DNA from: a virus
Taxonomy: Duplodnaviria > Caudoviricetes
IMG/VR virus record: IMGVR_UViG_3300010356_002264
Reading direction: 5' to 3' (one strand)
Length of the DNA stretch: 64,000 nucleotides
Shown: one piece after another, positions 1-64,000 of the stretch
Layout of the letters: each line of letters opens with the position of its first letter
Numbering within the stretch: the first letter of the stretch is position 1
The notes under the pieces: model-generated
Databases searched by the model: none
What the model was told of the DNA's origin: nothing
Seen by the model: only the letters and a program-made list of their open reading frames with translations
Position numbers and translations under genes: made by a program

Positions 1-149
1 ATGGTGCTCTTACCCGCACCGTTACGTCCCCACAGGACATTGAGGCCCGGCTTGAAGCACACTTCCGTGAGCGCGCGCAGCGCCTCTACCTGGGACCACC
101 AGGGGACGATCGACCGGGCGGAATCCTTGACGAGCAGACGCGAGATCAC
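1..149 (-). CDS. ABC/AAA-type ATPase, N-terminal part (runs off the window edge)
   Basis: Not in the ORF track. GTG at 149 overlaps the upstream TGA; translates to ...FKPGLNVLWGRNGAGKST (Walker A). Confidence 0.75.
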   Translation of the reverse strand, partial: MISRLLVKDSARSIVPWWSQVEALRALTEVCFKPGLNVLWGRNGAGKST

Positions 150-613
150 GGGTCCCTCCACGGGCCCAGGACCTCTCCCGTCGCCCCATCCCTCTCCACG
201 ACCATCTGCACCGTCCCCTTGGCGGGTCCATCCTTGGTCCAGTAGTCGTAGAGGTACGTCTTGCCCTCGACGAAAACGTAGCCCCTCATGTTGTGGTTGG
301 TGAGGTCTTGCAGGTCAATGAGACCCGGCACGACGCGCCGAAGGGGCAGGATCAGCCCTCCGGCCTGGGCCGTCTTAGCCGCGGTGGCCTTCTCGATCTT
401 CTCGATCTTCAGGAGGTCCTCGACGGAGAAGTCCGTCGACGCGATGAGGTCACGAACCCGCGCAACTGGTACGCCCCGCAGGGCCTCCAGGATGACCTTC
501 TTGCAGGAGGGACAGTAGGTGGGGTCGTTCTGCACGTCCTGACAGCCTTGGCCAGACCCTTGGTAGTCGTAGGGAAGGGCGCAGTGCGCGCAGCGTTTTC
601 TCTGGTGTGTCAC
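146..613 (-). CDS. hypothetical protein with CxxC pairs
   Basis: CAHC and CPSC motifs; GTG at 613 is 36 nt downstream of CAGCTC. Confidence 0.7.
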   Translation of the reverse strand: MTHQRKRCAHCALPYDYQGSGQGCQDVQNDPTYCPSCKKVILEALRGVPVARVRDLIASTDFSVEDLLKIEKIEKATAAKTAQAGGLILPLRRVVPGLIDLQDLTNHNMRGYVFVEGKTYLYDYWTKDGPAKGTVQMVVERDGATGEVLGPWRDP

Positions 614-663
614 CCTGCTCACCCGAGGTGCCACAACGCGCGAGAGCTGTGCGATCGTGGGGT

Positions 664-1263
664 ATGTCTTTGTCCCGCACGGCTGGCTGGATCCCGAGCT
701 CCTTCCGATCCCCGGAGGACGAGAGCGACCCGAACCTCAACCGAAAGCCCATCGTCCTCGACGTACTGGGACCCGACTTCCGCACCTCGCTGCTCGGAAC
801 GGACCTCAAGCTGGTACTGCACGCCAACCCGAGTCAGGTGTCGGTGACGCGACCCAAGCTCACGACGACCGCCAACACGGAGCGAGGCCGCGTCCGCTGG
901 CACTACGGGCAGGCGGTCGCGCAGTTCTCCATGGAGGGGGCCACCGGGGGGTTTGTTCGCATGTACGCGGGCCTGACCGGGCTCGCCTCGATGGCCCGCA
1001 ACATCCCGTCACGAAGGGAGACCATCGCGTACGAGCGGTACCGAGACCTGCTGGCCCTGTTCCGCAACAACGCGTGCGTCTACTCATCGCGGGGCACGCC
1101 GATCCACTATGGGGTCATCGTGGTGACCTACGACGGAGCGAGCTACCGCGGCTGGTGGTCGAGCTTCACCTCCGCGGAGGACGCCTCCCGTCCGTACCAG
1201 TTCACGGTGAGCGCCGACCTCCAGGTGCGCGAGGAGCGCCGCGTGGCACGATCTCCCGCCTAG
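664..1263 (+). CDS. putative tail tube-initiator/baseplate protein (paralog of 8391..9368)
   Basis: LHANPSQVSVTRPK and VVTYDGASYRGWWSSF match motifs in 8391..9368; resembles gpU/gp48/gp54-like proteins. Confidence 0.55.
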   Translation: MSLSRTAGWIPSSFRSPEDESDPNLNRKPIVLDVLGPDFRTSLLGTDLKLVLHANPSQVSVTRPKLTTTANTERGRVRWHYGQAVAQFSMEGATGGFVRMYAGLTGLASMARNIPSRRETIAYERYRDLLALFRNNACVYSSRGTPIHYGVIVVTYDGASYRGWWSSFTSAEDASRPYQFTVSADLQVREERRVARSPA

Positions 1264-1325
1264 TAGGCGCTCAGCTCCGCCCCGCGACATGATCCCCACG
1301 GGTCTCCTAGAAAGGACTCATCGTC

Positions 1326-3083
1326 ATGAGGCTCACACCGCTCGCCAAGGGATTCATCACGCTCGTCATTCTCTCCGTAGTGGGGATCGTCTTGTGGACG
1401 AACCCGGGGCTGCGCAGCAAGCTTGCCCCCTCGAAGCCAACCCAGGAATCGCAGGTCCCGCAGATGGCGCAGTTGCCGGGCAGCAAGCAGGTCACGGCGG
1501 ACAAGCTGTCCGGTCAGCCGGGCTGCACCGACCGCCCAGAGGTCAAGCTCTGCATCCCGGCCTGGAACGGCCAGATGGGGCTCATCTACGCCACGGGAGG
1601 TGCGCAGGCGGGTCAGGGGAGCCTCATGTGCCGTCAGGGGGTTAACCTGCGCCTGGTGCGCGAGGACGACACAGCGAAGGCGTTCGCGGCGATCAGCACC
1701 TTCGCCACGGCCTTCCAGAAGGGAGAGCGGCAGCCCGCAGGCTGCGCGGGCATGGTCGTGATGGGCGACTCGCTGGCGCTCCACTACAACAACCTGAACA
1801 CCCAGCTTCGCACCGTCTGTCCGCGCTGCGAGGCCAAGGCCGTCGCGGTCCTCGGGTTCAGTGCCGGGGAAGACGTGGTGATGGTCCGCCCCGAGGCTCA
1901 GAAGGACCCGCAGAAGTTGCGCGGCAGCTACATCGCGGTCGTGCCCGGTGACGGGGACTACAACCTCCTCGTGCAGGGGGCCGCGATCAACAACCTGCCG
2001 GTGAACCCGAACTACAAGGTGTTCGACCCGAACGCCATCAACATCTACGCGGTCGCCGACTACCTCAAGGCCGCGGAGGCGTACATCGCCTCCCACTGCG
2101 AGAAGCTGCCCGACGCGAAGACCGGCGAGGTCGCACAGCACTGCGTCGATGGTGTCGCCACCTGGACGCCGGGCGACGCGAACATCGCCGAGCAGCGAGG
2201 TGGCCTCGTTCCGTGGATCTCGACGCGGGACTTCCCCCGCCAGATGCCAACCACGCTCATCCTCTACGGCCCCTGGGCCGAGGCCAACATGGACCTCGTG
2301 ACGGGGATGCTCGTCGCGGCGTTTCAGGGCAACGAGGCCGTCATGCGCAGCGATACCGCGCTCCACGCGGCGGCAGGCTTCTCGGCGCTCGTCTACAACG
2401 AGAAGGATGGCACCTACTGGAAGCGCTACTTCACGCGGCACGCCGAGACGGACAAGACCGGACAGCAGGTCGAACTCGGAGGGTCGTCGGTCGCCTCGTG
2501 GGCCGTGGCGAACGGCGTCATGACCAATGGCGTCTTCGAGGCCGTCTACCAGAACTTCGGGAACATCTTCCACAAGATGGACCCCGCCACGCTCCCGACG
2601 GTCCCCCCGTACTCCCAGGCGGTCGACCTGCGCTACATGGATCAGGCGGGATCGAAGCTCAAGCTCTTGAACCAGGCGGGTACCCCTGACGCTCCCACCT
2701 TCTCGGCCGCGACCCCCATGACGCGGCAGGTTGGTCGGCGCTCCTGGGCGATCCAGTTTCAGTCGGGGAAGGCGACCTTCGACCCGGCGACCTACGCGAC
2801 GCTGGATCAGCTTCGCACCCAGGCGATGATCGCCACCGGAACCATCATGGAGGTCCATGGACACACGGACTCGGCGGGCAGCCCAGCACGCAACATGATC
2901 TTGTCCCGCGAGCGTGCGGCGGCGGTCCAGCAGTACCTCATCGGGAAGTCGAACGGCGTCCTCACCCTAGCTGCCGTGCGCGTCTTCGCACACGGGTCCG
3001 ACCAACCTGTCGCCGACAACTCGACCGCTGAGGGCCGCGCGCAGAACCGACGCGTCGAGGTGGTCGTCGGGGCGGTCAACTAG
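1326..3083 (+). CDS. ABC substrate-binding protein (NMT1/TauA-like) fused to a C-terminal OmpA domain
   Basis: N-terminal TM anchor; C-terminal GHTD...NMILSRERAAAV...GRAQNRRVEV OmpA motifs; followed by a permease. Confidence 0.85.
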   Translation: MRLTPLAKGFITLVILSVVGIVLWTNPGLRSKLAPSKPTQESQVPQMAQLPGSKQVTADKLSGQPGCTDRPEVKLCIPAWNGQMGLIYATGGAQAGQGSLMCRQGVNLRLVREDDTAKAFAAISTFATAFQKGERQPAGCAGMVVMGDSLALHYNNLNTQLRTVCPRCEAKAVAVLGFSAGEDVVMVRPEAQKDPQKLRGSYIAVVPGDGDYNLLVQGAAINNLPVNPNYKVFDPNAINIYAVADYLKAAEAYIASHCEKLPDAKTGEVAQHCVDGVATWTPGDANIAEQRGGLVPWISTRDFPRQMPTTLILYGPWAEANMDLVTGMLVAAFQGNEAVMRSDTALHAAAGFSALVYNEKDGTYWKRYFTRHAETDKTGQQVELGGSSVASWAVANGVMTNGVFEAVYQNFGNIFHKMDPATLPTVPPYSQAVDLRYMDQAGSKLKLLNQAGTPDAPTFSAATPMTRQVGRRSWAIQFQSGKATFDPATYATLDQLRTQAMIATGTIMEVHGHTDSAGSPARNMILSRERAAAVQQYLIGKSNGVLTLAAVRVFAHGSDQPVADNSTAEGRAQNRRVEVVVGAVN

Positions 3084-3085
3084 CT

Positions 3086-3868
3086 ATGGCGACCCCACGC
3101 GTGACCTCCCTGCTCAGGCCCGCCGCGCCCTACAGCGTCGCGCTGTGGGCGGTCGCCTGGGGCGCGCTCGCGCTGGTCCTGTGGACGCGCGACACTCCGT
3201 CTGTCCTTCCATCACCGGCCGGTGTCCTTCAGGCGCTCGCCGGCCTGTGGTGGCACGGGGGCCTGGGGCCGGAGCTATTCGCTACGATGCGGCTCATCGG
3301 TCACGCGACCCTCATCACGGTCGTGCTGTCGCTCGGCCTGGCCTACCTGAGCGTGGTGCCGGCGTTTCGACCCCTCGTCCATGCGGTCGCCGGCCTACGG
3401 TTCGCGGGCATCCTCGGGATGTCGGTGCCCTTCACGGTGGCGTTCGGAGGCGGTCATCCCCTCAAGGTCGCGCTCCTAACCTTCGGGATGAGCACGTTCC
3501 TCGTCGCGGCCACTGCCCAGGTGGTCGACGCGATCCCGGCGTCGACCTACGACTACGCCCGCACCCTCGGAGGGTCGCGGCTGCGTCTCGTCTGGGAGGT
3601 CGTCGTGCGGGGTACGCTGCACGACATGCTCGACGCGCTCCGTCAGAACGTCGCAATGGGATGGGCCATGATCACCGCCGTCGAGGGGATCTCGCGCGCA
3701 GAGGGTGGGATCGGCGCGCTCGCGCTCAACCAGGAGAAGCACTTCCTGCTCCCCGAGGTGTTCGCGGTCGTGCTGGTGGTCACTCTCGTGGGAATCCTCA
3801 TCGACTACCTCATGCGCCTGCTCATCGACATCCTGTGCCCCTACGTGGCGATCACGAGGGCAAAATGA
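3086..3868 (+). CDS. ABC transporter permease (NitT/TauT family)
   Basis: Multiple TM helices, LPSP motif, EAA-like YARTLGGS, and EGGIG. Confidence 0.85.
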   Translation: MATPRVTSLLRPAAPYSVALWAVAWGALALVLWTRDTPSVLPSPAGVLQALAGLWWHGGLGPELFATMRLIGHATLITVVLSLGLAYLSVVPAFRPLVHAVAGLRFAGILGMSVPFTVAFGGGHPLKVALLTFGMSTFLVAATAQVVDAIPASTYDYARTLGGSRLRLVWEVVVRGTLHDMLDALRQNVAMGWAMITAVEGISRAEGGIGALALNQEKHFLLPEVFAVVLVVTLVGILIDYLMRLLIDILCPYVAITRAK

Positions 3869-4161
3869 GCCGAACCGCCCCGCAAGGGGTCGAGCTCGAG
3901 GCCCTCATGCAGGACCCGGAGTTCCGCCGCTCCGTGCAAGTGCAGCTTGCGGCGCAGGGGTTCCTCGCGCAGGTGAGACGCCTCTTGTTGGCCCAGGGAG
4001 TGCCCAAGGAGGCCCACGCGCGCGTGCTCGCGAAGTGCCTTGGCTGGACCGAGCGTCAATGCAGCGCGCTGCTCAAGGACGCGAACCGCTTGACGGTTGA
4101 GCACGCGACCCACATCGCTCATGCGTTCGGATTCCGACTACGAATCACGATGGAACCGTAG
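3865..4161 (+). CDS. XRE-like helix-turn-helix protein
   Basis: LAKCLGWTERQCSALLKDANRLTVEHATHIAHAFG; ATGA overlap with the permease. Confidence 0.65.
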   Translation: MSRTAPQGVELEALMQDPEFRRSVQVQLAAQGFLAQVRRLLLAQGVPKEAHARVLAKCLGWTERQCSALLKDANRLTVEHATHIAHAFGFRLRITMEP

Positions 4162-4198
4162 ACAGCTCCGCCCCGCGCGACGGACCCGACACGTCCTC

Positions 4199-4231
4199 AT
4201 GGACAACCTGATCAACAGCGTGAGGGCGTAA
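4199..4231 (+). CDS. 10-aa leaderless micro-ORF MDNLINSVRA
   Basis: ATG exactly 36 nt after CAGCTC with CGAC at -12; its TAA overlaps the next ATG (TAATG). Confidence 0.45.
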   Translation: MDNLINSVRA

Positions 4232-4482
4232 TGGCTAGCTTTGACTGGGAGCTCCAAGATCAACTCGTGACGGCGACGGAGGAGGGGCCGGTCGCCCAGT
4301 GGTGCGACCGGCTGGCCTCGCTCTACAAGAAGGCGGGCGGTCAGGTGGCGCAGATCAACTGGAACAAGGCCCCCCTGTACGTCGCGGGCGACATCGTGGA
4401 GGGCGCGACATGCGGCGGTCTCCTGCCTCGTCTACGACAGGTGCTGGTGGAGTACGTTGGGACCAAGAAGAGTGCCCCGTGA
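4231..4482 (+). CDS. hypothetical protein
   Basis: ORF coupled on both sides (TAATG, GTGA). Confidence 0.6.
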   Translation: MASFDWELQDQLVTATEEGPVAQWCDRLASLYKKAGGQVAQINWNKAPLYVAGDIVEGATCGGLLPRLRQVLVEYVGTKKSAP

Positions 4483-5279
4483 CCGACACCATCCTCAAGG
4501 TCGACAGGGTGTGCCAGCGTCGTGGTGACCGGCTCATCCTGGACAACGTGAACTTCACGATCGTGGACCGCACGCGGGAGGGACGGACGACGGGGCAGGT
4601 CGTGGGGATCCTTGGACCGTCGGGCGTAGGCAAGACGACCCTCCTGCGGATCATCGCTGGCCTAGACGCGCCGGAGTCGGGTGCGGTGATAGACCTCACG
4701 GGAAGCCGATTGACCGACGACGTGGGACTGGTGTTCCAGCACTACCCCCTGCTCATACACCGAACCATACAGGACAACCTGGAGGTCGTGGGGCGCATGA
4801 GCGGGATGTCTCGCCGGGAGGCGAGGGACTGCGCCCTCTACTTGCTTCGTCAGTTCCGGCTGGAGGAGTGCGGACACCTCTACCCAGCCGACGTGTCGGG
4901 AGGGCAGCGCCAGCGGGCCGCCATCGCGCAGCAGGTCGTCAGGCCGCGCCGGCTCCTGCTGCTCGACGAGCCCTTCTCGGGTCTTGATCCGGCCGTGCTG
5001 GAGGACGTCATCGGGGCGATCGTCGCGGTGGCGAACCAGCACGACTGGAACACGGTGATCCTCGTCACGCACGACGTGCGCGCGGCGCTCCTGGTGAGCG
5101 ACACGCTGCTGCTGCTGGGTCGGTCGTCAATCCCGGGTGCGGGCCGGACGACCTCTGCGAGCATTCAGGGGACCTACGACCTCGTCAAGCAGGGACTGGC
5201 GTGGCATCCAGAACTCGTGGGGACGCCCGTCTTCGCTGAGGCCGAACGCGAGCTCCGCGACCGCTTCCGGAGCCTGTAG
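4479..5279 (+). CDS. ABC transporter ATP-binding protein (NitT/TauT family)
   Basis: GPSGVGKTT, VSGGQRQR, LLLLDEPFSGLD, VTHD. Confidence 0.92.
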   Translation: MTDTILKVDRVCQRRGDRLILDNVNFTIVDRTREGRTTGQVVGILGPSGVGKTTLLRIIAGLDAPESGAVIDLTGSRLTDDVGLVFQHYPLLIHRTIQDNLEVVGRMSGMSRREARDCALYLLRQFRLEECGHLYPADVSGGQRQRAAIAQQVVRPRRLLLLDEPFSGLDPAVLEDVIGAIVAVANQHDWNTVILVTHDVRAALLVSDTLLLLGRSSIPGAGRTTSASIQGTYDLVKQGLAWHPELVGTPVFAEAERELRDRFRSL

Positions 5280-5318
5280 TTCAGCTCGACAGAACACGAA
5301 AACCTCATCTCCCCTTCC

Positions 5319-6476
5319 ATGAGCACAGCCCAACTCCTCATTCCCTCCAAGCTGCGCGTGGGGTTCCAGGCGCGGTCCGACACCTACTCAGGACGTCTCG
5401 GGTTCGTCATCTACTTCGACGCCCAGGGGGTCCTGCGGAAGGCCACGGCCTGGTCCCGGTGGTGCGCCCGAAGCACCCCTCCTATCGACCCAGTCGACTA
5501 CGACAACCTCCCCACCGAGGGGTTCGTCCTCAACAGGGACGGCGGGGGGTCCCGACACTCGTACGGCTGGCACGTGCGGAACCCCTTCGCGCGCGTCTAC
5601 GACCCGCGGGGGTTCGAGGTGGAGATCACCATCCCGAACCTGTTCCTCATCCTGCGCGAGGGGACATGCCACCCAGGTAAGGGCCTGGAAGGCAAGTTCG
5701 TCTACGCCTGGGACAATCAGCAGCTCGTGCTGTTGCCCGTCAAGTCCGTCGACTACGAGCAGTCCACCGGATTCACGGCTCTACAGGGCCTGGAGGTCAC
5801 GGCGAAGGACCTCGTCGCCGGGCACACCTACGAGACGAAGCGCCAAGAGCATTGGGTGTACCTCGGGCGGTTTGATTACTACTACGCGGTCAGCGAGGGC
5901 CCCCCGCGAGCGTTGTGTCCGGACGAGACGCAGGGCAAGAAGCCCCCCAAACCCCGGAAGGACAAGGGGGTGCGGAAGAAGTACATCTTCGCGAAGCAGG
6001 CCGGCGACAAGTGGGTCCTCGTCTACCTCAACGAGCCCAAGGGGATCGCCCGCGTGTCCTCGACGACGACCCCGGACAACTTCGCGCACCTCGTCGACCT
6101 CCACACGCGAACCTTCCGTGGCAGCCGAGTCGAGAAGCTGGTGCTACGCCCGTCAAACGACAGGCAAACACCCCACGGATACGATAAATGGGCGTACGAG
6201 ATCGAACCTGGGACCTTTGCCCTCGCGGAGACGTACTCTCGTGGGGGTAAAGGACAGTACACCCACATCGAGAACAAGGTCTCGCTGCGGGCCGGCACAC
6301 TGGTCATCCAACCCCACGTAAACGGGTATGCGTTTGCTCCCGATTGCCCCCGGGAGCACTGGCAGAAACGGGCCGAAGGAATCGAGTGGCGCGAGCCCAC
6401 CGATGAGGTGCTGTACGCGCGCCTGGAGTGCGGGGTCGAGATTCCTGTGGTCCCCTGGCACATGAGAAAGGACTGA
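5319..6476 (+). CDS. phage hypothetical protein
   Basis: 385-aa ORF with typical codon use; CAGCTC 37 nt upstream. Confidence 0.75.
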   Translation: MSTAQLLIPSKLRVGFQARSDTYSGRLGFVIYFDAQGVLRKATAWSRWCARSTPPIDPVDYDNLPTEGFVLNRDGGGSRHSYGWHVRNPFARVYDPRGFEVEITIPNLFLILREGTCHPGKGLEGKFVYAWDNQQLVLLPVKSVDYEQSTGFTALQGLEVTAKDLVAGHTYETKRQEHWVYLGRFDYYYAVSEGPPRALCPDETQGKKPPKPRKDKGVRKKYIFAKQAGDKWVLVYLNEPKGIARVSSTTTPDNFAHLVDLHTRTFRGSRVEKLVLRPSNDRQTPHGYDKWAYEIEPGTFALAETYSRGGKGQYTHIENKVSLRAGTLVIQPHVNGYAFAPDCPREHWQKRAEGIEWREPTDEVLYARLECGVEIPVVPWHMRKD

Positions 6477-6481
6477 GCCCC

Positions 6482-6934
6482 ATGTCGAGCACCCAGTCAA
6501 ACACCGACGACAAGATCGAGGCCCTCCTCCAGCGCATCCAGCAGCAGAAGGACGCGATCGCCGAGCTTGAGCGTCCGTCCTACAAGACGAACCTCACGTT
6601 CTCGTTCGCCGAGGGGGACAACCGTACGCACAACCTCCACACGGTGAGCAGCGTGGCGACCCTCATCAAGATGGCCGCCCACGTGCAGGCGCAGGCCCGC
6701 GACTACCACGAGGCGGCGGCCAGCCTTATCAGCGAGGACAAGGTCCCCCCGTTCCTGTGGAACGGGTTCTCCGCGACCGACTGGGTACACGACATCCAGA
6801 TCCTCATCAGGCGGTGCGCCCTCAAGGCAGAGCGCGACAAGCTCGCCGCGATGGAGGAGGCCCTACACAAGATCCTGAGCCCGGAGCGCAAGGCCCAGCA
6901 GACGATCGCCGACATCGAGAAGCAGCTTGGATGA
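6482..6934 (+). CDS. coiled-coil hypothetical protein
   Basis: Operonic ORF rich in heptads. Confidence 0.7.
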   Translation: MSSTQSNTDDKIEALLQRIQQQKDAIAELERPSYKTNLTFSFAEGDNRTHNLHTVSSVATLIKMAAHVQAQARDYHEAAASLISEDKVPPFLWNGFSATDWVHDIQILIRRCALKAERDKLAAMEEALHKILSPERKAQQTIADIEKQLG

Positions 6935-7794
6935 GCGAGGTCAAGGTTACCTGGGTGATCGAGGCGGAGGTGTTTCCCGCCGACGGAGTGGCTGCGCTTG
7001 AGGCTGAGGCCATTCGGGCGGGGCATCACGTCGTCGGATGGAAGGATGAGTGGAAGGACCCGCCCAGCCCCATCCAGCCAGCGGGGATGAACGTGGCGAG
7101 CCCGTTCGTGTTCCGCGGCAGCCTGGGGAACGCCCTCTGGGTGCGTGAGAACCTGGCCTGGCGGCCGGGCGCGTACTGCGACGCCCAGGCGTTCTGCTGC
7201 ACGAGCTACTACCCCCGCGCGGAACGATGGCTCCTCTGCGGAGCCAAGTGGCGCGCTCTGACCGCCCAGCAGTTCGTCGCGGAGGCACTAGACCAGCACC
7301 TCCAGCACTTCTTCGTGCGTCCCGACAGCCCGCTCAAGCCGTTCTCCGGGCGACTCCTCACGCGCGACCAGGTGTCGTGGGAGGCCATCGACTACGGGCT
7401 CTACTACGACGCGCGCGACCTCCTGGTGGTCGTCTCGGAGCCGCGGACGATCACGGCTGAGTGGCGCTTCGTGGTGGTCGACAGGCGGGTCGTCGCTGGG
7501 AGCGAGTACACCGCGCTCGGTCGCGCCGCGGTCCGCAGGGTGGAGGCCGGTCCCGCGTGGGACTTCGCGCAGGTGGTCGCCAGCGCGCTTGAACCCCCCG
7601 AGGACGTCTACGTGCTCGACGTATGTGAGGTGGACGGCCGCTACTACCTGCTGGAGCTCAACCCGTTCAGCGGAGCCGACCTCTACGCATGTGATCCCGC
7701 AGCAGTCATGCGCGCGGTGTCCGAGGTGGCACGGCGCGGGTTCACACCACTACCTCCTGTTCAGCTCCCGCCCTTCGTGCCCCCGCGACCCTAG
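6931..7794 (+). CDS. ATP-grasp domain protein (DUF4343/R2K-like)
   Basis: FVRPDSPLKPFSG, EWRFVV, YVLDVC, LLELNPFSGADLY. Confidence 0.8.
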   Translation: MSEVKVTWVIEAEVFPADGVAALEAEAIRAGHHVVGWKDEWKDPPSPIQPAGMNVASPFVFRGSLGNALWVRENLAWRPGAYCDAQAFCCTSYYPRAERWLLCGAKWRALTAQQFVAEALDQHLQHFFVRPDSPLKPFSGRLLTRDQVSWEAIDYGLYYDARDLLVVVSEPRTITAEWRFVVVDRRVVAGSEYTALGRAAVRRVEAGPAWDFAQVVASALEPPEDVYVLDVCEVDGRYYLLELNPFSGADLYACDPAAVMRAVSEVARRGFTPLPPVQLPPFVPPRP

Positions 7795-8016
7795 TTTGTC
7801 TGGGTGCCTAATCTCTCAGCCGTTTTGTGGCAGGTCTCGTGCGAACCGCTGGGTCCGGACAGTTCCAAGGCTGTGGGGCAACATCTCCGAGCAGTCACAA
7901 CGAGATCATCGGGCGGCTCAGCGGCCTCAAGCGAGTCGATGCTGAAACATCGCAGCCAGCGGCGAGGCGGAAGGTTTGTCGCCGCGCTGGGATCTCCCTA
8001 TCATGGGGTCCTAGTC

Positions 8017-8388
8017 ATGCAGCTAAACCCAACGGACAGGGCGATCGCACGACGACTCGCTGCGGGCCGGGTCCCTGATGTCCCTTACGAGAGCCCGTAC
8101 AAGAAACTCCCAGTGGATGTTCGCCGGGAGTTCAAGCCCGCGATGCGCCACCTCGAGGAGGTAGCGCAGGTCACGCGGGCCGCCGCGCACGCGCTGGAGA
8201 GCGGGATGCAGGTGCGCGACGAGGGGAGGCGGGCGTGGAACCCCTCTCGCCTCAGGAACGGCCACGAGCTCCTCCGTTACGCTCCCATGCACCTGCGACG
8301 AAACGGCCTCACGGCGCTCGCGGATGAGGTGGGTGCAGCGGTCGAGAAGGTGATCGCGGAGGACCTCCAGATCGTCGGGGACGAGTAG
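8017..8388 (+). CDS. hypothetical protein
   Basis: In-frame ATG at 8017; ends 2 nt before the next gene. Confidence 0.6.
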   Translation: MQLNPTDRAIARRLAAGRVPDVPYESPYKKLPVDVRREFKPAMRHLEEVAQVTRAAAHALESGMQVRDEGRRAWNPSRLRNGHELLRYAPMHLRRNGLTALADEVGAAVEKVIAEDLQIVGDE

Positions 8389-8390
8389 GC

Positions 8391-9368
8391 ATGGCCCGCG
8401 CGGACGACCCCCCGACGACGCAGGTCGCACCCGCGACGTACTACTACCGCCTACCCACCTCCCCTGCCTACCAGGTGACGGAGCGTGAGGGACCCCCGCT
8501 GCTCCCGAGCGGTGACGCGAACCTGCGCGGGTGGGCTCCGTTCCTCTTGCGGGTCGACCCGCCTCCTGCGCTGACCCCCAAGGACAAGAAGGCCGTACCC
8601 TCGAACTACGCGGGAGCGGTGAGCGGAGTGACGCCGGCCGCCAAGGGGTCTCGGGGGAGATCTGCCGGCCTGCGGACGGGGGAGGCGTTCACGGGGTCGG
8701 CCACCGGAGGAGGGCGCGAGCTGGACCCTACGTCCCCGCAGGTGGGGGACCGCCAGGTGGCCCGGTCGGTGCGAGAGCAGGTGGACATCGTCGCCTCGAC
8801 CCCACCGATCGTCCTGTACATCAACCCCACGTCGTTCTCGGTGACGCGCACGAAGGTCCAGCAGCTCCAGGACCGGAGCCGCTACGGCTACGTCTACCAA
8901 CCCTGGGGGGAGGAGGCGGAGAACCTGGCCATCTCCGTCCAGTGCGGAGCGTTCCTATCGCCAGGTCGCGGGATCCAGCGGGCGAGCCGCGCGGACTCAG
9001 CGGCCTGGCAGCAACTGGAGGCCCTGCTGGCGCTCTACCAGAGTGGCGGGAGCGTCTACGACCCCTACGGTGAGGTGGTGGCTCCCATCGCGGTGGGTCG
9101 CACCACCGTGCGCTATGACGGATGGACGTACTCAGGGCACCTCGAGCAGCTGTCCTGGGCCGAGGACGAGCGGACCCAGCTTGGCGGCGTCCGGATCGAG
9201 CTCCAGATGGTCGCCGACATGGTGCTCGACGAGCAGGTAGCCACCCTGGCCCCGCTGCCCACGACGCGTCTCCCGTCGACTAACACCGTCGTGCTTCCCT
9301 CCGAGCCGAACCCCGCACAGAGCCAACCGCAAGGACCGCTCTTCCCGCGCCCCTTCATTCGAGGGTAG
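8391..9368 (+). CDS. putative tail tube-initiator/baseplate protein
   Basis: LYINPTSFSVTRTK and TVRYDGWTYSGHLEQL; paralog of 664..1263. Confidence 0.55.
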   Translation: MARADDPPTTQVAPATYYYRLPTSPAYQVTEREGPPLLPSGDANLRGWAPFLLRVDPPPALTPKDKKAVPSNYAGAVSGVTPAAKGSRGRSAGLRTGEAFTGSATGGGRELDPTSPQVGDRQVARSVREQVDIVASTPPIVLYINPTSFSVTRTKVQQLQDRSRYGYVYQPWGEEAENLAISVQCGAFLSPGRGIQRASRADSAAWQQLEALLALYQSGGSVYDPYGEVVAPIAVGRTTVRYDGWTYSGHLEQLSWAEDERTQLGGVRIELQMVADMVLDEQVATLAPLPTTRLPSTNTVVLPSEPNPAQSQPQGPLFPRPFIRG

Positions 9369-9376
9369 AAGTCCCC

Positions 9377-10261
9377 ATGGCCCATGAATCTCCGCTCCGC
9401 GTCCTCCGGTCGACCGAGGACGCCTCCGTCAACTTCGTCGAGGAGGCGCTCGTCGGCTTCCTCGAGTCCCGCTTCGTGCGTAAGTGCGAGGACTACTTCG
9501 TCTGCTACCTATCATCCCAGACGGGATGCAACCGGGGATGCACCTTCTGCCACCTCACCGTCACAGGGCAGACCTCGTTTGCCGACTCGACCCACAACGA
9601 CTTCGTGGGGCAGGCCGTCCAGGTGTTCCGCCACTACCGGAAGCAGAGGCGGCCCGCCCGCTACGTCCACTACAGCTTCATGGCGCGGGGGGAACCCCTG
9701 GCGAACCGCGTGCTGCTCGACTCGGCCGACTCCCTGCTCGTCAAGCTCGGCGAGATGGCGCGCGACGACGGCCTCGGGGTGAAGTTCAACGTCTCCACCA
9801 TCATGCCGGCGACGCTGCACCGCGCGCTCCCCGAGGTGTTCCGACTCGTCCACCCGACGATCTACTACTCGCTCTACAGCGCCGACGAGGCGTGGCGGAG
9901 TCGGTGGTTACCGGGCGCGATGCGCCTCGCCGAGGCGCTGCGCCTGCTGCGTGAGTACCAGGAGTTCTCGAAGAAGTTCGTGAAGGTTCACTTCCCGCTC
10001 ATCGCCGGGGAGAACGACTCGGTCGAGCAGATCGAGGCGGTGTGTGAGGCGATCGATCGAGCGCACCTTCTCTGCGACTTCAACCTCGTACGCTACAACC
10101 CCGCCTCCCCAGACCAGGGGAGGGAGAGCGACGAGGAGACGATCGAGCATCGTCTCGGGATCATCCAGCGACGCTTCAAGGGAAAGGTGCAGGTCATCCA
10201 GCGGGTGGGTTATGACGTTGCGGCATCCTGCGGGATGTTCGCCGCCCCGAACTCGACCTGA
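9377..10261 (+). CDS. RlmN/Cfr-like radical SAM RNA methyltransferase (divergent)
   Basis: SSQTGCNRGCTFC (CxxxCxxC), MARGEPL, GENDS, NLVRYNP, DVAASCG. Confidence 0.85.
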   Translation: MAHESPLRVLRSTEDASVNFVEEALVGFLESRFVRKCEDYFVCYLSSQTGCNRGCTFCHLTVTGQTSFADSTHNDFVGQAVQVFRHYRKQRRPARYVHYSFMARGEPLANRVLLDSADSLLVKLGEMARDDGLGVKFNVSTIMPATLHRALPEVFRLVHPTIYYSLYSADEAWRSRWLPGAMRLAEALRLLREYQEFSKKFVKVHFPLIAGENDSVEQIEAVCEAIDRAHLLCDFNLVRYNPASPDQGRESDEETIEHRLGIIQRRFKGKVQVIQRVGYDVAASCGMFAAPNST

Positions 10262-10297
10262 CAGCTCCGCGGGTGACACGCAGCCCCAGCAGCCTCC

Positions 10298-11404
10298 ATG
10301 GGCTCATTCAACACCGCCTGCGCGCTTTCCCACGTCTCCATGGGAGGCGGGCCCGCCGTCTTCATCCCGCTCGTTCGTGGCCTCTTCAACAAGGGCGAAC
10401 CGATCGACGTCAGCGGGAATACGTCCATCGTGTCAAACGAGGGTCCGTACACGTTCTTCGTCGCGCTCTGCCCCCCGCTGTTCGGGCAGATGACCGACTA
10501 CGGCCGACTAGAGAACGTGGAGGACACCCCCACGGCCCGGGCGGTCGCCCGAGCGTTCGGCAAGTCCCCACAGGAGTTCCTGGACGCCTGCGGGGACTCC
10601 CAGACGGCTCCGGGCTTCGTGTTCCGATCGAGCGGGGGTTACGTGCAGGTCAATGAGCGCGTAGGGGGCTGCTTCGTGCACCGGCGCGTCTGGGACGAGA
10701 TGTCGACGCGGTTCCTCGATGAGTGGGGTCGTGACGGCCGCTCCCTGTGGCTGAGTGACGCGGCCCTGTACCCGCGCGTCCTCACGATGATGGGATTCGA
10801 GCAGCAGGGCCAGGACCTCAGGCGGGACCGCTACAAAATCCGGTGGGTCCACCCGCTCTTCCCGCGCCTCACCCTGTGGTCGGACGGCCGCTGGTGCTGC
10901 CTGGAGTGGCCCGGGATGCGTACGCGCAATGGGACCAGCTGCTACAGTCCGCGCGACGTCGCCCGCATGACCGTCACACACGGGGGCGGTCCCTCCCGGT
11001 TCCCCTGGCAGGTCGTCAAGCTCCTGCGCGCGACCCCCACGTATGCGGTCGAGCATGACGAGCACCTGGAGCAGGTGGCGAGCCTTCGGGAGATCTTCGC
11101 GCGCTCGGAGTCGTACATGAAGGGAGACAAGGGCTACCTCGCGTCACCAGGTGGAGGAAACCTGTTCGCCTACGGGCTTGATCCTGGATTCCTCGACCGC
11201 TTCTGGCCCGAGGTCTCAACGGGGGGCCTGCGGGACGAGCTCGTCGCGTGGTGGACGTTCGTCAGCAACATGGCGGCCTGCAACCAGGTCCTCATGCCCA
11301 GCTACAACGGTTACCAGTGTGGCAGTCCCTACGCGCACCGGGAACTCACGCGCCTCACGACTGAGATCCTCGACGAGACGATCCGTGATCGCGAGTCACG
11401 CTAG
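10298..11404 (+). CDS. hypothetical protein (paralog of 22646..23908)
   Basis: N-terminal MGSFNTACALS and DYGRLENVE; CAGCTC at -36. Confidence 0.7.
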   Translation: MGSFNTACALSHVSMGGGPAVFIPLVRGLFNKGEPIDVSGNTSIVSNEGPYTFFVALCPPLFGQMTDYGRLENVEDTPTARAVARAFGKSPQEFLDACGDSQTAPGFVFRSSGGYVQVNERVGGCFVHRRVWDEMSTRFLDEWGRDGRSLWLSDAALYPRVLTMMGFEQQGQDLRRDRYKIRWVHPLFPRLTLWSDGRWCCLEWPGMRTRNGTSCYSPRDVARMTVTHGGGPSRFPWQVVKLLRATPTYAVEHDEHLEQVASLREIFARSESYMKGDKGYLASPGGGNLFAYGLDPGFLDRFWPEVSTGGLRDELVAWWTFVSNMAACNQVLMPSYNGYQCGSPYAHRELTRLTTEILDETIRDRESR

Positions 11405-11895
11405 AGGTACACGAGGGAGGTCTCGACGGCAGGGTTGAGCGAGATGGGCTTACCCTGTGATCCTCTAGGGATCACGAACGGCACCACGCGTCGCACGTTC
11501 TGTAGGTCGAGGGCGTAGCGCCCAACGCGCCAGTCGCCAAAATCGATCTCACGCTCGGGATGCAGGACGGGTCCTATGGGTCCCGCCAGCATCGTGTTCT
11601 CCAAGGTGAGGGGTGTACCGTCGGGAGATTGGTGGCCCTTCGCGTACATGGAGACGCAGCCTTCAAGCTGGGCCACCGCTAGGATCTTGCCGTGTTCGTC
11701 AAGCGTTTGAAGGGCGCGAAACACCTCCGGATACTTCGCGGACAGGTAGGCGAGCGCGCCTCGGTCAGGATGGCCCTTGGTCGCGTGGATGGCGAGCGGC
11801 CCCCGATAGTCGGTGTACCAGCCGCGGGTCTCGAAGCGCTTGTACCCTTCGGCTACCAGGGTCGCCCAGGGCTGGATGAGAGAGATGAGTTTCAT
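11401..11895 (-). CDS. ASCH domain protein
   Basis: ISLIQPWATLVAEGYKRFETRGWYTDYRGPLAIHA. Confidence 0.9.
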   Translation of the reverse strand: MKLISLIQPWATLVAEGYKRFETRGWYTDYRGPLAIHATKGHPDRGALAYLSAKYPEVFRALQTLDEHGKILAVAQLEGCVSMYAKGHQSPDGTPLTLENTMLAGPIGPVLHPEREIDFGDWRVGRYALDLQNVRRVVPFVIPRGSQGKPISLNPAVETSLVYL

Positions 11896-11904
11896 ACGGA
11901 GTAG

Positions 11905-13156
<1,252 letters not shown>

Positions 13157-13193
13157 GCGTACGAGTCGATGTATTTCGTACGACTGGAGCTGA

Positions 13194-14156
13194 CTACTTG
13201 GCGGTGAACCACGCGGGGGCGGGCATGAAGACCTTCTTGCCCGTGTCCTCCTGGATGCGATCGATGAAGACGGACCGGATGCGTGCGTACGCGGGGCTTC
13301 GGTCGCGCTCGGTGAGCCGCCGGCCGGTGAGCCAGTCGAGGTAGTTGCTGTTCGCGCTGAGGGCCATGAGGCATCGGGAGAAGGTCTCGGGGGCCATCTT
13401 GCCGACCTTGTGGCTGTACTGCGTGAGAACGAGCTTGCGGTACAGCCACATGCAGAGCGAGAGGTTGAGGGTGTTCCACAACTTCGCGTAGCTCTCGTCG
13501 CGCCCCCAGGCTCCGAGGGCGATGAGCATGAAGTCGGCCATCGGCCGAGCGTCGTCCATCCCGAACAGGTCCACCAGGTCCGTAGCGGACACCCCACACG
13601 CGCTAGACGACGGCATCTCACCCGCCGCGCCGCGCCACGCCCGGATCGCCATCGACATCGAGAGGATTGGGGCCTTGTCGCTGTACCGGATGTGGTCGTA
13701 CCCGATGAACGGGCAGCGTTGCCTTATGTGCTTGAGCGCCTCCGAGGTCTGCTCCAGGCCCCGCAGGATGTCGTCGGGCTTCATGCGGACCAGGGAGGAG
13801 TTGAGGCGCACATACTCCTGCCCCATCTCCGCCAGCGTCTCGAAGTGGCAGATCCGAACGTCCGAGTAACCAACAGGGCACTCGGACAGCAGGAACGCCT
13901 GCCTGCGGTGCTGCCCGTCGAGGAGGTAGGTCTTCTTGTCGAGGACACCCAGGGTCAGAACCCCCGAGATGACTCCGTCGTGCGCCTTGATCTGAACCGC
14001 GAGCTCCTCGACGCGCGAGTTGACGCGTAGCTCACGCTGGAAGGGAGGCAGGATCCACGCGTTGACGACGTCGGGAGTTAGCTCCAAGGTGTCAAGAGTA
14101 GTCCTAGTGTGCTTCTCCGCCTTCGTGGTGGGCTTGGAAAATGGGGTCGCGGGCAT
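13194..14156 (-). CDS. DGQHR / ParB-Srx superfamily protein
   Basis: PPFQR and LLDGQHRR motifs; GGAGA SD. Confidence 0.75.
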   Translation of the reverse strand: MPATPFSKPTTKAEKHTRTTLDTLELTPDVVNAWILPPFQRELRVNSRVEELAVQIKAHDGVISGVLTLGVLDKKTYLLDGQHRRQAFLLSECPVGYSDVRICHFETLAEMGQEYVRLNSSLVRMKPDDILRGLEQTSEALKHIRQRCPFIGYDHIRYSDKAPILSMSMAIRAWRGAAGEMPSSSACGVSATDLVDLFGMDDARPMADFMLIALGAWGRDESYAKLWNTLNLSLCMWLYRKLVLTQYSHKVGKMAPETFSRCLMALSANSNYLDWLTGRRLTERDRSPAYARIRSVFIDRIQEDTGKKVFMPAPAWFTAK

Positions 14157-14200
14157 TCGGTCTCCAGAGGGTGCAGGGTACGCACAGGACACGGGGAAGG

Positions 14201-14551
14201 TTAGGAGCTGTCTTGCTGTGGGGTTGCTGCGCCGGCCTCCTGCATGAAAAGCAGGAGGGTGCGCCACTGCTCATCGGGGACTCCGAGCAGTCGAAATCGG
14301 AGCACCTCGCGGTCTCCCGTAACGAGCAAGACGTGGTCCGGGCTGGTAGGCACGTCCTCGTCGTCTTGCAGGCGGTCGAAGGTGTCCATGAGGAAGGTAA
14401 GCGGGGGCTGACGACGAAGCAGCCTGCCTCCGCGGTCCAGGTCGGCGATCTCGACGGTGCGGTCGGTCTCAGCCTCCTCGAACAGCAGCTTGCGCCCCGC
14501 CATCTTCAGGAAGCCCTCACCTAGGTGAGGATTCTCTACGTGGACGAACAT
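14201..14551 (-). CDS. hypothetical protein
   Basis: CAGCTC at -36. Confidence 0.65.
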   Translation of the reverse strand: MFVHVENPHLGEGFLKMAGRKLLFEEAETDRTVEIADLDRGGRLLRRQPPLTFLMDTFDRLQDDEDVPTSPDHVLLVTGDREVLRFRLLGVPDEQWRTLLLFMQEAGAATPQQDSS

Positions 14552-14630
14552 GTGCGGACCTACGGGGCGTGTTGGGTCTCAGAGCTGACTCCCCGCCAGG
14601 AATCACGTTACCCCGCGGTATGGTACGCCG

Positions 14631-17600
14631 ATGAGCGCAACATCGAACCGACCGTACGCGGGGACCTGGAAGGAAGGGGGATACCCCACCGTTGACGTGG
14701 CCCCGGACACCGTGGTGCGGATCAACGGTGGGTGGTCGCTCCTGTCGTGCGCCCGTTGCGGGTCTCGGATCGACGTGAACCGCTACGTGATCGAGACGAC
14801 CGTGGAGGCTGGGACCGAGCCTGGCGGGACCAGCGCGACCTTCACGCTGTCGCTCCCCGCGACGCTCGCCTGGTACCAGGCATCACGGGTCATACCCGTG
14901 GGGGCTGAGGTGGAGGTCTTCATGCGGGGCTACTTCCCCGCCACCGGGCTCTTCCCAGACCTCGATCCTCCAGAGCGCACGGTGGCCGCCGCGCAAGCCT
15001 CCGCGCTCACGCCCGCGCCGGACGCGCCCTCCACCGTGGAGGTCGAGGACAAGACGAAGAAGAGCAAGCTAGGCAGCCGGCCGCGCAACCAGGCGATCAC
15101 CCAGGTGGTGGTTCACGAGTCCGACACGAGGAGCTCGGCGGAGACCGAAGCGGCCCTGGGGCACCGGCACCTGTCCGCCCACTACACGGTCGACGCGGAC
15201 GGGTCGGTCGCGCGACTCGTGCCGGAGAGTCGCGTGGCGTCCCACGCGGGCGCGCACAATGCCCGCTCGGTGGGGATCGAGGTGTCCAATCCCGACTACG
15301 GCCGGGACGCGCGTCCCGGCCAGCAGGTCATCCGCGCGCCCTGGATGGACAAGGGGAGCTATGCGGTGCCCCCTCGTGAGCAGACGGAGTCGACGTGGAG
15401 GCTCACGCAGGACATCGCGCGACGCAACAACGTGCCCGTCTCATTCCCAGCGGAGCGGGGTGACTCGTTCCGCATGACGAGCATCTCGTCGGACCAGGCG
15501 AACCAGCCAGGCATCATCTCGCACGCCCAACTGTCGGGCAACAAGGCGGACGGGTCGTTCGAGGTGCTCTACGGGGCGATTCGCTCGCGCGGCTACGACC
15601 CTGACGAGGCATACGACCGAGCGGTCCAGGCCGCCCAGCAGGGCAGTACGGTGACCCTCCCGCCCAAGCGACCGCCCGACAACCCCCCATCACCCGCGCG
15701 AGTCGAACCACCTCGCGATGACGTGACCCTGTCCCGGGAGGGGGGTCGGGCCGGTACGGAGGACCTCGCGGCCTACCCGTACTATCCGGTCTTTCGAGGC
15801 GTCGTGACCAACATCGGAGAGGGGCGGAGTGAGGGCGCGGTGACCCTCTCGGTCCAGTGCGCAAGCCTGCTGCATTTTTGGCAGTACCAGGTGGTGAGCT
15901 CCAACGCGTCCGTGTTCGGGGTGCGCCCGAGCGGGTCGGGACTCAAGACCTCTGACCTCGGGCACAACCTGGTGGGGAGGCACCCGTACCAGATCCTCTA
16001 CGAGCTGCACTACGACGAGGTGGGCGCGGCGGCCGGCGTCGAGTGGGCGCTCACCCAGAAGACCAACCGCGACGCACGGACGGACGGGGGACAGACGTAC
16101 AAGTTCCTGCGCGACTACTGGACGGCGCGCTTCTCCTCCAAGGAGGTCAAGCTCCGCATGCACGCGGCGACTGGGCAGCTCCTCACTGCACTCCAGTCGG
16201 CGTTCCTCGCCCGCACCCCCACCGACGACCTGCTGCGCGCGCAGCGCGAGAAGAACCCCTCTCCACTGCTTCGGGGCAACAAGGGGACGGGGATCCTCGA
16301 CCAGGCATACACCCTGAACCTGCTGCGCCCCGACAGCGACACGCTGCGGACCTCCTCCAAGGGCGCTCCCCTGGAGTTCAACCTCGCCGAGATGCAGGCG
16401 TTCGTCTCCAACCTCGGCGAGTGGGGGCAGTTCCAGTACTTCGAGTCGGCCTACGAGACCAAGATGGACGTCGCGCAGAAGGTCTGCGAGGTGACGGGCT
16501 TTGAGTTCTTCCAGGACGTCGACGGTGACTTCGTCTTCAAGCCGAAGATGTACAACATGGACACGAGCCCGCTGCGGGCCTACCGCATCGAGCCCCACGA
16601 GATCCTGTCGTGGAACGCCGACGAGAAGGAGCCCCCGGTCACGTACGCGCGAGTTCGAGGCTCTCGGTTCGAGAACCTCTCCGGGACGGGGACCGAGGGC
16701 GTCTGGGGGATCGAGGGGCAGTACGTCGACTACCGCCTCGTCGCTCAGTTCGGGTGGAGGCCCCTGGAGATCGAGTCGGCCTCCGTCACCAACCCGACGA
16801 CCGCCTTCTACCTGGCGGCGTCCAAGGTCGATGAGTCGAACGCCCTCACCTCGACGGCCACCGTCACGATCCCGCTGCGCCCAGAGCTGCGGCCAGGCTA
16901 CCCGGTCTACGTGCGGTCGCGCGACTGCTTCTACTACGTGACGGGCATCACGCACAGCTACTCGCAGGGGGGCAACGCCCAGACGACCCTCCAGATGGTC
17001 GCGCGTCGCGAGCCCTTTCGGCCTCCGGGCGTAGTTGGAGGAGAGGCGCGCGGGATCCAGGCGGTGACCCTGGGGAACCCGTCGAATCCCCCCCGGTCGG
17101 TGGTCGCACGCACCGATGACGGGGCGCTCCGTGAGGTCGGGTTCCCGAACGTCATCCTCGCGCTCGACCCCACGCGTCTCGACCCCGTGTACCTGCGAGC
17201 CGGCGTGGGCTTCGACAACATCGACAACCCGGCGGTCCTGCGCGCGCTGCTGGAGACGGCGGCGGACCAGCGCATCATCCGCCGGTTGGGTAACGGGACC
17301 TACGAGGCGGACATCCCAGATGATCGGGGAGGGTCTAGGCCCGTCCGTCTGGCGGCGGGCAGTGGGGCCGGGCCCGGTGGAGTGGACGTGCTCAAGTCCG
17401 CGTCGGTGATCGCGCGGTCCAGGAAGGCGACGCAGAAGGAGCGCGCCAAGCTGGAGGCCAAGCTGCGGGAGGCCGAGTCAGCAGGTTCGGACCCCACCGG
17501 CGGGAAGGCGGCGCAGAAGAAGCGCGACGAGGCTGCCAAGCTCCGCGAGCAGCTCCGGGGGCTAGACTCGTCCGCGAGCCTTTCCTCCCAAGAGGCGGCC

Positions 17601-19301
17601 GAGGCGGGCATCCTTGTGCGGGTGCTAGAACGGCTGGGAGGTCCAGGCTCTGCCCCCACGGGTCCTGAGGACGAGAAGGCCCGGCGCACTGCGGACCTGC
17701 TGCGCATCCTCGGGGACCGCAAGGCGGCCTTCCTGTCGGACGAGGTGCCGGGGCGGTACCGCTACTACTCCGCCTCACACCCCGACCCGAGCGAGCAGGC
17801 TCCTCCGTCGATCGTGCTGCTCCGGCAATCGGGGGGGACGACCGACGTCGAGACGGTGCCCGAGCCTGTGGACCCAGCCTACGTGGGTGAGACGACGCGG
17901 GGCTTGCTGCCCGCGGAAACCGCTGAGCGGCTCGACCTCGTCAAGGTGGCGAAGGTGCGCCCGCAGCGCGGTGTGCGGGTGCTCACGAGCAAGACGACAG
18001 CCCCGCGAGGAGAGGTGATCCCGTCGCACCACGTGCAGGAGGTGCGTCTCGCTCCGGTCTCCATCCGTTACGACCTGCCCGTGCGGGAGAGCGAGGGGTG
18101 GACGAACCGAACGGGCATCCTGCGAGAGGTGCGTTCCGATGCGCTGAGCCGGTTCCTTGGGGCCGCGCGGGACGCGGGCATATCCGCCTCATCTGTCCTG
18201 AAGGACGTGATGGCGACTCCCTGGGCGGAGGCGGCTGTGGCGGTCCCCATCGCGGAGGCGGCTGCGCGGGCGGCTGTAGCTCTCGACCTGCCCCGTACGG
18301 GGGTTCCGACGCTCCCCGCGGAGGTCATCGCGAGGGGACAGACCGCGCGGACAGACGCTCCGCTTGGACCCCTGGGAACCCCTGATTGGGTGGAGGCGGC
18401 GTGCGCGAGCCTGGCCGACTCGATGCGGTTTCAGGTGGAGGCGAACGCCTCGGCATGGGAGCGCGCGGTCACAGGGGCCAACGGCCCGGATGTGAGTCGA
18501 AAGGCGATCGACACCTTCTGGGGAAGCCTTGCGGGCCGCCTCCGCGTCTCCGTGACCTCCCAGGACCGGCGCGAGGTCAAGGAAACCAAGAGGAAGGAGG
18601 TCCAGGTACAGGCACCGGTGTTCCCTGTATCCGACGAGGGGGGCTACCAGGTTATCGGGGCCTACCGATACGGACGAGGCGTCCAGCCTGGTGCGGGTGG
18701 GGCGTGGTCTGACCTGCGGAAGCAGGACCCCCTGTCGCTGCTCAGCCGGACGACGGTGGACCAGGTACTCGACGAGGTCGTTACCAACCGCAAGCCCAGC
18801 GCCGAGCTATCTGAGAAGGTCGCGCGGACGCTCCGCGAGAACCTCCAGGACGACGACCTCCTAGAGCTCGGCCTCCTGCGGAAGAAGAAGGACACCGACC
18901 AGCTGGAGGTCGACCTCCTCAACTGGGTCGCCAATGGTCGGGAGGGCGTCCACAAGTTGCCTGCGGGCAACACCCCGACGGAGCTCGGGGACATGGCGCT
19001 CGACCCCGGACGTCCTCTCGACACGGGCTGCGTGTGCAAGGTGTCCCCGCCAGGCGAAGTGGTGGACGAGGACCTGCTCGGTGACCCAGGCAGCGTGACG
19101 GAGGCGCTCGTGCAGCGCGCCGACCAAGTCGCACCCCAGTGGCGGCAGCGGCAGGACGCCGTGCGTGGGGCCGGGCCAGGCGTGCGTCCCGCAGGGTCGT
19201 CGAGCACAGTCGCGCAGGTTGACCAGGCGGCTCGGCAGCTTGAGGCTGCGTTCTCGGGCTTCGGCGACCCTGACAGCTCGCGCAGGGGACCCGTGGGGTA
19301 G
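14631..19301 (+). CDS. baseplate hub-like tail protein with an inserted N-acetylmuramoyl-L-alanine amidase (Amidase_2) domain
   Basis: VVVHES...SAHYTVDADG...HAGAHNARSVGIE amidase; hub motifs FEFFQDVDGDFVFKP, IPLRPELRPGYPVY, YYVTGITHSY. Confidence 0.75.
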   Translation: MSATSNRPYAGTWKEGGYPTVDVAPDTVVRINGGWSLLSCARCGSRIDVNRYVIETTVEAGTEPGGTSATFTLSLPATLAWYQASRVIPVGAEVEVFMRGYFPATGLFPDLDPPERTVAAAQASALTPAPDAPSTVEVEDKTKKSKLGSRPRNQAITQVVVHESDTRSSAETEAALGHRHLSAHYTVDADGSVARLVPESRVASHAGAHNARSVGIEVSNPDYGRDARPGQQVIRAPWMDKGSYAVPPREQTESTWRLTQDIARRNNVPVSFPAERGDSFRMTSISSDQANQPGIISHAQLSGNKADGSFEVLYGAIRSRGYDPDEAYDRAVQAAQQGSTVTLPPKRPPDNPPSPARVEPPRDDVTLSREGGRAGTEDLAAYPYYPVFRGVVTNIGEGRSEGAVTLSVQCASLLHFWQYQVVSSNASVFGVRPSGSGLKTSDLGHNLVGRHPYQILYELHYDEVGAAAGVEWALTQKTNRDARTDGGQTYKFLRDYWTARFSSKEVKLRMHAATGQLLTALQSAFLARTPTDDLLRAQREKNPSPLLRGNKGTGILDQAYTLNLLRPDSDTLRTSSKGAPLEFNLAEMQAFVSNLGEWGQFQYFESAYETKMDVAQKVCEVTGFEFFQDVDGDFVFKPKMYNMDTSPLRAYRIEPHEILSWNADEKEPPVTYARVRGSRFENLSGTGTEGVWGIEGQYVDYRLVAQFGWRPLEIESASVTNPTTAFYLAASKVDESNALTSTATVTIPLRPELRPGYPVYVRSRDCFYYVTGITHSYSQGGNAQTTLQMVARREPFRPPGVVGGEARGIQAVTLGNPSNPPRSVVARTDDGALREVGFPNVILALDPTRLDPVYLRAGVGFDNIDNPAVLRALLETAADQRIIRRLGNGTYEADIPDDRGGSRPVRLAAGSGAGPGGVDVLKSASVIARSRKATQKERAKLEAKLREAESAGSDPTGGKAAQKKRDEAAKLREQLRGLDSSASLSSQEAAEAGILVRVLERLGGPGSAPTGPEDEKARRTADLLRILGDRKAAFLSDEVPGRYRYYSASHPDPSEQAPPSIVLLRQSGGTTDVETVPEPVDPAYVGETTRGLLPAETAERLDLVKVAKVRPQRGVRVLTSKTTAPRGEVIPSHHVQEVRLAPVSIRYDLPVRESEGWTNRTGILREVRSDALSRFLGAARDAGISASSVLKDVMATPWAEAAVAVPIAEAAARAAVALDLPRTGVPTLPAEVIARGQTARTDAPLGPLGTPDWVEAACASLADSMRFQVEANASAWERAVTGANGPDVSRKAIDTFWGSLAGRLRVSVTSQDRREVKETKRKEVQVQAPVFPVSDEGGYQVIGAYRYGRGVQPGAGGAWSDLRKQDPLSLLSRTTVDQVLDEVVTNRKPSAELSEKVARTLRENLQDDDLLELGLLRKKKDTDQLEVDLLNWVANGREGVHKLPAGNTPTELGDMALDPGRPLDTGCVCKVSPPGEVVDEDLLGDPGSVTEALVQRADQVAPQWRQRQDAVRGAGPGVRPAGSSSTVAQVDQAARQLEAAFSGFGDPDSSRRGPVG

Positions 19302-19309
19302 ACGGGGTC

Positions 19310-19729
19310 ATGAAGGGCTACGCGGCTTGCTACGTGTTTCGCGCAGAGGATATGCGCACGTACGACCTCGCCCAGCGCGTCGTCGAGGTCCTTCCCGAAG
19401 ACGGGAGGATCCGCTGCCACGAGCTCGCCCGCATCGTGCAGGAGGTCCTCGGCTCCGGAGAGGTAGAGGACGGCCTCTACGGGAGCGAGCGCACTCACGC
19501 GCTCCACGAGCACTCGTGGATCGTGCTGCGCCGGCTGGGACGGAACCGCCACATCCTCGACCCCTACGCGATTGGTCAGTACCCTCCTGTCCAGCTCGTC
19601 GAGGTAGGGCTCCCGCTCGACGACCCCTACCTCGCGGGAAAGCCACGTGACGACATCCGAACGGACCTTGTACGCGAGGGTGCGCGTCTCGTACGCGAGC
19701 GCCTGCCCCGCTACCACCTGGTGGGGTAG
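19310..19729 (+). CDS. hypothetical protein (C...H-x-W...D, possibly papain-like)
   Basis: RCHE, EHSWIV and ILDPY motifs; CAGCTC at -36. Confidence 0.65.
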   Translation: MKGYAACYVFRAEDMRTYDLAQRVVEVLPEDGRIRCHELARIVQEVLGSGEVEDGLYGSERTHALHEHSWIVLRRLGRNRHILDPYAIGQYPPVQLVEVGLPLDDPYLAGKPRDDIRTDLVREGARLVRERLPRYHLVG

Positions 19730-19830
19730 GCCAGCTCCTAAACAGGCTGACGCTGCGACCCGTTCACATGCAGATATGAGGTTCATCTCCTCTTGAATAA
19801 TGGAACCCTCATACCCGGTATGCTTACCGC

Positions 19831-22098
19831 ATGAGAGGTTCTGCTACGAGCGGTGGCCGGCTCCCGGCCGAAGAGATGACGGCCCTGTCGCGCGCCGAGA
19901 TCCTGCGGGATCCTGCGACGCTGCGGGAGCGTAACCGGAGGCGCGACCCCGGCAACCTGTGGGGGTTGGGGGTCGCGCGAGTGCTAGCGGTCGACCCCGC
20001 GACGCTCCAGGTGACCCTGCGGGTCGTGCTGGGGGCGCCGGACGACCAGCCCAAGATGCCCGTGGCGGTCCCCATGCCGATGGCGGGTCGCCGCCACCTG
20101 CTCGGCGGTCTCCCCGAGGTGGGAGACTATGCGGTGGTCGGCTGGATCCCGCAGGAGTCGCTGGCCCCACGCGCGCGGACGCCCGTCATCGTGGGGTGGG
20201 TGGTCCCTGGCGTGCCCCTCGGGCTGCTCGGGGCGCGGTCCTCGATGCTCTCCGCGGACGACGCGGACCTCGACGACGAGACCGTGCGCGGCGTGCTCGG
20301 TCCGGACGCCCCCGCGCGGTACCGGTTCCTCGGGTTGAACCCGGGAGACATCGCGGGGAGCTCCGCCGCGGGCGCTGACCTCCTCGTGGGGTCGGGGGTT
20401 CGCGCGGTCGCGCAGGGAGGGAGCGAGGTGACCGCGCGCGGCGACGACGACTCCGTGGTCGCGCGCGGCGTCACCATCCATGAGGCCGCGGCCGGCGTGC
20501 GTGTCTACGCCGGCCCGGTGCGCAGGGACGCCCTCCTGCCCCCGTTCGGTGTGGTGGCCCGCGACCTGCCCGAGGCCGACCGACGCGGCCACGCGGAGGA
20601 CGAGCTCGTGCCGGCGGTCGAGCTGGACCGGGGACCTGGGGCCACGGGGCAGCCGCTGGAGCGCGTGCCCGACGACCTGGACCCCTACCAGGTGTGGGTG
20701 CGGGCCGGTTGGGGAGACGAGAACGGGAAGCTGTCGGAGGCGAGCGCGGAAGCGGTAGCGGACCCCGCTACCCGCGTGGCGGGGGGCCGGAGGTACAGGC
20801 TCGTCCCCGCGCGCCCGGGCGAGCCGGGTCCGGAGGACCTGCACTTCGCTGAGTGGCGCATTGAGGCGGCGTTCGAGGCCCGACCGCAGATCCCCACGAC
20901 GGAGGTGACGGACGGAATCGACGCAGAGCGCCTGCCCACCCCCCAGGGAGAGGCCCCTCCGGAGCGGCCGACCGTGCGCCTGGCACTGGGCACCGCGGTG
21001 GGAAATGACCCATGGGGGGCTCCAGACAGCTACGGGCGGCCCCTTCGTCCCCGCACTAGAACTCAGGGGGTTCCGGACCCGCGGGTCGAGGCCGGTGGGA
21101 GCCCAGAGGACTTCGCGGCCTTCCTGTTGGAGGTGGACCCCACGACCGAGGATGCGCCCCCGTGCTTCGTGGGGATCGACCGCGGGGGTCGCGCGCGCGT
21201 GTCGCTGGCCGGCACTGTCGAGGACGCGGCCCTCGACGTCGTGGCGGCTGGACGCGGGCAGGTGAGCTTCGGAGGTGACCTTCAGGTCGAGGCGGAGCTC
21301 GGAGCAACGATGCGAGACCGCGGTGCACGGGGAGTCCTGCTGGCGTCCGATCGAGGCCCCGTCGTACTTCAGGGGAGCGGACCCGGCATGGTGCAGGACG
21401 GGCCGTCGATCCGACTGGAGGCCGTTGCGGGGAACGCGCTGCTGCGAGCGGCCGACACCGCGCAGGTGCGGGCGGTCACGGTGAAGCTCGTCGGGGACTC
21501 GGTCCAAGCGTCGGCGACTCAGGACGTCAACATCGAGGCGGGCGGGCGGCTATCGACGAGCTGCTCGATCGGGGCCGCCTACTACTCGACGCGACGCGAG
21601 GAGCTTCATGGGGGCAACAAGGGACCGCTCCACACGCGGACCTACAAGCCCGCGCTACCCGGCCAGACGTGCGAGAAGGTCACCTACGAGACGGGAGACC
21701 GGGAGGAGACCTTCAAGCTCGGGTCCCACACCACGACCATCCAGGTGGGGTCCATGACCTACCAGACGGAGCTTGGGGCCATCCACCTGCGCGCGGTCCA
21801 GACAAAGATCGACATGGACTCGACGGGGCTACGCGGAGAGGCAGCGGTGGGGGTCGTGACGCTCGACGCCAAGACGGGGCCCATATCGCTGCGCGGCACC
21901 GTGAGCGCCGAGCTCGTCACGAGCGCCGGAGCCGTCACGGTGTCCGGTGCGCAGTCGGTCTACCTCGGGGCGCAGGTGCAGAAGAACGAGCTTGGCCCGA
22001 TCATATCGGCGGGGTCTAACGACCCGCTGACGGGCCTCCCGTTCGCCACCTGGGGGATGGGGTCGCCCTTCCACCTGATCGGCCCCCCGAAGGGGTAG
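19831..22098 (+). CDS. baseplate spike / gp5-VgrG-like protein
   Basis: OB-fold-like GGLPEVGDYAVVGW; C-terminal beta-strand repeats; lies next to the hub gene. Confidence 0.65.
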   Translation: MRGSATSGGRLPAEEMTALSRAEILRDPATLRERNRRRDPGNLWGLGVARVLAVDPATLQVTLRVVLGAPDDQPKMPVAVPMPMAGRRHLLGGLPEVGDYAVVGWIPQESLAPRARTPVIVGWVVPGVPLGLLGARSSMLSADDADLDDETVRGVLGPDAPARYRFLGLNPGDIAGSSAAGADLLVGSGVRAVAQGGSEVTARGDDDSVVARGVTIHEAAAGVRVYAGPVRRDALLPPFGVVARDLPEADRRGHAEDELVPAVELDRGPGATGQPLERVPDDLDPYQVWVRAGWGDENGKLSEASAEAVADPATRVAGGRRYRLVPARPGEPGPEDLHFAEWRIEAAFEARPQIPTTEVTDGIDAERLPTPQGEAPPERPTVRLALGTAVGNDPWGAPDSYGRPLRPRTRTQGVPDPRVEAGGSPEDFAAFLLEVDPTTEDAPPCFVGIDRGGRARVSLAGTVEDAALDVVAAGRGQVSFGGDLQVEAELGATMRDRGARGVLLASDRGPVVLQGSGPGMVQDGPSIRLEAVAGNALLRAADTAQVRAVTVKLVGDSVQASATQDVNIEAGGRLSTSCSIGAAYYSTRREELHGGNKGPLHTRTYKPALPGQTCEKVTYETGDREETFKLGSHTTTIQVGSMTYQTELGAIHLRAVQTKIDMDSTGLRGEAAVGVVTLDAKTGPISLRGTVSAELVTSAGAVTVSGAQSVYLGAQVQKNELGPIISAGSNDPLTGLPFATWGMGSPFHLIGPPKG

Positions 22099-22099
22099 C

Positions 22100-22330
22100 T
22101 TACAGCCTGGACGCTAGGGGGCACGCCGGGCATATGGAGTCGGTCGACGGAGCGGCCCCGCAGGGCTCGACGACCGCGATGATCTGGTAGCCATCTCCAG
22201 CGATGGAGACGACCCGCATGTGGGGGTTCTCCTCCACCCACTTCGCGAGGCGCTCTCCGGCGTCGAAGTTGCCGCGTCCGCGCTCGTCGAAGCTCTGGCT
22301 GAATACTTCTACCTGCTGCTTGTTCCTCAT
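22100..22330 (-). CDS. hypothetical protein
   Basis: GGAGG SD and ATGA overlap. Confidence 0.55.
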   Translation of the reverse strand: MRNKQQVEVFSQSFDERGRGNFDAGERLAKWVEENPHMRVVSIAGDGYQIIAVVEPCGAAPSTDSICPACPLASRL

Positions 22331-22566
22331 GCGGCCTCCTTGGCACGACGATGCGGGGGATCGACCTTGGCGAGCCGCCTGCGCAGCGCCTGAAGCTCGT
22401 TGTCGAGGCGCTGGAACTGGACGGTCGGCCACTCCTCGGTGGACTCTGACTCGTTGTGCGCCTCGGACTCGGCCTCCATCTCGGACTCGATGTCGAGGAG
22501 GCGCTCCCGGATGCGTGCAACCTCAGGGTTTGGAGTCTCAGGGGTGACTTGGGGTTTGCGGCTCAT
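22327..22566 (-). CDS. small coiled-coil protein
   Basis: CAGCTC at -36 and CGACTA at -12. Confidence 0.7.
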   Translation of the reverse strand: MSRKPQVTPETPNPEVARIRERLLDIESEMEAESEAHNESESTEEWPTVQFQRLDNELQALRRRLAKVDPPHRRAKEAA

Positions 22567-22596
22567 ACCGTGTAGTCGAGGATCAACAACCGTACG

Positions 22597-22615
22597 GAGC
22601 TGACCTTCTCAGCTC
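22597..22615. promoter_or_regulatory. back-to-back CAGCTC promoter pair
   Basis: GAGCTG-ACCTTCT-CAGCTC; each copy is 36 nt from its ATG (22566-, 22646+). Confidence 0.8.
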
Positions 22616-22645
22616 CGCATGCGGTCCGCAGAATCACCCCCCCAC

Positions 22646-23908
22646 ATGGGATGCTTTGACCTCTCCTGCTGCGTGTCTGGGCTGCCGATCCGAGCCGACG
22701 ACCCGGTGATGTTCTTCCTCGTCACCAAGAACCCCAGCGCGCGACGCTGCACTCACAGTGTGGACGGCACCTGGGTCGCCCGCACATTCCCGCTGCGGGC
22801 CCGCTACAATGACTACGGGAGCATCGAGGAGGTCGAGGAGGGACCGCTGCGCGACGTCATCCTGGAGGGTCTCGCTCAGGACGTCGTCGAGAAGGGCGTG
22901 GGATCCAACGTCTGTCACGACGTGGCAGTGCGACGGGACATGGACTTTGACGCCCTGCTCCGTGCCCTGTGGGAGGGGCGCGTCGAGGTGCGGGCCGGCT
23001 TCGGGCGGGGGACGCGCAAGGAACCCACGCATGAGGACAAGATAGCGTGGGACGCTGAAGCTGGACCCGGCGTCCCCACGATACGAAGAATCGAGGAGGC
23101 GATCACGAAGGCTGGACTGCCCGTGGCCTTCAACGTCGACGGGAACTGGAACTTACCCAACGGTTACATCGTGGACCGTCTCAATCCCGGCGAGGTGACT
23201 ATTCGGTACTTCGGTGGGTTTGGACTTGGCCAGGAGGGGACGGCCCAGCACCTGGAGAAGGTGCTCCCCCTACTCACCGAGTACGCGACCGCCCTGTGGC
23301 CCCACGACTACAACGAGGCGGAGATCCGGGTGCGGCCGAAGGTCGGGACGACCTTCCACCAAATCCACCACTACTGGGACAACACCCTGTCGGTCAAGCA
23401 GGCGATGATCCGACAGGACGTGTGGGACGCGATCCTCCAGCTACGTGTCCCCAAGAGCTGGTACGCCTCGGACGGCAAGACCGTAGGGATCAGAGAGTAC
23501 GTCCGGGATGCGCGCCGCACCTGGGCGGACCTCAGCCGACCTGCTGGCATGGACGAGGTGCTGGCACGCGTCACGGAAGGGGGTGAGAAGTTCCGGGAGC
23601 GCTACGGGGCCCCGGTCCTCACCTACGTCGGAGGCGAGAGCCAGGGAGCGGGAGGGTCTGTGACGCTGTACGGGCACGCCGACCTGCTCATGCGCAAGAA
23701 GCTCAGCCGCGCGCAGGTGCGGTACATCACCCAGCGGGCTGGTGAGTTCGCCTTCGTGCGTGCGGTCCTCGGTCGCGCGGGCCGCTACCACCTGCCCTCG
23801 CACCACAGCCCCGGTCAGAGCACGCCCCCCCACCCGGCGCTCGCGCTTCAGGAGGCGATCATCAAGGTCACGCGTCGGAACCGAAGGAAGTACGACCGGA
23901 TGAGGTAG
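22646..23908 (+). CDS. hypothetical protein (paralog of 10298..11404)
   Basis: MGCFDLSCCVSGLPI and YNDYGSIEEVE; CAGCTC at -36. Confidence 0.75.
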   Translation: MGCFDLSCCVSGLPIRADDPVMFFLVTKNPSARRCTHSVDGTWVARTFPLRARYNDYGSIEEVEEGPLRDVILEGLAQDVVEKGVGSNVCHDVAVRRDMDFDALLRALWEGRVEVRAGFGRGTRKEPTHEDKIAWDAEAGPGVPTIRRIEEAITKAGLPVAFNVDGNWNLPNGYIVDRLNPGEVTIRYFGGFGLGQEGTAQHLEKVLPLLTEYATALWPHDYNEAEIRVRPKVGTTFHQIHHYWDNTLSVKQAMIRQDVWDAILQLRVPKSWYASDGKTVGIREYVRDARRTWADLSRPAGMDEVLARVTEGGEKFRERYGAPVLTYVGGESQGAGGSVTLYGHADLLMRKKLSRAQVRYITQRAGEFAFVRAVLGRAGRYHLPSHHSPGQSTPPHPALALQEAIIKVTRRNRRKYDRMR

Positions 23909-23918
23909 GATCGAGGGC

Positions 23919-24158
23919 ATGTCGCTCGCCCTACGTCGCGCGCAGGTGGTCGCCAGCGCGACCGGCATCCACCCGCAGCGCGCCCTCCCCTACCCGAAGC
24001 TCGTGACGGCGGCCCTAGCGTGGGACCCCAAGCTCCAGGGCTCTAGGCCCCCGCAGGACCCCTTGCCGGAGGCGCGCCCCCAGGAGGCACAGTCGCTGGC
24101 TCGCCGGCTGGCGATGGCGGAAGAGACCCGAACGGAGCAGAAGTACGAATCAACGTGA
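23919..24158 (+). CDS. hypothetical protein
   Basis: GGTAGGAT element upstream; overlaps the 3' end of the convergent gene. Confidence 0.5.
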   Translation: MSLALRRAQVVASATGIHPQRALPYPKLVTAALAWDPKLQGSRPPQDPLPEARPQEAQSLARRLAMAEETRTEQKYEST

Positions 24159-24666
24159 GGTCGGGGTGGGCTTCCGCGATGTCGAACATGTGAGGCCCCA
24201 GCACGACAGTTACCTGCCGCGCAGACTCTCGATGAAGGATCTGGAGGACCCCGAGCGTAAGGCTGTGCTGGGGGCTGTATTTTTCGGGGTCGAAGACGAT
24301 CACCCCGCGCAGCTTGGTCCGTCGCATGTAGTAGGCCGTGGCCCACGCGACCGCGTAGATGCTGTCGGGGCCGTTCCGCACAAAGTCCGGCAAGTTGGCC
24401 TGGAGGGGAGCACAGGCCGCAACCATGTGTAGGAACGTCTGAGCCTCATTGATGCTCAGGCGGGCATGCAGGAGGTTCAGTAACTCCAGGGAGTTCGCCG
24501 CGTGGGAGGCATCAAGCGCCAGAAGACCGGCCTCGGCTACCTCAGCCAGCCCGGACTCTGTGAGGGGTTTCGGTAGGGGGGCCCGGGAGACGTAGAAGTG
24601 CGCGTACCGGCCCACGAGGAGGTGGATCTTCTCCTGGCGGATAGGGGTGTCCTGCTGTGTGTGCAT
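24043..24666 (-). CDS. hypothetical protein
   Basis: ATG at 24666 with CAGCTC at -36. Confidence 0.65.
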   Translation of the reverse strand: MHTQQDTPIRQEKIHLLVGRYAHFYVSRAPLPKPLTESGLAEVAEAGLLALDASHAANSLELLNLLHARLSINEAQTFLHMVAACAPLQANLPDFVRNGPDSIYAVAWATAYYMRRTKLRGVIVFDPEKYSPQHSLTLGVLQILHRESARQVTVVLGPHMFDIAEAHPDLTLIRTSAPFGSLPPSPAGEPATVPPGGAPPARGPAGA

Positions 24667-24720
24667 GAAGCCACCTCGATGCGGCCGTGACGCTGGGAGC
24701 TGTAGCGGGTAGGGTGCCGC

Positions 24721-24948
24721 ATGGCGAACGACATGGTACGACTCGCGATTGACCGTGCTGTCAAGCAGTTCGGAGACAAGGGAGATGGGATCTTCCACGC
24801 GGCGGGTTTTGGGTCTGCGCTTCACGAACTCGCTGGTGTTACGGGGTCGATGGATGGGCTCGTGGTTCGTACCGTTTTGACCGGACGGGACGACGTGGAG
24901 ATCCTGCCGGGCGGGAACCACTACCGGCGGCTCTCAGCTCCGAAGTAG
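24721..24948 (+). CDS. hypothetical protein
   Basis: GGTAGGGT element upstream. Confidence 0.6.
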   Translation: MANDMVRLAIDRAVKQFGDKGDGIFHAAGFGSALHELAGVTGSMDGLVVRTVLTGRDDVEILPGGNHYRRLSAPK

Positions 24949-24970
24949 ACATCTAACCCGACCCACTCCC

Positions 24971-25543
24971 GTGCAGACCTACGAGCGGGACAAGAGCGCG
25001 GTCTTCTGCAAGACGCGGGAGCAGTACGGGGGTTACTCCAACATGGCGGCTGGGTTCCCGCTCGTCGTGAACGGGGTGGCGATCCGCACCTCTGAAGCTC
25101 TGTATCAGGCGCTGCGGTTCCCCGCGCACCCGGAGGTCCAGCGAGAGGTCATCGAGAAGAAGTCCCCCATGGCGGCCAAGATGGTCGCCAAGCACCACGC
25201 GGCCCTCACGCGGCCCGACTGGGAGGTCATCCGCGTCCCCGTCATGTGGTTCGCGCTGCGGGTGAAGCTCGCGCAGCACTGGCGGTCCTTCGGCGCGCTG
25301 CTCCAGTCGAGTGGCGGTCTACCCATTGTCGAGTTGTCGCACAAGGACACCTTCTGGGGCGCGGTCGTGCAGCCAGACGGCACGCTAGTTGGAGAGAACG
25401 TCCTGGGTCGCCTGCTCGACAAGCTCCGGGCCGTCTCCATGGACGAGTCGACGTCGCACATCGTGGTTCCGCTGCCCGAGGGGGTGAGGGACCTCCTGCT
25501 ACTCGGAGTACAGATCGAACCCGTCCACGCGTCTGTGGGTTGA
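24971..25543 (+). CDS. NADAR (YbiA-like) family protein
   Basis: YSNM, SEALYQALRF, RPDWE, KLAQH, DTFWG, GENVLGRLL. Confidence 0.9.
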   Translation: MQTYERDKSAVFCKTREQYGGYSNMAAGFPLVVNGVAIRTSEALYQALRFPAHPEVQREVIEKKSPMAAKMVAKHHAALTRPDWEVIRVPVMWFALRVKLAQHWRSFGALLQSSGGLPIVELSHKDTFWGAVVQPDGTLVGENVLGRLLDKLRAVSMDESTSHIVVPLPEGVRDLLLLGVQIEPVHASVG

Positions 25544-25555
25544 TACTATGAACGC

Positions 25556-28500
25556 ATGAACGCATGGGACATTCGCTGGGACGAGGGCACCTCTGGGGAC
25601 TCGCTCCTCGTGACGACGAGCCTCGCCGCGCGCTTTCTCCGCGGGACGGCCGGCGGCGACGTAGTCGCGCTGCTCGTCAAGGTGGGAACGGCCCCCGAGA
25701 CGGGGAACCCCGTCCTCTGGCGCATGGACCCGAACGGGAAGTTCGTCCTCCCGGACCCGGCGGCCTACCCGGACGGCCTGCCCCTGCTCGACGGGGACAA
25801 CACCGTGGTTGCGCGCCCCGTTCTCGCCTCCGGCGAGGTGGGTGCGCCCATTACAGCGCTCATCCGCAGGGTGTCCACGGTCTCGACGGCTCCGCCGTCG
25901 CCCACGGCCATCCGGGCGGAGCGCCGCAGTCAGTCGGTGGTCATCGAGGTCGAGTGCCCGATGGACCCCGCACTCAAGAGCCTGCGCTACTACGTAGCCT
26001 CGGCCCCTCGGTCGGGGGGAGCTAGCTTCTCTCTCCTGGTCGCCGACGTCGGGTTCGCGGACGAGGCCAGCGACGAGGTTGTGGTCTCTCAGGTCGAGGC
26101 CCAGGTGGGACCCCAGGCGGGCGAGGCCCGCGTGACCGCACTCATCGGAGACGTGGAGCACCTGGTGGGAACGCTCGATCTGGGCGACGACGACACCCCG
26201 GTGCGCGTTCAGGCGCAGGCAGTGCGGAGGCACACGCGTCGGATATCGCGCTACGAGCACGATCGAACGGTCCCCACCGTGGCGGGGCTGCTCGGGTCCC
26301 TCCCGCTCGACGTACCCCTGTGGTACGCGGCCTCCTGCGTGTTCGACGCTGAAGGCATCGAGGTGGAGGGGCCGCTGTCTGAGGCCGTGTCCTCCGCGCC
26401 ATTGACGACCCTGCCGCTTGGGCCCGTCACACTACCGGTCCCCTCCAGGCAGGCGATCGCGGGGAGCCTCGCGCCGGCCATCCTGCGTCGCCAGCCAGGT
26501 ATCGACGTGAAGCCCGGCAGCTTCTGGGACGACGCGTTCGTGGTGCCGGTGTCGGCTGAGATCGAGCGGGTCCGGTTCGTTCTCGACTTCGCCAACCGCG
26601 CGCGCTCGGCGCGGGCCCTCCTACAAGTGGACGACCCCGACCTCACGGGAACGAGCGTGCCCGTCTCTGAGTCGAGCTACAAGCAGTCGCTGCGGGACGC
26701 CCTGTTCCTTCCCGACGACCCGACGGTGCAGCGGGTCATCGACCGAGCCTTCGAGGCCCTCGCCTCCAACCTCGGGATCACCCGCGAGCAGGGTACGCGC
26801 GCGGAGGGCCCCGTCCAGGTGGTGTCCAGCCAGCGGCCGACGACTAGCATCAACATCGGTGCAGGGACGCGCATCGACTTCGGCGGGAGGGCCTACGTCG
26901 TGACTGTGCCCGGGTCGATCCCCGTGGATGGGCTCGCGTCTACCTATGACCCATCGACGGGACGCTACGTGACCGAAGTGCGTGCGGAGGCGGAGGTCGC
27001 GGGCAACGCCTCCAACGTCGCTGCTGGGGAGCGTGGAACCATAGAGGGGCAGCCGGACGCGGTAGCCGCGGTGGCCGCGTCCGACCTCCTCGGAGACCCC
27101 CCCGACTCCAACGCCAAGCTCACCGAGCGGATCGAGCGGGCGCTCGGCGCGGTCGACTCAGGAACCGTCGTGGGGATCGAGGCGGACGCCGCGGGCACGA
27201 GCGGGGTAGAGCAGGTCTTCTGCGTGGACCGCGATCACCCGCTGTACCGCCGCGGCCCCTGTGGGACCGACGTCTGGGTGTACGGGACGACGGCCCCTGT
27301 GCGTCGGACCGAGACGTTCGTGTTCGACGCGGCGGTCCTGCGGGCGGCGCGCGCTGTCCCCGTGGGGGACCCCCGCCGCCTGCGCTTCCGCGTCGAGGGG
27401 GCGAGCGAGGAGCGTCCGCTCCTCTACGTCATCGACAATCGTTCTCGGTCGCTCGGGGCGCGCAACATGACCCGCGGGTACTGGTTCGACTTGACCAACG
27501 TGCAGGTGTCTGGGCCCGACACCTTCGACCTGGACCCGCTGCGTAACGATCCCGGCCTTGTGGGGCAGGCTGACGAGGTGTCGGTGGACGTGCGCCTCCG
27601 CGTCTCCTCGGAGTACGTGACGGACCGGCAGCCGGTGCGGTCGATCTCCTCGCTCACGGGGGAGGAGACGGGCCTGCTCGACCCCTCAACGTACGTGCTG
27701 TCCAAGCGCGCCGACCCGCTGCTCAAGGGGCGCAGCACGGTGGCGGATGACTCTATCGTGCTGCGCCCCCCTCCGCCCGGCCAGCTCGTGTCGGTCGGCA
27801 TCCCGTCGCTGTCCGTGTCCGGCGAGCGGCACGTGGTCCTCGACGGACCCGAGCCACTCGGCCGGCTCGGCGTCGACCCCACGTCGATCGTCGTGCGCGA
27901 CCCCGCGACAGGGGCCTCGTTCCGGGGTCCCCTGGACCCTGTGCCCCCTGGTGCCGGAGACCCGGACTGGGACGTAGAGATCCCGGCGACCTCACGCGAC
28001 CCCCTGGTGCTCAGGTTCGCGCGCGACGGGAAGGTGCGGCCCGGAGACGCGGTGCTGATCGACTACGCGTACGACCAGAACTTCGTCGTCGAGTACATGT
28101 ACGAGGGGATCGTCTCCTCGGTGCAGCAGGTGTTAGGAGCTCAGCGCCACGCGGACTCGAACCCGCTCGCCAAGATCGCGGTCGAGGTGCCCGTCGACCT
28201 CAAGATGACGGTCGTGCTCCGACACGACCCCGCACGGCCCGTGTCGGTGTCCCGATCGAGCGCCGCGATCCTCACGGCACTGTCGCGCTTGTTCGCGCCA
28301 CGTCGCATGGGGGAGGCGATGCGGATCTCGGAGGTAGTCGCTGCGGTCAACGACGTGCCCGACGTGTCCTACGTGGTGCAGCCGCTGGCCCTTCAGGGGA
28401 GGTCGTACGGGTCGCTCGTGCTCGCCGAGGCCGTCGCCGATGTGGGATGGACCCGGATCGACGCCTGGTCTGGGGACACCGTGACGGCCTACCTGTCCCC

Positions 28501-28933
28501 GCTGCTCGCTTGGCCCCCGCAGCCAGGCGGAGGGACGGACCTTGACCCGGTGTCGGTGCGCGTGCGCCTGGTGCCGGTCACCACGGTGACTCAACCTCCC
28601 ACCGCTTCGGGAGAGCCGTTCCGGTCGCTGGCTCCCTCTGCCTACGTGGTGGAGGCTCGCGGCCTCGTGATCCCTGGCGTGTCGGACGACGCGACCCTCG
28701 CGTCGTTGCTTCCACCCGACTCGACTGACCCTACGATCCTGGCGGAGCGGGCCTCCCGCTCCGGCCAGCGAGTCATCGTCTTCCTCCCTCGTGAGGCCCC
28801 TCCTCCGTCAGACGTCGAGGTCACCTACGTGACGGCTGACCCACCTCGCGAACCCTCGGACGTCGAGGTGGGCCTGCTCGAGAAGGTCGTGCTTGGGCAG
28901 GTCGAGATCCTCTTCAACCAGGAGCGCCGATGA
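25556..28933 (+). CDS. baseplate J-like / wedge protein
   Basis: DVKPGS, LASNLGITREQGTRAEG, AEVAGNASNV, and GEAMRISEVVAAVNDVPDVSYV. Confidence 0.8.
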   Translation: MNAWDIRWDEGTSGDSLLVTTSLAARFLRGTAGGDVVALLVKVGTAPETGNPVLWRMDPNGKFVLPDPAAYPDGLPLLDGDNTVVARPVLASGEVGAPITALIRRVSTVSTAPPSPTAIRAERRSQSVVIEVECPMDPALKSLRYYVASAPRSGGASFSLLVADVGFADEASDEVVVSQVEAQVGPQAGEARVTALIGDVEHLVGTLDLGDDDTPVRVQAQAVRRHTRRISRYEHDRTVPTVAGLLGSLPLDVPLWYAASCVFDAEGIEVEGPLSEAVSSAPLTTLPLGPVTLPVPSRQAIAGSLAPAILRRQPGIDVKPGSFWDDAFVVPVSAEIERVRFVLDFANRARSARALLQVDDPDLTGTSVPVSESSYKQSLRDALFLPDDPTVQRVIDRAFEALASNLGITREQGTRAEGPVQVVSSQRPTTSINIGAGTRIDFGGRAYVVTVPGSIPVDGLASTYDPSTGRYVTEVRAEAEVAGNASNVAAGERGTIEGQPDAVAAVAASDLLGDPPDSNAKLTERIERALGAVDSGTVVGIEADAAGTSGVEQVFCVDRDHPLYRRGPCGTDVWVYGTTAPVRRTETFVFDAAVLRAARAVPVGDPRRLRFRVEGASEERPLLYVIDNRSRSLGARNMTRGYWFDLTNVQVSGPDTFDLDPLRNDPGLVGQADEVSVDVRLRVSSEYVTDRQPVRSISSLTGEETGLLDPSTYVLSKRADPLLKGRSTVADDSIVLRPPPPGQLVSVGIPSLSVSGERHVVLDGPEPLGRLGVDPTSIVVRDPATGASFRGPLDPVPPGAGDPDWDVEIPATSRDPLVLRFARDGKVRPGDAVLIDYAYDQNFVVEYMYEGIVSSVQQVLGAQRHADSNPLAKIAVEVPVDLKMTVVLRHDPARPVSVSRSSAAILTALSRLFAPRRMGEAMRISEVVAAVNDVPDVSYVVQPLALQGRSYGSLVLAEAVADVGWTRIDAWSGDTVTAYLSPLLAWPPQPGGGTDLDPVSVRVRLVPVTTVTQPPTASGEPFRSLAPSAYVVEARGLVIPGVSDDATLASLLPPDSTDPTILAERASRSGQRVIVFLPREAPPPSDVEVTYVTADPPREPSDVEVGLLEKVVLGQVEILFNQERR

Positions 28934-29184
28934 ACAACTCCCGCATCACCATCGACTTCCACGACGGAAACGGCCCCGTCACGTACGCGGGGGACGACTG
29001 GAACATCGTCGAGGAGAGGGACCTACGACCTACCTACGGTACCGACGGGAAGACGGTTCGCAGCCTGGACCCGAACGGGCACTATCGCATGTGTCTCAAG
29101 CTGTGGAGTGGGTGCAAGGACTTCGACTCCTTCGTGAAGGACGAGAAGCCCCTTCCCCCTGAGGGAGAGTCCCATGGCCCGTAG
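28930..29184 (+). CDS. hypothetical protein
   Basis: ATGA overlap; sits between two baseplate genes. Confidence 0.6.
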   Translation: MNNSRITIDFHDGNGPVTYAGDDWNIVEERDLRPTYGTDGKTVRSLDPNGHYRMCLKLWSGCKDFDSFVKDEKPLPPEGESHGP

Positions 29185-30475
29185 GCTGGACCTACCAGAG
29201 CCGTCCCGGTCGGAGGCGCTCCCTCCGCTGTCCGACCAGCTCCCGGGCCCCCTGGGAGCTCCGGACGCCGCGCGGGCGGACGCGGACGCCCTCCTCACGG
29301 ACGCGGGCAGCGCGGCGGCGGCCGGCTACATGGGGTCGACCTACGTCTCGGAGGTGGGGGGTCCGCTGTACCGCGACCTCCAGGAGGCGGCGGTCGAGGT
29401 GGGGTCGGCCCTCGCCCACGCGGACGCCGAGGAGGTGCTCGCCGACGCCACGTGGGCGTGGACGCGCTCCGACCTCCTCGGGGAAGTCGTACGCAAGTCG
29501 ATCGTCGAGGCCGACATCCCCAACCTGCCGAGCGACCGCGCGGTGCGGCGGCTGGCCCGCACGGTTGCCGTCCTGCTCCTGCGTGGGGCGACGCCTGAGG
29601 CGGTAGGACAAGCCGTCGCCGAGGCGATCGCCGCGGTGTCGCTGTCGAGTTCGTCGGACATCCCGCGGGTGGTCGTGCGTGAGGTGGGAGTCGCCCTCCA
29701 GGAGCTCGGGCCGCGCGCGGCCCAGCTCCTGCCGGGCGCGATCGAGGTGGAGGTCCCGTTCCCGCCCGGAGCCGACTTCGGCGTCGAGGATGCGACGGTG
29801 CGCGCGGTCATCGCGGCGACGAAGCCCGCTGCCGTATCGGCAGACGTGCGGTACGTCGCGCGGGAGCAGGTGTCCCTGCACGACGATGCCGACGCGTTGG
29901 CCGACGAGTGCATGGAGCTGAACCACGACGACGACGCGCGCTGGTACTTCTCGGGCCGCGCCCCACAGTGGGGCGAGGGGATGGTGCTGGCTGGCAACCT
30001 CGTTGCGGACGCGTCGCGAGACTTCCTGTTCGCCCCACCTGGCGCGGTCTTGTACGCCTGGGTGCCAGGGTGGCCACGCGAGGCGCGCAGACGCGTGAAC
30101 CGGGCCGCTTGCCCGCTGGAAGCACTGGGAGACAAGCTGGTCTCCTACGAGACGACACCGACGGGCCTACGGGGGTTCGGGGTGGTGCGTGACGGTCACT
30201 GGCTCGACGACCCGGACCAGGACTTCTCGCGCGTGATCGCAGGAGAGCGCCTGCGTGTGGGCGGGATGGAGTGGCCCCTTGATGCGCTGGGTGGCGCGTA
30301 TGGGGGTCCGTTGGGCCGGGCGCTGGGTCGATGCACGCGTGTCTCTGTCGCGCGCTGCGCGGTCGAGGTGGACATTCCCCTGCCTTCAGGAGTCGCGGTA
30401 CGCTACCTCGTCGAGGCCGACCGGCGCGGACGAGCGAAGACGTACCCCGTCCGCGTCGCGCTGACGACCCTCTAG
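29174..30475 (+). CDS. putative baseplate wedge (tail protein I-like)
   Basis: LLLRGATPEAV and VIAATKPAAV motifs typical of gpI-like proteins; follows baseplate J. Confidence 0.55.
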   Translation: MARRLDLPEPSRSEALPPLSDQLPGPLGAPDAARADADALLTDAGSAAAAGYMGSTYVSEVGGPLYRDLQEAAVEVGSALAHADAEEVLADATWAWTRSDLLGEVVRKSIVEADIPNLPSDRAVRRLARTVAVLLLRGATPEAVGQAVAEAIAAVSLSSSSDIPRVVVREVGVALQELGPRAAQLLPGAIEVEVPFPPGADFGVEDATVRAVIAATKPAAVSADVRYVAREQVSLHDDADALADECMELNHDDDARWYFSGRAPQWGEGMVLAGNLVADASRDFLFAPPGAVLYAWVPGWPREARRRVNRAACPLEALGDKLVSYETTPTGLRGFGVVRDGHWLDDPDQDFSRVIAGERLRVGGMEWPLDALGGAYGGPLGRALGRCTRVSVARCAVEVDIPLPSGVAVRYLVEADRRGRAKTYPVRVALTTL

Positions 30476-31488
30476 GGCTTCCGCGCCCGGCCGAGGTACC
30501 ACTCGCGAGCGCGAGTCTCGACGGCGCGCTGCACCTGCCCCCAGGAGAGGCCGGAGGCCGCTAGCTCCATCGTGGACTCCTTCTGCACGTCGCCCGCCAC
30601 CCAGGTGACGAACTTGCCCGTGAGCTTTGGGTCGTAAGTCCCGGAACAGGCCGTCGTCACCCCCTGGAGGAGGCGGGCTTCGGTGACCATGAGGTCGGTG
30701 AACCCGCCTGCGCTCGCCACGACCTCGGGGTTCGCCTGCACGGGCTGGCGCTGTCGCACCGTGGAGTGCTTCTCCCCCTTGGCCTTCCACATGAGTTGGC
30801 AGTAGCGCTCAGGGTCGCGGGGAACCTCGGTACCGACGGGATAGAAGACGAGCCCTTCCCCCATCCCTGAGATGTTCAGGGTGCGCTTGATGAACGGGTC
30901 CTCGCGCTCGACCTCCAGCACGACGGTGCTCATCGCGCGCGCCGCAGCTTCGACCGACTCGGGGTCGCCGAAGTCGATCACGACCATGGGGTCCTCCCAC
31001 GGAAGGACGACGAGGCCGGGAGCCCACACGGCCGGACCGAGGAGGTTTAGGATTACGTCGGGATCGTAGGCGAGACTCGCGCCTTCTCCGCGCCCCACCT
31101 GGACGGCGAACACGAGGAACATCTTGTCCTCGACCTGGGAGATCGCCATGCCGGGCTCGACGCCCAGTCCAGCCCACTCGCCGAAGATCGTCGTGTCGTC
31201 ACCTTGGACGGCCTGGAAGCGTTCCTCGTTGGTCTTGACCCACTTGGCGAAGCCCTTGTAGTCGTCCTCGGGCGTGAGGATGTTGGTGCGCCCCTGCGCG
31301 AACACGTGCGCAGACCCCTGCGCATCACGGCGTACCTGCACCGCGCAGTTGGTGCCGTGCTGCTTGATCTTGGTGCGATAGCGAAGGGTGGGCTGAGGGT
31401 CCCCGCTTTGCTCGGAGAGCAGGCGAAGGGTCTCGACGACGTAGGGGAGCAAGCCGATGCTGCTCCAAGGAACATGGTGGGTTCTCAT
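30472..31488 (-). CDS. RNA ligase, Rnl2-like
   Basis: KQHGTN (motif I), FGEWAG, GEGLV, WKAKGEKH; start fixed by CAGCTC at -36. Confidence 0.8.
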   Translation of the reverse strand: MRTHHVPWSSIGLLPYVVETLRLLSEQSGDPQPTLRYRTKIKQHGTNCAVQVRRDAQGSAHVFAQGRTNILTPEDDYKGFAKWVKTNEERFQAVQGDDTTIFGEWAGLGVEPGMAISQVEDKMFLVFAVQVGRGEGASLAYDPDVILNLLGPAVWAPGLVVLPWEDPMVVIDFGDPESVEAAARAMSTVVLEVEREDPFIKRTLNISGMGEGLVFYPVGTEVPRDPERYCQLMWKAKGEKHSTVRQRQPVQANPEVVASAGGFTDLMVTEARLLQGVTTACSGTYDPKLTGKFVTWVAGDVQKESTMELAASGLSWGQVQRAVETRAREWYLGRARKP

Positions 31489-31526
31489 GCGAGGTAGTCC
31501 GCGGGGAGCAGCTTTGCGGAGCTGAC

Positions 31527-32216
31527 CTAGCGGAGGATCGCGCTCTGTAGCTCCGTGTAGAGGCAGTACAGCGACGGGACGCAGGGGAGATGGTCTAGCG
31601 CGTCTTCGAGGCTCGTCCAGCGGTGCTCGTAGGGAGCATTCGGCTCTGGGTTCCAGCTCCCAAGATCCACGTGGAGCGCGACGACCCTGACCGGGCTCCG
31701 CCAGGCGAACATGCAGGACCCGATGATCCCTCCGACCTTGGCGTGATGGACTCCAAGCTCCTCTCGTAGCTCGCGACGTAGAGCGCGAGCGAGGACCACG
31801 GAGTCGGTCGGCTGGTCTCCTTCGAGGTCTTGAGCCTCTACCTTGCCACCTGGAAGCTCCCACATCGACGGGCGCAACGTGTCGGGGGACCGCTTGGTCA
31901 TGAAGACCAAACCTTCCCGCACGATGAGCGCGATCGGAACGACGACCTCCTCCGGGGAGGGCTTCACGAACAGGACCCGGTTCAAGTCGCGCTGGTAGAA
32001 CTCGTTCAGGTCGATCCCCAGGGCGGCAGCCTCAAGTTGCCCTGGCCAGAAACCTGCCCAGCGGGAGAAGTTCGGGTCGTGGTTTGGGCAGGCGCACGAG
32101 AGACGCTGACCTCCACAGGCGGAGCAGCGCTCGACGTCACACCCCGCGCGGTGCCGGCATCCTGGGAGGGTTTTGCAGTCAGGACACGGGCGTAGCTGGT
32201 CGCTGGTGGAGGTCAT
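31527..32216 (-). CDS. Nudix hydrolase with N-terminal Cys-rich domain
   Basis: WELPGGKVE...ALRRELREELGV; N-terminal CPDC/H/C/CSAC. Confidence 0.85.
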   Translation of the reverse strand: MTSTSDQLRPCPDCKTLPGCRHRAGCDVERCSACGGQRLSCACPNHDPNFSRWAGFWPGQLEAAALGIDLNEFYQRDLNRVLFVKPSPEEVVVPIALIVREGLVFMTKRSPDTLRPSMWELPGGKVEAQDLEGDQPTDSVVLARALRRELREELGVHHAKVGGIIGSCMFAWRSPVRVVALHVDLGSWNPEPNAPYEHRWTSLEDALDHLPCVPSLYCLYTELQSAILR

Positions 32217-32686
32217 CGCTTTCCGTCCTTCTGACCCAGGGAGGCGCGCCGAGCGCGCTCCATCAGGTCCAGCACCTTGGAACGCGGAAGGTCGAGCACC
32301 ACGGACAGCTCGTCGGCCACCATGGATCGGAGTCGGTCACGCAGCGTACGCTCCACGTAGGAGGGAGTCTTCCGCCCCAGCAGGTCACGCAGGTGGCTCG
32401 CGAGCTCCGACAGGACGCTCTCCTTGACCACCTCCTCGTAGACGCGGCGACGGCGCGTCCAGTAGTTGTGGGCCAGGGGCTCTGGGGCCTCAGCCAGGAG
32501 GTCCAGGACCTCCTGAGCCTCGACCGGAGTGACCGTCTCACGCGTCATCAAGTCCACACGCTCGGGAGGGATCTCGATGCGTGGTGGGGTTCCCAAGGAC
32601 GTGAGAGGCTCCAGGACGAGGAGGTCATCATCCGATGACAGGACCCTACACACGCCCACTCCTCGGTACACACGGTGGTTTGCCAT
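32213..32686 (-). CDS. carD: CarD/CdnL-family RNA polymerase-binding transcription factor
   Basis: VYRGVGVCRV, RETVTPVEAQEVLDLL, NYWTRRRR (conserved Trp), LSELASHLRDL, SYVER...VADELSVVL. Confidence 0.75.
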   Translation of the reverse strand: MANHRVYRGVGVCRVLSSDDDLLVLEPLTSLGTPPRIEIPPERVDLMTRETVTPVEAQEVLDLLAEAPEPLAHNYWTRRRRVYEEVVKESVLSELASHLRDLLGRKTPSYVERTLRDRLRSMVADELSVVLDLPRSKVLDLMERARRASLGQKDGKR

Positions 32687-32761
32687 ACTGTTTTCTAGCT
32701 GCGAGACACATGGCGGAGCTGAGGTGTCGCGCGAATCCGACTGGAGGTTCATCGACCTGCC

Positions 32762-33511
32762 TTACCCCTTGGGGTTGGCGGGCAACTTCCCTCGAAGTGG
32801 GCGGGCTCCGCCGCCCGCGTACTGGATGCGGCCACCCGTCGTGTCACCATCGACCCGCAGGGAGATCGCGGTGTCGACGGACTGCGTGGTCTCGTTGGGT
32901 GTGGCCACCACGCTGGCGAGCGCCACCAGCCGCTCGCCCAGCGCGAGTCCCTGGTAGCGCTGCTGCGAAGCCTGTAGCCGGCGGAACCCGTCAGCCACCC
33001 CGCGTATCTCGTCCTCCACGACGGAGGCCGCCGCGGTGGCCCCGCCGCGCGCCCCGATGAGGGACGAGATGATCGTCCCGTACCACGGGTACGCGGGGGC
33101 GCTCCCCCGGTTGGTCACGCTCCACTTGGCGACCTGCTGGAAGACCAGGTCAGGACCCGTGACCCACGCGACGGCACGGTCTTGCAGGCGCGCGTCGTTC
33201 TCCACGAGGCTCCCCGCGCAGCGGGGGCACACGGAGGGGTAGCTCACGTAGCGCACCTCGACCGTCTCGTTTCGGGGAGCCCAGCCGCGCCACGACACCT
33301 CCGTGCTCCCCACCTCAGCAGCCCAGCCAGGCCAACCCGTGCCGGACCCCCCCGCACGACCCTCTTGAGAGACCACCACGCCCCCCACGCGCACCTCAAC
33401 GGGACCCGCGACCTCTCCCCGGAGAGTGACAGTCCCGGTCCCGGAGCGGACGCGCGTCCGCTCCCTCACCAGGTGGGGACAGCTCCAGGCGATGCGAGCG
33501 TCTCGGCTCAT
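32762..33511 (-). CDS. gp25-like baseplate wedge protein
   Basis: CPRC and TNRGSAPAYPWYGTIISSLIG resemble the GPW/gp25 motif; TATCCT-N6-ATG upstream. Confidence 0.6.
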   Translation of the reverse strand: MSRDARIAWSCPHLVRERTRVRSGTGTVTLRGEVAGPVEVRVGGVVVSQEGRAGGSGTGWPGWAAEVGSTEVSWRGWAPRNETVEVRYVSYPSVCPRCAGSLVENDARLQDRAVAWVTGPDLVFQQVAKWSVTNRGSAPAYPWYGTIISSLIGARGGATAAASVVEDEIRGVADGFRRLQASQQRYQGLALGERLVALASVVATPNETTQSVDTAISLRVDGDTTGGRIQYAGGGARPLRGKLPANPKG

Positions 33512-33527
33512 GTGGCAAGGATACCGC

Positions 33528-33746
33528 ATGCCCACACCCATCAAGATCCTTCTCTTTGTCCTGGCCGGCGGCCTGATCGGCTACTCGTGCTCGCCCTCCC
33601 CGTCAGCGTTCGACGTGTCAACGCGCGTCTCTGGCTGGGCGGGCGTGTTCCTCGTCATCGCGGTGGTGTGCGTCGCGTTCATGGACGCTCCCACCGCAGA
33701 AGACGAGACCAAGGTCGATGAGACGAGCTCCGGAGAGACTCCATGA
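33528..33746 (+). CDS. small 2-TM membrane protein
   Basis: Two hydrophobic segments and GYSCSP. Confidence 0.6.
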   Translation: MPTPIKILLFVLAGGLIGYSCSPSPSAFDVSTRVSGWAGVFLVIAVVCVAFMDAPTAEDETKVDETSSGETP

Positions 33747-33907
33747 ACGCGCGCCTCTACACCCTCATCGTCCTGTACGGGTTCATGGGGTTCTCCTGCT
33801 CGCCAGCCACCTCGCCGCTGCTGCTCGCCCAGCACGCGATGGGCACCGCCGCTTGGCTCGGAGTCCTGACGATCCTCGTCCACTTCTGGTACACGGAGTA
33901 CCGATGA
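33743..33907 (+). CDS. small 2-TM membrane protein (54 aa, not in ORF track)
   Basis: ATGA overlaps at both ends; GFSCSP. Confidence 0.6.
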   Translation: MNARLYTLIVLYGFMGFSCSPATSPLLLAQHAMGTAAWLGVLTILVHFWYTEYR

Positions 33908-34305
33908 CAACCCCCAAGACGCCCAGCAAGTTCGTCGTCGAGATCCCGACCCTTGGGGTCAACGCGACCGCGTACAGGATGCAGCGGGATGGCATCACCC
34001 GCGTCGAGTTCCCCCTGTACGCCTACGACCGGAAGACGGTCGAGCCGAGGACGATCGCCCTGCCTGGCCTCGACTGGACGAGCGACCACCTGCGCACCCT
34101 CATCCTCCAGATGGTGAGCGACTACCTGCGCGGGGTCGAGGACGGGAGGCGTGAGGTCCGCGACCAGGTGCTGCGCGGGATCGGCCTCCACGGGCTGCGC
34201 GACGCGGTCGACGACCTGACCGACCGCGTCGACAAGATGGCGGACCGTCTCGACGAGACGCCGACCCGCAGGAGGGGGACCAAGGCCCCCGCCCGCAAGG
34301 ACTAG
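33904..34305 (+). CDS. hypothetical protein
   Basis: GGAG SD; operonic. Confidence 0.65.
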   Translation: MTTPKTPSKFVVEIPTLGVNATAYRMQRDGITRVEFPLYAYDRKTVEPRTIALPGLDWTSDHLRTLILQMVSDYLRGVEDGRREVRDQVLRGIGLHGLRDAVDDLTDRVDKMADRLDETPTRRRGTKAPARKD

Positions 34306-34306
34306 C

Positions 34307-34918
34307 GTGAAGGATTATCCCAGCATCGACGCCACGGTGCGCGGCGGCACCCACTACGTGTTCGGCAAGTACGACGGGTCGAGCCTGCGCTCCGAGTGGA
34401 GCCCGAAGAGGGGCTTCTGGAAGCACGGCAAGCGCAACGGGCTGCTCGACGACTCCAACCCCCACCTCCTCAGGGGACCGGACCTCTTTCGGGAGAAGTA
34501 CGAGGAGGACCTGTCGAGGATCTTCCGCGACGCGCGGTGGCGAAAGGTGGTCGTGTTCTACGAGTTCTGGGGGCCGCAGAGCTTCGCGGGACTGCACGAG
34601 GAGGGCGACGCCCACACGGTGACGCTGTTCGACGTCGCGGCCGACAACCGCGGCATCCTGCCCCCCAACGAGTTCGTGCGCCTGCTGCGGGGCGTCGACC
34701 ACGCGGTGCTGCTGCACCACGGGAGCGTGGGGGACGTCATCGAGCCGGTCCGCGCCGGGACGCTGCCTGGCATGCCGTTCGAGGGGGTCGTGTGCAAGAG
34801 CGCGGAGCTCGCGAGCCCCGGCCTGCCCCGCATGTTCAAGGTGAAGAACCAGGCGTGGTACGCGCGCCTGCGCGAGCGATGCCGAGGTGACGACAAGCTG
34901 TACGAGAGGCTCGCGTGA
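34307..34918 (+). CDS. RNA ligase-like nucleotidyltransferase
   Basis: KYDGS (KxDG), FYEFWG, LFDV, EGVVCK, FKVK. Confidence 0.75.
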   Translation: MKDYPSIDATVRGGTHYVFGKYDGSSLRSEWSPKRGFWKHGKRNGLLDDSNPHLLRGPDLFREKYEEDLSRIFRDARWRKVVVFYEFWGPQSFAGLHEEGDAHTVTLFDVAADNRGILPPNEFVRLLRGVDHAVLLHHGSVGDVIEPVRAGTLPGMPFEGVVCKSAELASPGLPRMFKVKNQAWYARLRERCRGDDKLYERLA

Positions 34919-34943
34919 CGGGTACTCCGGGGAGGAGGCCCCC

Positions 34944-35105
34944 ATGAACGCCCTGCTGCTTGGACTCGCCCTCACGATCGCCGACCCCTCACCCTCGACC
35001 CCCGGGAAGCCCGCCGCCGAGAAGTCCGCCAAGCCCCCCAAGAAGGACAAGAAGAAGGGGAAAGGGAAGGAATCCGACGCCGACAACAAACCCCCCATGG
35101 TCTAG
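34944..35105 (+). CDS. small Lys-rich protein with a signal-like N-terminus
   Basis: GGAGG SD; MNALLLGLALTIA. Confidence 0.5.
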   Translation: MNALLLGLALTIADPSPSTPGKPAAEKSAKPPKKDKKKGKGKESDADNKPPMV

Positions 35106-35153
35106 CTGACAGGGGGAAAGTCTCTTGGTAGGCTACGGGGATTCCGAGGTCCC

Positions 35154-35465
35154 ATGAAGACGCCCAAGCCCCCCGCGATCGTCGCGCGAATGGTCCGCGC
35201 CCTGCGAACCATGCCCCTGGAGAAGACCCGAGCCCGCGACCTGCTCGTCCTTAGCCGGCAGGCCCAGCTGCTCGCGAAGAACCAGCCCGAGGAGGCCAGG
35301 CGTCGCCTCCTCACCTTCAGCCACTACCTGTCCGTCCTGGTGCGGGCCTCCCGCACCGCGCGGATCGGCGTCGTGGTCGACATCCTGCGGCTCCTCGATG
35401 AGATGCGACTCAAGCAGCCCCTCACCCCGCCCCCCGAGGCGCGGGACGGAGCGACCAGCGGGTGA
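35154..35465 (+). CDS. hypothetical protein
   Basis: ORF with GAGGT SD. Confidence 0.5.
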   Translation: MKTPKPPAIVARMVRALRTMPLEKTRARDLLVLSRQAQLLAKNQPEEARRRLLTFSHYLSVLVRASRTARIGVVVDILRLLDEMRLKQPLTPPPEARDGATSG

Positions 35466-35749
35466 CCGCTGGTACATCTCGCGGCGCGCCCTCCTCAGGG
35501 TGAGCCAGCGCGGACCTGACGGGCGCTACCGGGTCGAGAACCTCGAGCGGCTCGCCCGTCGCCTGGGGGTCGGGCTTCCCCGCATGCCTCGCGAGTGGAA
35601 GGGCTACCGCCTCTCCCTCGTGGGCCGGCTGGAGCGGGTGGTGAGCGCGCCGCGCGACCACTACCCCGGCGAGCGCGACCGCTGGTGAATCCCCCCGATC
35701 GGCCCGTTGAGATCAAGAGTAAAATGCGTGGACCCAAAGGAGCCCGCGC

Positions 35750-36589
35750 ATGTCCGAGCCCACCGATCTTCCCCCGGATCCCATCGTCCTGCACCACTAC
35801 GGCGAGGACGCCCCGTCCGGGGGAGAACCATCGCCTGAGGCGTACGCGAGCGCCCAGGAGGACGCCCTGGAGCTGGAGGCGCTGGGCGCAGTCAACGCGA
35901 TGATCGCGCGGGAGGCGCGGGAGATCGTTCGGAACCCGGACCCCCTGGTGCGCGCCGCCGCCGCCTACCAGCTCGCGCCGCACGAGGTCCCGTTCCTCCT
36001 GGGAGACCCGGACGCCTGCGTGCGGCTCGCCGCCGCGCGCATCTGCGCGGCCTTCCCCCTGCTGCGGGTGCTGCTCTGGGACCTCGGGCTGCGCCGGCGC
36101 GACCCCTCCAGGGACGTGCGGCAGGCGGTGACGGACCTGCTCGCGACGGACGCCTCGACAGTGCGGACACAGATCCCCACCTGGGCGACCGAGGCGATGT
36201 TCGCCTCGGAGCTCTTCGCGCCCAAGCAGGACTTCGAGAGCGACCGCCTCCCCGTGTCGAGGGTCATCCCGAGCATCATGCCGAGCGGCTGCGCTCGCGA
36301 CCGGGCCGCGAGCGCCGTCTGGGCGCGTCGCGAGATCCTCGACTACCCGGCCGCGGACTTCGAGCCCAGCCCGCGGGACGAGCCCGACACCCTGCGCAAG
36401 ACGGTCGCCCGCGTGCACGACGCGAACCATCAGTCGTGGTCGCCCGCGGACGCGCTTCCCCTCGTGGGGGGCTACCACGACGTCGAGCGCATAAACCATC
36501 CGACCCCGCATGGCCCGCCGACGGAGGGCTGGGACCTTGCGGCCCGGCTGGACGCCCCGACGGACCCCACCTCCAAGGAGACCCCTTGA
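35750..36589 (+). CDS. HEAT-repeat-like protein
   Basis: PDPLVRAAAA, DPDACVRLAAA, DPSRDVRQAV. Confidence 0.6.
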   Translation: MSEPTDLPPDPIVLHHYGEDAPSGGEPSPEAYASAQEDALELEALGAVNAMIAREAREIVRNPDPLVRAAAAYQLAPHEVPFLLGDPDACVRLAAARICAAFPLLRVLLWDLGLRRRDPSRDVRQAVTDLLATDASTVRTQIPTWATEAMFASELFAPKQDFESDRLPVSRVIPSIMPSGCARDRAASAVWARREILDYPAADFEPSPRDEPDTLRKTVARVHDANHQSWSPADALPLVGGYHDVERINHPTPHGPPTEGWDLAARLDAPTDPTSKETP

Positions 36590-39500
36590 GCGACACCGAA
36601 TCCCTTTCTCTCCCGGCCGACGAGGTCGGGTTCAAGTTCGATGAGACCTGCGACGTCGCGGTCCCCCAGGACGTGCTCGTTCGGCCCGGAACGATCCTGG
36701 CGATCTGCCGGGTCCTTCCGCCCCCGGACGGGCACATCGTCTGCAAGCCGACGCGCCTGCTCGACGGCATGGACGAGGACTACGAGTGCTGCGTGGTCCT
36801 AACCGACGAGGCGCACGCCGTGTTGTTCGGAGACGCTGTTCGGGGCGACGGGTATCGCGCCGTCAAGGTGGCCCCCGTCAAGCCGGTCGAGACCGTGGTG
36901 GTTCGCCACGAGGCGGGCGCTCCCCCCATCCAGGAGGGCACGCTGCTGGCCCGCTCGGCGAGGTCGAGCGGACTGCATCGCCTCGTCGTGGACCCCAACC
37001 TGGGCGCGGACGAGGTGCTATACGTCGCGGCGGAGTCGCCCACGACGCTGGTCGCCGCGGGGTCCGTGCGGGTGCGTGCGCACCGCGTCGCGCGCGCCCT
37101 CAACGGCCTGGTCGTCGGGTCGATCCTCCCCGGGCTCCGGGCCCTGTGGCCCAGCGACCCCCCGAAGGCGGGCAAGCTCGCCGAGAGGGACTTCGCGCGC
37201 ATGCGGGGTGCCGCGACGCTGCTCAAGTCCGCGACGCGTCAGCCGGCCGCGCCCGACGCCCTCCCCCCGCTTGACGAGCTTGGGGGCCAGGAGGTCGTCG
37301 AGGTCCTCATGCTGAACGGGGAGGCCGAGAGGTCCGTCAAGGGAACGGTGATCGTGCCCCGCGACGTCCGCTTCTACGAGGGGCGCAGGTGGCACGTCTA
37401 CGAGCGGCAGGACCAGTGGAACGAGGACCGGGGATACCCGCTCGTCGTGGCCGGGGAGGAGACGCGCGAGGCCCCCGAGGGCTACATGCGCGTCGTGCAA
37501 GCGGTGGGCACCCTGCCCCCCGAGCCTCCGGGCGAGGTGCGGGAGGAACCTGACGAGGAGGAGCACGACGTGCGGGAAGCGCCGGGAGACGAAGACGTAT
37601 GGCTGCTCGAGCAGACGGCCTCCCCGGAGGCTCCGCCCAGGCTCGTCCAGACGGAGGCGGCGGACGTGCTGGTGGCCGCGATGCGCGGCACGGGGCCTCG
37701 GCGGACCCGCGCGATGAAGGCCGCGCGCCGGCTGCTGGCGAACGAGAACCTCAGCGTCCACGTGCTCGCGCGGATCACCGCGGGGCTCGCCCAGCAGGGC
37801 GACAAGCCCGAGGTGGCGAGCTCGCTCGCGCGGAGCGAGTCCCCCGTGCGGCGGGCCGCGGCGGCGTTCCTCCTGCCCGTCGAGCACCTTCCCTTCCTGA
37901 CGACCGACCCGAACGAGGCGGTGCGCCAGGCGGCCCACCTGGCCACCAGGCAGGACCGGACCTGGGTGCACCCCGTGGTCAAGGGGAACTTCGTGGCGGC
38001 GGTCAAGGCGATCATCCTGCGGGCCGCGAAGGTCGACGACGACTCGGCGCTCGACGTGCTCGCCTCGCTGTGGAGCGACAAGCCCGAGCCCCCCGAGCGG
38101 ATCGAGGAGGCGATGCGCGCCCTGGAGCTGTCGGACCAGGACGGGCTCAGCCTGTCGGGGATCGGCGAGGAGGAGGCCGAGGAGGACTCGGACGACGTCG
38201 CGACCCTCGCGCGGCTGTGGTCGGCCGACGTCCCGGAGGGGTCGCCCCTGCCCAACGTCGACGACAACCCCACGGAGCTCGACCCGCTCGCCGACCTGAG
38301 GGAGGTCGCGAACATCCCGCGCGCGGCCCAGGAGGTGCCTCGACGCAACGCGATCCCGCTTCGCGACTTCACCTCGAAGGGACCCCGGACGCCCAAGGCG
38401 ACCCCCTTCGGGGACTACGGCACCCCCGAGGCCGAGAACACGCACGCGATCATCAAGCGCGCCACCCTGCGGGCCATCCAGCAGCTCGAGTGCGCCGTGT
38501 GCGGGTCGAGGATGACCCGCACCCTCGACCCGCGTCAGGTGGGGGCGTGCCCGATCGGGCACGAGTGGGTGAACTACCGCTGCACCAAGGACCCGAGCCA
38601 CCTGGTGGTCGACCGACCCGAGCCGATGACCTACAAGGCGGACCCGGACGAGGAGCAGGCGGCCCGCCCCAACACGCCCCGCTACGTGAGCATCTTCGAC
38701 CAGCTCGGATGGCCTCACGAGGAGACGGTCGCGGTGGTAGATGCCAAACCGTCCCACCTGCGCAACACGCTCCTTCTCCGCGTCGACTGGCGGCAAGAAG
38801 GCGGGGTCGTGATACCCGTCTGCCGGGAAGCCGTCGCCGAGGAACTTCCTCCCAAGAACATCGAGGACCTCTGGGTGGGAACGGGGACCTACGCGAAGAG
38901 CGTGAACGTCCCGCACTACGTGCGTGCCGTCAACATCGCGGCACGTCCCCACGGGGAGCCGTCCATACTCGACGCGATCGACCGAACGGCGATCCGCGAC
39001 GACCTCGGATGGGCAGAGCAGCTCACCGCGATGGGGATTCGTGTTCCGGTGAGCTACTCCAGGCTCGACGACCCGCGTCGCTGGCCCCTGGAGGACATCG
39101 AGCAGCGTGGGCGCATCATGCAGAAGGTGTCCGAGGTGATGCGAGAGGTCGTGCTGGGCGAGCCCGTGGGGCAAGCGCTCGGCTACCTTGCCGACCTGCA
39201 CGGCTCGTGGTTCGGTCTGACACAAGACGTCGTAGTGATTCCCGAGGACGCGCGGGTGGAATCGAACCTCCTGCTGCGATGTCGCGGGTGGCGACAGGCG
39301 GGCCTGGGAGACTCGCTCATGGGGGTGCCTGCGTGCGCCGTGGCCTACGCCGCGGACTTCGAGGGATCTCCGTCGGAGGCAGTACAGCCCCGCGCCTTAC
39401 GCGTTGCGACAGGAGACACGCTGATCGCGCAGGTTGGCAACACGACCCTGCGACTCGCCCGTGTCCACGTGGGGGGAGACCTTGGGCCGGACGCGATCGA

Positions 39501-40581
39501 GAAGAAGATCGCCGAACTGGTGAATCCCCGAGGGCGCGTCAAGGCGCTGCGGAAGCTGGGGCTTGTGGTGCGCGAGGACGAAGCGGAGACCCCCATAACC
39601 CAGGGCCCCATCACCCCGCAGGAGCACCGCGCGATGGACGAGGTGTTCGGGGCGGAGACCCTGACGACCTCTGTGCCTCCCGACCCGAGCCAGGTGACCA
39701 TGCAGGACACCCACGCCGATCTCGAGCGAGCGCGACGCCAGGAGCGCGCCCGCTCCGTCGGGTTCGGTCCGGAGTCCGAGGTGGGTTGGGCCGCCTACGA
39801 GGACCAGGGGATGTCGGTTCCGAACCCCGAGGTCCGCACGGTCCAGCCGGCGCGCCAGGTCGGAGGACCCGGGGACGAGATCGCCCCGCTCCCCGTCCTG
39901 TCCCTCGACGAGATTCCTGACGGCGACGACGGCCCGCTCGGGCCGGACCCGGAGGCTCCCGAGGTCGAGCGCATCCGCAAGACCTTGTGGGGGGACGACA
40001 AGGAGATCGTCTCGACGGTCGCCGATCACGAGGCCGAGAGGGCCGAGAGGCTCGTGAAGCGCATCGACGGCATGAGCCCCGAAGAGGTGGCGCGCAGGGT
40101 CGCGGGGGAAGACCCGCCCACCCACCACGCGCGGGTGCCAGAGCACGCGGACGACTTTGACGGGGGCCCGGGGCCTTGGGCTGTCAACATGCCCGAGCAG
40201 GATGCCCGCGCCGTCAGGGACCTGGCCGAGAGGGCCACGCGGGCCGCGCGCGCGGAGCTCGGTGCGGACGCCGACGACGAGGCGGTCTTCCTGCTCGCCC
40301 GCGGCCTGATGGACGACCCCGAGGCGCTCAAGGCGGCCGAGGGACGACTCCTGAAGCAGGCGGAGGACGCGGAGGACGCCCACACGTTCGCGCTCATCGA
40401 CAAGACGATCGAGGACGTGCGGCCGGGACCGGAGACGATGCAGCGCCAGGTCCTCGCGGAGAAGGTCGAGGCAGAGGAGCGCGAGGTGATCGCCAGCCTG
40501 GGGGACGAGGAGCCGAGCAAGGCGGGGCAGCAGATGCAGGACGCCGTCGCGCTCCTGGCGGGAACGGGGGCCTCGTCGTGA
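36586..40581 (+). CDS. large acidic multidomain protein with HEAT-like repeats and a Zn-ribbon
   Basis: TTG after AAGGAG; SPVRRAAAA, DPNEAVRQAA, CAVC. Confidence 0.7.
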   Translation: MSDTESLSLPADEVGFKFDETCDVAVPQDVLVRPGTILAICRVLPPPDGHIVCKPTRLLDGMDEDYECCVVLTDEAHAVLFGDAVRGDGYRAVKVAPVKPVETVVVRHEAGAPPIQEGTLLARSARSSGLHRLVVDPNLGADEVLYVAAESPTTLVAAGSVRVRAHRVARALNGLVVGSILPGLRALWPSDPPKAGKLAERDFARMRGAATLLKSATRQPAAPDALPPLDELGGQEVVEVLMLNGEAERSVKGTVIVPRDVRFYEGRRWHVYERQDQWNEDRGYPLVVAGEETREAPEGYMRVVQAVGTLPPEPPGEVREEPDEEEHDVREAPGDEDVWLLEQTASPEAPPRLVQTEAADVLVAAMRGTGPRRTRAMKAARRLLANENLSVHVLARITAGLAQQGDKPEVASSLARSESPVRRAAAAFLLPVEHLPFLTTDPNEAVRQAAHLATRQDRTWVHPVVKGNFVAAVKAIILRAAKVDDDSALDVLASLWSDKPEPPERIEEAMRALELSDQDGLSLSGIGEEEAEEDSDDVATLARLWSADVPEGSPLPNVDDNPTELDPLADLREVANIPRAAQEVPRRNAIPLRDFTSKGPRTPKATPFGDYGTPEAENTHAIIKRATLRAIQQLECAVCGSRMTRTLDPRQVGACPIGHEWVNYRCTKDPSHLVVDRPEPMTYKADPDEEQAARPNTPRYVSIFDQLGWPHEETVAVVDAKPSHLRNTLLLRVDWRQEGGVVIPVCREAVAEELPPKNIEDLWVGTGTYAKSVNVPHYVRAVNIAARPHGEPSILDAIDRTAIRDDLGWAEQLTAMGIRVPVSYSRLDDPRRWPLEDIEQRGRIMQKVSEVMREVVLGEPVGQALGYLADLHGSWFGLTQDVVVIPEDARVESNLLLRCRGWRQAGLGDSLMGVPACAVAYAADFEGSPSEAVQPRALRVATGDTLIAQVGNTTLRLARVHVGGDLGPDAIEKKIAELVNPRGRVKALRKLGLVVREDEAETPITQGPITPQEHRAMDEVFGAETLTTSVPPDPSQVTMQDTHADLERARRQERARSVGFGPESEVGWAAYEDQGMSVPNPEVRTVQPARQVGGPGDEIAPLPVLSLDEIPDGDDGPLGPDPEAPEVERIRKTLWGDDKEIVSTVADHEAERAERLVKRIDGMSPEEVARRVAGEDPPTHHARVPEHADDFDGGPGPWAVNMPEQDARAVRDLAERATRAARAELGADADDEAVFLLARGLMDDPEALKAAEGRLLKQAEDAEDAHTFALIDKTIEDVRPGPETMQRQVLAEKVEAEEREVIASLGDEEPSKAGQQMQDAVALLAGTGASS

Positions 40582-41189
40582 CGCCCGCCCAGGTGGCCGC
40601 CGCGTGCGGCCTGAAGGACCCCGACGCCCACGTGCGGGCAGCCGAGACGGTCGCCCCGTCCACGGACGGCCGCAAGCGCGGCTACACGACCCGGATGCTC
40701 TGCCAGGCGGTCTCCCACGCCTCCGAGGGCAAGGAGGTGGTGGTGGTCGCCCTGCCCTCCTACGTGCGGGACGAGACGATGTTCCGGCTCGCGACCGGCA
40801 TGGCCGCGCGGGCGGGGCTCCGGCTCCAGCGCATCGAGGGGCAGCGGGCGCAGTTCGACCGCGGGTCGATCCGCGTGGCGTCGAGCCAGGACCCCGCGGG
40901 CGTGCCGGCAGGAGAGCGGCCCGGCCTCGTGGTGCTGCGCGACCACCTCGTCGAGGCGACGGCCCCGCTGTACCTCCCCGCCAAGGAGTGGACCTGCCAC
41001 CACGTGGTCCCCCGCGACGGGAAGCGCTGCGCGTCGTGCGGTGAGGACCTGCGAGGCCAGGACCTGCGCGACGCCCGGCGCCGGCGCGGGGAGCAGGAGG
41101 CCGCCCAGCGCGAGGTCCCGAGCAGGGTGATCCTCGACCCCCGGGGGACAGCTCCCGCGTCAGCCACGTACGTTCCCCAGAAGCCATGA
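40578..41189 (+). CDS. hypothetical protein with a P-loop-like RKRGYTT segment
   Basis: GTGA overlap. Confidence 0.5.
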   Translation: MTPAQVAAACGLKDPDAHVRAAETVAPSTDGRKRGYTTRMLCQAVSHASEGKEVVVVALPSYVRDETMFRLATGMAARAGLRLQRIEGQRAQFDRGSIRVASSQDPAGVPAGERPGLVVLRDHLVEATAPLYLPAKEWTCHHVVPRDGKRCASCGEDLRGQDLRDARRRRGEQEAAQREVPSRVILDPRGTAPASATYVPQKP

Positions 41190-41665
41190 TCCCACCCAAG
41201 CCTTGGCCACGCGACGCGCGCCCCTACGCGGACCTGCGCAGGCGCTTCAGCAGCGCGCTCACCTCCGTCCTACCGGCGGTCGCCCACTACCCCCTCACGG
41301 TGCTGCTGGAGGAGTTCGACGAGTACGTCGAGGGGGGACCCGCTCGCGACCCCCGCGAGGTCGACGCGCTCCAGGGGATCCTGTCGGCGCTCCTGGCGTA
41401 CCGGAACGCGTACCGGGAGCGCGCCCAGGACCCCAGCCCGGTCCAGGAGTCCGCGGGCCGACCGAGGTGGGCGCTGTTCTGCATGGGCTGGCACGCGATG
41501 CCCGGCGAGCGGGGGCTCCTCCCCCACGCGCCCCCGGACGGGGTGCCCGAGCGCCGCTGGGGCCTGTGGGCGCGCCTGTGGGTGCAGGCGGGAAGCCCGA
41601 CCGGTGCGGCCTACGACGAGTGGATGGCGGACGTCACCCGGTCGGGAGCGCTCGAACCAAGGTGA
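41186..41665 (+). CDS. hypothetical protein
   Basis: CAGCTC at -37. Confidence 0.6.
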   Translation: MIPPKPWPRDARPYADLRRRFSSALTSVLPAVAHYPLTVLLEEFDEYVEGGPARDPREVDALQGILSALLAYRNAYRERAQDPSPVQESAGRPRWALFCMGWHAMPGERGLLPHAPPDGVPERRWGLWARLWVQAGSPTGAAYDEWMADVTRSGALEPR

Positions 41666-42144
41666 GGAGCCCCGTCGTCAAGCGCGCGACCCACGTGCTG
41701 CGGGTCCCCCAGGTGCGCGCGCTGCGCGAGGCCGAGCAGGAGCACTGCTACGTGCTCGGCCTCGACGCCGGCCACCACGTGACCGTCGTCCACCTGGTCT
41801 CGGTGGGGACCGTGGACATCGCCTACCCCCACGCGCGGGACGTCTTCCGGGAGCTCATCCGGCACAACTGCGTGAAGTTCGTGTTCGTCCACAACCACCC
41901 GGGAGGCCACACGGGTCCGTCCGACGGGGACCGCGACGTGACCGCGTGGCTGCGGCACGCCGGGGAGTGGCTCGGGATCCCGCTCGTCGCCCACGTGCTC
42001 GTGCCGGGCCGGCGAGGGTGCCCGGTCGACGTGGGACCCCCCCTGGAGGCCCCGGACCGATCCCGAACCGAACCCGCCGGTATGCGAGGCTGCCAGCGGG
42101 GCGGAAGATCCGCTCATGAGCTACCGCACGAGCCACTGCCGTAA
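41662..42144 (+). CDS. RadC-like JAB domain protein
   Basis: EQEH, VSVGTVD, RDVFR, HNHPGG..PSDGD. Confidence 0.85.
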   Translation: MRSPVVKRATHVLRVPQVRALREAEQEHCYVLGLDAGHHVTVVHLVSVGTVDIAYPHARDVFRELIRHNCVKFVFVHNHPGGHTGPSDGDRDVTAWLRHAGEWLGIPLVAHVLVPGRRGCPVDVGPPLEAPDRSRTEPAGMRGCQRGGRSAHELPHEPLP

Positions 42145-43171
42145 CCTGCGCTGCACGCCCCTCAACTACCAGTTCGCCGACGCGGTCCAGCCGCGTCCCG
42201 AGGAGTTCGTCGTGGGTCCGGCGGGCACCAACGCCCCCTACCACACGATCCAGGCGGGCATCGACGCGGCGGCGGCCGGGGGGGAGCGGACCCTCTTCAA
42301 CCCGGCCCTCGTGCGGGTGCTGCCGGGGGCCTACCCCGACCAGGTGGTCACGCTGCGCAAGCACGTCCACGTGTGGGGGGCGGGCACCAAGGACGAGGCG
42401 ATCTCGTTCTTCAACGGCTACGTGGTGGTCGACCTCGCGCCCGACCCGTTCGGGGCGTTCGTCGAGTGGCGCGGCATGGGGGTGAACGCCCCGCTCGGGG
42501 CCCCGGCCGGCATCCACTTCACCGGCTCCAACCCCCAGGCGCTCGGCCTGGAGGACGACATCGTCACGGGCAGCGCGGTGAGCCTCCTCATGGACAACAC
42601 CTCGACCGTGAACGCCACCGTCGAGGCGAACCTCGTCCAACTCGCCCCGTTGAGCGCGGCCTTCCAGGCGGTCGTGCAGGACTCCGGGCTGCTCCAGGTG
42701 AAGTACTCCGAGCTCACCAACACCAACCTCGTCGGGGGCGAGTCGCCCGAGGTGCTGCGGTTCGGCCCCACGAGCGCGCACGCGCGCGGGCTCCTGGCGA
42801 TCGTCGACTACTCGACGATCATCGGGCGCGTCGCGGTGGACGGTCGGCTGTCGACGGCGACCGCCGACAACACCATCGTGGTGGTGCTCGGCTACTGCCC
42901 GCAGAGCACCACCACCGCGACGGCCAAGCCGCTCGTGAACACGACGGGCGCGGTCGCCCCGAACGTCGTGTCGGTCGGCCTCTACTACCACCTGCTGGCC
43001 CCCTCGAACTGGGTCGCGGGCAACCCCGCCGTGCAGGGGACGCCCCTGTTCTCGACCGTGAAGGTCCAGAACGCGGCCGTCTCGGGCAAGGGGTCCCTTG
43101 ATGGGGTTCCGTTCTCGTCGCTGACCGACACCTTCTACGCGATCTCCGACCCCGTCCCGTTCGTCTCGTAG
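42116..43171 (+). CDS. pectin-lyase-like beta-helix protein (possible virion or depolymerase protein)
   Basis: APYHTIQAGIDAA...VRVLPGAY cap motif followed by a beta-rich body. Confidence 0.55.
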   Translation: MSYRTSHCRNLRCTPLNYQFADAVQPRPEEFVVGPAGTNAPYHTIQAGIDAAAAGGERTLFNPALVRVLPGAYPDQVVTLRKHVHVWGAGTKDEAISFFNGYVVVDLAPDPFGAFVEWRGMGVNAPLGAPAGIHFTGSNPQALGLEDDIVTGSAVSLLMDNTSTVNATVEANLVQLAPLSAAFQAVVQDSGLLQVKYSELTNTNLVGGESPEVLRFGPTSAHARGLLAIVDYSTIIGRVAVDGRLSTATADNTIVVVLGYCPQSTTTATAKPLVNTTGAVAPNVVSVGLYYHLLAPSNWVAGNPAVQGTPLFSTVKVQNAAVSGKGSLDGVPFSSLTDTFYAISDPVPFVS

Positions 43172-43209
43172 GTCAGCTCTGAACGGGAACCCCCGGGTCC
43201 CCACTCCCC

Positions 43210-43578
43210 ATGTTGAGCCTTCCTGCCCAAGACCTCGCCGACGCCCTGCACCAGGGCTGTGACCCGCACCTGCTGCACCCCTTCCTAATCGACGCGATCG
43301 ACCGCCTCGTCCGCCTGGAGGCGACCCCCGCGTCCGACGTCATCCATGGAGCGCTAGAGCGCGCCGAGACGGCCGTGATGGCCCCCATGGTGTTCGGAGG
43401 GGACCTGCCGAGCCCCGTCCTGTCCCTTCTTGGAACGATCGCGCTCGACGTCGGAGCGCTCGTCGACCACCTGCGCAGGTCGGAGGCCGAGCGCCAGCAG
43501 CTCAGGGACGCCCTGCACGCAACGCGCGGGGTAGATTTGCCGCATGCACATCCTCACCAAGCAGGTCCATGTGGTTGA
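43210..43578 (+). CDS. hypothetical protein
   Basis: CAGCTC at -36. Confidence 0.6.
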   Translation: MLSLPAQDLADALHQGCDPHLLHPFLIDAIDRLVRLEATPASDVIHGALERAETAVMAPMVFGGDLPSPVLSLLGTIALDVGALVDHLRRSEAERQQLRDALHATRGVDLPHAHPHQAGPCG

Positions 43579-43867
43579 GCTCGACGAGCTCATCCGCTTC
43601 GCCTCCCAGGTCGCTGGCCGGGAGGTCGCACCCTTCGTGCTCGACCCCCGCAGGATCGCCCTGTTCGAGCTCGCCCGCCTGCCCCCGCTCCCCCGCCTGC
43701 ACGAGGCGAGCGGCCACCTGAGCCCCGTCCAGCACGCCAAGTGGGAGGCGCTGCGCGCCCCCGACCCCCCGATCGTGTCGGTCTCGATCGAGACGATCCT
43801 CGACGCCCTGGTCCGCGAGGGGCGAGCCCCCGGGGGGACCTACCTCGTCGTCGGGGCTTCCGGGTAA
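43544..43867 (+). CDS. hypothetical protein
   Basis: Operonic ORF. Confidence 0.55.
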   Translation: MHILTKQVHVVELDELIRFASQVAGREVAPFVLDPRRIALFELARLPPLPRLHEASGHLSPVQHAKWEALRAPDPPIVSVSIETILDALVREGRAPGGTYLVVGASG

Positions 43868-43875
43868 GCTCGGAC

Positions 43876-44223
43876 ATGAGCCGAACCACCCTACTAGAGC
43901 CCCGCACGATGAAGGCCACCGCGGCCCACCACCAGCTGGGCGACCTCAGCAGTAGTGTGCCCGACTGGTGCGTGGTGACCGAGGAGGACGAGGACAACTA
44001 CTACGGGCGCTGGGTGCTCGGGATGGGGTTCTTCAACGTCCGCTTCCCCAAGGCGACCACGCACGAGCTCACCGCAGAGGACGAGCGGGCGTTCAACGCC
44101 ATGGTGCCCCGGATACGGATCGGCGGCCTGGGACACGCATCCGAAACATACGGCCCGCACCGGGCCTGGCCTTCGAGCGAGCATTTCCCCGCCGACCTCG
44201 GGGCGGAGATCGCTCGCCTATGA
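43876..44223 (+). CDS. hypothetical protein
   Basis: Operonic ORF. Confidence 0.6.
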   Translation: MSRTTLLEPRTMKATAAHHQLGDLSSSVPDWCVVTEEDEDNYYGRWVLGMGFFNVRFPKATTHELTAEDERAFNAMVPRIRIGGLGHASETYGPHRAWPSSEHFPADLGAEIARL

Positions 44224-44720
44224 CCTCACCCACCCTTCACAGCGCGGTCGCCGCACTCCTGCGGGAGCTCCCGCAAGACCTCGTCGTGTGGCGCGTCCTC
44301 GACGTGGAGTACACGGCGTCTGCCCTGGCGCAGGAGGTCGCGCAGGGGTCCGTGTTCGGCACACAGTACGCGGAGGACCTGCTGCGGGTCTGTCGAGACC
44401 TGCTCGGACGGCACGAGCGTCGAGAGCGTCGAGAGCGTCACGCCCTCCCCGCAGGTCGGCTGGCCATACGAGAGCGGACGCGGTCTCTCGGCCGGTCGTC
44501 GGACCCCGACGTAAGGCAGCTCGCCCACGACGCCGACCGCATGCTCCTGCTGCTGGAGGCGCTGCTGCTGGTGGACCACCCGGAGTCCCCCCTGTCGGAC
44601 GGGGACCACGCGGGCGCGGTCAACTTCCTCCTTCAGCTCGTCCCCAAGGTGCGGGCGCTGCTCGGTAGCGAGGGAGCCCCAGACGATGAGTCCGCCTACG
44701 CCGTCCTCCGCGAGCCCTGA
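44220..44720 (+). CDS. hypothetical protein
   Basis: ATGA overlap. Confidence 0.55.
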   Translation: MTSPTLHSAVAALLRELPQDLVVWRVLDVEYTASALAQEVAQGSVFGTQYAEDLLRVCRDLLGRHERRERRERHALPAGRLAIRERTRSLGRSSDPDVRQLAHDADRMLLLLEALLLVDHPESPLSDGDHAGAVNFLLQLVPKVRALLGSEGAPDDESAYAVLREP

Positions 44721-44942
44721 GGGGCCGCGCCGGACCTGCCCCGTGTGCCTGATCCGTGCCCCACTACAAGGTGGGAGGTTCGTGCTGCACGCGATGGACC
44801 GGATCAACGGCAAGAACATCCCCTGCCCCTGGACGGGCATCCCCAATCCCCCCGGCGTGTTCGACCTAAACTCTGAGGTCGGCCAGCTCACCCAGCGCTT
44901 CGACGTCATGATCGCCGTCGGGAAGCGCGGAAAGCTCTTCCT

Positions 44943-45782
44943 GTGACCCCCCAGAATCCACCCGACCTCGTAGACATCGGCACCAACCTCTCGAACCGCC
45001 AGTTCGACCCCGACCGCCCCGAGGTGATCGCCCGCGCCCAGCAGGCCGGCGTTCGCGCGATCGTCGCGACCGGCACCGACCTGCGCGCGACCCGCGCCGG
45101 CCTGGAGCTCGCGGCCCGCTACCCCGGCGTCGTCTACACGACGTGCGGGGTCCACCCACACAACGCGACGACCTACGAGCGGGACAGCCCCCACCTCACG
45201 ACCCTCGCCCGCGACCCCGCCGTGGTGGCGATCGGCGAGTGCGGCCTCGACTTCAACCGCGACTTCTCGCCCCGCCCCGTCCAGGAGCGCGCCTTCGCCT
45301 CCCAGGTGGAGACCGCCATCGAGACCAGAAAGCCGCTCTTCCTCCACGAGCGGGACGCCCACGTGCGCTTCCTGTCCATCCTCGACGACTACCGCGACCA
45401 CGGGACCCTGCCCGTTCCCGCCGTCGTCCACTGCTTCACCGGAACCGACAAGGAGGTGCGGGCCTACCTCGACCGAGGGTTCATGATCGGCGTCACCGGG
45501 TGGGTCTGCGACGACCGCCGCAACGGGGCACTCCTCCGCGCCCTCGCCCTCTTGCCCATGGACCGGCTGCTCCTGGAGACCGACGCCCCCTTCCTCCGCC
45601 CGCCCGGCCTCCTCGGACAGACCCGCCGCAACGAGCCCTGTAACCTCGTCCACGTGTGCCGCCGCGTCGCCGCCGTGCTCCGCAAGACCCCCGAGGAGGT
45701 CGCCCGCACCACCACCGACAACGCCCGACGCTTCTTCCGCCTGCCGGCCTCCAGCCCCCCGACTCCCGACAAGAGCCCGTAG
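44943..45782 (+). CDS. tatD: TatD-family DNase
   Basis: LVDIGTNL, GVHPH, AIGECGLDFNR, FLHERDAH, VVHCFTG, LLETDAPFL, RNEP. Confidence 0.93.
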   Translation: MTPQNPPDLVDIGTNLSNRQFDPDRPEVIARAQQAGVRAIVATGTDLRATRAGLELAARYPGVVYTTCGVHPHNATTYERDSPHLTTLARDPAVVAIGECGLDFNRDFSPRPVQERAFASQVETAIETRKPLFLHERDAHVRFLSILDDYRDHGTLPVPAVVHCFTGTDKEVRAYLDRGFMIGVTGWVCDDRRNGALLRALALLPMDRLLLETDAPFLRPPGLLGQTRRNEPCNLVHVCRRVAAVLRKTPEEVARTTTDNARRFFRLPASSPPTPDKSP

Positions 45783-45824
45783 CCCGAGTACCCTGGACGG
45801 GCGATCAACGCCCGAGGAGCCCCC

Positions 45825-46061
45825 ATGGCAACCGACCCCGAGGCGGAGCGCGAGTACGCCCGCATCGATCCCATCCAGTCCGTGAGCGAGATGACGCGCG
45901 CGGTAGACGCCCTCCCCTCCAACCTCCGGCGCTGCGTCATCTACCTCGGCCTGGCCCGCTCCCGCTTCCAGTGGTGGTGGAGCCTGCTCGCCCGGAAGCA
46001 CGGGATACCACCGTGCGACTGGCCCGACCCACCAGGCACCGTGCTAGCCTCTCTCGCATGA
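45825..46061 (+). CDS. hypothetical protein
   Basis: AGGAG SD. Confidence 0.55.
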   Translation: MATDPEAEREYARIDPIQSVSEMTRAVDALPSNLRRCVIYLGLARSRFQWWWSLLARKHGIPPCDWPDPPGTVLASLA

Positions 46062-46264
46062 GAGACCCCGCCCGCATCGTCCCCATGCTCGACGCCCTCC
46101 GCCGCGTGTGGGAGAAGAACCCCGACCTCCGCCTCGGTCAGATCGTCAGCAACGCTGCCCGCTCGCACGGCGCGTGGCCCGACGTCTTCTCCATCGAGGA
46201 CGAAGACCTCCTGCGCGGGCTCAACAGCTCGCCCCAGGCCCGCCCCCGCTACCCCCACGCATGA
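46058..46264 (+). CDS. YihD/DUF1040-like small protein
   Basis: MRDPARI...WEKNPDLRLGQIV...IEDEDL. Confidence 0.7.
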   Translation: MRDPARIVPMLDALRRVWEKNPDLRLGQIVSNAARSHGAWPDVFSIEDEDLLRGLNSSPQARPRYPHA

Positions 46265-47163
46265 GCACCCCACCGGCCAGATCCCACGTCCCCTCACCCA
46301 GCTACCCCCAGAGCCGCCCCACAGGCGAGCTCGTCGCCCTCATGACCGGCTCCGGCCCCCGCATCGGCGACGCCCTCCACGCGGACCCCGACGCCATGAC
46401 CGACGTCCTGGCGGCCCTCACCCGGCTCGCCGCCCTGGAGGCCGCCACCCCCCCAGAGGTCGAGACCGCGCTCGCCCAGGCCGACCTGCTCATCAACAAC
46501 CACCGAGACCCCGAGGTCTGCACCCTCGCCAACCACACCCGCCGCCTCGCCCAGGCGCTCACTGAAGCCCGCGCCGAGCTAGCCCGCCTCACCTCCGAGA
46601 ACGAAGACCAGCACGCCCGCCTCATGGCGCACGCCAAGCACTCCGACGCCTCCAGCCTCGCGGCCATCGAGTACATGACCCGCCTCCGCCGCGAGCGCGA
46701 CCACGCCCTCGACCGCGCCGCCACCCTCGCCCACGGAGTCCGCCTGATCCTCCGCAAGCACTCCCTCCCCCCCTCCAACATGCAGGCCGCCCACGCCTGG
46801 GAGCGCGACCACGCCGCCCTGTACGCCGAACCCTACGCCCCAACCCCTCGACCCCCATCCCCCATCCCCTCCACCTTCGTCGACCTCTGCACCGCCGGCC
46901 TCCGCCTCCCCACCGAGGCCGACGACTTCATCGACTCCTGGCACGACGGCCACGACCCCCGCCCCCTCGCCCAGGCCCTCGGCCTCTCCCCCGAGGAGTA
47001 CGCCCGCTTCACCACCGACCCCACCGAGCTCCCCCGCGCCCTCGCACGCGCCTCCCTCACCGCCAAGGTCCGCCTCGCCCTCGCCCCCCTCACCGACCAG
47101 CCCGTCACCCCAGAGCTCCTCGACGAGCTCGCCAAGACCCTCACCCTCACCCTGTCCCCCTAG
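46261..47163 (+). CDS. hypothetical protein
   Basis: CAGCTC at -36; extremely C-rich. Confidence 0.65.
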   Translation: MSTPPARSHVPSPSYPQSRPTGELVALMTGSGPRIGDALHADPDAMTDVLAALTRLAALEAATPPEVETALAQADLLINNHRDPEVCTLANHTRRLAQALTEARAELARLTSENEDQHARLMAHAKHSDASSLAAIEYMTRLRRERDHALDRAATLAHGVRLILRKHSLPPSNMQAAHAWERDHAALYAEPYAPTPRPPSPIPSTFVDLCTAGLRLPTEADDFIDSWHDGHDPRPLAQALGLSPEEYARFTTDPTELPRALARASLTAKVRLALAPLTDQPVTPELLDELAKTLTLTLSP

Positions 47164-47214
47164 TCAGCTCCACCCAGCTCCCCCCACCCCGACGGGTCCC
47201 CAAAGGAGTCCCCC

Positions 47215-47805
47215 ATGCCACCTGCTCGCCACGTCTTCAACACCCTGTCCCCCCTGCCGTTCCTCCTGTTCTTCGCCTCCCTCTGCTCCGCCACACGCCA
47301 CCTCGCACCCTTCTGGTCTTTCCTGACCTCCCTCCTGTGCGCCTTGTCCGTCTGCTCCGCCTCAAGCTCCCTCCGCACCAACCTCCGCACCCTCCTACGC
47401 ACCACCAACCCCTCCGCTCCCGACCCCCTGCCCTACCCACGAGGACGCCTCCTCGCCAGCGCCCTCGTCCTCCTCACCTTCCTCGCCCTCAGCCACCTCA
47501 CGAGCCTCAACTTCCTCTCCGTCCCCCGCTACCTCGCCGCCCCCACCCTCGCCCTCTTCCTCCTCCACGCCCTCGCCCAGTACGCCGCCACGCTCCACCT
47601 CCGCACCCTCATCGCCCTCGCGGACCTCGACGCCAACCACCCCGGCACCCCCTCCTCCTCCCGACTCCACCCCTCCCCAACCCCACACGTCAAGGTCGGC
47701 CCGCTCCACCTCCCCATCAGCCCCCGCCCCGACCGACTCCTCCGACTCTCCGCCCCCATCGCCGACCTCTACCTCCGCTACCCACACCTCGCCTGGATCC
47801 CGTAA
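47215..47805 (+). CDS. putative membrane protein
   Basis: AAGGAG SD; about 4 hydrophobic segments; extremely C-rich. Confidence 0.55.
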   Translation: MPPARHVFNTLSPLPFLLFFASLCSATRHLAPFWSFLTSLLCALSVCSASSSLRTNLRTLLRTTNPSAPDPLPYPRGRLLASALVLLTFLALSHLTSLNFLSVPRYLAAPTLALFLLHALAQYAATLHLRTLIALADLDANHPGTPSSSRLHPSPTPHVKVGPLHLPISPRPDRLLRLSAPIADLYLRYPHLAWIP

Positions 47806-48280
47806 CGGTCCGACCTCCCCCTCCCCCTCCCCCTGGGGGTACCCCCCCACCCCCCACAGAACCGCTCGATAAACCTTCGGGACCAGCCAAGGGACCCGTT
47901 TTGGGCGAATCGAACCGACATCATGAGTAGACGCCGTTTTCCCCCCGTTTTGACCCCCTTTCTACCGGACCTCACCTCGACGGACCAGATCACCCCCCTT
48001 TCGGGGCGATCTCACCGACGGTACGCGACCGACCTCCGTGCGCGCCGACGCGCGACCGAGTCGCCTCGACCCGAAGGCGTCGCGGGGCCGGTTCACCGAC
48101 GGGCGGCACGGGCACGGTGCGTGAGGGTCCCGCGTCGTGGCGTTTCGGGGGGTCCGTGGCGCACCGTGGCGTTCACGGGCCGGAGGGGGCCGGTGAGGGG
48201 TCGGACAAGCGAACGGCGAGTCGAGACGGTTCGTAGCCCAGCGGGGGGGTTGACGAAACGGGGGAGGCAGGGGAGGATGT
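47806..48280. other. non-coding GC-skew switch region (candidate origin or genome-end junction)
   Basis: C-rich to the left, G-rich to the right; GGGGGTACCCCC palindrome; CCGTTTT x3, TCACCGACG x2, TTTCGGGG x2. Confidence 0.55.
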
Positions 48281-48284
48281 GGGC

Positions 48285-48869
48285 ATGACGGGAGCGGTGA
48301 GTCTTGAGGTGTACGCGCGGCTTGGGGGGGCGAGTCGGCAGGCGGTGCATAAGAGTGGGGATCCGGTGAGGTGGCTTGGGGCGCGGGTGAGGCGGGGGTT
48401 GGTGCCTGTGCGGCCGGAGAGCGTGCGAGGTGCGTGGGGTGTGGCGCGTGCGCGGGCCGGGGAGCTCGTGGAGGCTGCGCGTGGGAGGCTGCTGGGTCGG
48501 GGGGGTGCGTCTGGTGTGGGGCGGAGGCGAGCGGAGAGTGCGGAGGGGCTGGGGGAGGCGCTGGGGGTGGTGGTGCGGGCCGGGGAGACGGTGGTGGAGG
48601 TGTTCGCGCGGTGGGTTCGTGAGCAGGTGCGTGCGGTGGGGCGGCTTGGGCGGGGTAGGCGGCCTAGGGGTTGGCGGGCGGTGGTGCCGTGGCTGGACGG
48701 GGTGTGGTTGCCGCGGTGGGTGGGGCGGTTGTGCGGAGTGTTGGCGGTGGTGCCGGAGGGTCGGCGGTACGTGTCGGAGCGGGTGGAGGGGTCTGGGGAG
48801 GTGCAGGAGGAGCAGGAGGACCCGTGGGGGGACGATGGGGAGGGGTCGCTGCTCTACGAGAGCGACTGA
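48285..48869 (+). CDS. hypothetical protein
   Basis: G-rich ORF with GGAGG upstream. Confidence 0.4.
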   Translation: MTGAVSLEVYARLGGASRQAVHKSGDPVRWLGARVRRGLVPVRPESVRGAWGVARARAGELVEAARGRLLGRGGASGVGRRRAESAEGLGEALGVVVRAGETVVEVFARWVREQVRAVGRLGRGRRPRGWRAVVPWLDGVWLPRWVGRLCGVLAVVPEGRRYVSERVEGSGEVQEEQEDPWGDDGEGSLLYESD

Positions 48870-48907
48870 CGCAGCTCTACGAGGAGCAGAGGGTTCGACG
48901 TAGGGGT

Positions 48908-49177
48908 ATGGCGACGACGCAGGATCTAGAGGAAGAGATCAACCGGGCGGCGGAGTACGCGGGGTTTCCGTCGAGGTGGGTGGCGCGGGTGGTGGAGCGG
49001 GATGGGGATGTATGGGTGGAGGTAGACGGGCGTGTCTACCAGGTGGACCTGGCGTGGGCGCTGGGGAACGTGAGGCGGTTGGCGGACCGGTGTTCGGTGG
49101 CGCAGATGGTGCACGCGCTGGAGGTGTCGCACCCTGGGGTGATGGGGGTGAGCAGCAAGCAGCGGGCGCGGGGTTAG
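48908..49177 (+). CDS. hypothetical protein
   Basis: CAGCTC at -36 and CGAC at -12. Confidence 0.65.
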   Translation: MATTQDLEEEINRAAEYAGFPSRWVARVVERDGDVWVEVDGRVYQVDLAWALGNVRRLADRCSVAQMVHALEVSHPGVMGVSSKQRARG

Positions 49178-50022
49178 GGTGCGAGCAGGGGGGTGACGCG
49201 GTCGCGGAGGCCGTCGGGGAGGTGGGCGAGGGCCTCGTGGACCTGGGAGTCGCTGTACTTCAGGCTGAAGTGCTTGAGGACGACGTGGCGGGAGGCGAGC
49301 GCCTGGGGGCAGCGGTGGTGTAGCTCGACGAGTTCGTCGAGGTGGGTGTGTCCGTAGCGTGCGGCGGCTGAGGTGGGGTCTGGAGGGAGGTAGGTGGCCT
49401 CCAGCAGGAGGACCTCGGAGCGTCCGACCTCTGGGTGGCGCTCCAGGGTGTCGACGGTGGAGTCGCCGACGTAGGTGAGCAGGTCGAAGGTTACGTCGTC
49501 GGTGACGGTCTCGCCGCGCTGAGCGCGGGTGCGGATGGTCTCGGTGGGGAGGCCGGCGAGCGCGGGCTTGAGCTTGCGGCGGGTTTCGGTGACGGTGTAG
49601 CCGCGGGAGGGTGCGCGGTGGGTGGCGTCGAAGGCGCGGACGGAGTAGCGGGACGACAGGTGGAGGACGTCTCCGGGGGAGACGGGGTGGACGATGGAGT
49701 CGAGGTCCTGGGGGTCGGCGTGCTCCATGCGCTCGTGGGCGCGGAGGACGGCGAGCAGGTCGTCGCGGGACTCGGCGGGCACGTAGACGCGCGGGGGAGG
49801 GGCGGAGGACAGGGCGCGGAGGCGCAGGTGTCGGACGAGGCCGAGCACGTGGTCGTGGTGGACGTGGGACAGGAGCACGTTGCGGAGGCCGGCAACGTCT
49901 TGGTCGCAGTGGCCGAGGTCGAAGCAGGCGTCGAGTGCGGGGACCGCGACGTAGGTCGCGAGGCCGCTTCGGCTGAAGCCGTGGAGGGTGAGGGGGCCGA
50001 GGGGGAGCGTGACGGGCTGCAT
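49174..50022 (-). CDS. metallo-beta-lactamase fold nuclease, RNase Z-like
   Basis: SHVHHDHVLG, ATHRAPSRGY, YVGDS, LLEATY, YGHTH, LKHFSLKY. Confidence 0.85.
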   Translation of the reverse strand: MQPVTLPLGPLTLHGFSRSGLATYVAVPALDACFDLGHCDQDVAGLRNVLLSHVHHDHVLGLVRHLRLRALSSAPPPRVYVPAESRDDLLAVLRAHERMEHADPQDLDSIVHPVSPGDVLHLSSRYSVRAFDATHRAPSRGYTVTETRRKLKPALAGLPTETIRTRAQRGETVTDDVTFDLLTYVGDSTVDTLERHPEVGRSEVLLLEATYLPPDPTSAAARYGHTHLDELVELHHRCPQALASRHVVLKHFSLKYSDSQVHEALAHLPDGLRDRVTPLLAP

Positions 50023-50063
50023 GGCGTGAAGTCGATGTGCATCCGTCGGATGGAGCTGAGGGC

Positions 50064-50447
50064 TTACCTCTGGGTGATGGACGCGAGCGCGTCGGGTCCC
50101 GTGTGGGTGTGGGGCTTGCCCGCGGGGAGGTACAGGGCCCCGAGGGCGTTGACGCCCTCCAGCTTGTCCGAGTAGATGGTGCCACGGGGGGTCGGGTGGG
50201 GCTTCTTGTAGGTCTCGGGCTTGAGGACGGCGCCGGTCGTCTTGTCGACGAAGCAGAAGGCGCGCTCGTGCCGGTGGCGGTCCGACTCGGGACCCGAGTA
50301 GTGGACGTCGAGGACGAGCACGTAGCGGCGGCCGTCCTTGCACTCCAGGGTGTGGGAGGTGCGGCTCTCCTCGGCGTCGACGATCTTCTGGGCGCGGGCG
50401 ACGAAGGTCGCGAGGGCAGCGGGGAAGCGGGGGTCTGTCTGGCTCAT
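50064..50447 (-). CDS. phage hypothetical protein
   Basis: FCFVDKTTGAVLKPETYKKP..RGTI; CAGCTC at -36. Confidence 0.7.
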   Translation of the reverse strand: MSQTDPRFPAALATFVARAQKIVDAEESRTSHTLECKDGRRYVLVLDVHYSGPESDRHRHERAFCFVDKTTGAVLKPETYKKPHPTPRGTIYSDKLEGVNALGALYLPAGKPHTHTGPDALASITQR

Positions 50448-50484
50448 GGGGGAGAGTCGCCCGGTCGGGTCGGATCGGAGCTGA

Positions 50485-50733
50485 CTACTCGACGCGGCGG
50501 AGGTCCCTGATGGACACGGGGAGAGTGAAGCCGTGCAGCCGCACGCCGCCCTCGGGGGTGAGGGCCTCGACCACGTACTCGGTGTTGACGGACAGGTGCG
50601 CGGAGGCGTTGCCCCCCACGGTACCAGAGGTGCCGGGGACGAAGGCGCGGCGCGAGGTGCTGGATCTCCTGCCCCTGCGGGTCGCGCGCACGACGCGGTC
50701 GCCCGGCTGGAGCGGTCGGGGTTGGTTGTCCAT
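50485..50733 (-). CDS. small SH3-like hypothetical protein
   Basis: CAGCTC at -36 and CGACCT at -12. Confidence 0.6.
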   Translation of the reverse strand: MDNQPRPLQPGDRVVRATRRGRRSSTSRRAFVPGTSGTVGGNASAHLSVNTEYVVEALTPEGGVRLHGFTLPVSIRDLRRVE

Positions 50734-50798
50734 GGGGGGAGGTCGCTGGCCGCGGACGGACCCGAGCTGTTCGGAGCCCAGCGGGCGGGTTGACGAAA

Positions 50799-51386
50799 CT
50801 ACAGGGCGAGGAAGCCGGTCGTCATGCGCTCCAGGTCCAGGTGGAGGCCGAGCGGGGGGACCGGGGCCTGCCAGGAGGCCGCGAGGTCGGCCGCGCCGCG
50901 CTTGCGGGGGTCGACGCGGAGCGCGAGGGCGAGCTTGTGGCGCAGCGCGTGGAGGGCGGCGTAGTCGGAGGGGCCGGACCCGTACTCCCCGAGGGCCGTC
51001 AGGGTGACGCGCCGGCCCTCCACGGAGCGGGTGAGGGCGAGCGGGACGGGGAAGAAGCGCGGGATCCCGGCGGGGACCAGGGAGCGGAGGTGGATCTTGT
51101 CGGTGCGGCCGGTCACCAGCAGCCCGGTGCTCGACGCCCAGCCGGCGGACCCCACGGTGAACCGCTCCACGACGTGCAGCAGGACGACCCGGCGGGCGAA
51201 GTCGTCGAGGAGGTGGTGCGCCGGGGCGTAGTCGCCCACGCCGAGCAGGCGCACCAGGACGCTCCGCTGGCCGAAGCGCACCGCCTCGAAGCGGACGCCG
51301 GGCGCAAGGGGCTGGGGTTCGCGGCGCTGGTGCTCGTCGGGGAGCAGGTCCTCCAGGTGGGAGGTGACGCTGCGGAGCAGGCTCAT
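50799..51386 (-). CDS. hypothetical protein
   Basis: AAGGAG SD and ATGA overlap. Confidence 0.55.
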   Translation of the reverse strand: MSLLRSVTSHLEDLLPDEHQRREPQPLAPGVRFEAVRFGQRSVLVRLLGVGDYAPAHHLLDDFARRVVLLHVVERFTVGSAGWASSTGLLVTGRTDKIHLRSLVPAGIPRFFPVPLALTRSVEGRRVTLTALGEYGSGPSDYAALHALRHKLALALRVDPRKRGAADLAASWQAPVPPLGLHLDLERMTTGFLAL

Positions 51387-51622
51387 GGGGACTCCTTGGG
51401 TCTACCGGAGGGGACCAGGCGCGGGAGCTCCTGGCAGTAGCGTGCGATCGCCAAACACTGCGGGCAGTCGGGGGTGCGGCGCGAGGGGACCCCGCGGGGT
51501 CGCTTGCACCAGTCGGTGATCCCGCAGAGGGTGACCGCGTCTGCGCCGGGGTAGGGGGCGATGTGGACCATCACCCTCCCGTCGTGGGGGTCGGTCTCGA
51601 CGACCGTCTCAAGCCGACGCAT
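51383..51622 (-). CDS. small Cys/His-rich protein
   Basis: H..TLCG..CPQC. Confidence 0.55.
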   Translation of the reverse strand: MRRLETVVETDPHDGRVMVHIAPYPGADAVTLCGITDWCKRPRGVPSRRTPDCPQCLAIARYCQELPRLVPSGRPKESP

Positions 51623-51854
51623 CGGGCACTTTGGGGAGGAAGGGGGCCGCGGCCTGCTCGGCGGCGAGCGCCGCCTGGAGGACGTCGGGGGCGGTGCCGC
51701 CCGCGAGGCGCTTGTGCCCGTCCCAGACGGTCCAGGCGGGGTCGCGGTCCTCGCAGGTGGTGACCTGGAGGTACAGGTGCTGGGCGCGCGCCGACCACCA
51801 GGGCTGGATGTCCTGCTGCTGGGTCCATCCTTCAGGGAGCTTTGGAGTCTTCAT
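51609..51854 (-). CDS. hypothetical protein
   Basis: CAGCTC at -36 and CGACTA at -12. Confidence 0.65.
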   Translation of the reverse strand: MKTPKLPEGWTQQQDIQPWWSARAQHLYLQVTTCEDRDPAWTVWDGHKRLAGGTAPDVLQAALAAEQAAAPFLPKVPDASA

Positions 51855-52404
51855 GAGGGGTAGTCGAGGTGGCGGACGAGACCGGAGCTGACCGCTCGGC
51901 CGCGCGCAGGAGCGCGCGGGTCGCGAGCGTGAGGGCCAGGGTGTCCTGGGTGTAGAGGACCTCGCCGCCCCGCCACAGGGAGGCGGCGTACGCCGTGGGG
52001 GCCTTGAGGTCGTCGCAGCGCACCACCTGGAGGTACAGGTCCCCCACCTCGCGCGAGTAGACGCCGACGTTCTCCGTCCAGCCGGCCGGGACGGGGGGAC
52101 GGTCCTCCTCGCGGCGGTCCACGACCATGCGGATCCCCGCGACCGTGGACCGGTCGTCGCACAGGCGGAGGCCGTTGTCCGCGAGGAACTCGGCCGCTCG
52201 CGCCCTGGCGAGGTCGAAGTACTCGTCGTGCAGGCACTGCCCGAAGCCGTCGAGCGGCAGGAGGCGGTTCTCCTCGCGGAGGGAGGACCCCTCGCCCCAG
52301 AAGTCCAGGGTGAGGACGAAGGTGAGCCGGTAGGTCGTGTCCCCGACCACGAGCGGCGCGAGGACCGGGTCGGGGAGCCGGCGGGGAAAGTCCTTGACGC
52401 CCAT
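51832..52404 (-). CDS. hypothetical protein
   Basis: TGATG coupling. Confidence 0.55.
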   Translation of the reverse strand: MGVKDFPRRLPDPVLAPLVVGDTTYRLTFVLTLDFWGEGSSLREENRLLPLDGFGQCLHDEYFDLARARAAEFLADNGLRLCDDRSTVAGIRMVVDRREEDRPPVPAGWTENVGVYSREVGDLYLQVVRCDDLKAPTAYAASLWRGGEVLYTQDTLALTLATRALLRAAERSAPVSSATSTTPHEDSKAP

Positions 52405-52781
52405 CAGGCGCGCGGTGCCTCCTTGGCACCCGCGGCGATCACCATCCGGGCGAGCTCCCCGAAGGGGCGCGGCTCCGCGAGGTCGAAGCAGGCGTCGGCG
52501 GCGGCGAGGACCTGGGGGTCCACGGCGATCCGCTGCGCGCGCGCGAGGCTCCCCCGGATGGCCTCGCCGACCAGGAGCGCTCGGGTGAGGTCGTCGCCCG
52601 AGTAGGCCGCCACGGTGCAGACGACGCGCACCTGCGAGGCGGGCAGGAAGTGGACGGACGCGCGCGCGAGCTCTTGGCTCGCTCCGTCGTAGAGGGCGAT
52701 GACGGCGACGTTTCGGCCGCACACGTCCATCTGGTAGGTGATGAGGGGGGAGTCAGTATCGGGGAAGTCAACGACACTCAT
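52404..52781 (-). CDS. hypothetical protein
   Basis: CAGCTC at -36 and CGACTA at -12. Confidence 0.65.
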   Translation of the reverse strand: MSVVDFPDTDSPLITYQMDVCGRNVAVIALYDGASQELARASVHFLPASQVRVVCTVAAYSGDDLTRALLVGEAIRGSLARAQRIAVDPQVLAAADACFDLAEPRPFGELARMVIAAGAKEAPRA

Positions 52782-52831
52782 GCGGAGTAGTCGATACTTG
52801 TCCGCCTACAGGAGCTGACGGCCCGCGCCAG

Positions 52832-53656
52832 CTACGCGCGTTTCTGCCTCGCGGGAGCTTTGCGCTCGCGCGGGAACACGTACAGGTGGGGGATGCAGCT
52901 AAGTCCCTGGTACGTGCGGCGCACGGCGAACTTGCTCGCCAGGTGCTTCTCGTAGCGGTCGAGGACGTTCTCATCGTGGTTGTGGACCCCGCAGTGGGCC
53001 ACTTCGATACCGAGGCTCCCACGCTTGCGCACGTAGAACCCGTGACCCGTGGGTTGGAGGTCGTTGGTCGCGTTGTTCGCTGGGGGAAACACCTTGCGCA
53101 TGTGGTCGTAGACCTTGGGGACGTCGACGGACCGGAACCAGGAGTTTAGGTTCCCCTCGGCCACGCCGGGAGGAGCCTTGAACTCGTGCCGAGGCCCGAT
53201 GGCGGACACGTCGTCTACGAGTCGAACATCCACACGACCCTTGCAGCGGGGGCAGTAGACCACGTAGCCCGCCTGATAGATGCCGTCGGAGGGGCCCACG
53301 ATGCCGGGCTTCCAGTCCTTGGCGTTGACCTGGAAGAGCGCCTCGCAGTTCGTGCAGGCGATGAGGTCCCCGAAGTGCGCCGAGGGGGCCTTCGACTTGC
53401 CTGCCATGTACCGGACGCGCGACGCGACTCGACGCGCCTCCAGGGTGACAGCCCGTAGGAGGCTGGAGGTCATGAGCGTGCAGGCGTCCGACACGTTACG
53501 AAGCGGCGGGCAGTCGACCTGGATCTCAGGCTTGTGGGGGTCGTTGAACCGTACGGTAGCGGTGGGGCGCACGATGGGGTCTCGGTCGAACCTCACGGTG
53601 GCCTGCACCTGAGCGATGTCGGGGCCTACCAGCATGCAGAAGAGGATCTTGTTCAT
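52832..53656 (-). CDS. hypothetical protein with a Zn-ribbon
   Basis: CTNC...CPRC. Confidence 0.6.
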   Translation of the reverse strand: MNKILFCMLVGPDIAQVQATVRFDRDPIVRPTATVRFNDPHKPEIQVDCPPLRNVSDACTLMTSSLLRAVTLEARRVASRVRYMAGKSKAPSAHFGDLIACTNCEALFQVNAKDWKPGIVGPSDGIYQAGYVVYCPRCKGRVDVRLVDDVSAIGPRHEFKAPPGVAEGNLNSWFRSVDVPKVYDHMRKVFPPANNATNDLQPTGHGFYVRKRGSLGIEVAHCGVHNHDENVLDRYEKHLASKFAVRRTYQGLSCIPHLYVFPRERKAPARQKRA

Positions 53657-53922
53657 GGGGTCCCTTGGGGGCGTCGCGGACAGGTCTGCATGAGGTGCGC
53701 GTGTCGCGCCTCTGGTCCCTTGTTTCCGCGCATCGAGACGGACGCCGAGCAGTAGGGGCAGACCCCAGCGGAGAGCGACTTGGGCTCGGCCGCGAAGTAC
53801 GGCATCCCGAACGGCTCGTGGTTGGGGTTCTCGTTGCACGCCTGGTACCACGGGTGGCCCGCCTGGTGGTACGCGCAGCAGGCGGGATGGTTTGGATGAG
53901 GACGGTCTTTTTGGGCGGACAT
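53653..53922 (-). CDS. small Cys/His-rich protein
   Basis: CPYC...HLMQTC; TAATG coupling. Confidence 0.55.
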   Translation of the reverse strand: MSAQKDRPHPNHPACCAYHQAGHPWYQACNENPNHEPFGMPYFAAEPKSLSAGVCPYCSASVSMRGNKGPEARHAHLMQTCPRRPQGTP

Positions 53923-54722
53923 TAGGTGTTCCCTCCGACCCACTCGCCGGCCTCGTTCCACTCGCCGGGGTGGTGCGCTAGTTGCTGTATCGTCGACACG
54001 GCCACGCGGTCGATCGACCCGAGGATGACCTGCTTGCCATAGGGCTTGCCGCCCACACGAAACTCCCCGTTCTTGTGGTCGAACGACAAGAGCGACCGCG
54101 AGGTCTCCTCGTCGGTTCGGCAGAGCTCCCGGAGCATGAAGTTGATCAGCAGCTTCTCTCGAAGCTCGCTGTACCTGTAGCCTTCCTCCGTCGAGGTGAC
54201 CACCTCGCGGACCTTGCATAGTTCGGACAGCAGCGTGCGGAGGTACGAGGGGTCGGTGAACGCGCTCGCGTACCCCTTGGCCCCACGTACCTCCTCGTGG
54301 TTAGCGGAGGTATGCGCCATCGCCAGGAGCCGCAGCGTCCGTTCCCACCGAGGGGTTCCGACCGGAGGGCTGACCAAGCAGCGCGGGCTGAACGACGTTC
54401 CCGTGACGTAGCACTCTCCCACCACGGAGATCGCGTGGGCCATGACGGTCCAGTCGTAGCGCAGTCCGGCGAGGAGGACTGTGTTGGGGTCACAAGCGGT
54501 GACCACCAGCGTGGAAGGAAATGTGCTCTCGGGCGACACCGGCAGGCCGAGGAACGGTGCCAGGCGGTTGAGCACGGATGTGCGCAGTACGACGGCGGCA
54601 TCCTCGACGCCGTCCAGCGCGCGGTAGATGCGGTAGAGGTTCAGCAGGTCCGCACGCTTGTCCTCATCAGGCTTCGAGGTCGTGTTGAGGTGGAGGGCTT
54701 GAATCCAGGATGGCCGGTTCAT
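53922..54722 (-). CDS. hypothetical protein
   Basis: CAGCTC at -36 and CGACTA at -12. Confidence 0.65.
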   Translation of the reverse strand: MNRPSWIQALHLNTTSKPDEDKRADLLNLYRIYRALDGVEDAAVVLRTSVLNRLAPFLGLPVSPESTFPSTLVVTACDPNTVLLAGLRYDWTVMAHAISVVGECYVTGTSFSPRCLVSPPVGTPRWERTLRLLAMAHTSANHEEVRGAKGYASAFTDPSYLRTLLSELCKVREVVTSTEEGYRYSELREKLLINFMLRELCRTDEETSRSLLSFDHKNGEFRVGGKPYGKQVILGSIDRVAVSTIQQLAHHPGEWNEAGEWVGGNT

Positions 54723-54774
54723 GCCGCCTAGTCGCGTGGACACCAAAGACCGGAGCTGAAGGGTATGTATCGAC

Positions 54775-55704
54775 ATGCGGATCGCGGCCATCGACTGCGG
54801 CACCAACACCATCCACCTGATCGTCGCTGACCGAACTCCCGAGGGGACGAGCATCCTGGAGCACCAGGTCGCGACCCCTCGGCTCGGCCGGGGCCTCGCT
54901 CAGACGGGGGTCATCGACTCCCACGCGGCCGAGGCCGCGCTGCGCGCGCTGCACGCCTTCCACGACCGCGCGGTGGAGCTCGGGGCTGAGCGCCTCGTGG
55001 GCGTCGGGACAGAGGCGCTGCGAAGCGCGCGCAACGCCGAGGACCTCCTTGAGTGCGTGTGGGCGCTCGGCATCCCGCTGCGCATCATCACCGGGGAGGA
55101 GGAGGCGCGCCTCTCCTTCATCGCGGCCTGTCACGCGGCGGGCATTGAGACGGAGGTGACCCTCATCGACCTGGGGGGAGGTTCGACGGAGGTCGTCATC
55201 GGGTCCAAGGGTCGTCCCACCGATTGGGCGAGCTTGCCCTTCGGCTCCACGACGCTCACCGACAGGTTCGCCGAGTCGGGTGACCTGGTGGGCGACGTGC
55301 GCGCAGCCGTTGGTAAGGCGATCGCCACGGCTCCTGAGCCGCGAGGGTCGGTCGTCTTGACGGGAGGGACGGCGAACGCGGTAGTAGGCGCCGTGGTGGC
55401 CGACGCGCGCAGGAAGGCTTCCGAGCAGGACCTGACCCACCCAAGCGGGGTCGTTCAGTGCCCCGCCAGGGCCTTCCTGGCCCTGGTGGAAGCTACCATT
55501 GGCCGGAAGGAGGAGGAGCTCGCCGCGCTGCCCTGGGTGGGACCTGAGCGCGCCAAGGTGCTCCGGGCCGGCGCGATCGCGCTCGACGTCCTCGTTGATC
55601 GCCCAACCGTCAAGCAGGTCGTGGTGACACCCCACGGGCTCTGCTGGGGGTTGATCCTCGACACGGAGTTCGGCCCGGAGGCCGCTGGGACGGGTCTCGT
55701 ATGA
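54775..55704 (+). CDS. ppx: Ppx/GppA exopolyphosphatase / pppGpp phosphohydrolase
   Basis: AAIDCGTNTIHL, RLGRGL, GTEALRSARN, IITGEEEARL, IDLGGGSTE, GL.WG. Confidence 0.9.
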   Translation: MRIAAIDCGTNTIHLIVADRTPEGTSILEHQVATPRLGRGLAQTGVIDSHAAEAALRALHAFHDRAVELGAERLVGVGTEALRSARNAEDLLECVWALGIPLRIITGEEEARLSFIAACHAAGIETEVTLIDLGGGSTEVVIGSKGRPTDWASLPFGSTTLTDRFAESGDLVGDVRAAVGKAIATAPEPRGSVVLTGGTANAVVGAVVADARRKASEQDLTHPSGVVQCPARAFLALVEATIGRKEEELAALPWVGPERAKVLRAGAIALDVLVDRPTVKQVVVTPHGLCWGLILDTEFGPEAAGTGLV

Positions 55705-55945
55705 CGGCGCGTAGCTCGTCGAGGCGAACCTTGAGCAAGGACGGAGTCTTGACCGAGGACGGGGTGCCCGCGAGGATCGCGTAGCGTGTCTCCGCGCGGA
55801 GTGCTCGCTCCTCGTTAATGAGCCCCTCCTGGGCCGCTACGCAGAGGTGGTCGAAGCACAGGGGGTAGGTGTCCTTCTTGTGTGTGAGGGTCGTGACGAC
55901 CGGCTCCGAACAGGGGACGTACGCGCACCTGGGAGGATTGTCCAT
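55610..55945 (-). CDS. hypothetical Cys-rich protein
   Basis: CAGCTC at -36. Confidence 0.55.
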   Translation of the reverse strand: MDNPPRCAYVPCSEPVVTTLTHKKDTYPLCFDHLCVAAQEGLINEERALRAETRYAILAGTPSSVKTPSLLKVRLDELRAVIRDPSQRPPGRTPCRGSTPSRARGVSPRPA

Positions 55946-55975
55946 GCGCCTTCCTGGGTTGTTCGTCACGGTCCG

Positions 55976-55990
55976 GAGCTGACTCAGCTC
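55976..55990. promoter_or_regulatory. back-to-back CAGCTC promoter pair
   Basis: GAGCTG-ACT-CAGCTC; each copy is 36 nt from its ATG (55945-, 56021+). Confidence 0.8.
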
Positions 55991-56020
55991 CAAAGACCTT
56001 TTACTCATCGACTACAAGAC

Positions 56021-56941
56021 ATGTGCTTCCAGACCACGCCCTCCCTGGGCAGCTACATCGAGCTGTACGACCCGCTGTACCACCCTGTCGATGGGCGACC
56101 TCCCTTGATCGTCGCGTACGGGATGGGGGTTGACTCGACCGCCATGCTCGTCGAGCTGGTGAACCTGTCGATCCGACCCGACCTGATACTCTTTGCAGAT
56201 ACCGGGGACGAGAAGCCGGAGACCTACGCCTACCTGGCGATCATCAACGCCTTCCTGCGCGCGAACGGCTACCCAGAGGTCATCGTGGTGCGTCGCTCTC
56301 CGACGACCTCTCGCAAGAGCGGGATGGTGTACAGGACACTCGGGGAGAACTGCGTGGCCAACGCGACGCTCCCCTCGCTGGCGTTCGGTCGCAAGGGGTG
56401 CTCGCAGAAGTGGAAGCGTGAGCCGCAGGATAAGCACGTCAACGGTTGGGCTCCGGCGCGCGCGGCCTGGAAGCGTGGGCAGAAGGTCGTCAAGCTCATC
56501 GGCTACGACGCCGGGCCCAAGGACGCGCGTCGCAGCAAGATCGCCGACGACGCCAAGTACACCTACCTCTATCCACTGCGCGAGTGGGGGTGGGACCGAG
56601 AGCGGTGCGAGCGAGAGATCGCGCGCGCCGGCCTGCCGGTGCCCCCGAAGTCGGCCTGCGTGTTCTGCCCGGCCACCAAGCCCGAGGAGCTAGAGGAGAT
56701 GATCCGTCGAGACGTGCAGGTCGCCTACAAGATCATCCAGATGGAGGCGGTGGCGGCTCCGGGGCTAAAGAACATCGACGGCCTGTGGCGCAAGGCAACC
56801 AAGAAGCGGCCCGGCGCGATGACCCCCTACGTGCGAGAGGTACTCCAGCGGATCGCCGACGAGAAGGGGCGCGGCGTCGTGCGGTCCCCTGCGCTGCGGG
56901 TCCTGCGGGAGGACGACGCGAGCACAACCCCCTGCGGGTAG
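56021..56941 (+). CDS. PAPS-reductase-like (PP-loop) protein
   Basis: AYGMGVDSTAML, FADTGDEKPETY, CSQKWK, YPLREWGW, KSACVFCP. Confidence 0.8.
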   Translation: MCFQTTPSLGSYIELYDPLYHPVDGRPPLIVAYGMGVDSTAMLVELVNLSIRPDLILFADTGDEKPETYAYLAIINAFLRANGYPEVIVVRRSPTTSRKSGMVYRTLGENCVANATLPSLAFGRKGCSQKWKREPQDKHVNGWAPARAAWKRGQKVVKLIGYDAGPKDARRSKIADDAKYTYLYPLREWGWDRERCEREIARAGLPVPPKSACVFCPATKPEELEEMIRRDVQVAYKIIQMEAVAAPGLKNIDGLWRKATKKRPGAMTPYVREVLQRIADEKGRGVVRSPALRVLREDDASTTPCG

Positions 56942-56953
56942 GTTGACGAAATA

Positions 56954-57349
56954 ATGCCCAAGCCCACGAAGCACCCCTGGCGCGACCTGGCCCGAGCGGC
57001 CCGGCGCGTGGCATGTGAGGAGTCATCCCCTCGGACATTCAGACGCCGCGTCCTGAAGCTCATCGCGGAGATCGAACGGTCGGAAGTCCTGCTCCAGCAA
57101 GGTCGGAATCGACCGAGTCCCAGCGCCCTGCACTGCCCCTGTTGTGGAGCGAAGCTCCAGCCTGTTTCTCCGCAGGACCCATACTGGGGAGACTTCTGTG
57201 AGGGCTATCGACGAGAAAACGGTACTGAGTGGTACCTCTGTCCCTCGAAGAGATGCACGTACCACGACGCCCCGCTAGTCCTCTTCAACTCCTATCATGG
57301 GTGGAACCATCCGGCCGGCGACAACTGGGCGATAGGCTGGGTGAAGTAG
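56954..57349 (+). CDS. hypothetical Zn-binding protein
   Basis: CPCC...CPSKRC. Confidence 0.55.
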   Translation: MPKPTKHPWRDLARAARRVACEESSPRTFRRRVLKLIAEIERSEVLLQQGRNRPSPSALHCPCCGAKLQPVSPQDPYWGDFCEGYRRENGTEWYLCPSKRCTYHDAPLVLFNSYHGWNHPAGDNWAIGWVK

Positions 57350-57387
57350 CTCAGCTCCAACCACCTCCCTTTCATCCCTATCCCTGC

Positions 57388-57720
57388 ATGGGAACACAGT
57401 TCATCCTGGGTGAGGTCGTCCCGCGCGCGAAGGCCGTGCGGTGCGCGGAGCTCGCCACGAAGTTCAACCAGGCGACCCCTGGGTCCGAGGTCCTCATGCG
57501 CAGCGTCGACGGGCACCTGCTCGTCGGGTTCCACGTGGGCTGGTCGGAGGACAAGAAGGTCGCGTCCCCCCTCGATCGATACGACGTCATGCCCCGCTGG
57601 GAGGCGCTTCGCAAGTACCTCAAGGAAAACGGACTCGACCCTGGCGTCGGTCGCGACATGACATTCGAGTGCGAGAGGGAGAACAAGATCCCAGCGCTCG
57701 ACACGGAGACCCCCGCATGA
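57388..57720 (+). CDS. hypothetical protein
   Basis: CAGCTC at -36. Confidence 0.65.
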   Translation: MGTQFILGEVVPRAKAVRCAELATKFNQATPGSEVLMRSVDGHLLVGFHVGWSEDKKVASPLDRYDVMPRWEALRKYLKENGLDPGVGRDMTFECERENKIPALDTETPA

Positions 57721-58058
57721 GCACGCACGTCTACTTCGGCTGCATCCTCGCGTCCAACCAGCGCAAGGTCTTCAACCTGCACGACCTCCCCCTGGGGTTC
57801 CAGGCGCTGCATCCCGGACCCCATGTGGTGGCTTCCACGCCTCAAAACGAGGCCGACGGACCTGCGTGGGTGGGGGTCGAGGCGCAGGGCCTCCCAGCAG
57901 GGCCGGTCCCGCTGGCGAGCCTGTCGGTGCGTTCCTTCCGGTACAGGGACACCGTGGAGCGGTGGCACGCGTTCTGCGAGTTCGTCAGGGCGGCGACCGG
58001 CCTGGACCTTGGGGAAGGTGAGCTCCTGCTCACCTACCTCGACACCGACGAGGACTAG
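57717..58058 (+). CDS. hypothetical protein
   Basis: GGAG SD and ATGA overlap. Confidence 0.6.
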   Translation: MSTHVYFGCILASNQRKVFNLHDLPLGFQALHPGPHVVASTPQNEADGPAWVGVEAQGLPAGPVPLASLSVRSFRYRDTVERWHAFCEFVRAATGLDLGEGELLLTYLDTDED

Positions 58059-58867
58059 CGCGACCCCTCGACGTACTTCTGCACGATCTCCCGCCACTCG
58101 TTACGGTAGCGCTCGAGGGTCGCGGCGATTATCCCGGCGACGTCGAAGCGCCGCTTCGTCTCCAGGTTGTCGCGGGACAATATGCGAGCTTGATCGCCGA
58201 GGTCGTCGAGCAGGTAGGCTGTCTTCGCGTCCACCGACTCCGCCTTGAGCTTCTCCAGGGCCGCCGTGGTCCAGACGATCTCCCGACCCCACTGTATGAG
58301 GTTCTGGGCGTACTTCTCGCCCGCCGCGATGTGCTTGAGGAAGTTCTGCGTGTATCCCGCAACGTCGTCCGAGGAGGCGATGCGCACGACGGGGACCGCT
58401 ACTCCCTCCAGGTGGGCGCGCAGCATCCAGAGGCGCTTGTCGAGCGAGCGGGACACCTCGATGTAGAGGTCGGCGGTGTCCTGGTCCCCCAGGTCAATCG
58501 ACCGGATGATGTCCTCGCGCGCGCGGTTGGACACCAGCGCCACCCGCTCGGCGAGCGCTTGCACGTGGGCGAGACCATCGAGGAGGTTCGGTGGGTAGGG
58601 CGGAAGCCCCGCCCCTGCGGCGGCCTGCTCCAGGGTGCCGCCGGCCAACGCGCCAAGCTGCACGGCGCGCTCCGCGACGTCGTCCGCGTGGTTGCGCACC
58701 TCGCCAGCCAGGTCGTCAAAGAGCCCGTGGAGCGCCTGGAACTGAGGCCCTTTGACGTTCCAGTGGGCCTGCTTGGCGGCCAGCATAAGGGCCGTGAGGT
58801 CAGCGAGGGTCTTGTTGAGGACCACACCGAGGAGGATGCGGTTCGGGGTGGGGAGGTTGATCTGCAC
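58055..58867 (-). CDS. dps: Dps (DNA-protecting ferritin-like) protein with ~105-aa C-terminal extension
   Basis: KQAHWNVKGPQFQALHGLFD, DDVAERAVQLG, DQDTADLY, LDKRLWML. Confidence 0.9.
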   Translation of the reverse strand: MQINLPTPNRILLGVVLNKTLADLTALMLAAKQAHWNVKGPQFQALHGLFDDLAGEVRNHADDVAERAVQLGALAGGTLEQAAAGAGLPPYPPNLLDGLAHVQALAERVALVSNRAREDIIRSIDLGDQDTADLYIEVSRSLDKRLWMLRAHLEGVAVPVVRIASSDDVAGYTQNFLKHIAAGEKYAQNLIQWGREIVWTTAALEKLKAESVDAKTAYLLDDLGDQARILSRDNLETKRRFDVAGIIAATLERYRNEWREIVQKYVEGSR

Positions 58868-58919
58868 GCTACAGCTCCGATGATAGAGGATACCTCGCGC
58901 TCCCCGTACTGGAGGATCC

Positions 58920-60269
58920 ATGACCTGGGAGTGCCACGGCTGCGGCGAGCAGCACCCGAACATCCCCGACGCCTGTAGGGCGTGCGGAACGAAGCCCGAG
59001 ATCGTCGAGAACGTGTGGCGGTGCCGGTACTGCTCGACGGCGGGCATCCCGGCGGGCAAGCCGCGCTGCACGACCTGCGGGAAGGAGCGCGAGGCGGAGT
59101 CTGACTTCGCGGTCGACCCCTCCCGGGTCCTCGACGTTGAGGTGGGGCGCAAGCTCGCGGAGGGCACGCTCGTCAAGTGCGCCTACTGCGAGGACCTCAT
59201 CGAGCCGTTCGACGCGGCGGGCAACCCGCGGAAGTCCTGCGACACCTGCGGGGCCTCTCGTGGAGAGGCCAAGGCCGCGGCCGTGGAGCAGACGATCCCG
59301 GCGGATCAGGCAGGGACGTACCGCCCGATGCAGTACGCCGCCTCACCGCCCGCCCAGTCCCCGCACCCAGGTACTCCCGCCCAGTCGTGGCAGGAGGCCA
59401 ACGCGCTAGCCGACGAGCACGAAGATCCCCCTGGCGGGGTCTTCGCCTCGCCGGGAGCCTTCGACTACAAGCGGGCCGCGATCCTCGGTGGGGTTGGTCT
59501 TGGGGGCCTCGTCCTGCTGTTGTGGCTCGGGGGGCTCCTCGTGCAGGCGTTCCGCGCCTACCCGGTCGACGCGACGGTCACCGCCAAGCGATGGGAGCGA
59601 TCGATCGCCGTCGAGCGCCACGTCATCCTGCACGAATCCGGGTGGATCGGGCAGAAGCCTATCGAGGCGTGGGACGTGTCCTGCGCGACGAGGCAGAACG
59701 GGAACCGCCGGATCTCCGACGGGTGGGTCCCTGTCCCCACTGTGAAGTGGTTCGCCTGTGACCACCAGGAGTCCTACTCCGCCCGAGAGCCCTACATGGT
59801 CAGGGGGCAGAAGTACTGCGCCAGCTTCGCCTACAAGTCCAAGGGCAAGGTGTCGGTCAAGGAGTGCGCGGACTGGCGGACCCCTACCTCGACCGCGTAC
59901 CGCACCGTCACCAAGCAGAGGTGCGTGGGAGCCAACCGCACCGTCATCGAGTCGGTCGAGCGGTACCACTTCGAGCCCATCTGGGACCAGTACTGTAGCT
60001 GGACCGCCGATGGGGGTTGGAGGTACGCCCGCGCTCTCACAGCTTCAGGCGGCGCGCAGGACCCCCCGCGCTGGCCCGAGGTCCAGGGCCTCTCTGCGGA
60101 TGAGCGGACGTCCACGCGCACCGAGAGCTACAGCGTCGAGGTCAGCGGGGGCAAGATCGACCCGTTCCAGCGCATCCTGCTACCCGAGGTCGTGTGGCGG
60201 GAGCGGCACGTAGGCAGCACCCTGCGAGTGTGGGCTCGTCGGGGTAGCGTAATAAGCTCCAGCTACTGA
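58920..60269 (+). CDS. multi-Zn-ribbon membrane protein
   Basis: Repeated W-x-C-x2-C...C-x2-CG units, one TM, Cys-rich external domain. Confidence 0.75.
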   Translation: MTWECHGCGEQHPNIPDACRACGTKPEIVENVWRCRYCSTAGIPAGKPRCTTCGKEREAESDFAVDPSRVLDVEVGRKLAEGTLVKCAYCEDLIEPFDAAGNPRKSCDTCGASRGEAKAAAVEQTIPADQAGTYRPMQYAASPPAQSPHPGTPAQSWQEANALADEHEDPPGGVFASPGAFDYKRAAILGGVGLGGLVLLLWLGGLLVQAFRAYPVDATVTAKRWERSIAVERHVILHESGWIGQKPIEAWDVSCATRQNGNRRISDGWVPVPTVKWFACDHQESYSAREPYMVRGQKYCASFAYKSKGKVSVKECADWRTPTSTAYRTVTKQRCVGANRTVIESVERYHFEPIWDQYCSWTADGGWRYARALTASGGAQDPPRWPEVQGLSADERTSTRTESYSVEVSGGKIDPFQRILLPEVVWRERHVGSTLRVWARRGSVISSSY

Positions 60270-60279
60270 GGAGGTCACG

Positions 60280-60813
<534 letters not shown>

Positions 60814-60920
60814 ACCAAAAGAAAAACAGCGATCATCAGCTCCTGCCGCTTACCTGCCCTCTACTGCGAGTCAGTCCGGCTCGATTCGGACATAGACTCC
60901 GCAAAAAAGAACGAGACCTC

Positions 60921-60960
60921 AAAAAAACTTCTTGACCCTTAAACGGGTATGACGTAGAAA
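60921..60960 (+). promoter_or_regulatory. sigma70-type promoter of the tRNA operon
   Basis: A-tract (UP-like), TTGACC at 60932-37, 17-nt spacer, TAGAAA at 60955-60. Confidence 0.65.
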
Positions 60961-60970
60961 GAACTTCACC

Positions 60971-61132
60971 ATGTTGGCCCTGACGCAAAAAACAGACCTG
61001 ACGAACCGTGGAAGTTCCACGGCCCCGTCATATCTGCGCGCAGGGACCAATCTGGTGGCGATGCCGGGTTTTGCGGCCTCGAAGCGCCAGCCCTGCCACC
61101 TTGGTTGGATCGCTAGCACGCCTGGACCTTAG
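60971..61132 (+). CDS. putative attenuator leader peptide (53 aa, not in ORF track)
   Basis: MLALTQKTDLTNRGSSTAPSYLRAGTNLVAMPGFAASKRQPCHLGWIASTPGP; starts just after the promoter; stop codon lies in the antiterminator arm. Confidence 0.6.
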   Translation: MLALTQKTDLTNRGSSTAPSYLRAGTNLVAMPGFAASKRQPCHLGWIASTPGP

Positions 61133-61170
61133 AGTAACCTCGAAGAGAGCTTAACTCGAAGGGCCGGGCG
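61119..61170 (+). promoter_or_regulatory. antiterminator hairpin (mutually exclusive with the terminator)
   Basis: CGCCTGGACCTT (61119-30) pairs 11/12 with AAGGGCCGGGCG (61159-70); GAGT/ACTC extends the stem. Confidence 0.6.
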
Positions 61171-61199
61171 GTGAAGACCTCCCGGCCCTTCGACGTTTT
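61156..61199 (+). terminator. intrinsic terminator upstream of the tRNA cluster
   Basis: 13-bp perfect stem TCGAAGGGCCGGG/CCCGGCCCTTCGA plus 3 bp, followed by CGTTTT. Confidence 0.7.
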
Positions 61200-61242
61200 G
61201 GGGTCCTAGGACTCCGATGGAGAACGCAGAAGGACGGTGTAT

Positions 61243-61312
61243 ATGTCGCGATCAGGGATCAGGTTGGTCTCCAAAACCGACCAGCGGGGTTCAATTCCTC
61301 GGCGACATGCCA
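61243..61312 (+). tRNA. tRNA-Trp(CCA), truncated D-arm
   Basis: ATGTCGC/GCGACAT acceptor, CTCCAAA loop, TTCAATT T-loop, encoded CCA. Confidence 0.8.
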
Positions 61313-61313
61313 A

Positions 61314-61386
61314 GCCCTCGTAGCACAACTGGCGGTGCGTCGGTTTCGTAAACCGAAGGTAGTCGGTTCGAGTCCGGCCGAGGGCA
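61314..61386 (+). tRNA. tRNA-Thr(CGT)
   Basis: Cloverleaf; TCGGT-TTCGTAA-ACCGA. Confidence 0.9.
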
Positions 61387-61428
61387 CAAGTATCGACATA
61401 GGTGCGTGCGTGAATCGCGCATAGCATT

Positions 61429-61501
61429 GCGGGACTAGCTCATCCGGTAGAGTGCCTGGTTGCCAATCAGGAGGTGGAGGGTTCAAGTCCCTCGTCCCGC
61501 A
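61429..61501 (+). tRNA. tRNA-Gly(GCC)
   Basis: CCTGG-TTGCCAA-TCAGG; A73. Confidence 0.9.
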
Positions 61502-61515
61502 CTGTAGGAACATAT

Positions 61516-61601
61516 CCCGGCGTATACCGTTATGGACACGGGGCAGACTGTAAATCTGTCGCCTTCGGGTAGGGGGGGTTCGATTCCCTCCGCCGGGACC
61601 A
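61516..61601 (+). tRNA. tRNA-Tyr(GTA), C1:G72
   Basis: GCAGA-CTGTAAA-TCTGT, long variable arm, CCA. Confidence 0.9.
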
Positions 61602-61747
61602 TGCGAGCGACCATCTATACGGTGGGCTCGCCTCTCTCAGCCCCGCAAGAGCTGAGAGGCTGACAACTCAAGAGTGAGAGATGAAGAGCGCGGGGCTCGC
61701 GCCACTTCCCGGGGTGATGCTCGAAGGTGGTCAGTCCCGCGCAGTAT

Positions 61748-61819
61748 GCGCCCGAGGCCGACTGGTGAGGCAGCTGATTCTTAATCAGTTTGAGGTGGGT
61801 TCGATCCCCACTGGGCGCA
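61748..61819 (+). tRNA. tRNA-Lys(CTT)
   Basis: GCTGA-TTCTTAA-TCAGT. Confidence 0.88.
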
Positions 61820-61881
61820 CTCAAGGAGCCACACATGCAGACCAAACGCGCGGCGAGGGGAGCTCGCAGTCAGGACCCCGC

Positions 61882-61954
61882 GCCGCTGTAGCTCAACTGG
61901 CTGAGCAGCGTCCTTTTAAGTCGTTGGATGAGGGTTCGAGTCCCTCCAGCGGCA
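61882..61954 (+). tRNA. tRNA-Lys(TTT)
   Basis: GCGTC-CTTTTAA-GTCGT, one mismatch. Confidence 0.85.
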
Positions 61955-61973
61955 ACGATAAGGTAGAGTAGCT

Positions 61974-62075
61974 TTACCGACTCCCACGAACGGGCCCTAC
62001 AAGCACAGGTTCGACTCCTGTACCCTCCACTCTTACGGGGGGCGCGGTTAATGGTCCGCTCACTCGAGTTGGTAA
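61974..62075 (+). ncRNA. YrlA-like bacterial Y RNA (permuted tRNA mimic)
   Basis: 10-bp terminal stem, CGAACG motif, then T-arm, loop-closed acceptor stem and D-arm in permuted order. Confidence 0.7.
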
Positions 62076-62078
62076 CAT

Positions 62079-62153
62079 GCGGGTTTGGCCGAGCGGCCCA
62101 GGCACCAGCTTCCCAAGCTGGACACGAGGGTTCAACTCCCTCAACCCGTACCA
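62079..62153 (+). tRNA. tRNA-Gly(CCC)
   Basis: CCAGC-TTCCCAA-GCTGG; A73; CCA. Confidence 0.9.
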
Positions 62154-62154
62154 T

Positions 62155-62227
62155 GCGAGCGTCGCCCGACCGGCCGGGCACCAGCCTTCCAAGCTGGACC
62201 AAGCGGGTTCGAGTCCCGTCGCTCGCT
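62155..62227 (+). tRNA. tRNA-Gly(TCC)
   Basis: CCAGC-CTTCCAA-GCTGG; U73. Confidence 0.88.
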
Positions 62228-62267
62228 CTGACAGCTCGGCGGGTAGTTCCTTCCCAGAGGAACTCCC

Positions 62268-62939
62268 ATGAAGATCTGCAAGGATGGCAAGCGGGTCGTT
62301 GTTACGGACCACGCCGCAACACGGTACGCCGCTCGGTACGACCGCGGGCTTGGGGTCGAGGAGGCCCGCACGAAGCTGGGGGTCCACATCATGAAGTCGA
62401 GCGCCAAGCGGCTCGTGGACAAGTCTCCCGCGGGGGACCCCCTCATGCTGCTACCGGAACTCGACTGCGTGGTGGTGATCAAGCCAGACAACCGAGAGGG
62501 GCACGAGGGGGACCTCGTGGTCCCCACGGTCCTCGACAACCCGGATCGAAAGGTGAACCGAGGGCCGATGTACGAGAAGCTCGCGGCGATGTCCAACCTG
62601 CGCGCGACCCTCCCCGCGCAGGTGCAGGATCCGCCGCCGCCTCAAGCCCCCGAGGAACCCGAGGAACCAGAGGAACCAGAGGAACCAGAGGAGCCGCCGA
62701 AGTCGACACCTAGCGTTGACTGGCTGGAGCTCCAGCAGCTTCGTCGAATGCGTGACCAGCTAGATGTCCTGGTCGCCTCGTTGCGGAAGCGTGAGCAGCA
62801 CATTCGGGTCTCGGTCGCGGGCATCCCGGAGAACCTGAACCTTCAGGGGTGGGCCGACCGCCACATGACGCTGGCCGTGGAGCTAGGGTCCATCGGGGAC
62901 GAGGTCGAGCGCTTGCTAGCGCAGACTGCTCGGGCGTAG
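62268..62939 (+). CDS. hypothetical protein inside the tRNA cluster (TDHA..RY N-terminal domain, EEP repeats)
   Basis: CAGCTC at -36; stop codon overlaps tRNA-Gln. Confidence 0.7.
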   Translation: MKICKDGKRVVVTDHAATRYAARYDRGLGVEEARTKLGVHIMKSSAKRLVDKSPAGDPLMLLPELDCVVVIKPDNREGHEGDLVVPTVLDNPDRKVNRGPMYEKLAAMSNLRATLPAQVQDPPPPQAPEEPEEPEEPEEPEEPPKSTPSVDWLELQQLRRMRDQLDVLVASLRKREQHIRVSVAGIPENLNLQGWADRHMTLAVELGSIGDEVERLLAQTARA

Positions 62940-63002
62940 CTCAACGGTAGCAGCGGCGGCCTTTGACACCGCAGGTTGGGGGTTCGAGTCCCTCCGCCCG
63001 AA
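62930..63002 (+). tRNA. tRNA-Gln(TTG)
   Basis: U1:A72, CTTTGAC loop, TTCGAGT T-loop. Confidence 0.85.
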
Positions 63003-63041
63003 CTCACTGAACGTCGTATCACTCGCCACAGGGCGAGTCGC

Positions 63042-63114
63042 TGGGGTGTAGCTCAACTGGCAGAGCGCCGGTTTCTGAAACCGTCGGTTGAAGGTTCGAC
63101 TCCTTCCACCCCAA
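63042..63114 (+). tRNA. tRNA-Gln(CTG)
   Basis: TGGGGTG/CACCCCA acceptor, TTCTGAA loop. Confidence 0.88.
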
Positions 63115-63133
63115 CTCAGCTTTGGATTCTTCT

Positions 63134-63217
63134 GGAGGGTGCTTCTGGGGTGGCCCGGAGCCTGTTTGCTAAACAGTGCGTGTGTAACAGCACAGGGTTC
63201 GACTCCCTCACCTTCCG
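63134..63217 (+). tRNA. tRNA-Ser(GCT), 8/4 fold
   Basis: GGAGGGTG/CACCTTCC acceptor; AGGG/CCCT T-stem. Confidence 0.85.
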
Positions 63218-63235
63218 CTCAACTTGACCTGACAA

Positions 63236-63317
63236 GGGAAGCAAACGCGGTGTGGACCGCGACCCGTCTCGAAAACGGTGTGCTGCAAGGCATGGGGTTC
63301 GACTCCTCTGCTTCCCG
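63236..63317 (+). tRNA. tRNA-Ser(CGA), 8/4 fold
   Basis: GGGAAGCA/TGCTTCCC acceptor; GGGG/CCTC T-stem. Confidence 0.85.
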
Positions 63318-63321
63318 CTCT

Positions 63322-63407
63322 GGAGGGTATCTGCGGTGTGGACCGCAGCCTGCTTGGAACGCAGTGCGCTCGGGCAACTGGGCGGGGTTCGACTCCTCTA
63401 CCTTCCG
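63322..63407 (+). tRNA. tRNA-Ser(GGA), 8/4 fold
   Basis: GGAGGGTA/TACCTTCC acceptor; GGGG/CCTC T-stem. Confidence 0.85.
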
Positions 63408-63409
63408 CT

Positions 63410-63600
63410 TTCCCGGTAGACCAAGAGAAGCGCTGTCCTGGCCCAAGTGCGCCGCAAGGCCCCAAGGTGTCCGGTCGTGCAGCGGGCGCGCATCTGGCGC
63501 GGTTGTAGAGGTCGCCACCCCGACGGGGGAAACCCCAGGAAGATGCCCTGGCAAAGGGATAGTGGTGGAGGTGCCGGTTGGATACCGGCCCGGGATTTCA
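63410..63600 (+). ncRNA. tRNA-scaffold structured RNA with expanded D-loop and anticodon loop
   Basis: All four tRNA stems are present in canonical order, with an 87-nt D-loop and a 44-nt anticodon loop. Confidence 0.65.
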
Positions 63601-63613
63601 TGGTTGTGCAGAT

Positions 63614-63699
63614 GGAGGAACCACCCGACGTGGCGACGGGACCTGTCTTGAAAACAGGCGAGGTGCAAGCCCTTGGGGGTTCGACTCCCTCTTCTTCCG
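63614..63699 (+). tRNA. tRNA-Ser(TGA), canonical 7/5
   Basis: CCTGT-CTTGAAA-ACAGG, long variable arm. Confidence 0.9.
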
Positions 63700-63716
63700 C
63701 AAGGTAGAGTATGCAC

Positions 63717-64000
63717 ATGTCCGAAGGAATGCAGAAGCTCCTAGACCTTCTCCTCACGCGTCCCCCCCTCTCTGAGGACCAAGTCAAGGCTCGCGGCCTC
63801 GCGTGGCGCGAGGCCGTCGTTGCGCTCATCGTGACCCTGGAGAACTGGCTACAACCGCTAGTCGCCGCGAACGTGGTCACGGTGACCCGCACGGAGCACG
63901 ACCTACAGGACATGTGGATGGGGTCTAACACCGTGCCGGGCCTCGTAATGCGGTACGGGCTCGTCGAGGTCCGATTCGAGCCCTTGGGTGTACAGGCGGC
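63717..64000 (+). CDS. hypothetical protein, partial (runs off the window edge)
   Basis: GGTAGAGT-N6-ATG; frame open to the end. Confidence 0.6.
   Translation, partial: MSEGMQKLLDLLLTRPPLSEDQVKARGLAWREAVVALIVTLENWLQPLVAANVVTVTRTEHDLQDMWMGSNTVPGLVMRYGLVEVRFEPLGVQA

Follow-up and report, generated by a model that had tools for sequence, protein, structure and literature searches.

A CAGCTC/CGACTA motif that should act as a two-part promoter, with mRNA starts at the start codon, precedes about one third of the genes in a window of a large phage genome

The window, the stretch of 64,000 nucleotides analyzed here, derives from the 331-kb genome of an uncultured sludge phage. The hexamer CAGCTC had been proposed to lie 35-37 nt 5' of 28 start codons on both strands of the window, and all of these sites were found at their coordinates. 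In 25 cases the distance is exactly 36 nt, with ATG as start codon in 23 and GTG in two (613-, 24971+), while three ATG codons lie at 37 nt (5319+ and 41186+) or 35 nt (32686-). The putative promoters (class I), including copies further away from their genes, are as follows.

611..650, minus strand: putative class I promoter; GTG 613 at 36 nt; weakest -10 (CGGGTG), G at -1
1271..1328, plus strand: putative class I promoter with leader; predicted +1 1308, SD AAGGA, ATG 1326 (OmpA-domain protein)
4162..4233, plus strand: putative class I promoter; +1 at ATG 4199, 10-codon ORF whose TAA overlaps ATG 4231, the real gene
5281..5321, plus strand: putative class I promoter; spacing 37; ATG 5319; 385 aa; phrog_2475 aligned from residue 4
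7761..7806, plus strand: possible class I promoter (weak evidence); CGACCC at -12; predicted +1 7798; GTG 7804
10261..10300, plus strand: putative class I promoter; ATG 10298; 368 aa; phrog_5960 aligned from residue 1
13154..13193, minus strand: putative class I promoter; ATG 13156; 103 aa
14154..14211, minus strand: putative class I promoter with leader; predicted +1 14174; SD GGAG; ATG 14156
14549..14588, minus strand: putative class I promoter; ATG 14551; 116 aa
19273..19312, plus strand: putative class I promoter; ATG 19310; 139 aa
19731..19833, plus strand: putative class I promoter; +1 at ATG 19768, 3-codon ORF; 63-nt leader to a 755-aa gene at 19831
22564..22603, minus strand: putative class I promoter (CGACTA); ATG 22566; diverges from 22646
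22609..22648, plus strand: putative class I promoter; ATG 22646; 420 aa; phrog_5960 aligned from residue 1
24664..24703, minus strand: putative class I promoter; ATG 24666; 207 aa
24934..24973, plus strand: putative class I promoter; GTG 24971; 190 aa, phrog_1017; immediately 5' of baseplate-J gene
31486..31525, minus strand: putative class I promoter; ATG 31488; 338-aa RNA ligase; residue 31 = phrog_548 profile position 27
32684..32722, minus strand: putative class I promoter; spacing 35; ATG 32686; CarD-like, 157 aa
33479..33530, plus strand: putative class I promoter with leader; predicted +1 33516; SD AAGGA; ATG 33528
41148..41188, plus strand: putative class I promoter; spacing 37; ATG 41186; 159 aa
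43173..43212, plus strand: putative class I promoter; ATG 43210; 122 aa
46224..46263, plus strand: putative class I promoter; ATG 46261; 300 aa
47164..47217, plus strand: putative class I promoter with leader; predicted +1 47201; SD AGGAG; ATG 47215
48871..48910, plus strand: putative class I promoter; ATG 48908; 89 aa
50020..50059, minus strand: putative class I promoter; ATG 50022; 282 aa, metallo-beta-lactamase fold
50445..50484, minus strand: putative class I promoter; ATG 50447; 127 aa
50731..50770, minus strand: putative class I promoter; ATG 50733; 82 aa
51852..51891, minus strand: putative class I promoter (CGACTA); ATG 51854; 81 aa
52779..52818, minus strand: putative class I promoter (CGACTA); ATG 52781; 125 aa; database gene caller agrees
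54720..54759, minus strand: putative class I promoter (CGACTA); ATG 54722; 266 aa; database gene caller agrees
55943..55982, minus strand: putative class I promoter; ATG 55945; 111 aa; diverges from 56021
55984..56023, plus strand: putative class I promoter (CGACTA); ATG 56021; 306 aa
57351..57390, plus strand: putative class I promoter; ATG 57388; 110 aa
58871..58922, plus strand: putative class I promoter with leader; predicted +1 58908; SD GGAGG; ATG 58920; 449 aa
62231..62270, plus strand: putative class I promoter in tRNA array; immediately 3' of tRNA-Gly; ATG 62268; 223 aa

The full motif reads W-CAGCTC-C (-37 to -30), N17, CGACTA (-12 to -7), followed by C-1/A+1. On the upstream side, T or A occupies -37, CAGCTC is invariant and C-30 is present in 19/28 sites. 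The downstream block is made up of C-12 (21/28), G-11 (19/28), A-10 (25/28) and C-9 (18/28), and among the 25 sites with 36-nt spacing exactly 13 have CGAC beginning at -12, as had been counted before. C-1 was found in 25/28 sites, as was the pair C-1/A+1. At the divergent pairs 22566/22646 and 55945/56021 each strand carries one motif within 76-80 nt. Often just 1-4 nt separate the end of the upstream gene from the motif (TAG-T-CAGCTC, TGA-CAGCTC).

Within the window, 23 of the 66 CAGCTC copies are followed by ATG at offset 36, where about 0.6 would be expected (binomial P = 1.5e-29); at the remaining offsets (6-99) the mean is 0.65 ATG and the maximum 3. When all 4096 hexamers were scanned at offsets 20-60, CAGCTC at 36 ranked first with its 23 sites, and the best unrelated hexamer reached 9 sites that have no common pattern. 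The signal is positional, as the total number of copies is not unusual (66 versus 53.8 +/- 7.8 in shuffles), and hexamers with one mismatch show no enrichment (16 at offset 36 versus 4-22 at other offsets). On an 82.5-kb contig, ATG was found at offset 36 of 28/83 copies and about once at other offsets.

Most motif genes had been said to have no obvious Shine-Dalgarno (SD) sequence, which was borne out by the counts: an SD-like 4-mer precedes 6/34 motif genes, which corresponds to the random rate (22%), versus 27/43 other genes (Fisher P = 8e-5). At five copies, the motif lies 48-54 nt from the ATG (1326, 14156, 33528, 47215 and 58920) and here AGGA or GGAG was present between predicted +1 and ATG in 5/5 cases, again as anticipated. 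The start codons next to the motif are supported by coding scores, which are positive downstream in 34/34 cases and negative upstream, and by an independent database gene caller, which chose the same motif ATG for 15/58 genes. Moreover, 5/5 motif-defined proteins with a PHROG match align within 4 residues of the profile N-terminus, in line with the proposal that the motif corrects start calls. Two motif ATGs open very short frames, of 10 codons at 4199 and of 3 codons at 19768, and the corresponding real genes begin further on, at 4231 and 19831. The motif was further thought to mark accessory, non-structural genes; this holds as a tendency, but genes in the tail/baseplate block also have upstream copies (19310, 22646, 24971 and, via 19768, 19831).

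Because SD sequences are absent at the 36-nt copies, follow the predicted +1 in the distant copies, and one copy appears to drive a tRNA (a motif with C-1/A+1 lies 8 nt 5' of a lone minus-strand tRNA-Met gene), the motif is best understood as a promoter and not as a translation signal. It could in principle enhance translation, serve as an RNA processing site that generates leaderless 5' ends, or be a protein-binding site, namely a repressor operator repeated across the genome and resembling the stoperators of mycobacteriophages. The copies at divergent pairs do form an inverted repeat, and the short distance to the preceding genes would place the motif inside read-through transcripts. Such a role is nevertheless barely credible, as the distance between motif and ATG varies where an SD is present, A-10 and C-1/A+1 are characteristic of promoters and start sites, and each mRNA of a divergent pair would have to start within the other gene; the tRNA copy argues in the same direction, and stoperators are not known to keep a fixed distance from start codons. 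The -35/-10 promoter of the original prediction thus finds support in the fixed bipartite geometry, A-10, C-1/A+1, the missing SD, the leaders, the divergent pairs, the tRNA copy and conservation. Very probably, judging from these sequence features, the motif is a promoter with +1 at or adjoining the ATG. A two-part CAGCTC/CGACTA promoter should precede about one third of the genes in the window, with the predicted mRNA +1 at the start codon.

W-CAGCTC-C (-37 to -30) would represent the -35 element of a phage-specific bipartite promoter, and CGAC(T)A (-12 to -7) with its nearly invariant A-10 the -10 element. Transcription would begin 7 nt past the -10 block, at the purine following C; the exact +1 is a prediction. 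Since this purine is the A of ATG in most copies, the mRNA would have neither a 5' leader nor an SD, and class I mRNAs would be translated as leaderless messages. The host evidently supports leaderless translation, because large structural genes of the phage have leaderless starts of the host type (ggTAnnnT-N6-ATG).

A phage or ECF-like sigma factor had been suggested as the reader, and a concrete candidate was found outside the window: a protein of 257 aa encoded about 33 kb past the window end (L044:3892-4665, minus strand). By profile and fold it is a member of a large ECF-like (group-4-like) sigma-70 family of big phages. A profile search found 567 representatives of this family; 22/64 members matched Pfam Sigma70_r2 and 12/64 Sigma70_ECF, and the family profile matched sigma-H (PDB 3mzy) across regions 2 and 4 with E = 4.9e-11. 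The sequence of the candidate itself does not reach the Pfam cutoffs (13.9 bits for Sigma70_r4_2, E = 0.042). Its AlphaFold model (pLDDT 89) retrieved nearly exclusively sigma factors, mainly ECF, at Foldseek ranks 1-37, with individually weak E-values (best 8.6e-3). We consider it probable (roughly 0.6) that the motif is a private bipartite promoter read by a phage ECF-like sigma on the host core polymerase. The 257-aa protein is the probable reader, a link that we infer; CGAC would be the target of its region 2, and the -35 block that of its region 4.

Of the 331-kb genome, about 110 kb was covered by the gene search, and the remainder could encode a second sigma or a polymerase. A phage RNA polymerase, single-subunit or split multisubunit as in phiKZ-type jumbo phages, would suit the very large genome, since such phages sometimes encode polymerases and the searched part amounts to about a third. 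We regard it as very improbable: no signal for T7-type (PF00940, without positive control) or beta-prime (PF00623) polymerases was obtained in 217 kb of this phage and a second phage contig (G000 + G001), and two blocks with an 18-bp spacer are the pattern of the sigma-70 family. Single-subunit enzymes use contiguous promoters (-17 to +6) and the phiKZ/AR9 enzymes short start-site motifs, neither of which matches this geometry.

The second contig (G001, a 134.7-kb phage without DNA similarity) carries the same code, with ATG at offset 36 in 20 and at 37 in 7 copies and with the same -10 block and C-1, although it shares a single weak protein match with this phage and no member of the candidate sigma family was found on its 135-kb fragment. 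This would fit two phages that use one host factor, i.e. a host alternative sigma (e.g. an ECF) whose regulon signal was borrowed, and cellular ECF sigmas such as B. subtilis sigma-X and sigma-W typically recognize -10 elements of the CGAC type. That the host provides the sigma is unlikely, as the strict consensus was not multi-copy in any cellular genome of 185,579 species (596 Gb; 15 single hits), the sole multi-copy locus being a 4.4-kb phage-like contig. Furthermore, a motif-driven gene adjoining the sigma gene is conserved: this divergently oriented gene has retained CAGCTC-N30-ATG in three phages whose sigmas are 63-99% identical, although the sequence of the spacer has changed. In a syntenic relative with a diverged sigma (41% identical), the hexamer has become CAGATC throughout the regulon; it lies at exactly -36 of 6 genes, including the ortholog of this divergent gene, and the -10 differs. 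Another locus (L048) retains CAGCTC at 37 nt in 2 sites despite 35% sigma identity, which indicates that motif and sigma did not diverge in simple step.

The invariant upstream block and the looser -10 would also be expected of an activator box, and the phage encodes a CarD-like polymerase-binding protein. It is conceivable, though improbable, that a phage activator binds CAGCTC at -35 and remodels the host primary sigma in the fashion of T4 MotA/AsiA. Sigma appropriation retains the primary-sigma -10, whereas CGACTA with A-10 is unlike the host-type ggTAnnnT-N6 of class II genes, and no MotA- or AsiA-like gene was noticed, albeit without a dedicated search.

A phage-encoded sigma acting on the host core has precedents. 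The ECF-type sigma gp36 of the lytic phage phiEco32 (Kuravirus), an outlier among ECF families, is described as redirecting the host core polymerase to phage promoters (PMC7881722). By that description, the systems would share a divergent ECF-like phage sigma, the host core and phage-specific promoters, while phiEco32 has an enterobacterial host, another promoter sequence and leadered mRNAs. The candidate differs from gp36 by about 115 additional aa at the N-terminus and by a family that is spread through very large phage genomes. SPO1 middle and late promoter sequences are bipartite (-35/-10) and unlike host promoters. Much as proposed for our phage, SPO1 of Bacillus is described as using many genomic copies of its promoters, read on the host core by phage sigmas (gp28 for middle, gp33/34 for late promoters) in a temporal cascade (PMC13401047). 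In contrast to SPO1, where transcripts have leaders and SD sequences, the promoter here is locked to the start codon, so that +1 would be the A of ATG.

The B. subtilis sigma-X promoter reads TGTAAC-N17-CGAC. In cellular ECF promoters the spacer measures 16-18 bp and transcription starts at a pyrimidine-purine step, and such promoters typically adjoin or diverge from the sigma gene (PMC7776599); class I resembles them in these features, in its two short blocks, in the CG-containing -10 (CGAC/CGTC) and in a key base near -10. It differs in that CAGCTC does not contain the usual AAC core, in a regulon of about one third of the genes examined instead of a handful of stress genes, and in that no anti-sigma was identified here. 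Actinobacterial leaderless promoters, as reportedly described by Cortes et al. in 2013, carry TANNNT about 6-7 nt before A/GTG. The coincidence of +1 (predicted for class I) with the start codon and the missing SD are common to both, and class II genes of the phage (14631, 25556) follow this TANNNT grammar. Class I, unlike these promoters, has a strict -35 block and CGACTA in place of TANNNT, and should therefore need a different sigma.

An ATG was found at exactly 36 nt in 23 of the 66 CAGCTC copies of the window and a GTG in two more, while the mean at other offsets was 0.65 (binomial P = 1.5e-29), which bears out the positional bias that had been noted for the class I arrangement CAGCTC-N18-CGACTA-N6-ATG. 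The coordinates listed for it were likewise all correct. When all 4096 hexamers were screened at offsets 20-60, CAGCTC at 36 nt ranked first and was followed by its own shifted versions; the best unrelated hexamer reached 9, at sites without a common pattern. The signal is real and far beyond chance. Across the whole 82.5-kb contig that holds the window, ATG lies at 36 nt in 28 of 83 CAGCTC copies, and 34 motif sites with ORFs of at least 50 codons were obtained in a 110.5-kb stretch, generated by extending this contig along other assemblies.

In the logo of the 28 contig sites, the upstream block consists of T/A at -37, an invariant CAGCTC (-36 to -31) and C at -30. It is separated by an 18-bp spacer from the downstream block CGACTA (-12 to -7), in which C-12 was found in 21, G-11 in 19, A-10 in 25 and C-9 in 18 of the 28 sites, with a preference for T at -8 and for A at -7. 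The ATG is directly preceded by C-1 in 25 of 28 sites, giving C-1/A+1 in the same number. Of the 25 exact window sites, 13 have CGAC starting at -12, the number originally given. Hexamers with one mismatch were not enriched at offset 36, and the upstream block is therefore effectively invariant. A further copy, CAGCTC-N18-CGACCC at window positions 8682-8723 (minus strand), lies inside the plus-strand gene 8391-9368 and lacks a start codon at +36; either an antisense promoter or coincidence could account for it.

Coding scores calculated over the first 50 codons were positive at all 34 motif ATGs and negative for the in-frame sequence upstream, and the five motif-defined proteins that match a PHROG profile all align within four residues of the profile N-terminus. 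In the gene calls stored with the public assemblies, the motif ATG is used for 15 of 58 genes. Two motif ATGs depart from this and begin only a mini-ORF. The one at 4199 has 10 codons, and its TAA runs into the ATG of the real gene at 4231 (TAATG); the one at 19768 has 3 codons and lies 63 nt ahead of a 755-aa gene (19831). Both mini-ORFs (4199-4233 and 19768-19833) could function as leaderless upstream ORFs in coupling with the gene that follows; alternatively, ATG may simply be favoured as initial transcribed sequence.

A sequence held at a fixed distance from the start codon could act in translation or in transcription. SD-like 4-mers were present at 6 of 34 motif genes, which corresponds to the random rate (22%), compared with 27 of 43 other genes (Fisher P = 8e-5), so that the motif genes mostly start without an SD, as had been proposed. 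The related claim that an SD fills the leader where the gap is longer also held, since in all five copies located 48-54 nt from the ATG an AGGA or GGAG follows the predicted +1. In two divergent gene pairs, whose ATGs are only 76-80 nt apart, each strand carries one motif. Moreover, the motif precedes a gene that is not translated, a lone tRNA-Met(CAT) on the minus strand (L040:17336-17470, about 15.3 kb past the window end), where it reads TCAGCTCC-N17-CGATCC-N6-A and places the predicted +1 8 nt ahead of the mature 5' end. This gene is opposite in orientation to the plus-strand tRNA array of 42 genes. ECF promoters are described as having 16-18 bp spacers, A at -10 and start-site features of the C-1/A+1 type (PMC7776599). 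The SD frequency at the random rate, the SD leaders at longer gaps, the divergent pairs, the tRNA-Met copy and the combination of A-10 with C-1/A+1 argue for a promoter, and the class I motif is best explained as a phage-private bipartite promoter that would yield leaderless transcripts. From its geometry we infer that the transcript 5' end coincides with the start codon.

The two blocks and their spacer have the bipartite geometry of the sigma-70 family (fixed spacer of 16-18 bp). The downstream block is a CG-containing -10 of the ECF type (CGTC/CGAC), and the sequence fits a start 6-8 nt past the -10 at a purine that follows a pyrimidine; the upstream block reads WCAGCTCC and does not contain the ECF -35 core AAC. 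The absence of an SD upstream of the start agrees with leaderless genes. Sigma appropriation by MotA/AsiA of T4 differs in that the -10 of the primary sigma factor (TAnnnT) is kept there and an activator box takes the place of the -35, whereas class I has CGACTA with A-10, unlike the host-type class II starts ggTAnnnT-N6-ATG. T7-like promoters form one contiguous block of about 20 bp over the start site, while here conservation is confined to blocks at -36 and -12, on either side of a variable spacer; a search of 217 kb, run without a positive control, gave no PF00940 polymerase match. The start-associated sequences of Cluster K mycobacteriophages are 13-bp motifs just upstream of the start that overlap the ribosome-binding site. 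In contrast, the invariant block described here is located 30 nt from the ATG of genes without an SD.

A candidate for the factor that reads these promoters was reached by four exact-protein look-ups. It is a 257-aa protein encoded on the minus strand about 33 kb beyond the window (L044:3892-4665). Alone, its sequence matched only Sigma70_r4_2 in Pfam, with 13.9 bits where 25.7 are required (E = 0.042), and thus stays below the curated Pfam sigma thresholds, so that its membership rests on profile and fold evidence. Besides four close homologs, a profile search of 1.84 billion representatives yielded 567 relatives. Sigma70_r2 was detected in 22 and Sigma70_ECF in 12 of 64 aligned family members, and the family profile matched sigma-H (PDB 3mzy) over profile positions 116-269 with E = 4.9e-11, covering regions 2 and 4. 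Regions 1.1 and 3 are absent, which is the architecture of group 4. The structure model reached a pLDDT of 89 with the 64-sequence alignment, compared with 54 for five sequences, which was too poor to use; its best PDB structure matches (ranks 1-37) were almost all sigma factors, mostly ECF, with weak individual E-values. The candidate has about 115 extra N-terminal residues, including a small beta-sheet domain. Many phage contigs of 200-600 kb encode family members. Searches of the 82.5-kb contig and of G001, a 134.7-kb phage contig with the same code (fragments 28-30% complete), gave no match for Sigma70_r2, Sigma70_r4_2, the family profile, a T7-type polymerase or beta-prime, and a metagenome scan for close sigma relatives returned only distant ones (at most 34% identity). 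The reader of the class I promoters is most likely the phage's own ECF-like sigma factor acting on the host core polymerase. Inside the sigma ORF itself, CAGCTC-N18-CGAT is found at L044:4070-4111 (minus strand; codons SSAPSALD...) and at the same place in two related loci, L046 and L045. Its conservation in three phages could reflect an internal promoter or conservation of the protein.

In this phage, and likewise in two relatives with 83% and 63% sigma identity, the gene divergent from the sigma gene has CAGCTC-N30-ATG at its start, with a different spacer sequence. In the syntenic locus L047 (57% GC, sigma 41% identical), TCAGATC lies at exactly -36 of the ortholog and of five other genes; this word is a one-base change from CAGCTC, and the -10 differs too. 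In a relative whose sigma is 35% identical, CAGCTC stands at 37 nt in a divergent pair. This variation fits a phage-encoded specificity factor, as a correlation drawn from few lineages.

Dense promoter-like codes also occur in several more distant phages that encode family members; each code is the phage's own, and two of them put the ATG at a fixed 32-35 nt. The following were recorded:

L078:12200-19200, cgattcttGGTTAC-N13-ctCCGTGGTG-N6-ATG, 13 copies in 7 kb, apparently leaderless
L050:11400-13800, tgtcgattgtggCTAAAC...GGATAG...ATG
L174, gatt-N9-GGGTAGTATA, followed by an SD leader
L208, GGGATCATCT
L209, GGGTTGTCT-N3-CGTGGAA

Matches of the hexamer/offset screen in L071/72, L079 and L172 were coding tandem repeats and were rejected as promoters.

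In its widest form, the reading is that very large phages share a big family of ECF-like sigma factors, so far undescribed, in which an additional N-terminal domain is present, that in each lineage this sigma is matched by a private, near-invariant promoter word in front of a large part of the genes (CAGCTC here, CAGATC in the syntenic relative, GGTTAC...CCGTGGTG and CTAAAC...GGATAG in others), and that in high-GC lineages the position of this word is fixed relative to the start codon, with at least a third of the proteome then made from leaderless mRNAs. We hold this to be tentative, with a probability of about 0.35. If true, the lineages would together offer a natural collection of orthogonal sigma/promoter pairs, with specificity moving by single-base steps. 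Phage sigma regulons as such are of a known kind (phiEco32, SPO1); new are the promoter code, the strictness with which it is tied to the start codon in roughly one third of the genes, its single-base variant in a relative and the large uncatalogued sigma family. If confirmed, the code would pinpoint where transcription and translation begin for roughly one third of the genes of an uncultured 331-kb phage, most of them of unknown function, would add a second, phage-controlled expression tier beside the host-type promoters of structural genes, and would tie a large unannotated protein family of huge phages to sigma function. The CAGCTC/CAGATC pair is a simple experimental system for the evolution of sigma specificity, the system could supply orthogonal promoter and sigma parts for high-GC bacteria, and a large regulon built wholly on leaderless messages would be a natural test bed for leaderless translation.

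With the strict pattern, G001 (66% GC) was the one other user among 2.9 million IMG/VR contigs. Its DNA shows no similarity to this phage, and a single weak protein match links the two; even so, it has 20 ATGs at offset 36 and 7 at offset 37 and keeps the CGAC(T)A block in its 19 sites (A-10 in 15/19, C-1 in 15/19); no sigma family member is present on the G001 fragment, although it has the code. Seven other IMG/VR contigs found with a relaxed pattern had 1-2 sites each, which is the chance level. A search of genomes from 185,579 species (596 Gb) with the strict consensus yielded 15 single matches, and the sole multi-copy locus was L199 (CAZMBE010000072.1, 4394 bp, 69% GC) from a 'Syntrophaceae' MAG bin, with four CAGCTC-N30-ATG sites in 4.4 kb. 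This contig is most likely a misbinned fragment of a related phage and gives no host evidence. Given single cellular matches only and a phage-like multi-copy locus, the code is restricted to a small clade of phages and does not represent a cellular regulon. A full-text literature search for the hexamer in a leaderless phage context returned only primer coincidences.

In a second class of starts, ggTAnnnT and the ATG are separated by exactly 6 nt; nine genes in 110 kb show this arrangement, and the gap lengths peak at 6. The genes include the largest structural genes (1556 aa at 14631, 1125 aa at 25556, and 1080 aa), and the sites in the window include:

14619-14633, ggTAnnnT-N6-ATG
25544-25558, ggTAnnnT-N6-ATG
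43532-43546, ggTAnnnT-N6-ATG
33511-33528, minus strand, ggTAnnnT-N6-ATG

Actinobacteria are known to use such a host-type leaderless grammar with a -10 only (PMC3898074). The host-type grammar of class II implies that the host translates leaderless mRNAs and that the phage employs two promoter tiers or more. For the most part, the class I genes are small, with functions that are unknown or enzymatic (RNA ligase, CarD-like protein, hydrolase). The proposal that the motif marks accessory, non-structural genes therefore stands as a tendency but fails as a rule, because some motif genes lie inside the tail/baseplate block. The CarD-like protein (32213-32686, minus strand) matches CarD_C with E = 2e-6 and an Atlas structure with a TM of 0.86. 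Its gene has a class I promoter at 35-nt spacing, and the protein could favour open-complex formation at class II promoters, which have only a -10.

The window corresponds to bases 8996-72995 of the 82.5-kb contig, whose completeness is 28% (CheckV), and has 62-72% GC. The same genes are present on a 331,503-bp ENA contig from another assembly, so that the window is a fragment of a very large phage. A megablast search with 20 kb as query found no relatives among GenBank phages. Annotated products include a 1556-aa protein with an amidase domain, a baseplate-J protein, an RNA ligase, the CarD-like protein and a metallo-beta-lactamase-fold hydrolase, and a tRNA array of 43 genes starts at 61.2 kb. 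The Atlas neighbours of the CarD-like protein hint weakly at an Actinomycetota host; the host marker WhiB was not found on the 82.5-kb contig or the G001 fragment. Between 44 and 64 kb, neither a canonical TTGACA/TATAAT promoter nor an excess of terminators was detected. Within 44000-52000 the GC content rises to 72%, and the GC skew is -0.30 over 44-48 kb versus +0.30 over 48-52 kb. This flip coincides with the flip in gene orientation near 48.9 kb, and the sense strands of the genes at 44-52 kb are therefore strongly C-rich.

Follow-up and report, generated by a model that had tools for sequence, protein, structure and literature searches.

Two explanations of phage tRNA genes are current: they help with codon usage, or they replace tRNAs that are destroyed by defences of the host. 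To our knowledge, almost nothing is known about how the expression of these genes is controlled, and in a full-text literature search no report of tRNA genes under attenuation was found. Here we describe a conserved unit at the head of a phage tRNA array. It consists of a promoter-like site, a 53-codon ORF and a strong terminator, and we compare it first with the described systems that stand closest to it.

In the enterobacterial leader-peptide attenuators (trpL, hisL, pheL, leuL, thrL and ilvL), a promoter-proximal short ORF and an intrinsic terminator precede the structural genes. An upstream segment can pair with the 5' arm of the terminator, and the stop codon is placed such that a terminating ribosome masks the pairing segment. 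In the trp leader the antiterminator is less stable than the terminator, hence control is kinetic. The predicted architecture of the phage unit is like that of these attenuators in each of these respects. The differences are that the downstream genes are tRNAs and not biosynthetic enzymes, that the leader has 53 codons of 38 kinds with no run of a single amino acid, that the ORF is near-leaderless and without a Shine-Dalgarno sequence, and that no convincing 1:2 pairing is seen.

The pheST attenuator (pheM leader) and T-box riboswitches are similar to the unit in another sense: the choice between terminator and antiterminator reports tRNA charging or availability, and a component of translation is adjusted as a result. 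The pheM leader differs in being a Phe-rich leader of 14 codons that controls a synthetase, and T-boxes differ in that uncharged tRNA is their direct ligand and no ORF is involved; the phage unit has no T-box match. We know of no case in which either of the two, the pheST attenuator or a T-box, controls tRNA genes.

Antitermination systems of phages provide a further parallel. In the control of lambda late genes, a strong promoter is followed by a terminated leader of about 200 nt, a strong terminator and the operon. Both the lambda PR'/qut/6S RNA/tR' region and HK022 put resemble the present unit in having a constitutive promoter and a short terminated leader RNA before a long operon, whose expression requires read-through of a strong promoter-proximal terminator. 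The difference is that lambda (through the Q protein) and HK022 (through an RNA element) act on RNA polymerase and involve no translated frame, whereas the frame in the present unit is under selection, as we discuss below.

A likeness is also found in the Caulobacter phage phiCbK (JX100813), where terminators predicted by the depositors directly precede three tRNA blocks (GenBank record). In the first of the arrangements we consider, TTGACA-17-TAGGGT-7-ATG leads into a leaderless 32-codon ORF before genes for tRNA-Phe, Val, Ile, Ile, Val, Gln and Gln. Nine of 12 consecutive codons in this ORF specify Gln, Phe, Val or Ile, and the ORF contains CCGGGCGGGCC, a near copy of the 3' arm of the terminator, CCAGGCGGGCC. 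In the second, gp083 precedes tRNA-Pro, Pro, Lys, Lys, three Leu and two Ser genes, and Ser, Leu, Pro and Lys account for 23 of its 45 residues. In the third, tRNA-Glu and tRNA-Asp are preceded by an ORF of 20 codons, two of which specify Glu and one Asp. The genome paper reports the tRNAs as the only RNA elements (PMC3556154), and our literature search found no published description of these cassettes as attenuators.

The two phages are alike in the promoter-like site ahead of the start codon (TTGACC-17-TAGAAA-10-ATG in the present phage), in the short ORF bearing a near copy of the 3' arm of the terminator, in the G+C-rich terminator, and in tRNA genes that start within tens of nucleotides of it. 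They differ in that the phiCbK leaders are of 20-45 codons and visibly matched to the tRNAs that follow, whereas the present leader is longer, a generalist, and fronts one long array spanning most amino acids. The units of the two phages share no sequence homology. The phiCbK layout raises the prior for an attenuator at the present locus, without proving one there.

A Conserved Unit at the Head of the tRNA Array

The DNA analysed is a stretch of 64,000 nucleotides, called the window here, and belongs to an 82.5-kb IMG/VR contig of a phage from activated sludge with a G+C content of 65-74%. The genes in the window include tail and baseplate genes and one for an OmpA-domain protein. The same phage is also present on a 331-kb ENA contig, and is therefore a giant phage; both it and its host are uncultured. 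The DNA at hand covers 82.5 kb of the ~331-kb genome. The features of the unit and of its immediate surroundings are as follows.

60902-60931, + strand: A-rich tracts, UP-element-like, at the upstream edge of the unit; the A-run adjoining the -35 box is kept in all relatives
60932-60960, + strand: promoter-like site, TTGACC (60932-37), 17-nt spacer, TAGAAA (60955-60)
60971-61132, + strand: leader ORF of 53 codons, ATG to TAG, open in nine variants
60993-61036, + strand: candidate pause hairpin within the ORF, from the MFE fold
61119-61135, + strand: arm A, which would form the 5' side of the antiterminator; contains the last four sense codons and the UAG at 61130-32
61154-61170, + strand: arm B, predicted by helix and duplex calculations to pair with arm A; overlaps the 5' arm of the terminator
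61156-61199, + strand: predicted intrinsic terminator with a G+C-rich stem of 13 bp, a structured loop of 12 nt and the tail CGTTTT
61234-61312, + strand: tRNA-Trp(CCA), first gene past the terminator; its real 5' end is probably near 61244

A preliminary description, made from the window alone, had proposed the promoter, the 53-codon ORF (38 different codons, no Glu) and the strong terminator, and all three are present at the positions given above. It had also pointed to a hairpin at 60999-61030, which turned out to be part of the larger one at 60993-61036.

Our favoured reading, to which we give a probability of roughly 0.45, is that the unit is a translation-coupled transcription attenuator, read by the ribosome, that gates the phage tRNA array.

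The promoter-like site has A-tracts 5' of the -35 box and lies in one of the 18 AT-rich blocks of the 82.5-kb contig. A scanner for E. coli-type consensus promoters made no call at 60932-60960 because position -7 is not T. The consensus of Caulobacter-type RpoD is TTGaCgS / GCtANAWC (PMC8144410), and the site matches the core (tANAW) of this consensus. Among the relatives TTGAC is invariant, and the -10 box is TAGAAA, TACAAG or TAAAAG depending on the lineage. The sequence suggests that the site is active as a promoter and that transcription would start near 60967, which would place the ATG about 3-4 nt past the start of the RNA and make the transcript near-leaderless.

Relatives of the locus were not easily found. 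Searches of GenBank phages by megablast, blastn and tblastn gave none, nor did a related-locus search in which the flanking proteins were queried against IMG/VR and the JGI metagenomes. The exact pattern of the terminator matched 39 hairpins in IMG/VR, all of them unrelated; the exact pattern of the promoter, and a longer terminator pattern in metagenomes, had no match. None of ten local ORFs was recorded in a protein collection upon exact look-up. Relatives were reached through homologous proteins and then the contigs encoding them. The 177-aa protein encoded upstream of the unit has a homologue (P0001) that is 44% identical, and in the contigs encoding it the gene order is the same and a 55-aa gene is called exactly at the place of the leader ORF. 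Two further forms (P0002 and P0003) were recovered with the leader peptide as query. The comparison set consists of nine distinct sequences, that of the window included, which represent four lineages and come from several independent studies. In a more distant relative (L059, with a 449-aa homologue of 42% identity), neither a tRNA array nor a leader is present at that position.

In a sliding comparison across the four lineages, the unit, which begins with the A-tract and -35 box and extends as far as the T-run, is 85-90% identical, a level equal to that of the tRNA genes. The flanks, immediately before the A-tract and immediately after the T-run, are 35-50% identical and cannot be aligned. 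Because the edges of conservation coincide with the promoter and the terminator, the unit can be regarded as a discrete element under selection. Should the attenuator reading be wrong, the array would still be headed by a promoter-ORF-terminator unit that is strongly conserved.

The Leader ORF

The leader ORF is open in 9 of 9 variants, with 53, 54 or 55 codons, and the position of the UAG is always the same. Three indels distinguish the variants; each is exactly 3 nt long and they lie at separate places. In flanking non-coding alignments of the same loci, 7 of 64 gap events (11%) are multiples of three, and the probability of three out of three in the ORF is therefore about 0.001. Indels located 3' of the UAG do not have lengths divisible by three. 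Frame 0 is free of stops in every variant and the other frames contain stops. The ratio pN/pS is 0.33-0.56 in frame 0 and 0.57-3.7 in the other forward frames, except in the closest pair (L042 vs L052, five substitutions); the value for the leader ORF is within the range of neighbouring real genes, for which pN/pS is 0.28-0.73 and pS 0.25-0.57. The variable sites number 13, 7 and 16 at the three codon positions, which is the expected direction and is not significant (p 0.17). On this comparison of relatives the reading frame is under selection, and the ORF looks translated by ribosomes.

Other properties are less gene-like. The GC3 of the ORF is 0.66-0.76, compared with 0.82-0.90 in real genes, and ORFs of comparable length are present in other frames and on the opposite strand of the window. 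The gene caller made no call of the ORF in the phage of the window, where a clear Shine-Dalgarno sequence is missing and the start codon falls in a predicted long-range helix. In relatives, gene callers annotate the ORF, with AAGGA 8 nt before the ATG. The length of 53 codons is also long for a leader peptide.

The C-terminal 33 residues of the peptide are largely invariant among the relatives and the N-terminal half varies; overall, its amino-acid sequence is only moderately constrained, judging from the substitutions. The peptide has no family match in Pfam or PHROGs, a profile search of 1.8 billion representatives gave matches in this clade only, and the AF2 model (pLDDT 55) has no secondary structure and no predicted fold. 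A type I toxin was considered and ruled out, as the peptide lacks hydrophobic character. It has an invariant Pro-x-Pro-stop ending, at which termination may be slow enough to keep the ribosome on arm A.

The conserved C-terminal residues, together with the gene-like pN/pS, mean that the peptide could have a function of its own, and this leads to the explanation that competes best with attenuation. The unit could be an independent small gene for a protein of 53-55 aa, or a dual-function RNA encoding a peptide, with its own promoter and terminator. The tRNAs would then come from constitutive leakage through the terminator or from transcription elsewhere, and the complementarity of arms A and B would be incidental, which the marginal statistics of that pairing (p only 0.03-0.05, see below) would allow. 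The selected frame and the annotation of the ORF behind AAGGA in relatives fit such a gene well. There is also a precedent in Sinorhizobium, where a terminated attenuator RNA and a leader peptide, rnTrpL and peTrpL, can reportedly act in trans (PMC6614838, PMC7968998). The GC3, on the other hand, is unlike that of the phage's genes, and the peptide has neither a family nor a predicted fold, and no match outside one clade in the profile search. A small gene also leaves unexplained why the untranslated spacer of 23 nt is as conserved as the ORF, and why the strongest terminator of the contig should lie 35-45 nt before conserved tRNA genes that lack a promoter of their own. We consider this explanation rather unlikely, though it is to be taken seriously.

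Terminator, Antiterminator and RNA Structure

The predicted terminator has a stem of 13 bp (61156-68 / 61181-93) followed by CGTTTT, with a T-run of 4. Its energy is about -34 kcal/mol, and no other terminator-like hairpin of the 82.5-kb contig is as strong. In the relatives the stem is of 11 bp and the tail, TTCGTTT(T/C), is more T-rich. The stem is conserved, the loop is variable, and identity collapses directly after the terminator.

Arms A (61119-35) and B (61154-70) can form a helix of -22 kcal/mol (duplex -23.8 kcal/mol), which would exclude the terminator hairpin. This helix is the MFE structure for nascent transcripts that end at 61168-61183. It is displaced by the terminator from 61186 on, and in the full-length RNA the probability of the terminator is 0.999. 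Since the terminator wins at equilibrium, the antiterminator could act only kinetically. Masking of 61115-61146, which a ribosome standing at the UAG would cover, abolishes the antiterminator; masks for footprints further upstream leave it intact. No convincing 1:2 (anti-antiterminator) pairing was found in the leader, and the default in the absence of translation would accordingly be read-through.

The pairing of the two arms exceeds chance by a narrow margin: a pairing with arm B that is as good is found in 5.1% of dinucleotide shuffles and in 3.3% of genome windows. The duplex is kept in 9 of 9 variants at -19 to -26 kcal/mol, and the UAG is inside arm A throughout. Arm A varies at only two positions, 61123 (T>C, by which U.G becomes C-G) and 61125 (G>A in four variants, by which the pair is broken). 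Arm B is invariant but for 61169, where C>A in two variants falls in the terminator loop and in the antiterminator stem. The changes at 61125 and 61169 weaken the antiterminator to -19 kcal/mol in two variants, and there is no compensation. RNAalifold predicts 75 pairs, of which one is compensatory and none of the compensatory changes is in the switch arms; its covariation term is +0.49, an unfavourable value to be read in the light of four shallow lineages that give the test little power. The sole compensatory pair (U-A to C-G, alignment columns 47 and 57) belongs to the hairpin 60993-61036. Of what had been expected from relatives, an ORF open throughout, with the same UAG in the antiterminator arm and a variable N-terminal half, was found, and covariation of the stems was not. 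The antiterminator as first proposed thus stands as a predicted and conserved pairing and lacks covariation and a clear excess over chance; on the folding models we regard it as plausible.

Constraint on the RNA seems not to be limited to the coding part. The UAG and the terminator are separated by a 23-nt spacer that is nearly invariant, and the terminator loop varies freely; in this sequence comparison the difference argues for the attenuator. Variable columns are about twice as common at positions that are unpaired in single-sequence folds (p 0.02-0.13), and the transcript from ~60965 to 61205 folds far better than shuffled sequences (z = -5.7). Rfam has no family for 60930-61235, the only matches being chance ones to the hairpin (E 0.4-3), and this ruled out a tmRNA, 6S, T-box, GOLLD or ROOL RNA.

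A stable, conserved RNA of this kind also brings to mind a factor-dependent antitermination leader of the lambda PR'-qut-tR' (Q), nut/N or HK022 put type. The promoter would constitutively produce a short terminated RNA, a phage protein or the leader RNA itself would modify RNA polymerase and give stage-specific read-through into the tRNA array, and translation of the ORF would be irrelevant or secondary. The layout is like that of lambda, the whole transcript is conserved at the nucleotide level, its untranslated 3' part included, the RNA is unusually stable, and the first tRNAs need read-through. However, the three 3-nt indels and the fixed position of the stop codon find no explanation here, there is no match to an Rfam family, and no antiterminator gene was identified within the 82.5 kb at hand of the ~331-kb genome. 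A boxA-like element in GAGCTTAAC was set aside, the resemblance being too weak. We judge an antitermination leader to be distinctly unlikely.

A purely non-coding reading, in which the unit would be just a structured leader or small RNA and its ORF a by-product of high G+C and nucleotide conservation, is highly improbable: a 53-codon open frame has by rough estimate a chance of ~20% per frame at the local base composition, and the ORFs in other frames and on the other strand, the GC3 atypical of coding sequence, the non-significant codon-position bias and the missing gene call in the window's own phage all agree with it, but it does not account for indels that are 3 nt long in 3 of 3 cases against 11% multiples of three in the flanks, for frame 0 alone being stop-free in all variants, or for a deletion (in L051) that costs three predicted base pairs and keeps the frame.

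Read in the opposite direction, the hairpin 60993-61036 has T6 behind it. It was rejected as a functional minus-strand terminator: the A-run that encodes the T6 is not conserved in the relatives, and no converging minus-strand gene is evident among the ORFs listed to the right.

The tRNA Array and Its Transcription

Fourteen tRNA genes are present in the window, 12 of them identified by ARAGORN and two Ser-like ones by Rfam. The contig holds at least 35 tRNA genes from 61234 on, on the + strand and with ORFs interspersed, and all relatives share one first tRNA block. The gap between the T-run and tRNA-Trp is 35-45 nt, G+C-rich and not conserved. In the relatives tRNA-Trp(CCA) is 69 nt long.

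Neither an AT-rich island nor a sigma-70-like site occurs between 60968 and 64623 (window numbering). As there is no promoter-like island before the first 14 tRNAs, read-through of the terminator seems necessary for their expression, provided that they are transcribed by host RNA polymerase. A phage-encoded polymerase with promoters that we do not recognise may transcribe them instead.

How the Attenuator Might Work

Under the attenuator reading, the host-type promoter would fire and produce an almost leaderless RNA, and the first 53 codons would be translated while transcription is in progress. Arm B, when newly made, would pair with arm A, and the antiterminator so formed would delay or prevent folding of the terminator hairpin, allowing the polymerase to continue into tRNA-Trp and the rest of the array. 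A ribosome that keeps pace up to the UAG at 61130-32 would cover arm A; the terminator would then fold and a leader RNA of ~230 nt would be released. The net logic would be that fast translation yields little extra tRNA, and that translation slowed or blocked at almost any of the first ~44 codons yields more. Here the switch kinetics, the sense in which regulation would run and any physiological trigger are inferred.

If the gate is indeed read by the ribosome, the phage would gauge decoding speed directly and make tRNAs on demand, and attenuation of the trp type would extend to a new class of target genes. phiCbK is a cultured phage of a genetically tractable host, in which the idea is directly testable.

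What the Leader Might Sense

As had been stated in the preliminary description, the leader ORF contains a cognate codon for each of the 14 tRNAs of the window, a coverage with P 0.014-0.032 under null models; the statistic is post hoc. Over the whole contig, the ORF has codons for 30 of 33 anticodons, where 25 +/- 2.3 would be expected (P 0.005-0.019, likewise post hoc), and the leaders of the relatives cover 13-14 of the 14 window tRNAs. Amino acids of the first tRNA block make up 42% of the leader vs 32% in the background, which is not a significant enrichment (p 0.09-0.19), and the ORF has no run of any one amino acid or of regulatory codons. The codon argument for a leader that senses tRNAs is weak.

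A leader of such broad composition might be a general sensor of decoding speed, in which slowing at almost any of the sampled codons would derepress a near-complete set of tRNAs. The slowing could come from cleavage of a tRNA by a host anticodon nuclease, from tRNAs running low in late infection or from translation being blocked globally. We think this unlikely. If true, the supply of tRNA would be adjusted to demand by feedback, and the loop would serve as a counter-defence switch as well; a link of the unit to anticodon nucleases or PARIS would be pure conjecture. The broad coverage is due in part to the low codon bias of the leader, and codons that end in A/T here often become G/C-ending in the relatives.

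The C-terminal end of the leader peptide

The leader peptide always ends in Pro-x-Pro-stop, either PGP or PEP followed by UAG (window 61121-61132), and carries an invariant Trp seven residues ahead of the last Pro. Slow termination is a known effect of a C-terminal proline. Pro-x-Pro-stop could thus keep the ribosome, by slowed termination, on arm A (61119-61135), the 5' strand of the proposed antiterminator. The bases of Pro-x-Pro-stop belong to arm A as well, and because the same bases serve both, the constraints on the peptide end and on the arm are inseparable.

Mini-ORFs ahead of tRNA blocks in phiCbK

A comparable order of elements is found in the Caulobacter phage phiCbK (L064), which has no sequence homology to the window leader:

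L064:1223-4831 (JX100813 48022-51630), mini-ORF/terminator/tRNA region, with the depositors' terminator annotation

Each of the three tRNA blocks here is immediately preceded by a depositor-annotated terminator, and each terminator by a mini-ORF (20, 45 or 32 codons long) whose encoded amino acids correspond to the tRNAs downstream of it. A near copy of the terminator 3' arm lies within the 32-codon ORF, which is leaderless.

The tRNA array

61234-61312, tRNA-Trp behind the leader terminator (ARAGORN: 79 nt, anticodon at position 38)
G000:C1:74918-75158 (contig coordinates, past the window end), AT-rich block of 240 nt between tRNA-Pro(GGG) and tRNA-Pro(CGG)
L045:1976-2491 and L048:2186-2701 (relatives), extra 171-aa ORF inserted between the two tRNA-Lys genes

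The window tRNA-Trp has a weak Rfam score and an atypical D-arm; its homolog in the relatives is 69 nt long, against the 79 nt called by ARAGORN, and the real 5' end of the window copy is probably near 61244. The 240-nt block is the largest AT-rich island of the contig, and is a candidate for an internal promoter region or a mobile-element scar. The 171-aa ORF is present in some relatives and missing from the window and from L042, another relative, so ORFs come and go within the array among close relatives.

Upstream genes and the minus strand of the leader ORF

58055-58867, minus strand, ferritin/Dps-like gene (PF00210, precomputed calls for L060 and relatives)
58920-60269, gene for a 449-aa protein with many CxxC motifs
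60987-61036, minus strand, terminator-like site (hairpin 60993-61036, then T6)

The ferritin/Dps-like gene, just upstream of the 449-aa gene, is kept in all relatives. The 449-aa protein is mosaic among them: nucleotide identity is 80-95% (pS 0.25-0.32) in the N-terminal half of its gene and 60-75% (pS 0.47-0.57) in the C-terminal half. The protein of the next gene (60280-60813) shows only 44% identity.

Within the leader ORF, the minus-strand hairpin (-26 kcal/mol) with its T6 ranks second among the terminator-like sites of the contig. This site is probably incidental, because the A-run that encodes the T6 reads AGAAAA in the relatives.

What the first reader, a model, noticed from the sequence alone, without database searches (positions are those of the whole stretch)
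63410..63600. tRNA scaffold carrying two large structured inserts (unknown ncRNA)
Seen: acceptor TTCCCGG (63410-16)/CCGGGAT (63590-96), U8-A9, D-stem GACC (63419-22)/GGTC (63510-13), G26, anticodon stem CCACC (63515-19)/GGTGG (63564-68), variable AGGT, T-arm GCCGG-TTGGATA-CCGGC, and a TTCA tail. Every tRNA helix is in register. The D-loop, however, is 87 nt (CGCTGT/GCAGCG, TGGCC/GGTCG, GCC-GCAA-GGC, CGCGC/GCGCG) and the anticodon loop is 44 nt (GGGG-GAAA-CCCC, CCCT-GGCAA-AGGG), so there is no anticodon. tRNA finders would probably miss it. Inference: a tRNA-processed carrier for functional domains, for example a decoy for anticodon nucleases or aaRSs, or a ribosome binder; a doubly interrupted tRNA is less likely.
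Basis: partly seen in the sequence, partly recalled or inferred. Interest (0 to 1): 0.85.

Follow-up and report, generated by a model that had tools for sequence, protein, structure and literature searches.

The report
Non-decoding tRNA-shaped RNA in phage array
A huge sewage-sludge phage carries, between two serine tRNA genes, a 187-nt gene with every tRNA stem in place but large folded inserts instead of the D-loop and anticodon loop; it is most likely a tRNA look-alike that cannot read codons, a poorly understood kind of phage RNA with no known job.

Summary
All four tRNA helices sit in register at 63410-63596, with an 87-nt D-loop and a 44-nt anticodon loop. In-register, all-Watson-Crick D and anticodon stems arose in only 14 of 20,000 shuffles. 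Rfam and ARAGORN find nothing there.

The window is part of a huge phage (about 331 kb) from activated sludge, with at least 35 tRNA genes. Relatives about 80% identical carry two sister elements. One lies in the same slot and one is 0.5 kb upstream. Both have a tRNA frame and a 59- or 120-nt D-arm that starts with the same GA(A)AAGCGC motif. Both lack C56 in the T-loop, and their anticodon loops are odd (6 nt or variable). The stems differ between the three types yet still pair.

The element is dispensable. Contigs with near-identical flanks (0-2 differences laid) join the two Ser tRNAs directly, skipping 203 nt. Some sister copies are 5'-truncated, and their rate of change is near that of spacers.

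Best reading (0.55): a non-decoding tRNA-like RNA cut out of the array transcript, of the kind annotated in phage T5 as RNA1 and RNA2, here with a novel giant D-arm. Its function is untested. The main rival (0.27) is a decaying tRNA relic. The scan's own unchecked notes report similar tRNA-shaped RNAs in other phages.

The parts
63410..63416 (+). Acceptor stem, 5' strand (TTCCCGG). Position 1 is unpaired (T.T). The predicted RNase P site is just before 63410 or 63411.
   Evidence: pair probability 0.87-1.0. It starts 2 nt after the discriminator of tRNA-Ser(GGA). The cleavage site is inferred, not shown.
63419..63422 (+). D stem, 5' strand (GACC).
   Evidence: It covaries with GCTC/GAGC and GCAC/GTGC in the sister elements.
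63423..63509 (+). Expanded D-arm (87 nt) in place of the D-loop. It starts AAGA-GAGAAGCGC and ends GGTTGTAGA.
   Evidence: The 5' motif GA[AG]A(A)GCGC sits at the same position in the sister elements. Under a Markov null it falls that close to the start in 532 of 200,000 trials (the motif was defined post hoc). The inner fold is unresolved.
63510..63513 (+). D stem, 3' strand (GGTC). G26 follows at 63514.
63515..63519 (+). Anticodon stem, 5' strand (CCACC).
63520..63563 (+). Expanded anticodon loop (44 nt) with two predicted hairpins (GGGG-GAAA-CCCC and CCCT-GGCAA-AGGG). It has no anticodon.
   Evidence: The hairpins are predicted by energy only.
63564..63568 (+). Anticodon stem, 3' strand (GGTGG). 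The 4-nt variable region AGGT follows at 63569-72.
63573..63589 (+). T arm: GCCGG / TTGGATA / CCGGC. The T-loop has G instead of C at position 56.
   Evidence: pair probability 0.99. All 68 canonical tRNAs of these arrays whose T-loop could be parsed have C56.
63590..63597 (+). Acceptor stem, 3' strand (CCGGGAT), plus discriminator T. No CCA is encoded.
63410..63612 (+). The 203-nt unit that is present or absent between strains: the element plus its 15-nt 3' spacer. The empty allele has CC in its place.
   Evidence: L128; runs X4 and X6 have contigs that join 63409 to 63613 with CC. The laid flanks show 0 other letters in X4 and 2 in X6.
63321..63407 (+). Upstream neighbour, tRNA-Ser(GGA), of the 8/4 type.
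   Evidence: Rfam tRNA-Sec model, 32 bits. ARAGORN misses it.
63614..63700 (+). Downstream neighbour, tRNA-Ser(TGA).

Best explanation
The element is a gene for a tRNA-shaped RNA that does not decode. It belongs to a small family found in the tRNA arrays of one clade of huge activated-sludge phages. Inferred mechanism: it is transcribed with the neighbouring tRNAs. Its acceptor/T-arm half makes it a substrate for RNase P at the 5' end and for tRNA 3' trimming and CCA addition. This would release a stable RNA of about 187-190 nt. It cannot act on the ribosome as a decoder. It has no anticodon loop, and the D-loop/T-loop elbow is rebuilt: the D-loop is replaced by a long arm and C56 is lost. Whatever it does would reside in the enlarged D-arm, the family's shared feature, and in this copy also in the enlarged anticodon arm. 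The most plausible role is binding a protein that normally handles tRNA. It is an accessory cassette, swapped or lost by recombination in the conserved flanking tRNA genes. Shown here: the frame, the family, the lack of decoding features, and the presence/absence polymorphism. Inferred only: transcription, processing, stability and any partner.
For: 1. The frame is in register well beyond chance (14 of 20,000 shuffles). ARAGORN accepts it as a tRNA once the inserts are shortened.
2. Sister elements exist in phages about 80% identical. The a-type is at L132:12121-12304. Its unconstrained MFE is a clean cloverleaf with a 120-nt D-loop. It recurs in L140, L139, L144, L149 and L137. The b-type is at L132:12660-12781 and L137:11003-11123, in the same slot between Ser(GGA) and Ser(TGA). 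It has a 59-nt D-arm.
3. All three types start the D-arm with GA(A/G)A(A)GCGC at the same position.
4. All three lack C56: cand has TTGGATA, and the a and b types have TTTGAGT. All 68 parsed canonical tRNAs have C56.
5. Across the three types, 11 of the 21 frame pairs change on both sides and still pair. Only 2 of 63 cells are unpaired (stems listed). The frames are no closer to each other (65-70%) or to any canonical tRNA of the arrays (at most 76%) than unrelated tRNAs are to each other (median 64%, maximum 81%). So they are not fresh copies of a sampled tRNA.
6. None has a normal anticodon loop. The a-type has 6 nt. The b-type has 7 nt in one lineage and 6 nt in another, with 3 substitutions and a 1-nt deletion in that 7-nt loop. 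The cand has 44 nt.
7. No promoter-like site lies in the array and no terminator-like site next to the element. The ORFs over it have no family support.
8. There is a known precedent. The T5 record annotates RNA1 and RNA2 as tRNA-like stable RNAs in its tRNA cluster, and both fold as tRNA frames with an enlarged anticodon arm.
Against: 1. All copies of this element that were retrieved or laid are identical to the window, except 2 differing letters in one short contig of run X9, so it has no usable covariation of its own.
2. Its link to the a and b types rests on architecture, context and a short motif. A covariance model of the b-type does not find it at E <= 10, and BLAST shows no similarity.
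3. The element is dispensable. Contigs with near-identical flanks lack it. The a-type is 5'-truncated in L137 and has lost 2 nt in L149.
4. Within types the rate of change looks close to neutral. The b-type has 6 substitutions and 1 gap in 121 columns. The flanking tRNAs have 0-1 differences, and the neighbouring non-tRNA stretch has 4 in 117. The a-type is 89.7% identical between lineages, against 78-92% for spacers and mostly 95-100% for orthologous tRNAs.
5. In the a-type, substitutions keep 7 pairs and break 4. That is no better than random placement (58% of trials did as well).
6. Folding energy is ordinary (z = 0.14).
7. There is no expression evidence at all.
Confidence: 0.55

Rival explanations
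1. It is a decaying relic: a former tRNA gene (or a copy of an old tRNA-like gene) that picked up GC-rich insertions. It no longer has a function and is being lost from the array.
For: An empty-site allele exists with near-identical flanks. Sister copies are 5'-truncated. Within-type divergence is near neutral, and stems are not preferentially preserved. The b-type anticodon loop is hypervariable. There is a T.T mismatch at acceptor pair 1, and the b-type of L132 has an A.G mismatch. Folding energy is ordinary. The same arrays hold other damaged tRNA genes, for example at L132:12040-12117.
Against: Three types whose frames differ by 30-35% still pair at 61 of 63 stem positions. They share the D-arm start motif and the loss of C56. 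That is hard to get without past selection on the tRNA shape after decoding was lost. None is a near-copy of a sampled canonical tRNA. The element is identical in samples from 2016 to 2024.
Confidence: 0.27
2. It is a real decoding tRNA interrupted by two introns, in the D-loop and the anticodon loop. These are removed after transcription.
For: The frame is a complete cloverleaf. In archaea and some algae, tRNA introns at several positions including the D-loop are known (established knowledge; PMC4090602 and PMC3728597 appeared in search, abstracts only read).
Against: No split of the 44-nt loop leaves a 7-nt loop with U33 (read directly from 63520-63563; constructs). The sister elements have no second insert yet still have 6-nt or variable anticodon loops. 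The T-loop lacks C56. No Rfam intron or ribozyme family matches at E <= 10. The phage has peptidoglycan- and OmpA-related genes, pointing to a bacterial host. By established knowledge, bacteria lack protein-based tRNA splicing at such sites.
Confidence: 0.05
3. It is a small mobile DNA element (MITE-like). Its terminal inverted repeat (TTCCCGG...CCGGGA) only imitates an acceptor stem.
For: There is a clean presence/absence polymorphism of 203 nt, and the ends are inverted repeats.
Against: There is only one copy in the 82.5-kb record. There is no target-site duplication, and the empty site has CC, which the filled site lacks. The T arm abuts the 3' end, and the D and anticodon stems are in register. 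The same slot holds a different tRNA-like element in relatives. This fits cassette exchange through the flanking tRNA genes better than transposition.
Confidence: 0.03

Closest known systems
Phage T5 RNA1 (144 nt) and RNA2 (125 nt), annotated 'tRNA-like stable RNA with unknown functions' (record AY543070)
   Same: They lie inside a phage tRNA cluster, and RNA1 is next to Ser(UGA)/Ser(GGA). They keep the acceptor stem and T arm. The anticodon arm is enlarged to about 55-60 nt, so there is no anticodon (fold). Their function is unknown.
   Different: In the predicted folds the T5 RNAs keep a short D-arm hairpin, and their T-loops read UUCAACU and UUCGAAU, so C56 is present. The element here replaces the D-loop with an 87-nt arm and has G56. 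No sequence similarity was found to any record of the phage collection.
Phage T4 stable RNAs C and D (species 1 and 2) in the T4 tRNA gene cluster (own knowledge, not checked here)
   Same: They are non-tRNA stable RNAs co-transcribed and processed with phage tRNAs, and their function is unknown.
   Different: Their architecture was not compared here, and they are shorter.
YrlA-type Y RNAs (Rfam RF02553)
   Same: They are tRNA mimics of bacteria and phages with a T arm, D arm and acceptor-like stem. They do not decode.
   Different: In YrlA the tRNA-like part is internal and the RNA ends form the Ro-binding stem. Here the RNA ends form the acceptor stem. The YrlA model does not match the element. 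Its only sub-threshold hit in the array spans two Gln tRNAs.
tmRNA tRNA-like domain
   Same: An acceptor stem plus T arm carries a large non-tRNA body.
   Different: The G3:U70 alanine identity pair is absent (C3-G70 here). ARAGORN finds no tmRNA, and there is no Rfam tmRNA match.
8/4 'allo-tRNA'-like serine tRNAs (Mukai et al., PMC5389517)
   Same: They are non-canonical tRNA shapes, and tRNAs of this type flank the element: the neighbouring Ser tRNAs have long D stems.
   Different: Those keep a 7-nt anticodon loop and decode. The element has a 7/5 frame and no anticodon.
Engineered 'tRNA scaffold' for expressing recombinant RNA (own knowledge)
   Same: A foreign structured RNA is inserted in the anticodon arm of a tRNA, so that tRNA processing and folding stabilise it.
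   Different: That is man-made and has a single insert in the anticodon stem.

Membership tests
Canonical tRNA (Rfam RF00005) | Four helices of the cloverleaf in register | tested here: met
Canonical tRNA (Rfam RF00005) | 7-nt anticodon loop with U33 and an anticodon | tested here: not met
   The loop is 44 nt, and no trimming gives U33.
Canonical tRNA (Rfam RF00005) | D-loop/T-loop elbow (G18 G19 with psi55 C56) | tested here: not met
   The D-loop is replaced by an 87-nt arm. The T-loop is TTGGATA, with G56. All 68 parsed canonical tRNAs here have C56.
Canonical tRNA (Rfam RF00005) | Model score at or above the gathering threshold (29 bits), and detection by ARAGORN | tested here: not met
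   No match even at E <= 10. ARAGORN does not detect it.
Phage tRNA-like stable RNAs (T5 RNA1/RNA2 type) | Lies within a phage tRNA gene cluster, on the same strand, abutting tRNAs | tested here: met
   It starts 2 nt after the discriminator of Ser(GGA).
Phage tRNA-like stable RNAs (T5 RNA1/RNA2 type) | Acceptor stem and T arm kept, anticodon arm enlarged, no anticodon | tested here: met
.
Phage tRNA-like stable RNAs (T5 RNA1/RNA2 type) | Accumulates as a discrete stable RNA | not testable with these tools
   No RNA run is listed for this DNA.
Phage tRNA-like stable RNAs (T5 RNA1/RNA2 type) | Sequence homology to T5 RNA1/RNA2 | tested here: not met
   blastn in 'distant' mode against 50,697 phage records gave no match. 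The resemblance is of kind, not of family.
Giant-D-arm tRNA-like elements of this phage clade (a- and b-types, defined here) | tRNA frame with the D-loop replaced by a long arm that begins GA(A)AAGCGC 2-4 nt after the D stem | tested here: met
Giant-D-arm tRNA-like elements of this phage clade (a- and b-types, defined here) | T-loop without C56, and a non-canonical anticodon loop | tested here: met
Giant-D-arm tRNA-like elements of this phage clade (a- and b-types, defined here) | Detectable by a covariance model of the family | tested here: not met
   Model R1 (b-type) finds L140a at 32 bits. It does not find the window element at E <= 10.
tmRNA | G3:U70 pair, tag reading frame, detection by ARAGORN or Rfam | tested here: not met
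   The pair is C3-G70. No tmRNA is called.
YrlA Y RNA (RF02553) | Match to the family model, and a permuted layout with a terminal Ro-binding stem | tested here: not met
   The ends form an acceptor stem.
Intron-containing tRNA | Removal of the inserts leaves a decoding tRNA | tested here: not met
   and direct reading of the 44-nt loop. The sister elements also have aberrant loops.
Intron-containing tRNA | Bulge-helix-bulge motif or a self-splicing intron core at the junctions | tested here: inconclusive
   No Rfam intron or ribozyme match. Bulge-helix-bulge motifs were not searched formally.

The most novel reading that the evidence does not exclude
These giant-D-arm tRNA look-alikes are exchangeable RNA cassettes used in phage-host conflict. 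They would be processed like tRNAs, and would bind and blunt a host defence enzyme that attacks tRNAs at the acceptor end or elbow. Turnover in the slot (three different states in close relatives) and the fast-changing anticodon-side loop would then reflect an arms race. That would be an RNA-only anti-defence device built on a tRNA frame.
Probability: 0.12. Interest if true: 0.8.

Novelty: new variant of a known kind. Interest (0 to 1): 0.5.

Why it matters
Phage tRNA clusters have long been known to hold stable tRNA-like RNAs whose purpose nobody has worked out, such as T5 RNA1 and RNA2. This element and its two sister types show a further design, in which the tRNA elbow itself is replaced by a large arm. 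They also show that such genes come and go between near-identical phages. If they are functional, they mark a class of tRNA mimics that annotation pipelines miss entirely, and that may act on tRNA-handling enzymes rather than in decoding. The with/without strain pair found here offers a natural experiment for testing function. If they are relics, they show how phage tRNA arrays decay and recombine.

Tried and rejected
1. Rfam gave no family for the element at gathering threshold or at E <= 10. It gave none for the sister elements at E <= 1.
2. ARAGORN called neither a tRNA nor a tmRNA there.
3. blastn against 50,697 phage records found no match.
4. IMG/VR scans with an exact 26-mer of the element, and with a protein next to it, found nothing. 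One scan was wasted on a mistyped pattern.
5. A Ser-tRNA pattern returned 120 unrelated loci with no homolog.
6. The a/b-type pattern found nothing in IMG/VR. It gave 3 chance hits in JGI metagenomes: a tRNA-Asp 3' part and two stretches that I judged by eye to be coding sequence.
7. The complete 331-kb contig could not be searched because the record is not held. Protein P0002's contig is not on record.
8. No RNA holder is listed for this DNA, so nothing can be said about expression.
9. A b-type covariance model hits canonical tRNAs and the a-type, but not the window element.
10. A b-like closing stem for the window element's D-arm is possible but costs 3.2 kcal/mol, so the inner fold is left open.
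11. The within-type covariation test on the a-type was not significant.
12. An alternative register in L132a (36-nt D-loop, 91-nt anticodon loop) is not kept in L140a.
13. ORFs across the element on either strand have no credible family support. The only hit, T6SS_TssF, had E = 0.005 and scored below its cut-off.
14. Literature searches found no report of D-loop insertions in phage tRNAs.

Full report
**What is there**

The stretch 63410-63597 lies on the + strand inside a dense tRNA array. The array starts at 61234 and runs past the window's end. ARAGORN finds 12 tRNAs in the window and 35 in the last 12.5 kb of the record. The element sits in a block of four serine tRNAs. Ser(GCT), Ser(CGA) and Ser(GGA) lie upstream and Ser(TGA) lies downstream. 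It starts 2 nt after the discriminator of Ser(GGA).

One caveat: acceptor pair 1 is a T.T mismatch.

Neither ARAGORN nor any of the 4227 Rfam models, even at E <= 10, reports anything between 63410 and 63612. ORFs that cross it on either strand also overlap the flanking tRNA-Ser gene(s) and have no credible family support.

**Is it more than chance?**

Thermodynamics alone says no. The folding energy equals that of shuffled sequence (z = 0.14). The acceptor stem and T arm are robust, with pair probabilities of 0.87-1.0. The D and anticodon stems compete with other pairings (0.11 and 0.03), although the full cloverleaf is only 1.3 kcal/mol above the minimum.

The register is what stands out. 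I fixed the outer parts and dinucleotide-shuffled the interior. A D-stem 3' strand, one spacer base and an anticodon-stem 5' strand at the exact offsets, all Watson-Crick, appeared in 14 of 20,000 shuffles. With G-U allowed it appeared in 2%, and with two variable-loop lengths in 4%. ARAGORN also accepts the frame as a tRNA once both inserts are shortened in silico.

**Where it comes from**

The window is bases 8996-72995 of an 82.5-kb IMG/VR virus record, estimated 28% complete. The same sequence lies on a 331.5-kb ENA contig and on other contigs from activated sludge and wastewater. It encodes a baseplate J-like protein, a 1556-aa protein with an amidase domain, and an OmpA-domain protein. 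The best phage match of the OmpA-domain protein is a 462-kb uncultured phage. So this is a huge phage, probably of a Gram-negative host.

**Presence and absence**

Five independent contigs carry the element with 100% identity. A Logan contig (L128) is 99.7% identical downstream and 93% identical upstream. It joins Ser(GGA) directly to Ser(TGA), with CC in place of 63410-63612.

I laid contigs of four further runs on the stretch. This showed the same join (skips 203, CC between) in two runs from different studies. The laid flanks had 0 other letters in one run (X4) and 2 in the other (X6). Two other runs hold the element.

The element is thus a recent presence/absence polymorphism. There is no target-site duplication, and the filled site lacks the CC. 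This fits cassette exchange or loss by recombination in the flanking tRNA genes better than transposition.

**Relatives reveal a family**

Proteins flanking the array led to contigs of phages about 80% identical in this region. These hold two sister elements.

- *The b-type.* In L132 the slot between Ser(GGA) and Ser(TGA) holds a different 122-nt element, also present in L137. It has a 7-bp acceptor, a D stem GCAC/GTGC around a 59-nt arm, an anticodon stem, a 4-nt variable region, and a T arm with loop TTTGAGT.
- *The a-type.* About 0.5 kb upstream, L132 has a 184-nt element whose unconstrained minimum-energy fold is a clean cloverleaf with a 120-nt D-loop. It recurs at 90-98% identity in L140, L139, L144 and L149. 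It also recurs, 5'-truncated by a deletion, in L137 and L138, and its last 44 nt open L128.

All three types begin the D-arm, 2-4 nt after the D stem, with GA(A/G)A(A)GCGC. Under a Markov null that motif falls so close to the start of the window element's insert in 0.27% of trials. The motif was defined post hoc.

In the b-type this motif pairs with the conserved 3' end of the arm (GCGAGTTTG), forming a closing stem. The a- and b-types also share a hairpin with a GGCC loop. In the window element a b-like closing stem is possible but costs 3.2 kcal/mol.

All three types lack C56 in the T-loop (G in the window element, U in the others). All 68 canonical tRNAs of these arrays whose T-loop could be parsed have C56. 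This fits the loss of the normal D-loop/T-loop contact.

None has a normal anticodon loop. The a-type has 6 nt, which ARAGORN reads as a two-base 'anticodon'. The b-type has 7 nt in L132 and 6 nt in L137, with 3 substitutions and a 1-nt deletion in that 7-nt loop. The window element has 44 nt. Rfam has no family for either sister element.

**Evidence for and against function**

*For function.* The three frames differ from each other by 30-35%. They are no closer to any canonical tRNA of the arrays than unrelated tRNAs are to each other. Yet 61 of their 63 stem positions pair, and 11 of the 21 pairs show changes on both sides (stems). Together with the shared arm motif and the shared loss of C56, this suggests a common origin. 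It also suggests long maintenance of the tRNA shape after decoding was given up.

*Against function.*
- On short time scales the elements look dispensable and nearly neutral.
- There is an empty-site allele, and some a-type copies are truncated.
- The b-type has 6 substitutions and a gap in 121 columns. The flanking tRNAs have 0-1 differences, and a neighbouring non-tRNA stretch has 4 in 117.
- The a-type is 89.7% identical between L132 and L140. Spacers are 78-92% identical, and most orthologous tRNAs are 95-100%.
- In the a-type, substitutions keep 7 pairs and break 4, which random placement matches in 58% of trials.
- All copies of the window element that were retrieved or laid are identical to it, except 2 differing letters in one short contig of run X9, so they give no usable covariation.
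- A covariance model built on the b-type does not find the window element. Its family membership rests on architecture, context and a short motif.
- No RNA run holds this DNA, so expression is unknown.

**Mechanism**

The best-supported reading is that the element is transcribed with the array. No promoter-like site lies in the array and no terminator-like site next to the element. It would then be released by tRNA-processing enzymes through its acceptor/T-arm half, and would persist as a tRNA-shaped RNA of about 190 nt that cannot decode. All of these steps are inferred.

Its enlarged arms would be the working parts, most plausibly as a binding site for a protein that handles tRNAs. I put this at 0.55. 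The decaying-relic reading is at 0.27, a spliced double-intron tRNA at 0.05, and a MITE-like element at 0.03.

**Comparison with what is known**

The kind is known. The T5 record annotates RNA1 (144 nt) and RNA2 (125 nt) in its tRNA cluster as 'tRNA-like stable RNA with unknown functions', and RNA1 lies next to Ser(UGA) and Ser(GGA). Both fold as tRNA frames with an anticodon arm enlarged to about 55-60 nt. T4 RNAs C and D are a further precedent (own knowledge).

The window element shares the setting and the enlarged anticodon arm. It has no sequence similarity to any phage record. It adds a feature those RNAs lack, the replacement of the D-loop by a large arm together with loss of C56.

It is not a tmRNA: the 3:70 pair is C-G, and no tmRNA is called. 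It is not a YrlA Y RNA: the model does not match, and the layout is not permuted.

Unchecked notes from this scan report comparable non-decoding tRNA-shaped RNAs in phage arrays of other genomes. I took from them only the lead to T5, which I checked.

**Verdict**

This is a real and non-random tRNA-shaped gene, a new variant (giant D-arm plus enlarged anticodon arm) of the little-understood phage tRNA-like RNAs. It is accessory and recently gained or lost. Its function is unknown, and its expression is untested.

Noticed in passing
window 63134-63216, 63236-63318, 63321-63407: Ser(GCT), Ser(CGA) and Ser(GGA) are non-canonical tRNAs with long D stems and an 8/4-like acceptor/T layout. They score on Rfam's tRNA-Sec model (33-37 bits) rather than the tRNA model. 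ARAGORN misses two of them (GCT and GGA). They resemble the 8/4 tRNAs described in PMC5389517.
   Followed up: partly
window 61960-61970 and 63701-63711: The 11-mer AAGGTAGAGTA occurs exactly twice on the + strand (0.09 expected). Each copy comes right after a tRNA and right before a non-tRNA unit. It may be a phage promoter or a processing signal.
   Followed up: partly
L132:11953-12038 (also L149:3493-3578, L140:3707-3793): This is another aberrant tRNA-like gene in relatives. It scores 46.5 bits on Rfam tRNA, but has a 15-nt insert in the D-loop and an anticodon loop CAGGCCG without U33. It is absent from the window's lineage.
   Followed up: partly
L132:12040-12117: A hairpin is followed by what I read by eye as the 3' two-thirds of a tRNA-Gln-like gene whose 5' part is missing. 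Deletions starting here remove the 5' end of the a-type element in L137 and L138, and 2 nt of it in L149. The array is a hotspot of rearrangement.
   Followed up: partly
L132:12742-12748 versus L137:11085-11090: The anticodon-side loop of the b-type element has 3 substitutions (all T to C) and a 1-nt deletion in its 7 nt, with one further T to C in the adjoining stem. The 59-nt D-arm next to it has 1 change. This is either local hypervariability or a patch of gene conversion.
   Followed up: no
window 61955-62078: This is a 124-nt gap between tRNA-Lys and tRNA-Gly that holds a T-arm-like segment. The Rfam YrlA model does not match it at E <= 1.
   Followed up: partly
L128:191-556; L137:14402-14980 and 17890-18564; L002:4556-5179: The tRNA arrays of this phage clade are interspersed with LAGLIDADG, HNH and PD-(D/E)XK nuclease genes that differ between lineages. 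They are likely drivers of the cassette turnover.
   Followed up: no
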